Assembly: GCF_964204645.1 (NCBI RefSeq)
Contig: NC_134028.1
Span: 7,006,001 to 7,070,000, forward strand
Length of the DNA: 64,000 nucleotides
Reading direction: 5' to 3'
Source of the DNA: Tubulanus polymorphus
Taxonomy: Eukaryota > Animalia > Nemertea
The notes under the pieces are model-generated. The model was not told where the DNA came from, did no database searches, and worked only from the letters and a program-made list of their open reading frames with translations. Numbering within the stretch: position 1 is the first letter of the stretch; each line of letters starts with the position of its first letter. The position numbers and the translations under genes were made by a program. Shown here piece by piece: positions 1 to 64,000 of this stretch.

Positions 1-145
1 ATTTCTGAACGAAAAGCTAAAAAACGAATTTTGGAGATTTTCTTTGTCGTAGGTTTTTTCAACATCTTTATAATCCACTAATTTTGACAATTCTATGATA
101 TCTACCGGTATGGAATATGTAATCGGGTATTTTGGTAGTAGGTGG

Positions 146-259
<114 letters not shown>

Positions 260-519
260 AATACTCACTTTATATTATGTTTCACGTTCTGAAGCAACCG
301 ATATCAAAAATCAAAATTCACCCAATGCCTGCCTGTTTTTTTTTTTTCGTTTTCGCGTCGTAGCATGTAACATCATCTTTAGAAATACGAGAAACCGACT
401 TCAGGCGATGTATGAAATTACGGATCATTGCGAGAAAGGTCTCGATGTTTTGAGAATGTTAGTTCGATGGTTCTGCTGAACTTAGAGATTATTGATAAAC
501 TCAGGACGCCGTTGTGACT

Positions 520-763
520 AAAGCCGCGATCGCATGGAGACGATTTGGCCCCGGTCAAATTGGCATGGATCAGTTGGCCAGTGCCTAAGAGAGTGCGTTC
601 ACACGTAAACCACTTACTCGATACTTAACAAAGTGAACTGAGTCACTTTTGGAACCAGTTGCAAAAATTTGGCTCAGACCTGTTCCAAGATTTTTGGTCG
701 GGCCAAATTTAGCCCGAGCCAAACAGGCACCCGTGTGAATAGTTGATCCTGGCGATCGCGGCT
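520..763. mobile_element. MITE family 1 (AGCCGCGATCAC termini, PIF/Harbinger-like)
   Basis: Terminal inverted repeats AGCCGCGATCGC...GCGATCGCGGCT. Internal blocks (GACGATTTGGCCC, AAACCACTYACTCGATACT) are shared with copies at 1288, 3125, 6915, 8021 and 8880. Superfamily is inferred from TIR form and AT-rich 3-bp flanks. Confidence 0.8.
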
Positions 764-1174
764 TATACATCAGTGCGACCTGAACTAGACATCTGTACAT
801 GTCGATCTTACCGCATGAGTGGTCTTTAACCAGAATATCTCTTGTCATTCGACGTTGGATTGTTTTGGCAACTCGGGCGGGTGATCGTAGAAACCTAGCC
901 TTTTTATTTCGACTACCGGGTAGATATCGCTCATCTCTTGAATCAGTTTTTTAATTTCAGCGCAAATATTCGAACGTTTTTACTCTGTATTTGTTTTATA
1001 TAGAATACGCCCGTTATAGTATCTAGCACAGGTGGAGGAAGAGACGACGGCGCAGTATAGGCAGCAAATAATGCTGAACTATTTTCTATCGTTGGATATT
1101 TCTACGCAATCGTAAAAATTGACATTTATGTAGCGCAGGTATCCAAGAGAGTCTGTTCAGATGCGCTCCAAACT

Positions 1175-1595
1175 TGGTATTATTACCCCTAGCCTATAAC
1201 TCTATTCATGTATCAGTCATCTCTCCCACAGTAACATCCGAGCGGCTGCTAGGCGCTCAGGAGTCATCTATCAGGCCAGGTACCCATTAGCCGCGATCAC
1301 ACAGAGACGATTTTGCCCGGACCAAATTGGCACGGATCAGGCTCGGGCCAAATTTGGCCCGTGCCTAATTAGAGAGCGCGTTCACACGCAAACCATTCAC
1401 TCGATACTAAACAATGCTAAAATTTGGCAAGGGCCAAAAGTGCTCGTGTGATCGCGCCTATTTACTCCTGGGTGGAGAGAGGCAATGAGGATAAGTGTCT
1501 TGCCCGAGGGCACTATGGTAAAGTACGGGGGGGGGTTCGAACCCACGACCTGGCTTCCCACAGTCGAACGCTCTAACCGCTCGCCCACACCGCTT
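1175..1595 (-). mobile_element. tRNA-derived SINE with MIR/CORE-like central domain, interrupted by a MITE
   Basis: Minus strand shows an A-box-like TGGGCGAGCGG and B-box GGTTCGAACCC, then GTGCCCTCGGGCAAGACACTTATCCTC...CCACCCAGGAGTAAAT. The sequence resumes as AATGGGTACCTGG beyond the MITE at 1288-1459. The 3' end is approximate. Confidence 0.75.
1288..1459. mobile_element. MITE family 1 copy nested in the SINE
   Basis: AGCCGCGATCACAC...GTGTGATCGCGCCT termini splitting GGTACCCATT/ATTTACTCC. Confidence 0.8.
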
Positions 1596-2225
1596 GCTCA
1601 ACGATAATCTACATTTCTACGACGATTTACATTTCCGTCCCCCGACGAGCGGAACCATCACGGAAAATACTCGTCGACGCTTCCCCTGAATATGATAGCC
1701 GGCAACTGCTAAATGAAAGTGTGCAGCCGTCGATTGTTCGGTTTTTTTGCAGTGATGTTATGTATTACACAATCTAGTAGTCTAGAATTATATGCCACAA
1801 TTTCATGTATATTCAGGACAGCGTTCGACGCAAATATCGTCGTAAAGCGAGAATGAATATATACATATATATATATATCACTTCTGCGCGTAAGTCGTAG
1901 GCCGTAATAGCTCTGAAGGGACGGACAGTGTTTCTCATTATTCGACCAGTTTGCCGGCAAATAGCTTCCAACGCCGCGACGCAATTGAGTATTTACGCTT
2001 AAGATAAACCACGACGAATGCAGCAGCCCCGCAAAACAACGACGTCGTTTTATCATGGTGGATAGATGCGGATTCCTTTGACTGGCGGCCGACCGTTCTT
2101 CTGACCACTCTGTGATTCGCATTCTTGATTTATGACCGACTCCCTAATTAACATAAAATGATTTTCTTCTGTTTTCGTTTTCGATATTCGTCGTCATCCA
2201 TCAAAAGCAATTTATATGAACATCA

Positions 2226-2247
2226 TATATATATATATATATATACA

Positions 2248-2330
<83 letters not shown>
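2226..2330. repeat. (TA)n microsatellite
   Basis: Long, nearly pure TA run. Confidence 0.97.
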
Positions 2331-2332
<2 letters not shown>

Positions 2333-3124
2333 TGAGTCCCTCATGAATCAAGAAGCTGACGGATAGGGGTATAGAATTCCAATTGGGAAATAGATAAAGG
2401 AAATGATAATAATTGATGCAGTCCTGAATTAACCATTTCCATCTCGGGGGACTCGTGACACTCGCACACAAGTCCATCAAATTTTTTTCTTAGTGCCCTT
2501 TGACATTTTGTCAACAAAAAAGATTGGCGTGTTTCATTGTGGGTGTACGTTTGATATTGCCTTTTTGGACATCGAAGTGTCTTTTGGGGTATGACAAATT
2601 CAGGTCCTGTGTTATGAATGCCGAAATCTGTCACCATAGAAAATCTGGGGGGTCTACAGTTTGATAAGCCCCCTCAGAATGGACCTTATACCGGACGGTT
2701 GTTCGTTTGAAGAATTGCGTTATTCTAAGGAATCGGGAAAAAATCCGACGGCAATTTTCGCAGCTACGACACGCGCACATGACGATGCCTTCTCTTTTAC
2801 TGCCTTTTACGCTCGATGGCTGAGAAATAAAAGCCGTATTAAGTTGAAGTGTTTATCATTAGGCTGTAAGAGGCTGTTTAGTCGGGATAGTGTCAGACCC
2901 GCGCTGTCGCCGTCGCTTAACTTCAAACTGTCTCTTGTTTCACTTTCAGGACAAAAATAAACGCCGTAGGAAAACTCTGATAATGGTGACTATATCAGTT
3001 TATCTCTATAAAGTAATTTACGGGCTGAATAAGATTGGCGCATATATACCGAACCCCTTTACCGCGGTGCATAAATGTGGTTTCATGGAGCCCCTTCGAT
3101 AACAAAAAATCTGTTACGACTTTA

Positions 3125-3404
3125 AAGCCGCGATCACACGGAGACGATTTGGCCTGGGCAAAAGTGCGCGTTCACGCATAAACCACTCACTCAATACTAA
3201 ACAATGCTTTGACAAAGCGAAGTGAGTCCAGAACCGGTTGCAATTCACACGTAGGTAATTGTTCGATCCCTGTTAAAATTTTGCTCGGGCCTAGTCCGAC
3301 GTTTTTGGGTGGGCTAAACAGGTACAGACCGATTTGGCACCCGTGCGAATAGTTGTTCCGGCACTCATTTGGCACAAGCCAAAAACACTCGTGTGATCGC
3401 GACT
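3125..3404. mobile_element. MITE family 1 copy
   Basis: AGCCGCGATCACACGGAGACG...CTCGTGTGATCGCGACT termini plus the shared internal blocks. Confidence 0.8.
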
Positions 3405-4477
3405 TACGACTTATTGCCCATCCAGATAGTCCTAGGTTTTGGGTTCCATAGTTCACTGTTAAAATTTGACTGCAGGAAAAATTATATAGATGGACAATAT
3501 GATCTTCAAGTTATTTCCTAAATCTCAATGTTTTAAATAAGCTGCCAACAAAATTAACCACAATCAGTCACTTACTGGTACAGGCTGTTTGGAAGATCAT
3601 TTGAATGAACTGGAACCAAAATTTCCAATTATGTACTTCTATTTGAACAGAAAATTCTGTAAACTCGTCCGCCGATCACACAGGTACATCTTTACTTCAA
3701 TTTCCGATTTCAAAATCAAACTCCCTGTTTCGCTCCCGGCAGGTATGGTGGGTTTGTAAGGGACACCAAATCAAAACAAATCAAACGAAATCTATTAATC
3801 AAATCAATAAGAGGGAGAATTCAATTATTTAAGATTAAAACATGCGAAATTACTAATGTTTCAAGTCAGACTTGAATTACAATTTCTGTGGAACTGGATC
3901 CAGTGCATCTTTTTGACTACTTACTTGAAAGTCAAGTTAAGAGTAAATTTTTTTTTCAAATTTTTCAATTCCGGAATAGAATAATAGAATTATATTTAAA
4001 AGTTAAAACTCATCCCAAATGAGACGATCGATGAGGAACACAATATCATATTCTGTGGTAACTGGTGGTCCAGTGTTTAGTATTGATAATCTATTACGGA
4101 ATCGAAAAATTAAAAAAAAAAATTTACTTACTCATTAGGCCTATATTATAATTTAGGGATTAATTAAAAAACCACATTTATGAACAAAGTATTCAGGCCG
4201 GATTATTAACACTAAAATCATTTTTGTCATCCCTCGTTTGCCCATTTTTTAGCATGCAGCAGGCAAAAACGAATATTGAGATAAAACAATTGAAACGTTG
4301 CCCTTCGATATTATATCACGAGTCTCATTTTCATCCTAGGCTTTACTTTAATGTTGTGCTTTGTTTTTTGCGAACTATTTTAGCCGAGCATAAACGAGTG
4401 ATTTTAGATGACGAATAAAACCGATTGAACTCGCCGGGGATTCGCAGAAAAACCCGGAAACAGTTTCTCTTCATAAC

Positions 4478-4690
4478 CTGGGGCAGATCCAGGCGGGGGC
4501 TTGATCTGAGGGCCATACCAATTTTTGACCCATTACTGCCTTCTAGACCCGGTCCAGAATTTCCGATATAATTGTGGGTGGGCATTTCACTTTATTTGAT
4601 TAAAATTTAAAAAATTGCCTGAGTAAAGTGCCTCGAACGAATGGGAACTCAAATGGAAGTCCTGTATGAAACGCCCTGGATCCGCCCCTG
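4478..4690. mobile_element. MITE with (C)AGGGGCGGATCCAG-type TIRs
   Basis: CTGGGGCAGATCCAGG ... CCTGGATCCGCCCCTG inverted termini. A related right end occurs near 24985-24996. Confidence 0.6.
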
Positions 4691-5814
4691 ATATCATTCA
4701 TTGCCGTAATTCGAACCCGATACCATCCGCGAGAAACTCGTCTCCGATCAGAATATATACGACATACAATCAGAATTAGTGTTTCCTATGGTCAATAATT
4801 TCTGCAGAAGAGTGCACTTACGGCTATAAGAAATTTGATTGGCCGTTCTGGACAGGAGTTTCGGTAATATCTGTTTCGAATTTCGGTCACGGGTCTAGGA
4901 GGATTGTTTTACCGGGATTACAGTTGTCGATTAAAGCGCCGATCACATGAGCATTTTTGACCACGTCTCCGTGTGATCGAGGCTTTTATAACTTGCCAAG
5001 TGCATAAACAACAAATTGATGAACTTAAAACTACGAACTAAATACTGGTTATTTGGGCATTGCTTGTTGAATTCAATTTTTCAGTATATTATCTGAACAT
5101 AGAAATCTGAACCAGAGAGTTCGATTTCTATGAGCATTATACTGAACATGTAATTTTACGCATTGCAAATATGTTTTAAACAGCGTTGTGGCTGAAGAGA
5201 AGCCACAAGTCTCCTCCGCATACTGTTAGATCAGTTCTCAGTTTGGCCTCCCCTATGAATAATCCAGGAAGAAACCTTGAGCCCGCTGTCGATGTCGCGA
5301 GTGGCACTCAGCGGATTGAGAAATTAAAAAAAGAATCTCAAGCTGTTGTTTCTTGTCATTTTTCTGGCAAGTTATAAGCGATTTTTTTGTCAATCGACAG
5401 AATTATTTAAACGTTATACAGTTTTTTTTCGATGTTACCTCGGCTGTATTGTCTGTTACGAATTTCGATGTCGTCCTAATCTGTAAACAGCATGCTGCAA
5501 CAAATTTCTCATTTAGAACTTTTCTTCAATTTTCTGCAATTTTTATCAGTGAGTAATGGATTCAGGTTGAATCTGTGCGGCTGATGTTCTGAATAATATA
5601 AGACTATGAAATACCCAGATCCCCCATCTCCCAAATGCTTTCAAGAATTAACAAATAATCTGGGCTTAAGAGTTTTCTTTCAGGTTTGTTACGTGTTTAG
5701 ACATTTCCTTCTACTGATGTTCAACTATTGATTCAAATGTCAAATGCATGTTGATTTTGTAGACTGGGTACAAAGTTAGCAGGGGTTGGGGGTATGACAG
5801 TATATGGTATGTCG

Positions 5815-6130
5815 ACAGGAACCAATGGGGTATTGGCAATGCTACTGTGGCAAGTGAGGATTCAGCGATAATCCACCAGGATTCACTAGTGGCATTGGGT
5901 TACCGCGCTTCAATTTCTTCAACATTTCAATTGAATCGACTTTTCTCATTAGTAAATCAATTTTCAGTGAAATCTATACCATATACTGAGAAAGTCGATC
6001 TTATATTGATCTGATGACTTTTTAGATTAAGCAGCCTGGATATCAAGTTCAAATTTCATTAAAAATACACTGATTTTCACTACATATGACCCAGTGTTTT
6101 GTTGCGCCATCTGGTGTTACTGGTATCCAG
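5815..6130. repeat. Interspersed repeat, second copy at ~12890-13220
   Basis: Shared blocks TGTGGCAAG..AGGATTC, TTACCGCGCTTCAATTTCTTC and CGCCATCTGGT in two PDE introns. Confidence 0.7.
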
Positions 6131-6914
6131 TGGTGTGGTCTATGGGTGGGAGGGCAAGCACAATGCACATGACGCATGGAAACGGAAACAAGGAATGAAA
6201 ACATGTTCGCTCTTCGCTTCCCAAAAATCATGTTTCTCGTTTCTAGTAAACGCACACAGCACAGGGAAACGCTCGGACACATGTATCTGTTTCCGTGTTT
6301 ACTTGCGCCGTGTTTTTTAGGCTTCAGGGTTGATAAAAGTTGAGCTTTAAAATTATTCTTCGAGCGGACAAATTAACATCCGAGTTTATATTCGCAAGAA
6401 CTGCCCTCGAAATCTTTCGAGCTTAATTCAATCAAATGATAATCATCCCGGTTTGAAATCGATATACGTCCCTCGTGGCGGAGCCGGTTGATTTGTTTGA
6501 TGCGCCGTGGCGGCGCTTTTCCGCCGAAATGGAAAAAAATCTATACGACCGAGAACCGCTTCGTGCAGAACGCGAAGCTAAATGCGTCTAATGGATGGAT
6601 GTGTTACTCGGTAACCGGCTTAGTAAATAATCTGTAGTCGTCGTCTCCGCGGCTGACTGTCGCGTAAAAACATCGGGCGACAAATCACCGAGCGATCTTC
6701 GATCTATGACACCTTTGACACCTGTAAATGCACGCGATACTCCGAGGGGATGTCCCGTGCCATCCATTAAAAGCGTTGTAGTAAGCCGTGATTATTGTTG
6801 CCTCGTCGATATTTTGATTTCGCATCGTCATTTTAGGATGAAAAGAAATACGCTTTTAGAGAAAAAAAGTGAATGATTATTTACAGTCAGAATCGTTGGT
6901 CTAGTTCACGCGAT

Positions 6915-7234
6915 CCGGGATCACATGAGCGTTTTCGCCCAGACTGAATTTGGCCTGTGCCAAATTAGAGGGGGGTCAATCGTGCTCAGGGGTGACGAAA
7001 ATGGATCGTGCCTGTTTGGCCCGACCAAAATCATCGAAACTGGGCCCGAGCCTAATTTTAGCACCTGTTAAATTATTGCATGTGAATTGCAACTGGTCCT
7101 GGAAATGACTCAACTCTCAAAGCATTGTTTAGTATCGAGTGAGTGGTTTACTTGTGAACACGCTCTCTAATTAGCACGGGCCAAATTTGACCTGGGCCTG
7201 ATCCGGGCCAAATCGTCTTTATGTGATCGCGGCT
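6915..7234. mobile_element. MITE family 1 copy (opposite orientation)
   Basis: CCGGGATCACATGAGC...ATGTGATCGCGGCT, with the internal blocks reverse-complemented. Confidence 0.75.
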
Positions 7235-8020
7235 TATATATCCTCTCAAGTCCTAGCGTCTTGGACCACTTAATCGTATAGTTAACTAAAGCCCATCCAT
7301 GCAAATATTTTCTGACAAAGCTAACACCAACCGGACACCACTTTCCCGATACAGTCGAACCTCGTTACAACAAATTTCATCGTACCATTCGTTATAACCG
7401 ATAGTTCATTAGGCCCTATATCCGGTATGAAATTATCTAAATTTTCCTGTTTGGATGAAATCATTTTACCCGAGGTTCCACTGTACGACGAAATCGAGTT
7501 CAGATAGGGCGAGTATATCATCAGGAATGTAACTTAGACACCAGTTGATTTGTTTCTGGTATATCTATATATACGCGTTAATGTTCTGTTTCTTTTCTAT
7601 CCAGTTTAAAGCTTTTCTATCTATCGGTCGTCATTAGGCGGGCGATAATTATCGGTTTTTCATCCAATTAGATCCCGTTCGTTCTATTCGTCTATTTCTC
7701 GTACTGATAATAATCTCTTCATTTCCCATCATTGCCCCGTCGCGCGGAGTTAGTTCCGATAGAAAACAACATCGACCCGATTCAATCTAACCCATTCCCC
7801 TCTCCCCGTTCTCTGTCTCTCTATCTTCATCCATCTCACTCCATCCATCGACCTCTCTCCCCAGTTGTCATAGAAATTGACTGATTGGTCTTAATTCTCG
7901 CCTACTTCTTTCTCTCACCTTCCCTCTTTTCTCACCCCTTCTATTCGACTCATGTATCGGTTCTTAACGAGAATTGACTAATAGTATCTATCGTTGTCCC
8001 TTTCTGCTTTTCTGTGTCTA

Positions 8021-8345
8021 TAGGCCATTTGCACGGAGACGACTTGGCCTATCCAAATTCGCACGGATCAGGGCCCGGTCAAATTTGGCCCGTGCCTAAT
8101 TAGAGAACGCATTCACGCGTAAACCACTCACTCGATACTAAACAATGCTTAAACAAAGCGAAGTGAGACACTTCCGAAACCAGTTGCAATTCACACAGAA
8201 TAATTTGCCCTTGCTAAAATTTGGCTCGGGCCTGGTCCGACGTTTTAGGTCAGGCAAAACGGGTACGGGCCCGTATGACACCTCTGTGAACAGTTGTTCT
8301 GCATCTAATTTGGCCCGGCCAAAAATGCTAATGTGATAGCAACTT
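8021..8345. mobile_element. MITE family 1 copy
   Basis: GCACGGAGACGACTTGGCC...AAACCACTCACTCGATACTAAACAATGC, with degenerate termini. Confidence 0.75.
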
Positions 8346-9080
8346 TTATATCTCTTGTCCCAAGTTTCTTTCCTTTTCATCCCTTCTCTTCAGCCTTCTT
8401 TCTCTATTTAGTAGTTTTTTCCTCTCCAACTTTCCATCTGCATCTTCTCTGTTTCCATCCATCTTTCTTCTTTTTATTCCGGTTAGGCAATTTTTCCTGT
8501 AAACCTCGGAAGCCTGGCTCTCATTCTCGCGGTTTCGCCGCGTCTACACACAACATCTTCGTCGAGAATAGAATCTTATCTGAAAACGGATTCCGCGCCG
8601 TGCGCTGGCAGGCAAAATTAGATCTACGCCGACAAAAATTTCTTTGAAAATTATCGTCGCTGCGCAAAAACAGGAGACAATCTCGTCCTCTCTGAAAATT
8701 GTTTGAAATTTGCCTCCGGGGCAAAATGTAAAAGAGATGTGAGACTAATTCCAGACAATACACGTGCATTAATCTTGTCGGCAAATTAAACGCATCATTG
8801 AAAACGGTTGTGTTGTTGCATTTGCCGACATCGGATAATTTGATGTAGGATTTTCATTAGGTTCGTAGATACGTATTGTACCGGGGCCAATTTCACCGAT
8901 CTAGATGGATTGACCGATAGCCGTGGATAGACCCGGAACGACTGTTCACACGGGGTGAAAAATGGGCCCATGCCTGTTTGGCCCAACCCAAAATGTTGGA
9001 ACAGGCCTGAGACAAATTTCAAAATGGTGGTTGCATTATCACCATTGATATAACACTATACCTGTGTTGTGATGATGATC

Positions 9081-9283
9081 AAGAGAGAATCCCACAATAA
9101 TGACGATAAACAAAGTCTGAAAATGTTCCTAGAGCTAGTTGTTTATTTGACATTTCGACTATATTCTAATGTATCATTCTATTATGTATATTCTATTAGA
9201 ATCTAGTCGAAAAGTCGAATAAATAATTAGCTCTAGGAACATTTTCGGACTGTTTTTCGTCAATATTGTGGGATTCTCTCTTT
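9081..9283. mobile_element. Fold-back element with GAGAGAATCCCACAATA termini, lying within a family 1 MITE remnant (~8880-9395)
   Basis: About 90-bp imperfect inverted arms (AGAGAGAATCCCACAATA...TATTGTGGGATTCTCTCT). Termini are shared with the elements at 12036, 19248 and 38458. Confidence 0.7.
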
Positions 9284-11066
9284 ATTACAGGTTACTTTGT
9301 TTGAGCATTGTTTAGTATCGAGTAAATGGTTTACTCATGAACGCGCTCTCTGATTAAGCACACCGACCAAATCATCTCTGTTTGATCATGGCTATAATGT
9401 CTAAATCAGGGGTCCAACTAAACCTCGCAACTCAACAAGAATTTCAACTGATTTAAGTTAAACTCGATAAAAATTTCGGAAAACCGGGGTGTACATAAGT
9501 ATTGAAAGATGATAACTGTAGAACGCAATCACAGTTTGGTTATAAATTCTTCGTAATAAATGCGCAGGCTAACTCGACAGTAACTGGTGGGTAAGCTCAT
9601 AACTAATTCAGATACACGCTGATTCTGTCAGATACTGACAATGTTGTTGTCAATATCACTCTCTTGTTTCTCAGCCTCTCGTGTCTACGTATCTCCGCCC
9701 TGCGATGCTAAAAGCTACGATTGATAAAGTGCCGATCTGGCTGTGTTTTTTTCCCGCTTTCTGAAAGAACCGTAAAAAAGATATCCACGTCATCATCAGC
9801 GAGTATATCCCCGTGCCGTCTGAATCAGATGAAAATTTCAGGCGCAGTGCCCATTGTTATTCAAAAGTCCTCGTGAAAACATCAAAACAGTGGGTTTTTT
9901 GTTCAGTGGTTTTTTCTGGCTTTCCTCCACCAATAGGGAAAAGAAAGCTCTAACCTGCGAACACCATGAACGCCACAGTACACAGCAGCTTGACATTCTT
10001 TTTTTAATTCAAAATTTATTCGCACTCTATCTAAAGTTCGGCAGCCAACACCTAGTATAATAGGTGAACTTATTTTGTTCGACTTAATTCTGACTCGTAA
10101 CTCATGAACCGGGTCCAAAAAACTGTGGAGCACTCGCACCTCACTGACTGGTTCTTCCTGACATTCTGATTTCCTGTATTTTCCCCGTTTTTCTTTTCTC
10201 TCTCTCTCTCTCGATGATTAATAGCACGTTTTTTAACGACGTGGCTAGTAGCCAATCTGCGATAATATTGACGCACACCAGCAACCATATTGTCACCTTT
10301 CGCTGAATAGTAACGATGAAATTGCCATCCAATTTGCTGCCAAATGACGTATATCAAAGGACAGCGGCACGGCTAACGTCACTGGCAATTTTTTCTCTTA
10401 GCCCATCCAGACCTTAACGTTGTTTTGTCGCAATCTTCTTTCTCGTCTGGCTGTCATTCTACTTCAGAGTACAATGTCCCTTAGCCGGTGAGTTGGATGA
10501 ATTTCTAGAATTTTTTTTTGCTTTACTTCGTTTAGATGCAAAATTTCATGACTCCGTCTGCCAATAGGAATTTTTATTTTTGCTTTACTTTGTTCGGATC
10601 CAAAGTTTCATAGATCCGTCTGCTGATAGAAGTCCTGATAATCCGATCGACTGCGATATCTTGGAGGTTTGAGCGAAACCAGAGACAAAGTTAGGAAATT
10701 GAGAAAAACGATATGTTTGTCGAAATCGCTTGATTAATCGTCGTGTCAGAATATTTCTCATATAAAGTGCATGATGATCAATTGGTAATACGATCGCCCG
10801 CGAACACTGTATTCTATATAAGCATTCGTTGATCGATGATCATTTAATCAGTCCTACCTCACATTGTCTGTATGATCATAATTTGGAAGACAATCTTTAT
10901 GTAATGATTTTTCGTTTCGGTGATAATTCAATGTTAGAATATAGTAGTAAATAGTAATTAATCGCAACTTTCAGTACCTAAACCTCACTCGAAATGACAT
11001 GTCGTTCATGAATTCCTTTCTATGAATCATGAATTAAGAACCTCTTTCTATATTATGTATTTTCAG

Positions 11067-14000
11067 GGTGTTTTTTCGCAAGTTTTTGATCTCGAAGCTA
11101 ATGATTTCGATAACGACGACTCCTGCAACAGAGAAATGTAAATATTGTCTCTCAAACACTAAACAATAAATGAGATTTCAACCCTTTCAGTGCTGACTGA
11201 TTGATACCCAAAAAAGTGCTGGAGATAATTTGAGAGTTATAATGAAAAATTCCACCCCAGTGCGGTGTATAATGGGTACTCCCCATCTACACCCCTGTGC
11301 GATGTATCATTAGTTACCAAAATTTCACTACGTTAGAAAGGTGCTGCTATCTTTCAATTGAGATAATAACTAATTACTAACAACGTCAATGCAGTGTATT
11401 AGCAAAGTCTTTCAACAATTTGTACACTGCACTGAAAGGGTTTTAAGCGAAATACATCGTCATCTACATCAGCAAAATATTTTTTTCTTATCTGCAGATC
11501 TTCGGAACCGAGATTTCCGATAAATATCGGTATCACGGGATATGTGGCCACAACAGGCGAGGTAAGTTTTAAGACTCAGAATTGTTATAATTTCTGCATG
11601 TCCAAGCACGTCCGTGTCTTTGTAGAATTCGTTTTGAGTTGGGACTTCACTAATTGCTTTAAGTATAGAGTTTAATGTTTCGAAATTTGATCTCATTTTC
11701 AGACGTTGAATATACCAGATGCCTACTCGGACGACCGCTTTGACCCAGGTGTAAGTTTCCATCTCAATAACTTGAATTTTTTTCCTCAATTTTCTGAACT
11801 TCCCTACGAAGATGTTTCTCATACAGTGTTCAGACCGGTTTTTACAGATTTTCTCATTCTCATTTCGTTTTCTAGGTGGATGAAGGAATGGATTTTCAAA
11901 CGAAGTGCATTCTTTGTATGCCGATTAAAAATGCATCCGGACAAGTCATAGGCGTCAGTCAACTTGTGAACAAACTGGATGGAACATCATTTAATAAAAA
12001 CGACCAGAATCTCTTTGAAGTAAGCGTTATACTACATGACGAGAGAAATCCCACAATAACGAAGCCAAGATGGCAAATTCTATATCAGAATGATTGTGTT
12101 TGAGGAGCGATGTTTCGGCTAACAACTGTTAGCCATCATCAGGCGTACTGAAACGTTGCTCCTCAAATACAATCATTCTGATATAGAATTTTTCAATCTT
12201 GGCTTCGTTATTGTGGGATTTCTCTCGTCATCATCATACGGATATTGTGTATCTTCTCGTCTAGTTATATACTACATGCGCTTTGAATCACTGAATGTCA
12301 GGAAAAGTCTGGAAAAAATGTCCCCTGGCACGCACAGGGCTGTCAACCATCCCTAATTGTCAGGAACAGTATTCAAAATTATCCGCGATACACAGGGCTG
12401 TCAACCATCCCTGATTGTCAGGAACAATACTTGATCACTCCCCAGACACACACAGTGCTATCACTTATCTCTTGATATCAGGAATAGCATATGAAAAAAT
12501 TTAACGCATAATATGTTTGCATAATGCTAGATATGTTTTATCTAGTTATTTTATATAGTTATCTATTTTATTTTCCAAGACTGTCTCTAAGAATACTTGA
12601 TATTACCCGTCGAAAAATCAAGAACTCCCAGTCAATCTTCTCTGAATATCCATAGAATACTTTAATTTAACATAATTTTCTCTGTGTTTGTGTATTTTCA
12701 GGCATTTTCTATATTCTGTGGTTTAGGCATTAGCAATACTCAGATGTATGAGAAAGCATGTAAAGCAATGGCCAAACAACGAATAGCGTTAGAAGTGTTA
12801 TCATATCATGCTATAGCTCCAGTGGAAGAGGCGCAAAGACTGAGAGTAAGTCCGCAAATTATCAACATTTGTTATACTGTGACCATAAGTTTTGGCAATG
12901 GGGTATCGGCACACCGCTATTGTGGCAAGCGAGGATTCCGCGTCGATCCGTGCAGTTTGCTAATGGTAACTCAGTTACCGCGCTTCAATTTCTTCTACAT
13001 TTCAATTAAATTGGAATCAACTTTTCTCTTAAATACCGGTAAATCAATTTCCAGTAAAACTATACCATTCACTCATTGGGAATGTCAATCTTATATCTAT
13101 GTGATGACTTGTTTGACAACATTTCAATGTGGGAAGTCCAGTTGAAAGTTCATTGAAAATGAACAAATTTTCACTACCTATATCTGAGTGTATTGTGACG
13201 CCATCTGGTATGTGCTAGTACCCCACTGATAACTACTTGCAGCGTATTGATTAACACTGTTATTTTGTGTTGTCTGTTTTTATGTTTTAGCGCATGCACA
13301 TTCCATCCGCATTTTACTATCATCTCAACGACTACAACTTCAGTGATTTCTCTCTGGACGACGACGATACGTTGAAAGCTTGTTTGCGAATGTTCCTCGA
13401 GTTGGACCTTCTCGAAAAATTCCATATACAACACGATGTAAGTATATTCAGAATATCTACAACCCCCACCCTCCCCAGGCATTTACAAAAACGGGTACTT
13501 CACTGGCTCATAATGTTTGTATATAGAGGAGCTTTGGGCTAGTGGTTTTAGCCATACAGATCCAGTTCTCTAGCCCTACAATTGGTTCATTTATTTCTAT
13601 ATGGAACATTACTAAGTTTGTTATATTGGAAAACCATACCAATATCGTAATTATGGAAGGGTATCTAGAAGCATTTTAAATCAGGAATGAATGGTAGGAC
13701 TTGAGAATTCCTTGCTTTTGGGGTTAAGATGATCATTAAAAAAAGGCTCGATGTAATTTCTTTAGCAACATTAATGATCATCTTAACTCCAAAATTAAGG
13801 AATTTCACTATAGTCTAACACTTCCAGAGACCCCTCCATAATTATGATAGTAGTTTGGTGTTCCAATATTTTATTTCTGATGTTTTGAAATCACGAACTA
13901 GGTCCTGTCATCCGCTGTTCTCTTTGATCTATACTCTTGGTAGCCAGTGCTTTCTCAAGCTTTTTGTCATAAAAGAAATCCCGAACCCATTGATAACACC

Positions 14001-17000
14001 CCGAGCGGCACTTGGTGGGTTGACGGATCAAAAAGATATCACGTTTTATAATATCTTAAATTGATCTTTTCAGCTGATGTGCCGCTGGTTGCTAAGCGTC
14101 AAGAAGAATTATCGCAACGTCACATATCACAATTGGAGACACGCGTTTAACGTTGCGCAGACCATGTTCTGCATGATCAAAGTAAGTCAACGTCTGATCG
14201 GCTGCCGTGAGCAGTTTGTGCAGCCTCAGTGGCGTTTTTTAGACCTCTTCCCGTTCATTCTGGTTTAGTTTTAGTCGCTTTCTCTTCGTTCTGAATATTT
14301 ATTAGTACTACTTACTGCTTTGCATGTGAGGTTTTCAGGGTGGCCACTTACCCGGAAATCACAGGGAAAAGTTGGGAAATTTCTTTGCGTAAAAAAAAAG
14401 TCAGGGAATTTTTGTATAAGAAAAGCTAAAAATCAGGATAAAGTCAGGGAAATATCTTTTCTATAAAAAAAGTCATTTTGTAAAAGAAAGCTAAGAATTG
14501 GGGAAAGGTCAGGGAAATTAGTTGAGATTGCTAGATTGCGCGTAAAATCAAACAGTTTCCGTCGATGTCTTAGGTATTTGACTGCGTTAATTGATTTAAT
14601 TCTTAGCAGATGAAGTCAGGGAGGGAAACAAACGCGCATGTCAGGCATTAGTCAAGTTGAATGAAAGTGGCCACCCTGGTTTTGCCGCTGGGAGTTCATA
14701 AAGATGTATGTTTTCTTTCCAAAAAAAGACTCCTTGGAAAATGAAAGGAATGCTCGCTCGATTTGAGAAAAGTGAAGAAGATTGATTCTGAATATATTAC
14801 GACTGTTTGAATATGATATTCTTGATGAACGGATAACCAGGGACCAGTTGCTCAAGTTAGTTATGGATACTCGGTTGATAATAACCATAGTCACAATGAA
14901 CTTTCAATTGTTGCTATGTCGACTATCCACTGGTTAACTCTAACCAACTTTAGAGCAACTGGCCCCCCCCCCCCTGCTTCATTCTGTTCAAGTGTTCACT
15001 GAGGTCTCGTAATGTGCAGTCTGGACCCACCCTCTCAGAGGTTCAACACTTCATTGCTAAGCTTCCAATTTTTGATAGTCCAGACCTCATATCAGTCGAC
15101 ATTTTTTTCGAAATAAGATATCTCTTAATCCGAGATATGTTAAATCGAAAATGATGGACAAACACCAGACATTGGGACCCACTTCCACAGTTGTGAGTTA
15201 ATCAGAGTTAACTCATTGAGCCGAGCAGTTCTATTATTCAAATTTTTTATTCGTCCGTTAAAAATCATGATTTTGTGGGATTTTTGCAATTCGATGGGAA
15301 ATATTCGAGTTTTGAATAATTGTTGAGGGATTCGGGTTTATTTGTAGCGCACCAAGGCGTCATACTTGCGTTCTTTAAGGGAGTCATCCAATCAGGTTAG
15401 TCGCTTGTGTGTGTGTTTGTACGTGTGTATTTCCGTAGAGCTACGTATCTCGATGTAGAACGCCACCTAGTGATAACATTCCGCTTAACTATGTAGGATT
15501 AGGAGCAGACGTGTATATCTATTTCACTCAGTCAGTCACCAATCAATGTTTAATCAAATGATTCTTATAGATATGAAAGCTTTCAATCAGTACTGACATT
15601 CTTATTTTAAAGGAATGGGAATCATTATCCTATGGATGTGTTACACTTATCAGAATTAGTTCATTTTCAATCGAATTGGGGCCAGTTGCTCAAAAGTCGG
15701 TTACAGTTAACCAGTGGATAGTTGAAAAAGTGGCAATAAAAGTTCATTGTTACTATGATATTTATCCGCTGGTTATCTTTAACCAACTTTTGAGCAACTG
15801 ACCCCTGCTGTTTGGTATATCTTGCAAATGCAAAATGGGAAAATTTTGGTTCGATTTCAAATGAAAACTAGAAGCAAAATTGAAGCACAGATGACCAATA
15901 ATTGAATACGAGCGAGCCCGGTGCATCCTTGATCGCTGCGGTAGCAGTGCCAGGACCCTATTGATGAAAGTTGAATTTTGAAGAAAGTTTCGGTTTACTA
16001 TAAAGGCATGCGGGAGATGATTATGCAACTTCAACTGCGTTTGAAAGTTTTAGATTGTTAATTTTTGACTGATTCATACTTATAAGAGTAGATGATTTAT
16101 AGGTTGACCCGTAATAATCAAATTGAAGGTGCACAATTTAGCGGATGAGTTTTACAATGAATCTGATATAATGCTCAAATATTGCATAGTTTAGATCCAG
16201 ATTATCGTGTGCCTTTTTTCTGTCATAATCACCTTTAAAACTTGAAGGGGACTAGTTTAATAGACTGGCATTAAATTCAACCCACGGGCTTACTCAATTG
16301 AAATTGAATTGAGTTACCCCCCGGGTTAGAAATCAGTCTGTAAAACTAGCCCCTTCAAGTTTTGAAGCTAAATTAGATGATGGGGTGCATAGGTATAATA
16401 CATTGGGCTTCTGTGCTCTGTGCTTAGCCATTAGTAATTTATGGTATGTCAGCTGGAGACTTTTCATGTAGGTACAGATAATCCATGAGATTGAACTGAA
16501 TTGAGATTAATAGGAACTCACGTAGCTTTTCCTCTTACCTGTCCAGTGTATCTACACCGCAGTGCGGTGTAGAAATTGGTGATGGACTTTGCTAGTACAC
16601 CACGATGTGGTGTATTGATGTTATTAGTGATTAGTTTTATCTATATCTACTGATGGCAGCGCCTGTCAAATATATTAGTAACTAAAGATACACCGCACCG
16701 TGGTGTAGACATACTATAGCAGTGTGCCCTTAATTCAATACACTGGTTGGAATTGCTTGGAATTTTCAAATTATCTCCAGCGCTTTCGGGTATTAATTAG
16801 TCAGCGCTAAAAGGGTTAACTACCAGTCCTTGATATAAGATTATTTTTTTCATAACTACCTCAAGACTTTTCATGGGTAAATCCTGCTCAACGGTTGAAT
16901 CGAAATAATGAAGGTCTTCGTCTGACATGATTCGCATATTTGTATATTAATATGCGTGAGTTGTATTTATCTTTTAGAATGGGCAGCTACATAATGTTTT

Positions 17001-18636
17001 AGGAGACTTGGAGTGTTTGGCTTTGCTAATCGCCTGTTTATGTCACGATTTGGACCATCGCGGAACCAATAACCAGTTCCAGATAAAGTAAGTCACCAAG
17101 AGAATTTGGCCGATGGCGTTAGAAAAAGGCATCCACCATTAAAGGTTGAAAGTCATCTTATAACCTTGCATTTGTGTCTCTTATATATTTCAGAATCATG
17201 CATCCACTGGCTCAGCTTTATTCTACCTCAGTTTTAGAGCACCACCATTTTGACCAATGCATTATGATTCTCAGCACAAAGGTAACATATTAAACCAGAA
17301 TTTGAAAAACGTGATATGAAATTGAACTTCACCTAGAACAACTGTGGTACCGGATCCAGGTTTACCCAACCCTAGGGTTGAGGGTAAGACTCAAGACCAG
17401 TCTGACACGATCTGTGTTCTATAGTCAGTCCGATGACTATTTAAGAACAGTTTTAAGATTGAAGACCACTTTTCCTAAGTCCTTGCCTACTTGACTATGG
17501 AACCGGTCCCCGAGTTGCAGACCTGTTTCTATCGTTTTTCGTATATGTTTCTTTATAGGGTAACGAGATTCTACTGAATTTGTGTCAAAGCCAGTATGAA
17601 GTAGTAATCAAGATCTTGGAACATGCAATTCTAGCAACGGATCTCGCCCTTTATTTTAGGTGAGTTTTTTTCTATGTTAAAAAGGTTAAAGAAAGATTGA
17701 GGCTGTTAGTTAGCTATCGAATTGTAATTGTTGTGAATATTTCTTAGGTATCGTGGCGAATTCTTCAACTTAGTCGACTCCGGCCAAATCGAAATGCAAA
17801 GAGAAGACCATAGAGATTTGCTCAGGTACTCGAATCATGAAGCTTCTGGCTCTAGGGAGCAGTGTGGCATTCCATTTCATTCTATACTATATTCTGTATC
17901 TTCTATTCTATTCTATATCTTTTATTCTATTTTAAAGTGTTGTTTTTATTTCCTAGGGGTATGATGATGACCGCTTGCGACGTGTCTGCAATTACAAAAC
18001 CATGGGAGGTTCAAAAGAAAGTAAGTTCGTCGATCTTTATTGATATTTTTGAACTGAATCTTTTATGTTCAGACTTGTTTTAATGCGACAATGAAATTTG
18101 TCTGTATTTTGAAGGTCGCTGAATTGGTGGCCAGCGAATTCTTCGAACAAGGCGACATCGAGAAAAAAGAACTGAAAATAAAACCGATCGTAAGTGTGCG
18201 CTGCAGTCACCCTGTAAATTAGCAAACGTGACGTAATTCCTCCGTTAGATCAGTCTGTGGTATTTGAGGGGAACAAATTTCAGTTTGGAATGACTGTCAT
18301 CGTTGTTCTAGGCTCTTGCAAATAAAAGTTTTCAAACCAATCCCAATCAATTCCGATTCCGTGAACCCCTCGTTTAATTCAGGTCGGGACCGTGTTACGC
18401 ATCGCAGTAATGACTTTGACCTTTAAAACCGGTTAATTATTCGGGATGTTTCAGGATATGATGGATAGAGATAAGAAGGATCAACTTCCGTCCATGCAAG
18501 TTGGCTTTATTGACGCTGTGTGTATGCCGGTATACCAGGTAAATGAATCGAGGACGACAGCTCCTGTGTGGCCAAATCATTTCACCAAAAATAAAAAAGA
18601 AATATTCATTTTCTCCATTGAAAATGATGAAATTCA

Positions 18637-18697
<61 letters not shown>

Positions 18698-19759
18698 TGC
18701 TTTATTTCCTGTAAATCATAACAATATATAAATTTAAAGAGTTACAAAATGGAAATGACAAATTACATGATTTAAATGTATATTCATCATAAGTTGTTAT
18801 GATAATAGCAGTAGGGAATATATATAGGAAGCAATGCTTGTATCATATATTAACCTTGAATGTTACAAAACGAAAAAGAAAAAGAAGAAACCGGTAAGAG
18901 AATAGAAAACTGAACAAAAATCAAAGTTATAATGAATTGAGTCGTCATAAACAGATCTCACATTATTTCAAATGGATATATATATACACATATACATACA
19001 CATACATACATATACATATGTACGTACGTACGTACGCGCGCACGCACACACACTTTAGAATTGTAGAATTATGTAATTATAGCGTATGAAGACCAAGGAC
19101 TAGATAAGTTGGCTGCGCCCAAGTATAGGTCTTAGGCCCTGTGCTCATGATATAATTTTGTTTCGAATCGAACTGCACCTCGAACGAATAATCTGTTTGC
19201 GAGTATTCGAATCGTCATACTTGACGACGGTCTCTAGGGAGTATCATGGGAGAGAAACCCACAATATCAATTTAAACAACTGTTTTTGTTTTTCAAATAA
19301 ACTCCGCCGAAGATGGGTGGAAGGATTCGTCCAGAAATGTAAGAAAGAAACAAAAACAGTTGTTTAAATTGATATTGTGGATGTCTCTCGATGACATCTA
19401 TCAATACTGGAAATAGTCTGAACTATTTACAGTCTCTAGGGAGAGTTCGAAACAACTTTTGAATTTTATTTTTTGATGTCTGATGAATTTTGTTTACATT
19501 TGTACATGGTGGGTTCTTGATATAATAACTGTCCGCATTTTTCAGCGACCTGATTTTCTTCTTTTTTTTTTTTTAGGCGTTCGCGAAATTATCTGACGAC
19601 TTTTACCCGCTGCTCGAGGGATGCAAAGTGAACCGTAAACATTGGGCCGAACAGTCGCATTCGGAGAGGAGCAGCAAAAAAATCGCCGGTGAAGAAGAGC
19701 CGGAAAAACCGAATAAAGACGACCATCCACGCAGCAGCGGTGGAGGAACGGCCGTATGA
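11067..19759 (+). CDS. PDE11: Dual cAMP/cGMP phosphodiesterase 11-like (GAF-B plus catalytic HD domain), 5'-partial
   Basis: 15 GT-AG exons in continuous frame: 11067-11137, 11498-11561, 11703-11750, 11876-12019, 12702-12845, 13291-13437, 14074-14181, 16978-17087, 17194-17281, 17559-17659, 17748-17825, 17957-18020, 18115-18189, 18455-18538, 19577-19759 (TGA). Motifs: [20 protein letters not shown] and NKLDG..F...D; catalytic [52 protein letters not shown]. As recalled, it resembles invertebrate PDE11 more than PDE5/6. Confidence 0.93.
11182..11440. mobile_element. piggyBac-like MITE (CCCTTTCAGTGC TIR)
   Basis: CCCTTTCAGTGC...GCACTGAAAGGG termini; same family at ~16530-16815 and 53402-54210. 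Confidence 0.7.
12036..12254. mobile_element. Fold-back element with hammerhead-like core (possibly Penelope-derived)
   Basis: About 80-bp inverted arms around a loop whose minus strand reads CTGATGAT-GGCTAAC-AGTT-GTTAGCC-GAAAC. Same family as the TSD-flanked insert at 38423-38574. Confidence 0.6.
12330..12490. repeat. ~59-bp tandem repeat, about 3 degenerate units
   Basis: CACAGGGCTGTCAACCATCCCT(A/G)ATTGTCAGGAACA occurs twice, followed by a decayed third unit. Confidence 0.75.
13627..13865. mobile_element. Fold-back MITE in a PDE intron
   Basis: Nested inverted arms TAATTATGGA/TCCATAATTA and GTTAAGATGATCATTAA/TTAATGATCATCTTAAC. Confidence 0.6.
14336..14678. mobile_element. MITE with CAGGGTGGCCACTT TIRs
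   Basis: CAGGGTGGCCACTT...AAGTGGCCACCCTG, flanked on both sides by GTTTT, with internal GTCAGGGAA sub-repeats. Confidence 0.75.
15678..15805. mobile_element. Short MITE (GGGCCAGTTGCTCAA TIR family)
   Basis: GGGGCCAGTTGCTCAAAAGT...ACTTTTGAGCAACTGACCCC; sister copy at ~14840-14965. Confidence 0.7.
18638..18696. repeat. (ATT)n microsatellite
   Basis: About 19 ATT units in the last PDE intron; produces the poly-I and poly-L ORFs. Confidence 0.95.
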
Positions 19760-21794
19760 CCGTCGGTGAAATGTGACGTCATGTGACTTTGTATAATCTC
19801 ATTTTATTCGATCGAAGAAGAGAGAGGCTTTACCTTCGGCGAACTCGAATTCGAATTCTGCCGTTCGGTTCAGATACGAATTCATCCGGTCATTCATTTA
19901 TGCCAAGATGAATACAATTTTAGTTGAAATCAAATCTGATTTGACAGGATGAATTCACCTCTCAGATCTTCGAGTGGAGCGGTGTTGATTTGACATGAAT
20001 AAGTTTCTAGTTTTGATCGCTAGGCCGGATATTTTTCGACTCATTGCGATTGGACAGTGAAAAACTGAACTCCCAGTGCGAACTTCAGTCCTTTAGCGAA
20101 CTACCGGTAAGTAAATCGGAATGTCGGTTACTCGGAACTATAGTTCAGTAATAGCGTACGACACAACCGAGCACGGTCGCCGCAGTTTGGACCGAGTTCC
20201 AAGATTGCTGACTTAATGAAATGCTAGTTACGACCAAAATATAGTGCGATCGGTTATGTGTTCCGACCACTAGTTGACTAACTACGCAAACTGAAGTTCG
20301 CCCTAGGCGCAGGTGTCACTGAAATTTGCGCTGATGGTCGAAAATCAGTACGGTTGCCTCCATTTACCAGAAAATGTGCGGTGGATTCAGATTTCAGTTT
20401 ATCGGGACTTTCTCATCCAGCGTTTGACGTATTGTAGTATGCAAACCATTCCAGTTAGAATTCCTGAATTCCTTAGATGTAAGAAGTAGGGTGCAAATAT
20501 TTCGTTCAATTCCAAGGTTACCGCCTCTCGCATTTCAGGCGACTTTATGTGCAACTTTTTTTTCTTATTGTCGTAAAGATGAAAACGGGAGAAGATTTCG
20601 AAGTCCTTTTGTGAGGGTAAGAATTCGTAGGAATTCGCGTTGTAGGCGATTTTTTACGATGGCAGCCATCTTTAATTGAAAGGTCTTTAATCTGTAGCTT
20701 CCATTACGGGGGATATTGACTTGAACCATTTCATCGAATACATCATCTAAAAACCGCTTTATTTGTGTATATAATGTGTAACGTACTCTAGTGTTTCAGT
20801 TTAAACCAAAATCAATTATTTGAACGGAACAGCATTGTGACCATGTGAAATCTATCTTTGATTTAGAATTTTAAACTTGAAATTAAGAATTTTTCAACTC
20901 AAAATATTGAATTCGATTATTTTGAATGAGACGATGAATGAATATTTTCTCGAGTTTAATTCTTTGAGAAAAAAATCGAAGTCATGTCGTCTTATTTTAC
21001 ACAAGAAATCTAAGTCGAGTGAAGATTTTGAGTCGAGATTTTCGCAGTGAAACTATCAAGATGTGAACATTGTGGCCACATTACTGTCGCGTATTCGGGA
21101 GACCGAGCCGCCAGATTCCCTTCACGAAAATACAAAAAACGATATTTTTGTGTCTGTACATAATAATATTTACACATATTTATTGATTATTGTTAGAACG
21201 AATTCTTTTGCCAAAATTTATTATGTCCCTCTATTATTCCTTTTTATATATTTATTTGTACAGATGACTCGCGCGATCAGGTGTTCGTAATAACACGCCT
21301 GTCTTTTGAGAAAGATTCACAAATGAATTGGAAATTCGAGTTGTCATTTTCGTAAATGATTAACAATGAGGAAGAAAGAACTGACTGAAAGGTTTTTTGG
21401 TCTAAGAATTTTCAGGTCAATGCAAAAAATGTATCTTCGCTTCCACAGGGATTTGAACCTTACGATATGCACTGCTGCCTTAGCGGATTAGTATTTCCTT
21501 TAAATACTCGACCCTTTCCAACGGTTTTAGCCAATACTCTCTGAATATTAAGATTGATCACCAATGATTTTTCCATAATACAGCCACAACGTCGTCTGGG
21601 GTAGTAAAACACCATGTTTTTTATCTCCGGCATTCTCACGAATCCACAGATTTTGATCACCCCATAAGAAAAATAAGGAAAAGGAGGCTCTGGCTGCTAG
21701 AGAAAACACTGGCTAAATGCGATGTTCTTGGTATATGACAGGTTTCGTACTGTAGCATCTCGGGTCCAAATCCCTGCTCTAGAAGATCTACGCA

Positions 21795-21968
21795 CCGTGG
21801 AACCTCGATACAACGAACTTCATAGGACCAAAATATCTGTTCATCATAACCGATAGTTCGTTATATCCAGTATGAAATGAATTAAATTCTCTTACTTGGG
21901 ACATAATATCATATTTGTTATATCCGATGAATCGTTGTATCCAAGTTCGTTATAACGAGGTTCCACTG
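21795..21968. mobile_element. Tc1/pogo(Tigger)-like MITE
   Basis: GTGGAACCTCG...CGAGGTTCCAC termini; relatives at ~7352-7500 and 22538-22997. Confidence 0.65.
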
Positions 21969-22537
21969 TTTTACTAATCTTGCGCTAAAATGCCTTTCGG
22001 ATTACGAAGGTTTTGAATATTGAATCAATTTTCTCAAAAATTCTCATCGTATTATTTCCTGCTCCGGTCACATCGTTTTTCATCCGTTATTTATACGAAA
22101 AACGCCTTGTAAATAGAAGTTCTATTGCAGCAAAATGTTTCATTATCTCAACTCATTACTAGCTGTATAGAAATGTATTATCATTGTTAAAGTCTTCTGT
22201 AGCGTTTATGTGATATTTTGTACTTCGATATAGACGTTTCCGTTTGAATATGGAAACCATACGGTCGTTTCATTTCTTGTTCGTTTTTCTCAGAAGGCCA
22301 GTGAAAATATTGGAATGTTTGTTGATCTTTGGTCCTGGGTATATTGCTTCTTGTTTTAAAGAAGTCTGTTAACTTGACTTACGAATTCATGCTTTCGCAA
22401 AGCTGCGATATCGAGGTCAAGTGGCCCGTAGTTTTAAGCCATCGGTCACCTATCTCATCAATCCAGGGTTCATGGGTTTTGGTGGCAGCGAAGTGCAGAT
22501 TCGTAGGTTTTTTTTCTGGCCTCTCTCCCCATATGTA

Positions 22538-22997
22538 CAGCGGAACCTCGTCAATACGAGATGGCCTATTACGAAAAATTGCGTGTAATGATGACTTTCA
22601 TTTGTCCCGGCCAAATGTGGTATAAATTACTTGTAAGAATGCAGTTTAATGTGAAATTTGTAAAAACGATGAAAATTTTCAGTCCCTATGTCTCATTTCA
22701 TTAGTAAATCAATGCGTTTAATACAATTGCTGATCGAGTGGATCATCTGTATCTAATGACAGTAACATTTGACTTCGTGAAGAAGATCATCCCAAAATTG
22801 AACGAGACCAAATTCCAACCCAGTTTTAACTGTACAATGGATGCATGAATAAATTTTGAAAGATAATATTTTATATTTCATTTTATATCCAAACCATTGG
22901 CGGGAAATTGACATTGAATTGCGTGTTATGAATTTTTGTTAAAACGAATAATTTTCTATTGCCCCAGGTAGTGCTCATAATAAACGAGGTTCCGCTG
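22538..22997. mobile_element. Tc1/pogo(Tigger)-like MITE with TA target duplication
   Basis: TA|CAGCGGAACCTCGT...ACGAGGTTCCGCTG|TA. Confidence 0.75.
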
Positions 22998-25207
22998 TAT
23001 GTATGCGTTTGTAAGACCAGTCCTTACATATTCATCTGCACTGTAAAGTCTGATCTACCGGAAATATGTTACACAGTCCATAAAACTAGATATCATCTGT
23101 AGAGACCATTCCTGTGATATAGAAGGAGCTTACAGTTCGTTCATTTGTTCGCTTATGTATGTTGGACGTATTTTAGTAATATTCGTTTTGCTTTGTTTTG
23201 TGGATTTTGTGTTTGTTATTGATAATCTGTATGGTGCTTCGATTGATTTGTGATCATCTGGAAATGAAAACTATAGGAACCACAACCGTGTATATTTATG
23301 TATATATATATATATAATTCTGTGTCGTCTGTTGTTGAAATTTTGTTGAAATATTTGACCCAGTCGATGATCAGGATCTCGATATTTAGTAAAGAAGCTC
23401 ATTTTTAAGGTCAGCTTATAACAAGCTGCGATACGAAGTGTCCTGTCAACAGATTGCCTCATGGCCAGAAAAATTTACTGCCAAGTTCTGTCGATTCTGT
23501 CGAAAGAAACTGATTCAGGGCCGTACTTAGCAAAAGCCCCGAAAGTTTGGTAAAAGCGGCCTTTTTGCATCTTGCACGTGCTCTTTCTGTATTGAAATTT
23601 TGAGTCGCCAGCTTACGTAGAAATCTACCGCCTTTCTGTTCATTCTAAGAAAATACAGTCAATCATTAAAAAAAACCATTGCGCAATATAATCTTTTTCG
23701 AGTTGTAACCAATAGAAATGTAATATAGAGTCCTCGCGGTCTGAGACAAGCATGTTATAGGCCTAACTGAGTTTACGTTAGGCCTATAAGAAGAATTGTT
23801 ATTTGACTCTATAAGGTTCCTCTACCCCCCCCCCCCCCAACGTTCAAATGCTAGGTACGGCTCCGTGATTAGGTATACCTTGGATCCTGGTAACGATCGC
23901 ATAGCATCGAGGTTCAGCTGACCGTCAGGACACAGTTCCACGGTTGTGAGTCAGGGTTAACTCTTGAGTTAAAAGTTAGTTCATTTTCGATGAGTTAACT
24001 CGGAACTGTGGAACTGAACCCGGTTGTATTATAGAGAGAATTGGCTAGTGTTGTGTACCATACGCCAGTTACTGATCTACCTTCAGATGTGTTTGTATGC
24101 CTCATATGGCTGCACCATTCTTCTGGAGATTCTACTTGAAACCAATTAGTTATCATCATTAGATCTCGCATAAATTTGAATTATTAGTATTTTCAAGAGT
24201 TCAAATCACTCAGATCTGTTGAAATGTTATTTCGTTTTAATCAAAATTTGTATGTTGAAATGAATTGGAAAGAAACGTCGAAGTCGAAAATTGGAAAATT
24301 GTGATGTTTCATTTTTCCACAAAAGATAATCATAATATGCTTGCATGGATCCAGTACCTAAGATGACCCGTAATTGCACCTCTAAGCAAATCTATGTGTA
24401 ACCAGTTCGTCGTTAGATAAAACCAATAAAACCAATGATGGTGAAATATGGTCAAAACAAGATTAGCCTACGTACTAGAAATATAGTATAAACTGTAATA
24501 ATCGATATTACGTTATATCTGACATATCTCAATATTCATTGCCGAAGTTATATCCATGTTATCTGGTATTGTGAACACATACAATCTTTTTTAAAATAAA
24601 GAAACATTTCTTTAAGTATACATTATTGACTTATTACTCCTCGGACTGTTGCTGAATGTGTGCAGATCCGACCAACAGCAGATGTGTGGATGGCAACAGC
24701 AACCAGCGGCAATTTTCCAAGACCTACAGCATTTTGGAATTTCGAATTCGCCGCAGCAAATAAATTTTCAGTAGTGGATTTAGCGATGAAAACAAATCTA
24801 TTCTTAAATAGACCCGTGATTTTTACGGCGTTTCGAGACCGGACTAAGTCTCGTGCTACGTGGCTTGTCTCTAGGCATATTATCATTCATTGTTTAAAGG
24901 AACTAGGTAGCAAAGAAATTTCAACGAAAAAGACAAGGGCAACCCAAGAGGAAAGGCAGGGGTCCGGACCCCGAGACGACCCAAGATCTGCCCCTGCCAG
25001 GGGTTTCCAGGCCGGGCAAAAAATATTTCATAATACCGTTTTTTACAATACGAGTCCTACGTATGTTGCCGGCATGAAAATTCTATAGAATTCGGATGGC
25101 TATTGATTCTCTCGACGCCGACTACGTTCCTAACATATGAAACCAAAAACCAATTGAAATAAAACGTCAGAAAAAGTAAAGGCATTGACATTCTACTAAT
25201 AGCTTTG

Positions 25208-25213
25208 TTTATT
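25208..25213 (-). promoter_or_regulatory. Polyadenylation signal AATAAA of astacin copy A
   Basis: AATAAA about 25 nt after the stop codon; the same spacing is seen after the stops of copies B-E. Confidence 0.75.
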
Positions 25214-25237
25214 AAGAATGGAAATTTTCATCAAGAT

Positions 25238-28200
25238 TTAGCATTTCTTATGCATGTACACAGTATTCGAATTATAGTTCGTTCGGAGTGATTTGTTGTG
25301 GTAATAACAAAATTTAGTAAGAACGTTGAAAGTTACTCCGGTGCATTCCTCGTCCAAATAACAAATCTCTCCGCACTGGTCAGCATTAAGAGCGCTTGCT
25401 TGTGCCATATTAGCTCCAGCTTGTTGGGTATTCACACGTTTTTCCATCTTACAATGCTTGGCTTCGAAAGAAAAAATCAAACAATCTTATCATAGTTCTA
25501 CATGATGAAATCTCAACTTGGACATGAAATTGCATGACTGTGGCTTCGAAAGGGTTATACAATTTGATGGACTCAAAAAATCCACAACCTTTTCGCTGAC
25601 ATACCTGTGTTGAGCTTTTTGAAATAACTGCAGCCTTTGTTTGCTACAACATTTTTCAGTACGTTATGCAAGTAACAACCGTCTTTGATTTTATTGTAAG
25701 TTGCCGCGAGACAAGCATTTTCAGAAATACAGGCTTCTTTACAAATCCCTTCATTATCAGCGTAGATCGCTTTAAGGTCACCTCCTGGTTGTTGAGTATT
25801 TGCTGATTTAATCATTCCGATATCATCTGCATTAGATATGTGTGTATCATTCGTTTAAGTAAGTAATTGATGAATTTGGGCGTGGACTCTAAAATGATGT
25901 CCATGATTTGGGCCATTCGTTTTGCCGATGACGAGTCACTTGATTTGTTCGGATTATCATAGCGAATTTATCACGTCAAATTAAATTTGATTGTAAGTAA
26001 AATCGTATTTATCCTGGCATAATCAAATTTGATTTGGTCTAATTTTTGAATTTAACACTGTATCAAATTCAAAGCGATTTCACAAATCATCAAATCACCT
26101 CCGGAGGTGACTTGATACGATTTGAAGACGGTGAACTCACACATTCTTTTCGAAAAACTGATATAAAATGCTCAAAACTGAAAGAGAAACTGAAACTCAT
26201 TCATAGGAAACAATCTAAAATGCGGGGCAGTAATTTTCTTGTCAGCCGTTTGGAACAAGACGTCAAATTCATCCTGTGGTGCAAATCTTATTTGATATAA
26301 TTACACGTGACTAGCAAGATAAATTCGCCTCATGTCAGTTGAAAAGAATATCATACAATTGGAAATTCTGAACTATATGCAGTATGTAAGCAACGGCAGG
26401 TGGAGTTAAGGACCCAGTTCCACAGTTGTGAGTTAAGATTTGACTCTGAGTTAACTCATTGAAAATGAACTAATTTTAACTCAGAGTTAACACTAACTCA
26501 GAACTGTGGAACTGGATCAAGGTGGTATATCAACCTACCTTTATATGATTCGAACGGTTTACACTGATATAACATTCTAATTCTCTTGACGTCCATTGGT
26601 TGTAGCATTCCTGACCCGAGAACCTCTCCGGGTGGCTTTGACGTCATCGTCGGTTTGCCATTTTTACTGAATCCCTGCGCGTTATAGTGCATCAGGGAAC
26701 GGTAGTTATACGACATACCCTGAGTAGTCGATGAGCGATAATTTTGTTTATTAAATACTTTCCAGTCGTCTGTAAAAGGATCAGTTAATTGTCTCATATA
26801 TAGATGTACACTTGGAAAAACCACCAGGAACAGTCAACGACTCTTTTTTGTCACATTAAGATAAACCCTTGGCCTAGCCCACAGTATTTTGAAACTTACT
26901 TGGGTCAATGTTGTCCCAGTGAACGGTGATGTGTTCATCACGGTCGGGTCTGTCCTGTTCGTGATGGAAACCCAACGCATGGATCACTTCGTGCATTACA
27001 GTATTCTTGGTTATACATTTCGGAGAATTGAGGGATAGCTTCTGACCCCCGCTATACCGCATTCCAACGTAGGACCAACATCTTAAAATGTTTAGGATAA
27101 ACCACTTGTGACATATTGATATATTTTTCACAGTGAATAACAGTTGTAAGGCAAGCTTACCCGCTTCCTTGGTGTATTTTCAAATAGAATTTTTCGTTCG
27201 TACGTGGTTGGAAACGTAAACAACCAGGACTGGCCTTGTTTACCATATACTGCAACCACTGTAATCCGTGTTCTATGATTGCTTCGTCTTTCACGGCTGA
27301 AATTGCGTAAAACGAAATCTATTTCTTTTTTAGTAATTCAAGGATTAGCTGTTTGCTGGAACATTTTCAAACTATATAGAAACATATCAGAAAGGAGCAC
27401 AACTATTTGATCTAGACAGTGCATGTACAAACGATAACAGCAAATGTAACTTACAGTAGCCAGTCATGGTGTAGGGGACGATACCGTTAGTCCACCTCCT
27501 TTCTTGATTTGTTATCGCATTTCGTAACTAGAAAATTGTCCAAAAAATTTCTGAACTGAATTTGCCAACACAACCGATGTAACGGATTATAGTTTTATTC
27601 ACCAGCCCATACGCGAGTATAGTCTATTCATACTTACACGGGGTAAAGCGATGTCACCTTCATATTTGCCTGTTCAGAATCAGAAACAAAACTTGTACAG
27701 TTCAATGGATGTTCTTACAGCATGATAGCAGATATATTTCAAATATTTACCTGAAGCCAAAACGTAATCTGGAAATAGAATAATGATGGTACGTTTATGA
27801 ATTATTTTCTATAGAAAAAGATTTTTCTAAGAATATCGCTAGAACCAACAATACATCGCACAAACTACGTTCTACGAAGAACTCTTTTAAATTTATACTC
27901 ATGGTATCATGATATTATTGAAAATATCAACTAAAAGACTATCGTAAACATCTCATTACAACACTGGTTAATACTTACCCATATCAGTCAAAACCCTCCC
28001 CTGAAAAGTCCAAGGAGAAAAAATGGAAAAGGTTAAATCCAAAACATCGAGCTCTGATTAGATATTGCTGGAACAGGAATCTATTATATCTCTTAGAACG
28101 TCTCGTTCTCGTTAGATCCCAATGGGTTCTTTGACAAATTTTCAATTTGAATATAACAGGAAAGTTTTTACATCGATATCTTCTTACCTGAACTGATAAA

Positions 28201-28244
28201 ACACATATTGAACAAAGTAAGCCAATGCTCATAAAAGCAGCCAT
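25238..28244 (-). CDS. Secreted astacin (M12A) metalloprotease with two C-terminal PAN/Apple domains, copy A (398 aa)
   Basis: 10 exons: 28188-28244 (signal MAAFMSIGLLCSICVLSVQ), 27979-28000, 27751-27768, 27638-27669 (YEGDI Asp switch), 27455-27527 (R|NAI...W..G.VPY), 27161-27296, 26900-27081 (CWSYVG; HEVIHALGFHHEQDRPDRD), 26539-26769 (SLMHY), 25605-25826 (PAN1), 25238-25461 (PAN2, TAA). Total 1197 nt, in frame. Confidence 0.93.
26410..26518. mobile_element. Short palindromic MITE (CCAGTTCCACAGTT TIR family)
   Basis: CCAGTTCCACAGTTGTGAGTTA...TAACTCAGAACTGTGGAACTGG. Also at ~23928-24022 and ~15175; not seen in the equivalent intron of the other copies. Confidence 0.75.
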
Positions 28245-29060
28245 GATGAACGCGTTTCAGAGAAGCATCTATATTTTACACGTTTATTTATACTTTTGCA
28301 TCAACATTTATGTTCTCCAACTATGTAATCATCCATTATCAAATGCTAATATATCATAACCATTACCCATTTTCCTGATGTTCAGATGATTAAATGTCGC
28401 ATTGGGTCGGGCTAACTGCCCGATCTAACTTTTCAATTATCTCCGCCATGATCCAGCATGGTTTATTGCGTGTCATCAGAAATCCATATGAGTTTTATTG
28501 GTGTAATACACTTACATACACAGCTACATGCATGCGCTTTTCAATTTCATTATTACACCCGCTCTCGTCCAATCGAAAGTTTATAAGGTCTTATGTCCTA
28601 TGACAAGATTGTTTCTATTTTAACGATTGTTTATTTATTTTTACAGTTTCCTGGCTGAATCGTATATGAGTGTGCCGCATCTTTCCGCGAAATCAGAATA
28701 GAACATGTATTTTGCGATTACAAATTTCAATTCAATCGGCCTTCGTCTGTCCATTTTTACATTGCATTTGTGTGACTCCTCAAAAACATGTCCTCAAGAT
28801 CCTGGGGTTTACGAGCAGTCGGGCAGAGCAAAATTTACTGCATAATAATTATTTGGCAGTACTGAATTCCGTTACATTGATTGCATGCTGTTGTTGTACG
28901 TGTTGGCTGACATTCTGTAGAATTCGGTTGGCTATTGATTCACTCGACTAGTACGCTGCTAACTACCGTAACCAAAACCGAATTTAAATGAAATGTTAGG
29001 GAAAAATGACGGCTGGACGTGCTAGTTTTGTTTATTAAGAATGAAAATGATTTTCAAGAT

Positions 29061-29497
29061 TTAGCATTGTTTATGCACACATACACAGAGAGCGCTTTCA
29101 GTTGCAATATCTGGGCCTTTTTGTTGGGTATTCATTCGTTTTTCCATCTTACAATGCTCGGCTTCAAAGATGAAATGTAAAATAGTAAATAGTAATGAAA
29201 AATAGTAACAACATCAACATACAATGGTTTATCACGATTCCATGTTGCCAATTGCAGGACCCGTATAAAAAAATTACTGTTTTTGAACTATTAATCTTTG
29301 ACATGAAATCGTATGATTGTGGCTTCGAACGCGGGTTATACAATCTAGTAGACTTCAGAAACCATTTACGACTTCAATGTTGACATGCCTGTGTTGAGCA
29401 TCTTGAAGCAGCTGCAATCCTTATTTGCTACAACATCTTTCAGTGCATTATGCAAGTAACACCTGTGGTTAATTTTGTTGTAAGTTGCCGCGAGACA
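29061..29497 (-). pseudogene. Orphan, degenerate PAN1/PAN2 exon pair (3' fragment of an astacin-PAN gene)
   Basis: 29389-29497 is the 3' half of a PAN1 exon (CLAATYNKINHRCYLHNALKDV..), with its donor changed to GCATGT. 29061-29161 is a PAN2 exon with a large internal deletion. It has its own AATAAA downstream. Confidence 0.85.
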
Positions 29498-29756
29498 AGG
29501 CAGTCCGGCGGTGCAAAACATTCTGTATGATAACTTTTTGGCAGTACAGTATTCCTTTTTTATAGGAACTTTTTGACTGTATGTTGATTGTATGTTAGCT
29601 GACATACAGATTCTGTAGATTTCAGCTGGCTATTCACTCACCGACTACGCTTCTAACCAACCATAACCAAAACCAAATCGAAATGAAATGTGAGGAAAAA
29701 GTAACAGATTAACATGCTAGTTTTTTTTTATTAGGAATGGAAATTTTCATCGCGAT

Positions 29757-32700
29757 TTAGCATTGTTTATGCACATACACAGTATTTGAATTAGGGTTTG
29801 TTGGTTTTGATTTATTGTGGTAATAACAGGTTTTACTTCCAATGTTGAAAGTTACTCCGGTGCACTCCTCGTCCACAGAACAAATCTCTCCGCACTGGTC
29901 AGCAGTCAGAGCGCTTCCAGTTGTCATATCTGGGCCATCTTGTTGGGTATTCACATGTTTTTCCATCTTACAATGCTCGACTTCAAAGATAAGATTGAAA
30001 TAGTAACAATATCAACATACAATGGTTTATCACGATTCCATGTTGCCAATTGCAGTACCCGTATGAAAAATTGTTTTTGAAATATATAGAACTTTGACAT
30101 TAAATCGCATGACTGGTGGCTTCGAAAGAGATATACAATTTGGTAGAATTTAGAAACCATTTACGACTTCAATGCTGACATACCTGTGTTGAGCTTCTTG
30201 AAGTAGCTGAAGCGATCATTTGCTACAACATTTTTCAGTGCATTGTGCAAGTAACAGCGCTTGTTAATTTTGCTGTAAGTTGCCGCGAGACAAGCATTTT
30301 CAGAAATACAGGCTTCTTTACAAACCCCTTCGTTACCAGCGTAGATCACCTTAAAGTCAGGTCCTATTTGTTGAGTATTTGCTGATTTAATCATCGCGAA
30401 ATCATCTGCACATAAATATATGAATATCATTCGTTGTTTAAGTAATCGCTGAATTTCGGTACTTCGTTATTTCCGATGATTATTAACGTGATTTGTTCGG
30501 AGTATCATGACAGTTGAACTAAAAATGGCGTACAAGAGGTACGTTCTTTACCAGATTGTTATTTTCAGATTTCTGGCAGAGGTCTTATCCTAGAATTTAT
30601 GATTTTCTATATGACATCATCGTGATTTACTTCTATATTCAGTTACCTCTATATTATATTTTTCAGTTACCAAAACCCAATAATCGCTGGGCATTTGTGA
30701 CCATAGATCTTTAAATTTTTAGGACTTAAAAAAGAAGTGGAATTCAAGTTTTTAACTTTTTCCCATAAAGAAAATCAATCTAGATAGCTACGTAGTTCCC
30801 ATCAATCTAGATAGGCCATACAGCAGTTCCTCCATACCCCCAAACATATATTCAGTTTCTAGATACCGGTATACCGGTAATACCACCTGCAATATGTAAT
30901 CAACGTTAACTCGCCTTTATCCGATTCGTACGGTTTACACTGATATAACATTCGAATTCTCTTGACGTCCATTGGTTGAAGGATTCCTGACCCGAGAACC
31001 TCTCCAGGTGGTTTTGACGTCATCGTCGGTTTGCCATTTTTACTGAATCCATGAGCGTTATAGTGCATCAGGGAACGATAGTTATACGGCATACCCTGAG
31101 TACTCGTCGAAGTTCGTATGTTAAATATACCCCAGTTGCCTGTAAGAAATATCAGTAATTTGTGATACAAATGATTTGATCTTTATACTTAATATAATGA
31201 TTAGTGAAAACATTGTTCGTAGTTCGTCGTGATAGTTAACAATATGATGCGTTATCAGAGAGAAAATCAGTTTAGTACGAAGTGACATTTCTTCTAGAAG
31301 AGAGATGAAATGTTAATAAAAGTTGGCGTGGTTACTTGGCGTATATTGCCACAGTATTTTTGAAACCCACCTCGTTTGATGTTGTCAAAGTTTATAGTGA
31401 TGTATTCATCACGGTCAGGTCTACCCTGTTCGTGATAAAAGCCCAACGCGTGGATCAGTTCGTGCATTGCAGTATGCCACGTTAAGCAACCCGGAGACTT
31501 TAGGGATAGCAACTGACCCCCGCGATATCGCTGCATTCCAACGTAGGACCAACACCTGAAATGTTTTGGTTAAACATTGATTGATGAAATATTTTTCATA
31601 ACGAACTCATCAGACGGTAGGACAAGCTCACCCGCTTCCTGAGAATATCTTCAACAGGAATCGTTCGTTCGTACGTGGTTTAAACCGTATACAACCAGGA
31701 CTGGCCTTATTTACCATATACTGCAACCATTGTAAACTGTGTTCTATGATTGCTTTATCATTCGTAGCTGAAATTATGAATAGCAATCTACGCATCTATA
31801 TTAGAAATTCAAGTATTTGCTGTTGGCTGGAGCAGTTTCAACTAGAAAGAAGCACGCCAGACGCATACCCATTGCAGTGCTCGAAGTCGAAGCTGTCTCA
31901 TTGCGACAGCTAATACGATCGCATTCTAGGCCAATTCAAGGCTAAGGTCGGCCTAAAGGACCGGTAATACATCGGACAAGTATTGGATTTTATCAATTTA
32001 AAAAGGCCGACCTTTTCGGGTTTGGGAAACATTTGATCTAGAGGCGAATGGACAAAAGAACGATAGTAAATGGAACTTACAGTATCCAGTAATGTTGTAG
32101 GGTACGATGCCGTTAGTCCACTTCCTGTATGTTATCGCGTTTTTTGTCTGAAAAATTGTCCCAAAAAGGTCATAACTGAATTCACCACGATTATATATGT
32201 CGATATAACAGGCGATATAACAGTTTTTTTTAGCTTATACGCCAGAAACGTTCTTTATACTTATACTTACAAGGGGTAAGGCGATGTCACCTTGATATTT
32301 GCCTGTTCAGAATCAGATACAAAAATTGTACAATTCAATGAATGTTCTTAAAGCATCATAACAGATAGATTTCGAATATTTACCTGAAGCCAAAACGTAA
32401 TCTGGAAACAAAAAGATAATGGTGTGTATATGAATAACTTTCTAAAGAAAAGGATTTTTTTTCTGGTCTGTGAATAACGCATCGCTAGAACCAAATATCT
32501 ATCGCAAAAACCACATTTCATGAATAATTCATTTCATTTTCATTCATGATATTATTGAAGATATCAAATGATGAACACGTTTCAACTGATAATTGTTGAC
32601 GACGTTGGTCATAAATACACTTACCCATATCAGTCAAAACCCTCCCCTGAAAATATGAATGAATGAATTTATTTGCAAAATAAATTGTTACAAAAAATAT

Positions 32701-32999
32701 CGACACAATATACATTATATTCAAAGTAAATTACGTCCAAGAAAAAATTTAGGAAAAATTGATCCAAAACATCGAGCTCCGATTAGATATTTCTTTACAG
32801 GAATCAGTTATAGCAGACGATACTTTTACGAACAGACGACAGATCTCAAAGTCTCGTTCTCGTTAGATCCCAATGGTTCTTTGACAAATTTTCAATTTGA
32901 ATATCACAGAAAACTTATCTTTTTACATCGATATCTTCTTACCTGAACTGATAAAACACATACCGAACATAGTAAACCGATGCTCACAAAAGCAGCCAT
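29757..32999 (-). CDS. Astacin-PAN-PAN metalloprotease, copy B (395 aa)
   Basis: Exons 32943-32999, 32625-32646, 32384-32401, 32271-32302, 32081-32147, 31632-31767, 31371-31555 (HELIHALGFYHEQGRPDRD), 30915-31139 (SLMHY; GC donor), 30184-30405, 29757-29980. Total 1188 nt in frame. An in-frame upstream ATG at 33026 is possible. Confidence 0.9.
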
Positions 33000-33767
33000 G
33001 ATAAACGTTTGTTTGAAAGAATGCATCTTTTCGCACGTTTATATACATTTTTGCACCAACACTTATCTTCTCTAACTATGTAACCATCAATTATTAAGAA
33101 TGCATCAATATTTAACATGTTTACAGATACTTTCGCATCACCAACATAAATGTTCTCCAACTAATCATCAGTTATAAATAATGCATCTTTATTTTATACG
33201 TTTGCATATTTGCGCCCACATTAATGTTCTCTAAATATTTAATAATCAATTATTAAATACTAATTATGCTTATCATAGCTATCATATATTTACTGATGTT
33301 CAGATAATCAATAATTATTAAAAATTAAACAATTATTTTTCATCGATCAGGCTAGCTGCCGGACCTAATTTTTCACTTATCTGCGCCATGACGCAATGTT
33401 TTATTGCGTGTCATAGGAAATTCGTGTGAATTCTTGTCATTTACGCCGTATGTGTGTGCTTGTCAATTAAATTTTCCGTCCTCGTCCCACCCAAAGTTTT
33501 AAGTTATTTTGTGGCTTTACAACTACGTTGTATATCCTTTAATGGTTTGGTACACAGTATCTTTCCACGAGATTAGATTCCTATTTCAAATGTCCATCTA
33601 CTTCAAATATCAATTATAACCTCAATAATTCAGATAAATAAATCGCCATTTATAAATCAACACCGAGTCTAACTTATTTTTCCTCAAATGCGCGAAAATT
33701 AACATCCACTTTGATGATTAGAATAGATGCCTCAAGTTAAGATTACTCAAGTAAAGATTCGATTAAT

Positions 33768-34197
33768 CCAATACTTGCTGAGCTACACTGGCTTCCAGTC
33801 GCAAAACACATTGATTTCAAAGTTCTGCTCATGGTTTTTAAAGTATTGAATGATTTGGCACCAAGTTACATTTGTGATCTAATCACATTATATACTCCTA
33901 CCAGATCCTTACGATCCACTAATACGATTCTACTAAATTCTGTCTCATTTAACACCCAATTCTACGGCCACCGCGCCTTTGCCCCAGCAGCTCCAATCTT
34001 ATGGAATGCTTAACCTTTTAGAATAAGATCCTGCAGCGACGTAGTTACTTTTAAAACTGAGCTGAAAACTTTTCTTTATAGACAATATTTTAATTGACTG
34101 TTCTTAATTGTTTTTATAGCCTTTTATATTTGTAAACCGCGCTGAAATGTATACGGAGCGCGGTATATAAGAAATAAATATTATTATTATTATTATT
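33768..34197 (+). mobile_element. 5'-truncated L2/CR1-group LINE 3' end
   Basis: Translates as PILAELHWLPV...FKVLLMVFKVLNDLAPSY...RSLRS...GHRAF...APILWNA*P...FKTELKTFL, the typical L2-clade ORF2 C-terminus. Followed by a 3' stem-loop CGCGCT...AGCGCG and an (ATT)n tail. Confidence 0.88.
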
Positions 34198-34775
34198 AAA
34201 GCAGCCGGGCTGGACAGTAATATTCATCGAAGAAATCGTTTTGCTGCTTGTTATCGGGATTTTACTAATTTGTTCGTTGCAGGTACTGATGCCGTAAATC
34301 GTGGAACTATCTTTTCGTGAATGAAAATGTGAATTTGTGATATTTCCGGTCAATCGAAATCAATTTTTTTTTTGTTAGAGATCTACAGGTCGACCAACCT
34401 TGCCACCCTTAGTTAATTTCAACCATAGTTAATAAATAGTTAATTCTAAAGCTCCGGTAACACTGTATACAGGCCAAGGCGATGGTTTTGTAGAATGGTT
34501 TTGTAGGGGTAGTCTCCAAAAGATTCTTATGGTTTTCTAGGCAGTCGGGCGGTGTAAAAACTATTGTTGATACTTTCTTGCAATCTATGATTGTACGTAT
34601 GTTGATCGTATGTTGGCTGACGTACAGATTACGTAAAATTCAGGTGGCTATTAATTCACTCACCGACTACTCTTCTACATAAAAAAGTCGAATCGCTCTG
34701 GAATAAAATATCGGGGAAAAGTAACGGCTTAACATTCTAGCTTTGTTTATTAAGATTGGAGATTTTCATCAAGAT

Positions 34776-37700
34776 TTAGCATTTTTTATGCATATACACA
34801 GTTTGCGAATTGCGTATCGTTAGGAGTGATTTATTGTGGTAATAACAGGTTTTAGTTCGAATGTTGAAAGTTACTCCGGTGCATTCCTCGTCCAAAGAAC
34901 AAATCTCTCCGCACTGGTCAGCATTAAGAGCACTTGCTTGTGCCATATCAGCTCCAGCTTGTTGGGTAGACGTACGTTTTTCCATCTTACAATGCTTGGC
35001 TTCAAAGAAAATGTCAATATTCAAAATATTATCAAAATATATCATGCTTCTATAACTTGCCGACTTTTCATTGAAATCTTAACTTTGACATAAAATCGCA
35101 TGGCCGTCGTTCGGAAAGATTTGTACATTTTGGTGGACTTTGCTCCATTACGACCATTTTGTTCACCAAGAATCTTAGTGTCTGATGTACCACAGATTGG
35201 TTACACTAGGATCGTAGTGCGACGGAGATCACTGGTGGAGACAACCACTGCCAGTGCTGGGTGAACCATTTTGCTGACATACCTGTGTTGAACTTCTTGA
35301 AGTAGCTGCAGTCTTTATTTGCTACACCATTTTTCAGTGCATTGTGCAAGAAACAACCGTGGTTAACTTTGGTTAGCATTTTCAGACATACAGGCCTCCA
35401 TACAAACTCCTTCATTATCAGCGTACATCGCTTTAGAGTCAGGTCCTAGCTGTTGAGTATTTGCTGATTTAATCATTGCGAAATTATCTGCACAGAAATA
35501 TATGAATATTATTTATTCATTGTTTGATTAAGTGATGCTAAATTTCGGTACTTTTTGTCGACGATGAGTCACAAAATTTGTGACAATTGTTCTTAACCAG
35601 TTTGCTATTTTCAGCTTTCGGCAGAGATCGCTGTGATAGGGCCCTAGCTTACATCAATCTAGATTTTTCAATATTTCACCAACCAAAACCCAACCGCTCC
35701 CCCAAAACATTTTCAACTTCAAGATGCGTATAGTATGTACTATCTGCAATATCAACGCCGTGGAGTTTGGGTTTTATGTCCACCCACCTTTATCTGAGTC
35801 GTACGGTTTACACTGATATAACATTCTAATTCTCTTGACGTCCATTGGTTGTAGCATTCCTGACCCGAGAACCTCTCCTGGTGGTTTTGACGTCATCGTC
35901 GGTTTGCCATTTTTACTGAATCCATGAGCGTTATAGTGCATCAGGGAACGATAGTTATACGGCATACCCTGAGTACTCGAAGACGTTTGTTTGTTAAATA
36001 CGCCCCGGTTCTCTGTAAAATATTAAATTTTCAGTGTTATTTTGTATACAAAGTATGAAGATTAGTGAAAACAGTGTACGTATGTGCTTCGTGACAATAT
36101 GTTGATTCGTGGGTGACAAAATCAGTTCAGTAAAAACTGACATTTCTTCTAATACATTTACACTAAGAAAAACTACCAAGAATAGTCAACGCATTTCTAC
36201 TCTCACTAGAAGAGGGGTTAGATGTTATATAAGCTCTTGGTTGGCCACAACATTTTTAATGCTTACTTGGGTCAATGTTTTCCCAGTGAACGGTGATGTG
36301 TTCATCACGGTCGGGTCTGTCCTGTTCGTGGTGAAAACCCAACGCATGGATCACTTCGTGCATTACAGTATTCTTCGTTACACAACCCGGTGAGTCTAGG
36401 GATAGTTTCTGACCCCCGCGATAGGTCTGCATTCCAACGTAGGACCAACAGCTTAAAATGTTATGCATGGGATGTTAACTTGAAACATTGATGAAATATT
36501 TTTCATGGCGAAGTTATCAGTACGATAAGCTCACCCGCCTCCTTGATGTATCTGCAAAAAGGATTCTTCGTTCGTACGTGGTCTGAACCGTAAACAACCA
36601 GGACTGGCCTTGTTTACCATATACTGCAACCACTGTAATCCGTGTTCTATGATTGCTTCGTCTTTCGTGGCTGAATTATGGAATGAAATCCATTTGTTTT
36701 GTAGAAAATCAAGGATTTGTTGTTGGAGAAGTTTCAAACTAAAAAGAAGCACGCCAGAAACAGACCCGTGGCGTGAGTGATTTTATGGACAGTTCGTTTT
36801 TTTTTGTGCGAAATTGCTGACATTTTAAAACGGCGCTTGAAGCTGAAGACGTCTCGTTGTGACGGTAAATGCGCTCGCAGTTCTAGGCTTTCTTTCATGC
36901 TATGTAGTTCACTGCCAACCATATCTGAAGGCCTATAGGACCGGTAGTACATAGGACAAACATTGGATTCTATTCTATTTCAAAGGCCGACCTTTTTCGG
37001 ATTTTGGGGAGTTTTTCGTAGCATCCCCTCCCCAGACACACACACACTTCCGGGTCTGAGATCTAGAAAAATATTTGATCTAGATGCGAATGGACAAAGG
37101 ATAATAGAAAATGAAACTTACAGTAGCCAGTGATGGTGTAGGGTACGATGCTGTTAGTCCACTGTCTGTTTGTTATCGCGTTTCGGAACTAAAATTGTCC
37201 CAAAAAATATCTGAACTAAATTCATTAAGATACCGATGTAACAGGTTATAGTTTTATTTATTAGCCTATACGCCATAAAAGTCTATTCATACTTACAAGG
37301 GGTAAAGCGATATCACCTTGATATTTGCCTGTTCAGAATCAGATGCAAAAATTGTACCTGCAGTTCAATGGATGTTCTTAAAGCATCATAACAGATAGAT
37401 TTCGAATATTTTACCTGAAGCCAAAACGTAATCTGGAAGTGAAATAATACTGGTACACATATAATTGTTCTCACTAGAAAAGGATTTTTTGATCTGAGAA
37501 TATCGCCAAAACCAACTATCCATCGCGAAAGCTACATTCTAGGAAGTATTCATTTCATTGCCAGCCATTATATAATTGGAAAAAAATATCAAGTGGTCAT
37601 ATAAATATACTTACCCATATCTGTCAAAACCCTGCCCTGAAAATATACGTCCAAGAAATAATTAGGAAAAATTGATCCAAAACATCGAGCTCCGATTAGT

Positions 37701-37937
37701 TATTATATTGATATAACGGAAATTAATAGCATACAGACGAGGTATCTTTACAAACAAACGACATATCTCAAAGTCTCGGTCCATACAGATTTACTACCAG
37801 ATACTCCAATGGATCTTTGACGAACTTCAATGTGAAAATCACAGAAACAAAGTGATCATTGTACATCAATATCCTCTTACCTGAACTGATAAAACGCATA
37901 TTGAACATAGTAAGCCGATGCTCACAAAAGCGGCCAT
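34776..37937 (-). pseudogene. Astacin-PAN-PAN copy C: intact catalytic domain, frameshifted PAN1 exon
   Basis: Exons 37881-37937, 37615-37636, 37415-37432, 37297-37328, 37122-37188, 36535-36670, 36267-36451 (HEVIHALGFHHEQDRPDRD), 35788-36012, 35283-35487, 34776-34999. Exon 9 is 205 nt versus 222 nt in the paralogs, giving TAA at 35363-35365. It may still be functional if exon 9 is skipped. Confidence 0.8.
35161..35266. mobile_element. 106-bp MITE with 6-bp TSD
   Basis: CATTTT|GTTCACCAAG...CTGGGTGAAC|CATTTT; absent from the same intron in the other copies. Confidence 0.75.
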
Positions 37938-38422
37938 GCTGAACGCTTGTTTCAAAGAATGCATCTATATTTCACACGTTACGTATGCTTTTGCACCAAT
38001 TTCCACCAAAACCTTAATGTTTTCCAGCTATCTCTGTATAATCATCCATTATCAAATGCTCATGTATCATTGCGATTACCCATTTCCTGATGTTCAGATA
38101 ACCAAATGTTTTATGGCTCACACTCGCTGCCGGATCTGACTTTTCACTTATATCTCCGCCATGATGCATCATTGTTTATTGGATGTCAGCAGAAATGCGT
38201 ATGCATTTTCAGTTTATACGTGCGCTTCTCGTTTCATCCAATGTTTTTAAGGTTTTTTTATGTTTCATAAATTGAATTATTTTTTCAAGATTGTTTGGTT
38301 TATTTAACATGTCGGTGATGTTAAATATGTACCTTGAATATTAATTGCAATTGTAATGCCCAATTGTCATTTACATAAAACATATGGCCATTTATCCATC
38401 AATACCAAGTCTACCTTATTTT

Positions 38423-38574
38423 ATGAGTCCATAGGATACACACTATCCGTGTAGGATGGATGACAAGAGAAATCCCACAACGAATGACTCAGTCAACGAT
38501 GAAAAACATATAGAAGAGTAAATACTTTGAGCAACGTTTCGTCTAAACACTATTAGCCATCATCAGGTGTACTG
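38423..38574 (-). mobile_element. 152-bp insertion with 15-bp TSD and hammerhead-like core
   Basis: AGTCTACCTTATTTT occurs at 38408-38422 and 38575-38589, but only once in the paralogous spacers. Minus strand reads CCTGATGATGGCTAATAGTGTTTAGACGAAACGTTG. Confidence 0.7.
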
Positions 38575-39359
38575 AGTCTACCTTATTTTGTATAAAATCC
38601 CGTGCACTGGTACCGCGCCTTTAACGAAGCCAAAATACCATAGATATTTCTAGAGTACATTTCACAACAGAACTGCTACGAGAAAAATGGTGACCGGGAT
38701 TATTTTAGTTTACAACTTACCTAACCTCAAAAGACTAATATTCTGCCTTCTCTTACCTCGTATGATGAATCATGAACCTGAATATTATACTACCCGTTGA
38801 CCACGAATGTACATCCAATTCAGGGAATGTTTTAAGTTATTGATGACCTGATTGTAATGATTACGATATACAGCAGCTGAGCTGGACAGTAATATCTATC
38901 GAAAAAAAATGGTTTCGCCGTCTGTTAGCGGGATTTTACTAATTTGTTCATTCCAGGTACTGCTGCGAATAGTACAAAAATCTGAATTTGCGATATCTTC
39001 AGCCGATTGGTATTAATCTATTTCGGTTATAAGATACGTACATACAGGCCGATGCGATAGTTTTGTAGAATGTATGCGCGGAAGTCTTCAAAAGATCCCG
39101 GGTTTTCTAGGCAGTGGTACGGTGCAAAAACTACCGTCGATACCCATTTTGCAACACTGAATTCTTTATCTATGATTGTATGTTGATTTCATGTTAACTG
39201 ACGTAAAAATACAATGTAGAATTCAGCTGGCTATTGGTTCACTCACCAACTTTGCTTCTATCACACAAAAAACCAAATCGCCCGGGAATAAAATGTCAGG
39301 AAACGAAACAGCTTAAAATTTCAGTTTTGTTTATTAAGATTGGCAATTTTCATCAACAT

Positions 39360-42300
39360 TTAACATCTTTTGTGAACAAACACAGTTCGTGGATTGCGGA
39401 ACGTTTTGAGTGATTTATTGTGGTAAAAACAGGTTTTAGTTTGAACGTTGAAAGTTACTCCGGTGCATTCCTCGTCCACAGAACAAATCTCTCCGCACTG
39501 GTCAGCATTAAGAGCGCTTGCTTGTGCCATATCAGCCCCGCCTTGTTGGGTATTCGCATGTTTTACCATCTTACAATGCTTGGCTTTAAGGAAACAGTTA
39601 ACAAATTAAGAATATCTAGTTATTAAGAATATTAAATTAAATTAAATTAAGAATATAATAGTTTATCATAATTCTATTACTTGCCGAATTTTCTTATTAC
39701 TGCACTATTTACTGTGACATAAAATCGCCAAGGCTGTGGCTTCGAAAGAGTTATACAATTTGGTCGACTTAGAAAAAAACATTTACGACTTCAATGCTGA
39801 CATACCTGCGTTGGACTTCTTGAAGTAGCTGCAGTCTTTATTTGCTTTAACATTTTTCAGCACATTGTGCAAGTAACAACCGCGGCGAATTTTATTGTAA
39901 GTTGCCGCGACACAAGCATTTTCAGACATACAGGCTTCTTTACAAATCCCTTCATTATCAGCGTAGATCGCTTTAAGGTCACCTCCTGCTTGTTGAGTAT
40001 TTGTTGATTTAATCATTCCGATATTATCTACATTGAATATATGTATATTGTTCGTTGATTAAGTAATTGCTAAATGTGGGCAATTCGTTTTGCCGATGAT
40101 GCGCCACGTGATTTGTTAGAAGTATCATCCGAGTTTAGTGAAAAATGACATAAAATTGGTCAGTTCTTTGCCAGTTTGTTTTCTTTTCAGGCAGAGATCC
40201 AATCCTAGAATTAATAATTTTCTATGACGTCATCACGATTTACCTCTGCATTAAGTTTAACCAAAAACCGAAAAATGCATAGGCGTTATGACTATAGATC
40301 TTTTAATTGTTAATAAAACGTTATAGATTTTAAAGAAATATGATTCAAGCTTTGGATTCCCCCCATAAAACTCAATTTAGATGGGGGTCTAGTTCACATC
40401 AATCTACAAAGAGCAGTTTTTCCACCAATCCGAACGAGCGTATAGAACCCCCCCCCCCCTGGACATTTTCAGTTTTTATATACGTATGTATCGTACCATC
40501 TGCAGTATATTATAATCGACGCCTGGTGGGGTAAGGGTGTTATATCAACCTACCTTTGTATGATTCGTACGGTTTACACTGATATAACATTCTAATTCTC
40601 TTGACGTCCATTGGTTGTAGCATTCCTGACCCGAGAACCTCTCCTGGTGGTTTTGACGTCATCGTCGGTTTGCCATTTTTACTGAATCCCTCAGCGTTAT
40701 AGTGCATCAGGGAACGATAGTTATACGGCATGCCCTGAGTACTCGAAGACGTTTGTTTGCTAAATACGCCCCGGTTCTCTGTATAATATTAAATTTTCAG
40801 TGTTATTTTGTAAACAAAATATCAAGATTAGTGAAAACAGTGTACGTATGTGCTTCGTGACAATATGTTGCTTCGTGGGTGACAAAATCAGTTCAGTAAA
40901 AACTGACATTTCTTCTAATACATTTACACTAAGAAAAACTACCAAGAATAGTCAACGCATTTCTACTCTGACTAGAAGAAGGGTTTGACTAGAAGAGGGG
41001 TTAGATGTTATATAAGCTTTTGGTTGGCCACAACATTTTTAATGCTTACTTGGGTCAATGTTTTCCCAGTGAACGGTGATGTGTTCATCACGGTCGGGTC
41101 TGTCCTGTTCGTGGTGAAAACCCAACGCATGGATCACTTCGTGCATTACAGTATTCTTCGTTACACAACCCGGTGAGTCTAGGGATAGTTTCTGACCCCC
41201 GCGATTCGGCTGCATTCCAACATAGGACCAACAGCTTTAAATGTTTAGGAAAAATAACTTAATAAAATATTGATGAAATATTCTTCGTAGTGTAGTTACC
41301 AGAGGTCAGACAAGCTCACCCGCCTCCTTGGTGTATCTTCAAATAGTATTCTTCGTTCGCACGAGGTTTAAACCGTAAACAACCAGGACTGGCCTTGTTT
41401 ACCATATACTGCAACCACTGTAAACCGTGTTCTATGATTGCTTCGTCTTCCGCAGCTGAATTATGAAATGAAATATATTTGTTTTTAGTAATTCAAGGAT
41501 TAGCTGTTAGCTGGATCAGTTTCAAACTACAAAGCAACACGCTAAAACCAAACGCATGGCATGATTGATTTTAGGCGAAAATGCGGACCTGTTAGCTGAA
41601 CTTTTTGAAAAAGCACTCGAAGGTTAAGACGTCTCATTGTGACGGCAAATACGCTAGAAATCCTATGCTTCCCATGTAGTTCGCTGCCAACCGCACTTGA
41701 AGGCCTAAAGGACCGGAAGTACGTAGGACACGCGTAGGATTTCATTCAGTTGTAAAGGCGGACCTTTTCGGACTTTTTGCAGTTTGTCGTGAACTGATCT
41801 AGAGGTGAATGATAGTAAATGGAACTTACAGTAGCCAGTCATGGTGTAGGGTACAATGCCGTTAGTCCACTGTCTGTTTGTAATCGCGTTTCGCAACTAA
41901 AAGTTGTCACAAAAACTTCTTAACTGAGTACAACAAAACTAGACCGATACATCAGCATTTTAACCGTAGTTTAATCAGTCATACGCGAGAATAGTCTATT
42001 CATACTTACACGGGGTAAAGCGATGTCACCTTGATATTTGCCTGTTGATAATCAGAAACAAAACTTGTACAGTTCAATGGATGTTCTTAAAGCATCGTAA
42101 CAGATATGTTTCAAATATTTACCTGAAGCCAAAACGTAATCTGGAAATGAAACAATAATGGTGTGTATAAATCATTTTCTATAGAAAAGGATTTTTCCGA
42201 TCTGAGAAAATCGAGAGAACCATCGCAAAAACTACATTCCAAAAGTATTCATTTAATTTCTACTCTTTTATTGAAAAAATCAACTAATAAATATTTCAAC

Positions 42301-42617
42301 TGATAATTGTTGACGACGTTGGTCATAAATATACTTACCCATATCAGTCAAAACCCTCCCCTGAAAATATAAGTCCGAGAAAAATGTTGAAAAAAAAATT
42401 GATCCAAATCACCGAGCTCCGATTAGATATTTCTTTACAGGAATCAGTAATAGCAGACGATGTCTTAACGAACAGACGACAGATCTCAATATCTCGCTCT
42501 GACGAATGTTCGATATGAATGTCGCAGAAAGGTACTCTTTGTAAATCAATATCTTCTTACCTGAACTGATAAAACGCATATTGAACAGAGTAAGACGATT
42601 CTCACAAAAGCAGCCAT
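39360..42617 (-). CDS. Astacin-PAN-PAN metalloprotease, copy D (395 aa)
   Basis: Exons 42561-42617, 42339-42360, 42123-42140, 42010-42041, 41830-41896, 41320-41455, 41050-41234 (HEVIHALGFHHEQDRPDRD), 40554-40778 (SLMHY), 39806-40027, 39360-39583. Total 1188 nt in frame. Confidence 0.92.
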
Positions 42618-44080
42618 GTTGAACGCTCGTTTCAAAGAATGCATCGATATTGTACGTATACTTTTGCATCAACGTTTATATTCTCCAGCTACATAATAAT
42701 CCGTTATCAAATGCTAATATATTATTGCGATAAGCCATTTCCTGATGTTCGGATAATCAAATGTTGCACGGGTCACCCTCACAGCCGGATCTAACTTTTC
42801 ACTTATCTCAGCATAGTGTTTATTGCGTGTCATCAGAAATTCATTTAAGTTTTTGGTGTATACGCTCGTTCTCTTTTCAGCCTTCACCCCACTCAAAGTT
42901 TACAAGGCTTTTTCGTGTTTTATAAGTGTTTGTTTTGTATACCACTACGTTTGTTTGTTTCCTTTTTTGCAGTTTCCTGGCTGAATCGTATGTGGGTGTA
43001 CCGGATCTTTTCGCGAAATTAGAATACAACTTGTATTCTAAATGTATGTTGATTACAATTTCAAATCCCAAATATATTACCATTTATCATGTAATAGCAA
43101 GTCTAACTTATTTTGCCTCAAATCCCATGCATAGGTACTATACCAAGTCTTACGAAGCAATGATGCCATAAATATTTCTAGATTATATTCAAAGAACTAC
43201 TAAACGAAAATGGAGACTGGGATATTTCATTTTATAAATTACGTAACCACAAAAAGAAATCAATACTTCCTATCCTATATTCGAACTCCAAACGACGGAT
43301 AAATCATTAACCTGAAAAATCGTTGCACCTGTTGACCACGAATGAACGTCCGATTCAGGGAATGTTTTAAGTTATCGATGACCTAATTTTAATGATTAGA
43401 ATATACATGCCTCAAGTGCAGCCGATCTGGACAGTAATATCTATCGAAAACAATGGTTTAGCAGTTCGTAAGCGGGATTTGACTGATATGTTCATTCCAG
43501 CTACTGCTGCGAATGTGAATTTGCAACATCTCGGCTGATAAAACTAATTTGTTTCGGTTATCAGATATAAACAGGTTTACATATTCCAGTTTCGTGGAAT
43601 GTACGTAAACGAGGTAGTCTTTAAAAGATCCTGTGGAAGTTCCAGGCAGTGGGACGGTGCAAAAACTACTGTTGATCCTACTTCGCAACACTGAATTCTT
43701 TATCTTATTGGTATGTTGATTGTATGTTGGCTGACGTACGTAGAATTCATCCGACTATTGATTCACTCACCGACTCTAACATACAAAAACCGAATCGCTC
43801 GGGAATAAAATATCAGGGAAAAGTAACGGCTTTATATTTTACATTTCTTCATTCAGATTGCCAATTTTCATTAAGATTTAGCATTGTTTATGCACATACA
43901 CAGTTATTGAGCTCCTTTTCTATGAACAAATGTTGATTGTATGTCAGCTGACGTACAGCTGACGTGCACCTTACGCTATAAACTACTGTAACCAAATCCG
44001 AATCGAAATGAAATGTTAGGAAAAAGTAACGGCTTAACATGCTAGTTTTGTTTATTAAGAATGAAAATAATTTTCAAGAT

Positions 44081-47000
44081 TTAGCATTGTTTGTGAATAT
44101 ACACAGTATTCGAATTGGAGTTCGTTGGTTTTGATTCATTGTGGTAATAACATCTTTTATTTCCAATGTTGAAAGTTACTCCGGTGCACTCCTCGTCCAC
44201 AGAACAAATCTCTCCACACTGGTCAGCATTGAGAGCATTTCCGACTGCCATATCTGGGCCTATTTGTTGGGTATCCATTCGTTTTTCCATCTTACAATTC
44301 TTGGCTTCAAAGAAAAAAATCAACATATCAACAATATTATCACAGTTCATCATAATTTCATTACTTGCCGATTCTTTATTGAAATCTTTGACATTAAATC
44401 GCATGGCTGTCGTTTCGAAAGAGTTATACAATTTGGCAGACTTCAAAAACCTTACCGACTTCAATACCGATATAGTACCTGCGTTCAACTTCCTGAAGTA
44501 GCTGCAGCTGATATTGGCTACAACATCTTTCAGAACATTATGCAAGTTACAGCGCTTGTAAATTGTGTTGTAAGTTGCCGCGAGACAAGCATTTTCAGAC
44601 ATACAGGCTTCTTTACAAACTCCTTCATTATCAGCGTACATCCTTTTGTAGTCATCTCCTGGTTGTTGAGTATTTGCTGATTTAATCATTCCGATATCAT
44701 CTGCATTAAATATACGCATATCATTCATTGTTTATTAAGTGATTGCTGAAGATGAATCACGTGATTTGTATGGATATCATTGTCAGTTGAGTTGAAAATG
44801 ACATACAATTGGTAAGTTCTTTAACAGTTTGTTATTTTAGGATTTTTGGCTGAGATCGGCATCCATTTTTGGCAGAGAATTTATGATTTTCTACAGTATA
44901 CCTCCATATTTAAGATTAACCAAAACCAAAAAGTGGCTGTGCGTTTGTGACTATTGAATTGAATTTATTTTGCATTTCAAAATTACATTATGAAATAGAA
45001 AAATTTACAGGGTTCCGTGTGAATTTTTTACAATATAGAGCAATGATAACTAATACGTAGGTCTTTCAAATTTGAATACGTAATAAAATGTATAGAAGAT
45101 TAATTCTAACTAAGAATTTTTCCTTCCAAACTCAATTTAGATAGGGACCTAGTTCACATCAATCTACATAGAGCAAATTTTTCACCAACCTGAACCCAAC
45201 CTCTCCCCCAAACATTTTCAGCTATAAGATCTGCAATATGTAATCAACGCCAGGTGGAGTAAGGTTTTATATTTACCTACCCTTATCAGATTTGTACGGT
45301 TTACACTTATATAACATTCGAATTCTCTCGACGTCCATTGGTTGTAGCACTCCTGGCCCGAGAACCTCTCCTGCTGGTTTTGACGTCATCGTCGGTTTGC
45401 CATTTTTACTGAATGCATAAGCGTTATAGTGCATCAGGGAACGGTAGTTATACGGCATACCCTGAGTACTCGTCGAAGTCCATAATTCAAAATTAAACCA
45501 TTTGTCTGTAAAATTATCAGTTGAATTTCTAATCAAGATAAGTGAAAGCTGTGTACATGTTCTTCGTGATAGTTAACAATGTGTTGCTTCATGTGAGAAA
45601 ATCATTTCGGTACAAAGTGCTATTTCTTCTAATGCATGAACACTAAGAAAAATCACTAAGAGTATTCAATGACCCGTTTATTTTACTCTGACTAGAAGAG
45701 GGTTGAAATTTTATAAAAGCTATTTTGGCCTGGCCACAGCTTTTGGAACTTACTTGGGTAAATGTTGTCCCTGTTTATGGTGATGTGTTCATCGCGGTCG
45801 GGTGTGCCCTGTTCGTGGTGAAAACCCAACGCATGGATCACTTCGTGCATTACAGTATTCTTCGATACACAACCTGGTGAGTCTAGGGATAGCTTCTGAC
45901 CCCCGCGATAGGTCTGCATTCCAACGTAGGACCAACAGCTTAAAATGTTTAGAAAAATAACATTTGACATTGATGAAAATATTCTTCTCCATAGTGATTT
46001 TATCAGATGTAAGACAAGCCCACCCGTCTCCTTGGTGTATCTTCAAATAGTATTCTTCGTTCGCACGAGGTTTAAACCGTAGACAACCAGGACTGGCTTT
46101 GTTTACCATATACTGCAACCACTGTAATCCGTGTTCTATGATTGCTTCGTCTTTCGCAGCTGGATTTATATGAAATACAATCTATATGTTTTGGAAGTCC
46201 AAGGATTAGCTGTTAGCTGGAACAGTTTCAAACAAGAAAGAAGCACGCCAGAGACAGACTCATATCGTGAGGTTAATTTTTACGAAAATGCGGACCTTTT
46301 AAAACGGCGCTTGAAGGTGAAGACGTCTCGTTGTGACGGCTAATACGTTTGCAATTCTAGGCTTCCTATTGTAGTACGCTGCAAATCCTACATACCTGAA
46401 TGCCTAAAGTACCGGCGGTACATTGGACAAGCATAAGATTCCATTCAACTGCTAAAGGCCGAACTTTTCCTATTTTGGGCTGTTTGTCAAAACATCTCTA
46501 CCCGAACACCAACACACCACACGTGCGGACCGAAGACCTAAAACTTTTTGGCCTAGAGGTGAATGAGCTAAGAAAAGTAAATGCAACTTACAGTAGCCGG
46601 TCATGGTGTAGGGTACGGTGCCGTTAGTCCACTGTCTGTTTGTTACCGCGTTTCGGAACTAGAAATTGTCCCAGAATATCTGACTTAATTCATTAAGATA
46701 CCGATGTAGCAGGTTATAGTTTTATTCATCAGCTCATACGCGAGAATAGTCTATTCATACTTACACGGGGTAAAGCGATGTCACCTTGATATTTGCCTGT
46801 TCAGAATCAGATACAAAAATTGTACAATTCAATGGATGTTCTTACAGCGTCATAACAGATACATTTCGAATATTTACCTGAAGCCAAAACGTAATCTGGA
46901 AACAAAAAGATAACGGTACGTATAATGAATAACTTTCTATAGAAAAGATTTTTTCTGATCTGGAATATCACTTGAACCAGCTACCAACGCTAAAACTACA

Positions 47001-47796
47001 TTACATGAATAGTTCATTTCATATTTAAAGAAAATATTAACTGATTAATTACGTTTCAACTGATAGTTGTTGACGACGCTGGTCATAAATATACTTACCC
47101 ATATCAGTTAATATCCTCCCCTGAAAATATAAGTCCAATAAAATTTTAGAAAATTGATCCAAAACATCGAGCTCCGATTAGATATTGATGTAACAGGAAT
47201 TAGTAACAGCAGACGCGATAATAGTATGTACAGTCAATTTCGTGGTTTTTAACCCCCTTGCATAAAGATCTTGTTACTTAATTAACTCCCCACCCGTACG
47301 TACATTATGGAAGACCCTCTCAACCAACGAATTGCATAATATTATGCTTAATTTGTTGACCTTTCTATTGAAAAAAAAACGCCGTGATGGTCGCTAGAAT
47401 TTTATAGCGACGATGTTTCTATTATACAAAATCGTGTTAATCTTAGGATATTTAGAGTGGGGGTGATATCAGGATACTGTAATTTTATATCTTGTGTCAC
47501 TGCTTGGTGTCCACTAAGTAGGTATATTTTCTTATGAGACCCCCTTATCAGAAAAGAAAGTACCTTTTTCCGACCCCCTCCCCGTACGAAGTTAGTACAT
47601 TAACATTATTCGTTTACCACTCCCACCAAAACCGTATATACATACTATTTGAACGCTCCCTGTACGAACTGACGACAGATTTCGAAGACAGTCTCATTCA
47701 GGTTAGATCCCAATTTTACATCAAATACCTTCTTACCTGAACTGATAAAACACAGTATGTCGAACACAGTAAGCCGACGCTCACAAAAGCAGCCAT
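44081..47796 (-). CDS. Astacin-PAN-PAN metalloprotease, copy E (396 aa)
   Basis: Exons 47737-47796, 47099-47120, 46878-46895, 46765-46796, 46592-46658, 46024-46159, 45754-45938 (HEVIHALGFHHEQGTPDRD), 45281-45505 (SLMHY), 44479-44700, 44081-44304. Total 1191 nt in frame. Confidence 0.9.
47221..47661. mobile_element. Degenerate MITE in intron 1 of copy E
   Basis: About 440 bp absent from intron 1 of A-D. The right end TACATACTATTTGAACGCTCCCT is partly mirrored by ATAGTATGTA at the left end. Confidence 0.55.
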
Positions 47797-49443
47797 GATA
47801 AACGTTTGTTTGAAAGCATGCATTTCAGACGATTATTTATACTTCTTTGCATAAACATTTATGATCTCTTACTATATGTATAATCATCCATTATCACAAA
47901 TGTTTACGTATATACGCATCATAGCGATTACCCATTTGCTGATGTCCAGATAATCAGGTGTTTTTATGGCTCACACTCGCTGCCGGATCTATGGTTTATT
48001 GCGTGTTATCAGAAATTCACATTAACTTATTTGGTGTAAAAACGTGCGCTTGTTGATTCTATAACCCGCCCTCGTGCTCACCCAATGTTTATTAGGTTTT
48101 TATATTTCATGATTAGATAATATGTTTTTTATGATTGTTTCTATTTTTTACATTTTCCTGGCTTTATCGTACTTGGGTGTGTCGCATCTTTTCACGAAAT
48201 CAGAATAGAACCTGTATTGTGAATATAATGTTAATTGCGATTACTTTTCCAAATTGTCATTTACACATTAAACATATTACCATTTATCAATCAGTGTCAA
48301 GTCTTTTAACTCAAATGCGGCGCCGGTGACCAGGATATTATATTTCACAAATTACTTACCTTACCACATAGGATTGATTCTTCACATTTCTTCTGATTTT
48401 GTATGAAAAATCATGAACCTGAATATCATTGCACCTGATGACCACGAATGAACTTCCATTTCAGGAAATGTTTTTAAGTTATTGATTACCTGCTTGTAAT
48501 GATTAGAATATATGCCTTAAGTACGGCAGCCGAGCTGGACGGTAACTGCAGCAGTGAATCGTGCGACCATCTTTTTTGTAAATAGAAAATGTAAATTTAT
48601 AACATCTTCGGCCGATTGCAACTAATTTGTTTCGCTATCAGATATAGACCGAGGCGATAGTTTCGTGGAATGTACGTGACGAAACGGGGCATTTAAAATA
48701 TCCTCCGGGTTTTCCAGGCTGTTGGACGGTGCAAAAACTACTGTTGATACTATTTTGCTACACTGAATTCTTTATCTATTATTGTATGTCGATTGTATGT
48801 TTTTGATCTTAAAATGAGAATTTACCCTGTTATTTATACTACTCCTTTTTGGTGTATACGTGCGCTTGTTAGCTCTATTACCCGCCATCGTCCCACCCAA
48901 CGTTTACATGGTTTTCGATGTTTCATGACTGGATTGTTTGTTTTGTTTACCGTTGTTTTTTTTCTGTTTTGCAGTTTCCTGGCTGAATCCTATGTGGGTG
49001 CGCGGCATTACTCAATCAAAATTAGAACAGAACATGTATTCTAAATGTTTGTTTATTACATTTACAAATCCGAATCTTCATTTGCATGGATAGCAAGTCT
49101 AACTTATTCTGCCTCAAATCCCGTGTATCGGTAGGTCTTATCCGAAGCAGGGACACCATGAATATTTGTAGAGCGTATTTGACGAACTACTAAACGAAAA
49201 TGGAGACCGGGATATTCCATTCTATAAATCACGTAATCACAAAAAAAATCGATTCTTCCTATCCTAATTTCGGATTCCAAACGTTGGATAAATCATAAAC
49301 CTGAAAGTCATTGCACCTGTTGACCACGAATGAACATCCAATTCAGGAAATGTTTGAAGATAAGACCTGATTGTGATGATTCAGAATATATGCCTTCAGT
49401 ACGGCGGCCGAGCTGGGCAGTAAAATAGACCTATATGGAAGAT

Positions 49444-52399
49444 ATGGTTTCGCTGTTTGTTAGCGGGCTTTTGTTAATTTGTTCAGTCCAGGTAACAAAA
49501 ATAACTTTCGCATTATCTGAGCTGAGCTGCGCCGAAATCATGAAAATTATGGAGAGCGTCACAATATTTACCAATCGATGCACGTAGACGATAGGCTATC
49601 TGAACTTGACAGAAAAAAGATTCGGCTCAACCGAGGCCCGTTGTTCCATAAAATGATGTAAACTGATTTTAAGGTGAATGAAATGTTATCGTTTTCAGTT
49701 TCAGGCCAGGGCTGCGACTTATACAGGTAAAAACGTAAACTGTTTTTATTTAATATGGCTCGAGGATTTCAATTCATTAATATTGTATAAGCTATGATCT
49801 GGATCTTTTCTGGGCGTCTACGAATTTACATGGACAAATCACATGTTTTACATATATATTGCGGAATCTGCAGAAGACCTACGTAGGTATTTAAACTTAA
49901 ATGTCCATTTCAATTTTATTCAAGCTCGGTCCGAAGGAAGCATTGCAGGGAGCCAAAATGTAACGCGAAACGTAAGTATAGGTTCATTCCTACTTTCCAA
50001 AATATATCCACATACTTTAGGCGGGACATTGGTTTAAACGTGAATTGTGTAATCGAAGATTTTTGATTGCTGTTGTCGGAATATGAGTTTCACATTTTAG
50101 GTCAGAAATGCCGTAAATAGTAATCAGCGTTGGCCGCATGGAGTCGTACCTTACCTGTTAACAGGATTCAGTAAGTCACCGCCCACTTGTGAAATATCTA
50201 TTGAATATCTATCTGCACACACGGGAAAAGTTTCTTATGATGAAAACTGAATTGTTTTATCAAGGTGGGAATGAGCAGGCGAAAATAGAGCATGCGGTGC
50301 AAATGTTGAATTACTTGGTGAACAAAGGGAGATCGTATAGATCAGATTGCATTCGTTTCAAACCACGAACATCCCAAACTGACTACGTGAAAATACAAAA
50401 GGGAAAAGAGTGAGTTCCCAACTGACGTGAATAGTGAAACGAATGATCGGCTGGTTTTCACTCTTATTTCTTGAAACAATTCATACATACTTAATTATAC
50501 TGTATATAAACAATTACATGTATATAAACGTACCCATCTTTTTTTCTGATAGATGTAGTTCTTCAATTGGAAAGATCGGTGCCGTTCAGTCGGTTTCGCT
50601 GAATAGTGAATGCTTGGACAAAAATGGTGTGATCCGCGAATTGATTCACGTTCTTGGATTCGGTTATGAACAAAACAGACCGGATCGGGATCAGTTTGTA
50701 GCCGTCAACTGGGACAACGTCAAACCAGGTGAGCCTATAGTCGAAGCATCCTCACTATGTCTTAACTTCACGAATCCTCGCGATTTATTCGTGAAATTTC
50801 ATGCCGTGTTTTTTGTCATTACGCAGAGTATAAGGATAGTTTCAAGATAGAGGAGAAAAGTGTCACTTTAGGCGTACCCTACAACTACCGTTCGGTGATG
50901 CATCTCAATAGGTATCAATTCAGTAAAAATGGAAAACCGACGCTGACACCAAAACGAACGGGAGAACTGATGGGCGGCGGAGTACTGCAACCACTCGACG
51001 TTAAGAAGATTAGAATATTGTATAAATGCACCCCGTACGAACCGGAAACAGGTAAACCAGTAAGGCCATGCGAAGTGCTTTCCCCGGACCCACAGTAAAG
51101 CCCGCCGCACACGGCATAACATTCGTTTCACCGAAACAGAAAACACGTTTTCACACAACGCGAACGATAAAACGTTCAACGCATGAAATAACAAAACACA
51201 TCGAACCCGTTTTTGACGAGGAAAAAAACGTTTTTGTTCAGTGCCGCCTGCGACGGGCTTAATCGTCTCTTTCTGCGCAGAGTAACGCCAACCGTCCCCC
51301 TCCTCTCACAGCCAAAACTGTAAAACTGCGTCACACATTGAACCATCTCATGACATACTGATCCTTTTGGAATAATCAAGATTCATCATTAGGAGCGCAG
51401 ATCGCATGTTCTAGATGAACTGTTTTTTAGAATGCTGGGGTACGCGTTTGCCGATGCTGGGTCCATTTTTACGTATATCATCTTCAGCAAGTTCATTTTT
51501 CGGCGCTTAGTTGCTGTAGTGTTTTGATTATCGCGAATCCTCGTTAACATTTTCAGATATTTTCGGGATGAGGAAATCAGAATACAAACAACAAGCCGGT
51601 CCCGATATAAAGGGAATCCGAGCGTACGACGGAGGATCGTGTAAAGAGGCCTGCATGCGAAACCACCCGGCATGCGTTGCGTCAACTTTCAACGTGAAAA
51701 CTAAATCGTGTTACTTACATAGCGCTCTGCGAAAATTGAAATCCTCTAGCGATTGTATTTACTTCAAGAAATTCGACCATTCCAGTAAGTATAATGAATA
51801 AAAACATGTATATCAACTTGAGAACTGCCAGGATTGACAAACTGTCCGCAGGTATGACGATGGAGCGTCACGCAAGTAAGTCAAGGATGTAAACTCGATT
51901 TCCTAAAATATCTTTATTTTTTTCAAATTTACATCGGTCTATCTGTATACGACAGTAATTCGTTGTTTCTTCGCACGAAAATGTTAAGAAATAAAACCCG
52001 AATTCATATTGCAGGAAATGACATCTAAAAGCATCAATTTCTAAACATTTCCTGGCAGAGTCGAAGGGTTTACGCCAGTTCTAGGGTTCTGCAACAACGA
52101 ATTTCATCTAATGAAAAGTTCGACCCTTTCAAATCTTCTAGATGTCCCTGGGTGATTGATACTACGCATATCTAATTTCAGAATGCCAAATGACCGAACT
52201 TCGAAGTACTGGAGTGGCCGGAACGGTTTTGTACACATTGACTTTGGAAAGTGCCGGTATGTGCAGAGACAGTTGCCGCGTCGATGAAGAATGTCTAGAA
52301 GCAACTTATCGCACTGACTCGAGAAAATGTTTCTTCATGGCGAAATCCATTGCTAGATTCATAGATCAAAAACGAATACATTTCATAAAACAATGTTAG
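49444..52399 (+). CDS. Predicted catalytically inactive astacin-like protein with two PAN/Apple domains, copy F (~395 aa pseudo-protease)
   Basis: Exons 49444-49491 (MVSLFVSGLLLICSVQ), 49705-49726, 49874-49882 (uncertain; ancestral 49865-49882), 49925-49971 (SEGSI), 50101-50170 (RNAV...WPHGVVPY), 50265-50409, 50553-50728 (RELIHVLGFGYEQNRPDRD), 50827-51051 (SVMHL), 51557-51784 (PAN1), 52182-52399 (PAN2, TAG). Intron phases match A-E and the frame is open. Confidence 0.88.
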
Positions 52400-52725
52400 A
52401 CATAATTTGTTCATTACCGTTGCTGAATGGGCGGAAAAAATTCCTTCGCTATGATGAAAAACAAAAACGCTTGAAGTTTCTTTCGAAATATTTAATGGGC
52501 TGATATATAAAATGTAATCTAAGATTTAAACTACATGTACTGTTAGTTTCAATGCGATAGTGAAATGAACCCCTTCTTAAAATGTGGCCCTGAAATTTTA
52601 CGAGAAAATGAAAAATACAAGCTGATACCTAACAAAGTGTAAATTCATTAGCTTGTATTTCCAAAACGGGTAAATGTTCTCCGATGAGCTTAGTTGGCGT
52701 TTGGGGTGCTAATTTTAGACGAAAT

Positions 52726-52811
52726 CACAGGGGCTCGTATCTGAAGAATACCTTGCATATTGGATGATCTAAGCAACAGTTCGCCCCAAACTTCAAATAC
52801 GAGCCCCTGTG
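52726..52811. mobile_element. Short MITE (CACAGGGGCT TIR family)
   Basis: CACAGGGGCTCGTAT...ATACGAGCCCCTGTG; a longer relative lies at 54931-55106. Confidence 0.7.
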
Positions 52812-53401
52812 TGGATGAAATGATTGACATTTCGCTATAGAATGGCTATTTTTGCGAAAAATCATCATGGCATTTTGGTGCGCCGACGAATACAATGAGC
52901 TAGGACTCCATCAAAGTGGAAACACTGGCTCTGACTCTTGGTTACACCTACGAGCAATTTAGAATATTTGCCCGCCAGATTACACCGGGACTCAATTGAC
53001 CCCGCTGACTACCTGACTAATAAACGAGGATGCACTGATTCGGGCCGCATGGCGTAGATCCAACGTACGGTGCTGCCAACATTCTCATTAATTTTGACAC
53101 CAGGTGGTGCATCGTTCGAAAATCAACCGGCGTCAACAGAAATTGATTTTCCTTATAGAGTGAGGAGTCCTTCTCTATATTTGAAATATTCCGGTAAGTA
53201 TTTGGTCGCTTGCCTTGAAGGGAGTGAGAGGTGCGGATCTGCACTTTTACCAAATTCTTTTTTCTCTAACTACGTTAGCATACGTCATAAGCCGGGCCTA
53301 AGCTTACGTACAATGTAATAGCATTTTATTTTCGATTGGCATCGATCTTTCTGGGATATTTCGTTTAATTTTTGGCGTACAAACCTCAAATACGTCTTTA
53401 A

Positions 53402-54210
53402 CCCTTTCAGTGCTGATAAATCTAAACCCTATAGTGCTGAAGATAATTTGAAAATTTTGAAAAATTCCATATCTAGTGTGTTGAATAACGGGAATTCCAC
53501 TATATACGGTGATACTAGCCGAAAGCGTTGTTCAACTGCAATGTACAATAGACAATAGTAACCCAGTACTGTGCTGACAAAAAGGGATCACGATAAATTA
53601 TGACAAAACAAAAATATTAATTTTCAGAAATTCGTCGAGTGTATAATCCTATTTTAACTATTGATGGACGTGTCATAGAATGTTTAAACTCATTTTAATA
53701 CCTAGGTCTTATGTTCAATTCCAACGGAAAGTATAATACTGCTATTAACTATATTGCTGATCGGAGTAATTTCGGCTTTTTTCTCTTTTAAGAAATGTAT
53801 GCTCAAGTTCCCAGACATGGCACCCAGACATTTAGCCTTGAAATTTGAATAGTCTGGTCATTCCAGTTTTGAATTATGGGTGCCAAGTCCGGGGATTTTG
53901 GCAAGAAAAGAAATTAGAACGCATAGTTACTAGATTTTATAAGTCGAGCGATCGACTCCTGATTATTTTGTTAATGGAGAACTGGGTCGATATCCCACAA
54001 TAAAGATATTATTATTATTATTATTACTACATTGCATCTACATAGCGGTGCAGTGTATTGTTAGTTACTAATATTTCACTATTTTTGATAGGTGCTACGA
54101 TCTTTCACTATAGGTAAAAACTAATTACATCAATACACCGCAGTGCGGTGTAGGAGCAAAATCCATCACTGTTTTATACACCACACTGCGGTGTAGATGC
54201 ACTGAAAGGG
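53402..54210. mobile_element. piggyBac-like non-autonomous element with TTAA target duplication
   Basis: TTAA|CCCTTTCAGTGC...GCACTGAAAGGG|TTAA. About 550 bp longer than the 11182 copy, suggesting a nested insert. Confidence 0.8.
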
Positions 54211-54930
54211 TTAACGAATCAGTACAGTTGTGCAGTCCAGATAAATCATTGTTTTTATACCCATTTTGTACCGATTTGAAGGATTGATAATATTCTCGAA
54301 AATTTTAGTAGGCTACATTTTTCTATCTACGCTACCAGTAGGCCCTAAATAAAAGGCTTTACGCCTTTATTTCATCTTATTCATTCTTAAAGATAGATTT
54401 TGTCACTTTGGTATTAAGGATGATTTGTTCAGATTTTATTTTTGGACGCCTGTAGTTCCCAAAAAAACACTGGTTCAGGTTGTATTGTATGGGGGATTAG
54501 TGACCTAGTCGTTGGTGGTAAGCCTTATATAATCAGATGGGCTTAAAGTATGGTTTGTGAAAATATCTGATCGTGAAACTAAACCACAGACAGGTTACTG
54601 ACTAGGGGAACCTCTGTCTGTACACTGTCGCTGAATCCAATAGCCTACATAGTTTTCAAAGTGAAAAAAGGTGGATGCCAATGAATGGGATAGCTCGTTG
54701 AATGAATTACTTATTAGAATTGAAGGACTCGGCATAAGATATTGTTTTGTGTATTTAATAACTGACTTCGAAATTGCTTCTGGGAACTGTTCATTGTGTA
54801 ATGATTAGTGTGAACAGTCAAAGCCTATATACATACGGTAGATTACTGACATTTTGCTTGACATGACTACTGGAATGTTTTATTTTCCCCCTGGAATTCC
54901 AGTTGGCCCGAGGTATAAAAACCCTAAGAC

Positions 54931-55106
54931 CACAGGGGCTTGTATATGAAGTTTGGGGGTAAACTGTAGCTTAGATCATCCAGTATCCCTGGTACTATAT
55001 ATATATAAGAAGAATATTCGATAATTTTCTTTTTATACACAGTACCAGGGATACTGGATGATCTAAGCTACAGTTTACCCCCTAACTTCAAATAGGAGCC
55101 CCTGTG
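54931..55106. mobile_element. Fold-back MITE upstream of UCHL5
   Basis: Inverted arms with a perfect core GGGGGTAAACTGTAGCTTAGATCATCCAGTATCCCTGGTACT / AGTACCAGGGATACTGGATGATCTAAGCTACAGTTTACCCCC. Confidence 0.8.
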
Positions 55107-55260
55107 CCTTAGATGAGTATCTAACCTAACCTTTAACTTCATAGCGCCACGTGGACTAAACTGCTTGGTGAGACCCAGGAATCTAATTTTTCTCAATTTT
55201 CTTGCATCTTTTTTTTCGCAGGAAAGTTTCCTCATCTTTGAAAAGGAAAGAATCATTCGA

Positions 55261-56244
55261 ATGGCGTCTCCGGCCGGCGATTGGTGTCTGATCGAAAGCG
55301 ATCCGGGCGTTTTTACCGAATTGATCCGCGGTTTCGGCGTCAAAGGAATCCAAATCGAAGAACTGTGGAGCTTGGACACGGACAGTTTGAAAGCGTTGAA
55401 ACCGGTGCACGGTTTGATATTCCTGTTCAAATGGAAACAGGACGACGAAACGCAAGGCTCGGTCGTACGCGACAGTCGCCTCGATAAGATATTCTTCGCG
55501 AAGCAGGTCATCAACAACGCGTGCGCGACTCAGGCGATCCTGAGCGTGCTGTTGAACTGTCAACACAAGGACATCGAACTCGGCGAGACGCTCGGCCAGT
55601 TCAAAGAGTTCACGCAGTCGTTCGATCCGGCGACGAAGGGCCTGTCGATCAGCAACTCTGACGTCATTAAAAGCGTTCACAACAGCTTCGCGCGGCAGCA
55701 GATGTTCGAATTCGACCACAAAATGGCGACGAAAGACGACGACGTGTTTCATTTCGTCGGTTACTTGCCGATCGACGGACGGTTGTACGAGTTGGACGGA
55801 CTGAAAGACGGCCCGATCGATCTGGGTGCGGTCACCGACGGCGGCGACTGGCTCGATTTCATCAAACCGATCATCGAACAGCGCATTCAGCGGTACAACG
55901 CCGACGAAATCCATTTCAATTTGATGGCCGTCGTTTCCGACCGAACGATGATCTACCAACGACGCATCGACGAGTTATCGTCGGGCGGTCGCGCGGCGGA
56001 CGACGACAGCGCGATGGAAACGGACGCGGCGCACGCGGAAATCGAGCGGTACCGCGCGCTCATCGACGACGAGAAGCGAAAAACGCTGCGACACCGCAAC
56101 GAGAATATCCGTCGCCGGCACAACTATCTGCCGTTCATTATCGAACTGTTGAAAATTCTCGGCAAAGACGAAAAACTCGTGTCGCTCGTCGAAAAAGTGA
56201 AAGAAAGTCAGGAGAAGAAAAAACTCGAAAACGGCAACAAATAG
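55261..56244 (+). CDS. UCHL5: Ubiquitin carboxyl-terminal hydrolase L5 (UCH37), single-exon CDS, 327 aa
   Basis: MASPAGDWCLIESDPGVFTEL; QVINNACATQA (catalytic Cys), VFHFVGY (His), LYELDGL (Asp); C-terminal ULD motif ENIRRRHNYLPFIIELLK. AATAAA at 56393-56398. Confidence 0.97.
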   Translation: MASPAGDWCLIESDPGVFTELIRGFGVKGIQIEELWSLDTDSLKALKPVHGLIFLFKWKQDDETQGSVVRDSRLDKIFFAKQVINNACATQAILSVLLNCQHKDIELGETLGQFKEFTQSFDPATKGLSISNSDVIKSVHNSFARQQMFEFDHKMATKDDDVFHFVGYLPIDGRLYELDGLKDGPIDLGAVTDGGDWLDFIKPIIEQRIQRYNADEIHFNLMAVVSDRTMIYQRRIDELSSGGRAADDDSAMETDAAHAEIERYRALIDDEKRKTLRHRNENIRRRHNYLPFIIELLKILGKDEKLVSLVEKVKESQEKKKLENGNK

Positions 56245-57759
56245 AGATGAAAAATTAGAAATCTCTCGTCAACCCGGAGGACTTTATATTAAGGAATCAA
56301 AAATCGTAAATTTTCTTCGATGTTGTGTATCATATTCAGTGCTATTCTTGTTGATATGTTTCACGATCACTTTCAAAGGGGCAAATTAAGTGAATAAATA
56401 TCAAGTTTAAAATAAGTTTTAGTCTTTGTAGAATTTTGTGTTGACCTATTTAGGGCCGATTATATAGACCGGTTTAATTACAAGCCCGCTGGGGTCAGTT
56501 CTGCAAATCTGCAGTTCTAGCCGACTGAAATATTAAACCAATGAGTCCTATCAACTGACCAGAAAAGTTTGGAATTTGGAAAATTCAGCTAAAAACCTAC
56601 AAAACTGGGAAGTTGGATATCGACGACGCATTTCTTTTATGAATGTATTGTTTATCGTTACGTTTAAAACCAATAAATTTCTCCATTCACATGCCGATTC
56701 ACTGGGGGTAATCATTTGCATTTGGTAAACGGTCCCTGTTCCCGACCGACCGTTCCCATTACCCAAAAGTACATAAGTACCGTAACAAAATGGCGGCTAG
56801 CAACTGTAAAATGGTTTATTACAGTAACCACCGTATGGAAAATCAGGGAATTTTATCAATGGACGGAAAGTGGCCATTCTGATAATGATTGACAGTCGTT
56901 TCTTCTTGCATCGTACCTCCCGAATAACGGAATGGTGCAGTCAATGTGCCACAATCCTTAAACGCGTTAGGCCCATCTGAAACTGAAATTGACTACTATA
57001 TTTTGCTAGGCGTTGACCTGGGATCCGAATTGTAGCGACGAGGGCTTAGTTCACTAGAGATTGTCACAATGACACATTGCTTTTTTTATGTCCGGTAAGC
57101 TTTTATGCAGCGTTACTTCTGTTTTCTGGTCATTCCCCCCGATGATTGCTGTTTGTCAACAGCCGATACATTGTGGTTTCAAAATGATAAATCTTGTCGT
57201 ATAAAATTCGAATTGCGGGACTTCTTCGATTAAAAACAATACAAACTGTCGGGCTAACTTTAGACGTAACAACTGTATGATATTTGCAAGGCACAACTCT
57301 TACCAACTCGTGAGGCTTTATAATAAAAATGACAAAAACCTTTATTAGAAAAAAGTTAACAATAATAAAGTTAGAAGGTGTTGATTGATGGATACATCAC
57401 CGTGTGTGTGTTTTTGATACATCATTAATTAAGATAGTCGGTATATAACAAAAATCGAGCTTCACACAAATGACATGGAATATAGAGAGCATATTATCGA
57501 TTAAGTTATTCTTTTTAGTGATTTTTATCAAATTCATATCAGCTTCGAGGAGCCGGGGTTTCATGCATGACCCCGGAACCGAATAAAATACGCAAAATAT
57601 ATTTACATATATCGTGCATATAGCACTGATCTCGTGGTCCGGGGAATTTTAAACCGGAATGGTGGAAAGACTTTTCTCTAATGACCAAAGCTTCCTTAAG
57701 CGAGTTAATTTTTCAGATATACGTGTGTATTTATTTCGTCGCTAAATTTTTCTGTGGCG

Positions 57760-60459
57760 CTAAATCGTCGTTCCGATCGAGCTGAGGTGGTGATGGTGTT
57801 GATAAGACTGGCCGTGGCTCGTGCTCGGCGCGAAGTCCAGGTCCCGTTCTTTGATCACGTCCCGTTGCAAAATCAAATCGACCTTGTGCTCCAAACCGGG
57901 AATGAGTCGAATCATGTCTTCCACGTCGGCGTGACGTCGCAAATACAGAGATATCTGGCACATGGCGGCTATTTGACTGCATACGTACGCGGAACCGCAA
58001 AACATAAACGACCAACCGTACTCGTACGAAAACATCGGGGGATTGTCGCCCTTAGCGGGCGGCACGTGGTTCATTTCATCGTTTAGAGTACTGATATATA
58101 GTATAATCCCGAGAGCCAGTATCATTCCTGAAATTAGAAATTAATGAATTATGCAATGGAGATATGTAGGCTGAATAATGACCAGTTTTATGACGTTCGG
58201 CAGTGGAAGCTATTTGCCAATGAAGCACCGCCGCGTTCAGAGCTTCCGTGGGTTGAGCATGTTTTTATCGCGACTATCGTAGAAGTGGATTTAGCAGAGA
58301 TAGATAAAGGCATATCTCGGATAAGGTGGGTCTTTCCCTCGGTTTCAGATATTTTAGAAGAAATAAACCCAAAAAGATGCAATTTCGTGAGGTTGAGCGT
58401 CAAATTTATGGGTTTTCGCGACTTCTGCCTTGACGAAAATCACAAACTCGATTGGAATGCAGGGGTCTGGACCCCGAGACCACCCCTTAACCAGCCTTCG
58501 TTATTCCACAGTGTTACCGGCACGCCGAAACCCGAGGCGCCCGTTGAAAAACCGACAGTTAATATGAATGAGAACTCAGAACGCCTGGTGCATTCCCCAT
58601 GACTACATTGCTAGATTATTCCTGGTTAAAAATCAATTCCTTAAATCCAAGATTGATTTGACCCGTTCTCGCTAATCCTTCCCGCCGGAAACGAAAAAGC
58701 CGATGTATTTTTTTGTTGTCGACCGCATAGTGACATTTTGTTCAGTGAAGCGATCTTGATTCTGTGATGTTCTCCACGTTACCGAGGCAAGTGATGATGA
58801 ATTTTGTGCGAGATAAAAGAAAGTAGCAATTATTATTGGTTATCTGTCAACTGAACATGATAGAGAACTTGCGTTTAGCGGGTGTCTGGTGTCAGCAATG
58901 CACATACATCAGCCTGTAGCTTCTGGTATAGTCTTCAGAAATGTCGACAGAGGAGTTTACTTACTTCTGGAATACATCGTGTTATATCTACAATTTCTAC
59001 ATGTTTTTTCGTTGCATCCGTGTCTATACCCCACGAAATGACGCGAATGAACGGGGTCCGTTATATACATATATGGATTTCCGACTGAAAACGGCTTTAT
59101 ATGGATTTAATCGAACTACAGTGGACTCCCCTCAAGTCGGATCCTATCAACTCGGATGTTTTTTCAAATATTTTATGTGAAACTATACACGAAATACATA
59201 ACATCCAACTCTGATATCACTCTAAGGTCCGACGCGGCGTCTAGTGTATTTCGATTCGTTTCAGGAATCAGTAAAGGCCCTGTGGTTAGAAATAGGTTAA
59301 TCCAAATGATAAGTCGTATACGTGTAGCCTTAGGGACAAGAATAGATGAGAGACATCGTCGAAAAACTGTGGTCTAGCCAAATATAGCTTCATTTTTGCA
59401 TTGATAACACTCTCAAAGACCTTTGGCATAAAGCTGGATTTAATACCCGGCGAGTAAAGCGAAATGATAAGCCTCTTATTTATGTGCAGCACTCGACTTG
59501 CAGATGTAAAAAAACGCACGATAAACGGAACGAATCGTCTGTCCGAATAGTCCCGCAACAACGAAACAGGTTTCAGAACCGAACAGATTTCCCAAGCGGG
59601 CCAAATGCTAATACATCGGAATTCACGAGCGTCTGGGAGTTTGAAAGAAGTGATTTTGATAACGAGGGATAATTTTATTACCGCTAACGTTTGCAGTATC
59701 TAGTTTTATACCGCGGAGAAAACTCTTCAGCCGAATACGTCATCCGTGTCTTCTTATGCGGCCTCATCTTTCAGTAACATTATTCCAAAAAGGGGGAAGT
59801 GCATGCCCGCGGTTCCTTGCCGAGTTTTTTATTCCGCTTGTGGCAGAATCTTCTATTGAGAGTTCTCCACCCGAATGACTAGCTTCGAGTCGTGATGGAC
59901 AGGGTTTTTCTTTCAGTCGTAGTTCTCTGGTTCAAACGCTTAAAACATGATAAATTATGCATCCGAAAATCCATTTAAGATATGCTCAATGGCTTTACAT
60001 CAAAAGAACTAGGGGGGGGGCTAGGTACCGGTAAATAAAGTACTAAGGTTGAGTACGTGAAGCCTATATACCCGGTGGATTAACAAGATCGTTTAGGAAT
60101 CTAAATGTTATAAGGATTAGGATTTTAAACTAAATACAATATTGGTTTGGGAGCCAGTGAAGGCCATGAAGAATTAGCGTGATTTGACAGAATCTGGATT
60201 TGCGAGTTGATACAACACGAACAGAATAGCTTTCCCTGTTTTTTGGCTGGTAGTTTTTCATAATCTGATTCGAGCCAGCGGAATAAAAAAGTGACCCGCA
60301 CTATGACCTTGACCATATACTAACCGGAAGTGATGTAAATGACGGCTGCTACGATGGTCTTCATATCTTTTTTTAGGTATCCACAAGCGCTGACAATGAA
60401 TCCAATTACTAGCAGCACTAAACTGAAACCAGGCATCGGGGCTATCGACTGGAATGCGA
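57760..60459 (-). CDS. TARP / voltage-dependent calcium channel gamma-5/7-like (claudin/PMP22 superfamily), last two exons, 5'-partial
   Basis: Exon 60325-60459 (AFQSIAPMPGFSLVLLVIGFIVSACGYLKKDMKTIVAAVIYITSG; TM2 to start of TM3) splices in phase 1 to 57760-58127 (GMILALGIILYISTLNDEM...FSYEYGWSF...; TM3-TM4; C-terminal -TTI). The LYIS..NDE and Y.YGWSF motifs are typical of CACNG/TARP. Confidence 0.85.
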
Positions 60460-63400
60460 CTGAAATGCGGAAAAATATATCATAATGTCAAATACCCATC
60501 GAAAATACACGTCTGCAGCTGGTACATTATTCATTCAACTTATGCCGCGGTAATGAAATAAGCAAGCAGATTTTCATTTTCTCTAACTGTTAATCAACGG
60601 ACGAAGCAATTTTCGAAGCGTTTTCGGCAAAAAAAATATATATATAACATATTAATGTTTGTTTTAGTCTTAGCGAATATCGACATAAAGAATATAGTAG
60701 AAAAAAAGCTGTTCCCCGAATGCAATTTTAGTATAATAGTAGTAAAACGATGTAAAACTACAATAAAAACCAACGCTATATCCAAGATAACGATATCTAA
60801 AAAACAACTAGATTTCAAAACGCAATAAAACATTTATCAGCTATATTATGTTTCTTTTTTTCTATTACAAGATCAAGAACAGAACACGGAAACATAGAAA
60901 GTGTGCTTTTTACCATGAAACAACGATTTACAATTTCTACTTATTCAGCCGCCATGCAAACTTTAAACAGATATTCTGTATTACTCGAAACGACAGGCAA
61001 AAACGATATAGAAACCATTAGTGTAGACACAATACCAGAACATATTCATTTTAAGTTGCGGGATGCTAATTGCAAGAGTCTCGAAACAAGATGTAGTGAG
61101 CAATTACATATTCAGACAGATGTTCAATATAGTGGTTTGTTTACCACATGCTCCGCCCATTATAATACAACCTTTTTTAACTTCCTCGATAAATCATTGC
61201 AAATTAGAAATTACTGCAAAAGAAATTGCTACTGAAATCTAATATGTAAAATTTATTTCTTTTGTATTCATTAAAGGAAGATCTCATTAATTGATGGTTT
61301 TTTCTTACTGATCATGGTCCATAATCGAATTAGATTTAACTCAAGAATTGACTCTAAAAAGTCGCTGTATAAGAGTCGATTTTGATGAAGCACTCGCTGT
61401 CTGAAACTGATCCCTGATTTGTGAAATTAGGAACGTAAACGAATAGAGGATAGAGGATAGGATAGGTAGCAATATGTACATTTACTAAGCCTACTTGTAG
61501 CCGATAGAGAGTAGTCTGGTTGCGTCGATCCCAGAGTCGGGAGATCATCTTCGTTTTCGAAATACACTATGTTATCACACTTATAGATTGACGATGTTGT
61601 ATCTAAAATACGAAAAAAGCTTTTAAAAACATTCCGGATCCAGCGTCACTCATTTGGTAGACCAAATAGTCGGCCAATAAAGACATTAAATCTTAATCTA
61701 TTATTGTTTTCTGAAATCCGCCTCAACCCGTGGTGAACGCTTCTAAAAGTGTAAATAGCACCGGGTTCGCTGTTATAGCGGTGAAACGCCTGAGAATCTT
61801 TGATTGACTTTAGAGTAATCAGACTGATTATTCCAAGGATTGACCGTATGAGAATCACATTTTATACTGCGAGATGTGAATACAGGCCAGTGCCGAGCTA
61901 TTTTTCAGGGGCAACTATTTCAAGAAAAGGGGCTCTTTTACACCGTGAAAAGGGGCACTTTTCTATTGAAAAAGGACAGATCTTAGATACGACCCTCATC
62001 TCAGTACCTGGATATATCTCACGAGAATGGATTACTTGAAAAACATGAACATTCTATCCAACTTGCGAAAAATCTCGATCCGAATTGCTTTACTGACTTT
62101 TTAGGTGCACTTTGAACATGATCGGCACGGACCTGGAACACGTTTTGAATATTTCGAGGTGTTTACGAAGGGCTGGTGACCCCGCTTACACTGAGTCGAC
62201 CTCAGACAACAACGTCTGAGCATTCGGTACAAGTGTGCCAGGTTAGGGATAAAGATGCGAAGGAATAATTCCCAATGAATATAAACCTTTGATCTTTCGC
62301 GTACAAGTATAACGTTCATTAACTCCCTCTTCACAACAATATTCGATGCTATCTATTCTACCATAACAATATACCCATTGAGCCCGAGATCGCGTTGGAA
62401 AAGATGCAATTTTCGTCGACGGCTTTTTTGCGACTCTCCGAGGAGTAATATTCTAATGGAAATTCCTTTCACATATGGGATCAGCCGCTGTAACGTTCGG
62501 GGGAATCACGCAGCTACTGTTACGGCCATTTCCTTCTGCGATCCGGAATCCGGATGTAACATTTCTGAAGAGGCCGACACGAGTAGGAACGAAAGTGATA
62601 CAGCAAACGCGGTATTGGCAATGGTGAAGAATAGTGTGATAGCGTCAGCTGTGGTATCCGAGAAAGTTGCGCGAAAGTAAAGGACGAATTTCTCGGAAAA
62701 CAATGATCTCGATCAGCTTGTTGTGATCGTTTATATGTAAACAAAACTGATATTCAAGATTCCATAATAATTGACGATAGAGGATTTGTTTGTTTGATCG
62801 TTAGTACAAAACGTGAAAACAGCCATTTAGCGTCATAGGTTGTTACGTATCTAGCAAGAAAAAATATGATATACAAGAAAACAGTATATTTGGAATGTGT
62901 ATCGTTTGCAAGGCCGGCCCTACACACGCCTTTACTAAAATCTGATTATTCCTTGTGCATCAACTTTGAAATAAGAGAAGAGAACGTTTCAACCACAAGA
63001 TTAAGTCAAAATGTGAAAAATTGGAAAATCCATTCAGGGCAGGGAGCCGGCCAAGAACACATCGTCCTAGACGTCGATTTTCATTGGTCCATGTATATAG
63101 GTCATTCGGCAATTAACCAATGGATATCAACATCGATTTCCAAAATTAAATATTCAGCTATAGTTTACGCAAAATACGCAATATACAATACACGTACATA
63201 ATAAACTAAATAGTAATTGAATTGATTGATTGATTCATTTGTTTAGTTGATTCGATTGTTTTTCTAGGGTGGTAAGTCATTCCGCCAAGCAGCGATCGAA
63301 GTGCTGATGGAATACCATACGCATATATACATAGAGAAAAGGGAATGATTCAGAGTTCATATTATATATACCTTCAACTATTTCAGCAGGAACTGAGGAC

Positions 63401-64000
63401 AAATTTCGACCGGGCAACAACAAAATTTCCCCTGGAAAAGAAATATACATGTATAAGTATACACGAACATACCAAATCACGCTTTGACGGTACAGGTTAT
63501 ACATTTGAACTCCCGATGGAAGGATCAGGAAATACAACAATGCGATTATTTTTTGTGCATGAAATTCCAAGGTTTTTCACCAGGTTTTATAACTTCGTCG
63601 CTCGTCGATCTATAATAGCTGTATAGTCGAACTTCAGGGAATATCGAATTTCAAAATATGTGAGCACTAGTCCTTCTCGAAATCAAACAAAATCTACGGC
63701 AGCATTTATGTGAATTTTTCAGCGGTAGTTGGTATAGTTGTCGTCAGTTCCTAACTGGCGACAAACGACTAAAGCATCTGGCAGAAACAAGATAATGTAA
63801 GGACGTTACAAGCAACGGGTGACATGAATAGTGATAAATAACGATACATTATATCCGCGTTTCTACACGATGTTAATGTACGTCTGAATCCGACGACTCA
63901 CACACATATACACTAGTTCTCCGAGTGATTCCCAGTGCCTGATGCTGTATCGCTCCATGGCCAATTGTATGCCGTACCAAAGCCACTGATAGCAGGCACA

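What the first reader, a model, noticed from the sequence alone, without database searches (positions are those of the whole stretch)
25238..52399. Astacin-PAN-PAN locus: five diversifying proteases head-to-head with one zinc-less pseudo-protease
Seen: six genes share a 10-exon, phase-matched layout. A-E (minus strand, tandem units of ~4.5-5 kb) retain HExxHxxGxxH, SxMHY and a Y(E/Q)GDI Asp switch. F (plus strand, start ~1.65 kb from E's start, divergent) is far more diverged yet open, and lacks the zinc ligands. Known: astacins are secreted zinc endopeptidases used in digestion, hatching, venom and matrix processing; PAN/Apple domains bind glycans or proteins. Inference: a co-regulated secreted module in which variable enzymes sample different substrates while a single dead paralog acts as scaffold, chaperone, substrate-presenting cofactor or inhibitor decoy. 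I do not recognise this as a described system.
Basis: partly seen in the sequence, partly recalled or inferred. Interest (0 to 1): 0.85.

Follow-up and report, generated by a model that had tools for sequence, protein, structure and literature searches.

The report
Zinc-less astacin beside an amplified family
In a ribbon worm genome, five recently duplicated secreted-type protease genes sit head-to-head with one older, spliced copy that has lost four zinc-contacting residues but kept its structural ones, so it is likely a maintained non-cutting binding protein; a working partnership with the five enzymes is untested.

Summary
The locus is real and lies in the nemertean Tubulanus polymorphus (RefSeq match). 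A-E are tandem astacin-PAN-PAN genes (76-86% identical) with full zinc motifs. Two corrections: C has a 17-nt deletion that removes its PAN domains, and F's exon 3 has three possible in-frame forms. F (42-44% identical to A-E) is spliced at three predicted introns. It has lost zinc histidines 1 and 3, the tyrosine switch and the aspartate switch, yet keeps all 27 structural positions that A-D keep. Its synonymous sites are saturated, dN/dS on its branch is about 0.15, and it evolves no faster than A-E: a maintained pseudoenzyme, not a decaying gene. Decayed copies of F's promoter and exon 1 lie in three spacers between the active genes, so the head-to-head pair is older than the array; only the active gene was amplified. 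A-E show gene conversion and a positive-selection signal, mainly in the PAN domains. No orthologue was found in another species, and co-expression and binding are untested. Tandem astacin arrays and pseudoproteases are both known kinds. The scan's notes held nothing similar. Verdict: a clean, lineage-restricted new variant, not a new system.

The parts
25238..28244 (-). Gene A: astacin-PAN-PAN, 10 exons, 398 aa, zinc motifs intact (RefSeq XP_074648636.1)
29088..29602 (-). Decayed partial copy of the two PAN exons (9 and 10) between A and B
   Evidence: tblastn
29757..32999 (-). Gene B: astacin-PAN-PAN, 395 aa, intact, GC donor at intron 8 (XP_074648505.1)
34201..34285 (+). Decayed look-alike of F's 5' flank and exon 1 in the B-C spacer (74% identity, start codon lost)
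34776..37937 (-). Gene C: intact catalytic domain; 17-nt deletion in exon 9 truncates it early in PAN1 (XP_074648564.1, 297 aa)
38575..38959 (+). Copy of F's promoter region and exon 1 in the C-D spacer (69% identity; ATG and GT donor kept, no later F exons follow)
39360..42617 (-). Gene D: astacin-PAN-PAN, 395 aa, intact (XP_074647717.1 covers its last 334 aa)
42850..43503 (+). Copy of F's promoter region and exon 1 in the D-E spacer (76% identity; early stop, donor lost)
44081..47796 (-). Gene E: astacin-PAN-PAN, 396 aa, intact (XP_074648504.1)
47797..49434 (.). Divergent spacer between E and F, with an internal duplication (48030-48545 matches 48848-49423); likely holds both promoters
   Evidence: promoter function inferred
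49435..52399 (+). Gene F: zinc-less astacin-PAN-PAN. Exons 49435-49491, 49699-49726, 49874-49882 (uncertain), 49925-49971, 50101-50170, 50265-50409, 50553-50728, 50827-51051, 51557-51784, 52182-52399. RefSeq XP_074647718.1 (338 aa) starts inside intron 5.
   Evidence: joints across introns 6, 7 and 9
50553..50728 (+). F exon 7 with the altered zinc motif RELIHVLGFGYE (His1 to Arg, His3 to Tyr)
   Evidence: same letters in contigs of a second sample

Best explanation
F is an old, spliced, zinc-less paralog of the five tandem astacin genes that selection has kept folded, and it likely works as a secreted binding protein, likely made from the same divergent promoter region, that would hold the family's kind of extracellular substrate in its cleft and PAN domains without cutting it. 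History: an inverted duplication made a head-to-head pair (inferred from shared exon layout and tree). One copy lost the four zinc contacts (His1, His3, Tyr switch, pro-peptide Asp switch; shown) and kept the Met-turn, family Glu, RPDRD motif, cysteines, a hydrophobic N-terminus and the R-N-A maturation site (shown). Much later a unit made of the active gene, the spacer and F's first exon was copied in tandem (shown by remnants in three spacers). The copies undergo gene conversion, truncation and site-specific diversification, mostly in the PAN domains (shown statistically), likely broadening the substrates cut. F would act beside them as a decoy, shield or tether for substrate (inferred). Secretion, loss of activity, co-expression and ligand are not measured.
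For: Selective loss: F differs at 3 of 5 catalytic or ligand columns but at 0 of the 27 other conserved columns that A-D share with 157 outside active astacin domains (Fisher p 0.002, and 0.0004 with the Asp switch as 4 of 6; test chosen after seeing the data). Those four codons need at least six non-synonymous changes (codons). F against A-E: pS 0.78-0.82 (saturated), pN 0.35-0.36; branch dN/dS 0.15, with 1.0 rejected at 2dL 106 over 346 codons. F is sister to A-E (96/87) on a branch of 0.71 against about 0.6-0.8 from the same node to the A-E tips; 0 of 10 relative-rate tests are significant. Run X4 holds contigs that join F's exons 6-7, 7-8 and 9-10 across GT..AG introns with no other letters, and the same run holds spliced contigs of the active copies. 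Remnants of F's 5' end stop at the exon-1 donor in three spacers. A-E: M2a beats M1a, 2dL 23.3, and 17.0 with separate trees for five segments (p 2e-4); 9 of the 12 best sites are in the PAN domains. Family features as in PMC9848320 (section 2.1 read).
Against: The functional step is inference only: no ligand, tissue or activity data. The branch dN/dS mixes F's lineage with the stem of A-E, so it is not F's alone. F's splice joints rest on two contigs of one sample (depths 3.5 and 15.5), and run X4 is not on record as RNA; its nature is inferred from the joints. RefSeq's model of F lacks the signal and pro-peptide exons, so secretion rests on my exon 1-5 model. Whole-gene dN/dS among A-E is 0.29-0.56, below 1, and gene conversion is present (p 0.0004; C and D share exon 7 to exon 8 at 97-98%), which can inflate site tests on five sequences. 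Head-to-head neighbours need not be co-expressed. No orthologous pair was found in another species.
Confidence: 0.45

Rival explanations
1. F binds the active enzymes directly, as folding helper, scaffold, activator or inhibitor.
For: Old divergent arrangement with a shared spacer; F and active copies are spliced in the same run; dead paralogs that regulate active ones are known (PMC11266112, passages read; PMC5201418, abstract start in listing).
Against: F stayed single-copy through four rounds of duplication that carried only its first exon, which suits a stoichiometric partner poorly. F shows no rate shift that tracks A-E.
Confidence: 0.2
2. F has its own role, independent of A-E (for example adhesion, mucus structure or ligand capture through its PAN domains), and the head-to-head position is only a trace of the inverted duplication.
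For: F split from A-E long ago (synonymous saturation); its PAN2 is the most diverged domain (pN 0.46-0.49); several ADAM pseudopeptidases act through other domains and shed the dead one (PMC11266112, passages).
Against: The pseudo-catalytic domain is the best conserved part of F (pN about 0.30; 27 of 27 shared structural columns), so it is not dispensable.
Confidence: 0.22
3. F keeps some catalytic or metal-binding activity through His2, the Glu and replacement ligands.
For: The catalytic Glu, His2 and Met-turn are kept.
Against: Two of three histidines and the tyrosine are gone, and the Asp switch, which only matters when zinc is bound, is gone with them; none of 157 intact outside domains has Arg or Tyr at those histidine columns (by definition of the set).
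Confidence: 0.07
4. F is a recently dead gene that has not yet decayed.
For: The array does shed copies: C is truncated and a PAN-exon fragment lies at 29088-29602. RefSeq did not model F's 5' exons.
Against: Changes are confined to zinc contacts and need at least six non-synonymous steps, with none at 27 structural columns; frame and splice sites are intact while spacer copies of exon 1 decayed; the altered motif is identical in a second sample.
Confidence: 0.05

Closest known systems
Astacin family, MEROPS M12A / Pfam PF01400 (crayfish astacin 1AST, hatching enzyme 3LQB)
   Same: Signal, short pro-peptide with a GDI Asp switch, catalytic domain with HExxHxxGxxHE, RxDRD and SxMHY in A-E; best PDB matches are astacins. 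PAN is already listed among astacin accessory domains (PMC9848320 Fig. 1 legend).
   Different: Two C-terminal PAN domains with no full-length match outside this locus among the best 150 hits; F lacks His1, His3, Tyr and Asp switch.
Metzincin pseudopeptidases (ADAM2, 11, 22, 23, unc-71)
   Same: Zinc motif altered, Met-turn kept, act by binding (PMC11266112, passages and Table 2 seen).
   Different: Those are M12B membrane proteins, and most of those tabulated lose the catalytic Glu; F is M12A, likely soluble, keeps the Glu and loses the metal ligands. That review names no astacin pseudopeptidase in the passages found (one mention of 'astacin').
Tandem astacin expansions (fish patristacin, frog hatching enzymes, nematode NAS genes)
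   Same: Lineage-specific tandem duplication of secreted astacins (PMC8812170, PMC8012361, PMC2824743; passages read).
   Different: The passages seen describe no older dead paralog facing the array, and no PAN domains.
Other zinc-motif-altered astacin domains in databases (P0005; frog XP_068115890.1; tardigrade OQV24185.1)
   Same: 13 of 170 fetched astacin domains have an altered motif; P0005 has the same Arg at His1 and Gly-Tyr at His3.
   Different: No PAN domains; 34% identity to F; P0005 does not group with F in the free tree, though a forced grouping is not rejected (p-AU 0.38).

Membership tests
Active astacin (M12A): A-E | HExxHxxGxxH followed by the family Glu | tested here: met
   5 of 5
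Active astacin (M12A): A-E | SxMHY Met-turn with Tyr switch | tested here: met
   5 of 5
Active astacin (M12A): A-E | Signal peptide and pro-peptide with FxGDI-type Asp switch | tested here: met
   Y(E/Q)GDI in 5 of 5; hydrophobic N-termini, peak hydropathy 2.3-2.9; no signal-peptide predictor was available
Active astacin (M12A): A-E | Measured zinc-dependent proteolysis | not testable with these tools
   needs an assay
Active astacin (M12A): F | Three zinc histidines and Tyr switch | tested here: not met
   R-E-x-x-H-x-x-G-x-x-Y and SVMHL
Active astacin (M12A): F | Asp switch in the pro-peptide | tested here: not met
   EGSI in place of QGDI; this exon has no splice support
Astacin non-peptidase homologue (pseudoenzyme): F | Homology to the astacin domain over its length | tested here: met
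   PF01400 139.7 bits; PDB astacins E 4e-26; sister to A-E
Astacin non-peptidase homologue (pseudoenzyme): F | Expressed, open and under purifying selection | tested here: met
   Three splice joints in one sample; open frame; dN/dS 0.15 on a branch that includes the A-E stem; selective loss
Astacin non-peptidase homologue (pseudoenzyme): F | Measured lack of catalysis | not testable with these tools
   predicted from sequence only
Enzyme plus regulatory dead-paralog pair | Physical or functional interaction between the two | not testable with these tools
   needs pull-down or kinetics
Enzyme plus regulatory dead-paralog pair | Pair conserved in related species | tested here: inconclusive
   No orthologue; no relative's genome could be searched, and close relatives may be absent from the libraries
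Nemertean mucus or venom astacins | Protein present in mucus or proboscis secretion | not testable with these tools
   Astacin-like proteins are reported in mucus of other nemerteans (PMC11768458, passages); no tissue data for this locus; the RefSeq name 'toxin 1' on E is an automatic best-hit label

The most novel reading that the evidence does not exclude
F is a dedicated regulator of its own amplified family: one constant, zinc-free astacin, driven from the same bidirectional promoter, that gates a set of fast-diversifying secreted proteases by binding them or their substrates. It would be the first astacin pseudoenzyme with a defined partner, and the Arg/Gly-Tyr plug of the zinc site, seen also in an unrelated astacin, would be a repeated route to such proteins.
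Probability: 0.25. Interest if true: 0.7.

Novelty: new variant of a known kind. Interest (0 to 1): 0.42.

Why it matters
Known metallopeptidase pseudoenzymes with a function come mostly from the ADAM and carboxypeptidase families; my searches listed no functional study of a dead astacin. F is an unusually clean case: the four zinc contacts are gone and the structural positions are kept, next to active sisters with the same domains, so enzyme and pseudoenzyme can be compared directly. The spacer remnants date the pair before the array, which is rarely readable from sequence alone. Its reach is limited: one species, no phenotype, no known ligand.

Tried and rejected
Whole-genome search: none held for this window, so paralogs elsewhere and synteny were not surveyed. 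Sequencing runs: no RNA holder listed; 4 runs, one study, at most two samples. F's exons 1-5 have no cover in run X4: no evidence either way. Contig depths were not used to rank expression of F against A-E, as the tool's answer says they cannot rank genes. Complex prediction of mature E with F: score 0.00 in two runs, verdict 'no answer', alignments not used: no evidence for or against binding. AlphaFold model of F from a 9-row alignment: mean pLDDT 52.8, too poor to read the pseudo-active site; no fold search run. ESM Atlas: astacin clusters only, feature scores 0.76-0.78, below the lead threshold. First model of F exon 3 (13 nt) broke the frame and was replaced. Idea that P0005 is F's orthologue: not supported by the free tree or domain content, not rejected by the AU test; it was also found by sharing words with F, so the likeness is partly selected for. 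Recalled claim that patristacins are catalytically dead: not found in the passages read, dropped. Earlier scan notes: nothing by sequence; one unrelated bacterial array by words. Intron identities involving F come from a gap-tolerant aligner with a random baseline of 0.60 and were not used.
Full report
Source and layout. F's exon 7 matches one database protein at 100%, RefSeq XP_074647718.1 of Tubulanus polymorphus, a ribbon worm. An exon of D retrieved RefSeq models of all five active copies on a contig of the same length. No whole genome was held.

The observation. Six-frame scans show five zinc motifs, five SxMHY and five Y(E/Q)GDI motifs, all on the minus strand. A-E have ten exons each, and A, B, D, E are open frames of 395-398 aa. 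Pfam gives Astacin + two PAN domains for A, B, D, E and F. C has a 17-nt deletion in exon 9 and stops early in PAN1; RefSeq models the same truncation. One contig from a second sample suggests this may be allele-specific. F is open over 400 codons with canonical splice sites. Its exon 3 may be a 9-nt microexon, skipped, or fused with exon 4; all keep the frame. RefSeq starts F inside intron 5, without signal or pro-peptide, so exons 1-5 rest on homology with A-E.

Transcription. Four runs of one study hold the region. Run X4 is not on record as RNA, but its contigs skip introns exactly at the predicted sites. Joints listed for the active copies include 36012/36267, 44304/44479 and 45505/45754 (table cut to the best supported). 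For F, two contigs join 50409-50553, 50728-50827 and 51784-52182 across GT..AG introns with no other letters. The altered zinc motif is also letter-identical in an unspliced contig of the second sample (50566-51162), so it is no sequencing error.

F is a maintained pseudoenzyme. The family's zinc ligands are three histidines and a tyrosine, and an aspartate of the pro-peptide binds the zinc in the zymogen (PMC9848320, section 2.1 read). F has Arg for His1, Tyr for His3, Leu for the tyrosine and Ser for the aspartate; it keeps His2, the catalytic Glu, the Met-turn, the family Glu and RPDRD. I aligned 170 astacin domains taken from 144 of 152 fetched outside proteins; 157 have an intact motif and 13 do not (the set was found with F as query, so dead ones may be enriched). 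Of 29 non-ligand columns conserved in at least 85% of the 157, F keeps 27, as do A-D (E keeps 26); its two differences are shared with A-E. Against 3 of 5 ligand or catalytic columns changed, Fisher's p is 0.002 (post hoc). Synonymous sites between F and A-E are saturated while pN is 0.35-0.36. A codon branch model gives dN/dS 0.15 and rejects 0.3 and 1.0 (2dL 10.6 and 106); this branch includes the stem of A-E. In a tree of 46 of the 176 aligned domains F is sister to A-E (96/87, bootstrap not fully settled) with no long branch, and 0 of 10 relative-rate tests against two other Tubulanus astacins are significant.

Order of events. F's upstream region and exon 1 recur on the plus strand in the D-E, C-D and B-C spacers at 69-76% identity, each ending at the exon-1 donor; the A-B spacer holds only a more distal part. 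So the repeated unit was active gene + spacer + F exon 1, and the divergent pair existed before the array (dS among A-E 0.13-0.34). F itself is single in the window (tblastn found only a decayed PAN-exon fragment at 29088-29602).

The active copies. Pairwise dN/dS is 0.29-0.56. A site model with a class above 1 fits better (2dL 23.3; 9% of sites, dN/dS 4.0). Gene conversion is present (p 0.0004), so I repeated the test with a separate tree for each of five segments; the signal fell but held (2dL 17.0, p 2e-4). Nine of the 12 sites with posterior above 0.8 lie in the PAN domains. These are my own implementations on five sequences, so 'diversifying' is supported with caution.

Relatives. A HMMER search of 1.84 billion representatives gave 14,964 hits; among the best 150 only the locus's own active representative aligns across the PAN domains, and a profile of the six PAN pairs hit none of the 152 outside proteins. 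Close relatives may be missing from the library, so this shows neither absence nor conservation.

Mechanism. Shown: architecture, selective loss, constraint, splicing of F's 3' half, order of duplication. Inferred: secretion, loss of activity, shared promoter. Untested: co-expression, ligand, partner. I favour a zinc-free binder that acts on the family's substrates (0.45) over an independent role (0.22) and direct binding to the enzymes (0.20): the pseudo-catalytic domain is F's best-kept part, yet F was not amplified with its supposed partners. Residual catalysis (0.07) and recent death (0.05) are unlikely. Where the proteins act (gut, mucus, egg coat) is open; astacin-like proteins are reported in mucus of other nemerteans (PMC11768458, passages).

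Novelty. PAN is a listed astacin accessory domain (PMC9848320 Fig. 1 legend; the figure and Supplementary Table S1 were not seen and may list a similar architecture). Tandem astacin arrays are known in fish, frogs and nematodes (passages of PMC8812170, PMC8012361, PMC2824743). Metzincin pseudopeptidases are reviewed in PMC11266112 (passages). Nine literature searches (listings of at most 25 papers each, open-access library only) showed no paper on this locus or on a function for a dead astacin. The result is a new variant of a known kind, with interest 0.42.

Noticed in passing
window 35283-35487 (C exon 9) and record 25: A contig of run X4 joins C's exon 10 and downstream flank (8 other letters in 597) to an exon 9 without the 17-nt gap that matches A at 7 of 8 listed differences. 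C's truncation may be specific to one allele, or the second sample carries a converted copy; one contig only.
   Followed up: partly
P0005 (unnamed, 367 aa): Astacin domain with RQILHVLGFGYE: the same Arg and Gly-Tyr replacements as F, without PAN domains; likely convergent.
   Followed up: partly
P0042, P0076 (Hypsibius exemplaris): Tardigrade receptor tyrosine kinases whose extracellular part is three astacin-like domains with degenerate zinc motifs.
   Followed up: no
window 55117-56244 (+): Intronless UCH-L5-like deubiquitinase gene (Peptidase_C12 + UCH_C); a useful synteny marker.
   Followed up: partly
window 18437-18571 (+) and 57760-58140 (-): Flanking exons of a cyclic-nucleotide phosphodiesterase and of a claudin/PMP-22-like gene (the second match is weak, E 0.006).
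   Followed up: partly
window 30915 (B intron 8): Non-canonical GC donor; the RefSeq protein of B reads through this junction as in my model.
   Followed up: yes
window 51560: T>A difference in the second sample (runs X2, X3) changes Ile to Asn at the start of F's exon 9; the only coding difference listed in F.
   Followed up: partly
window 47961-52813: In run X1 the whole F region is one contig of 4853 nt with one other letter; low variation or a single haplotype cannot be told apart from contigs.
   Followed up: no
P0036, P0044, P0167: Other T. polymorphus astacins on a different contig are short, PAN-less and intact; used as outgroups.
   Followed up: partly
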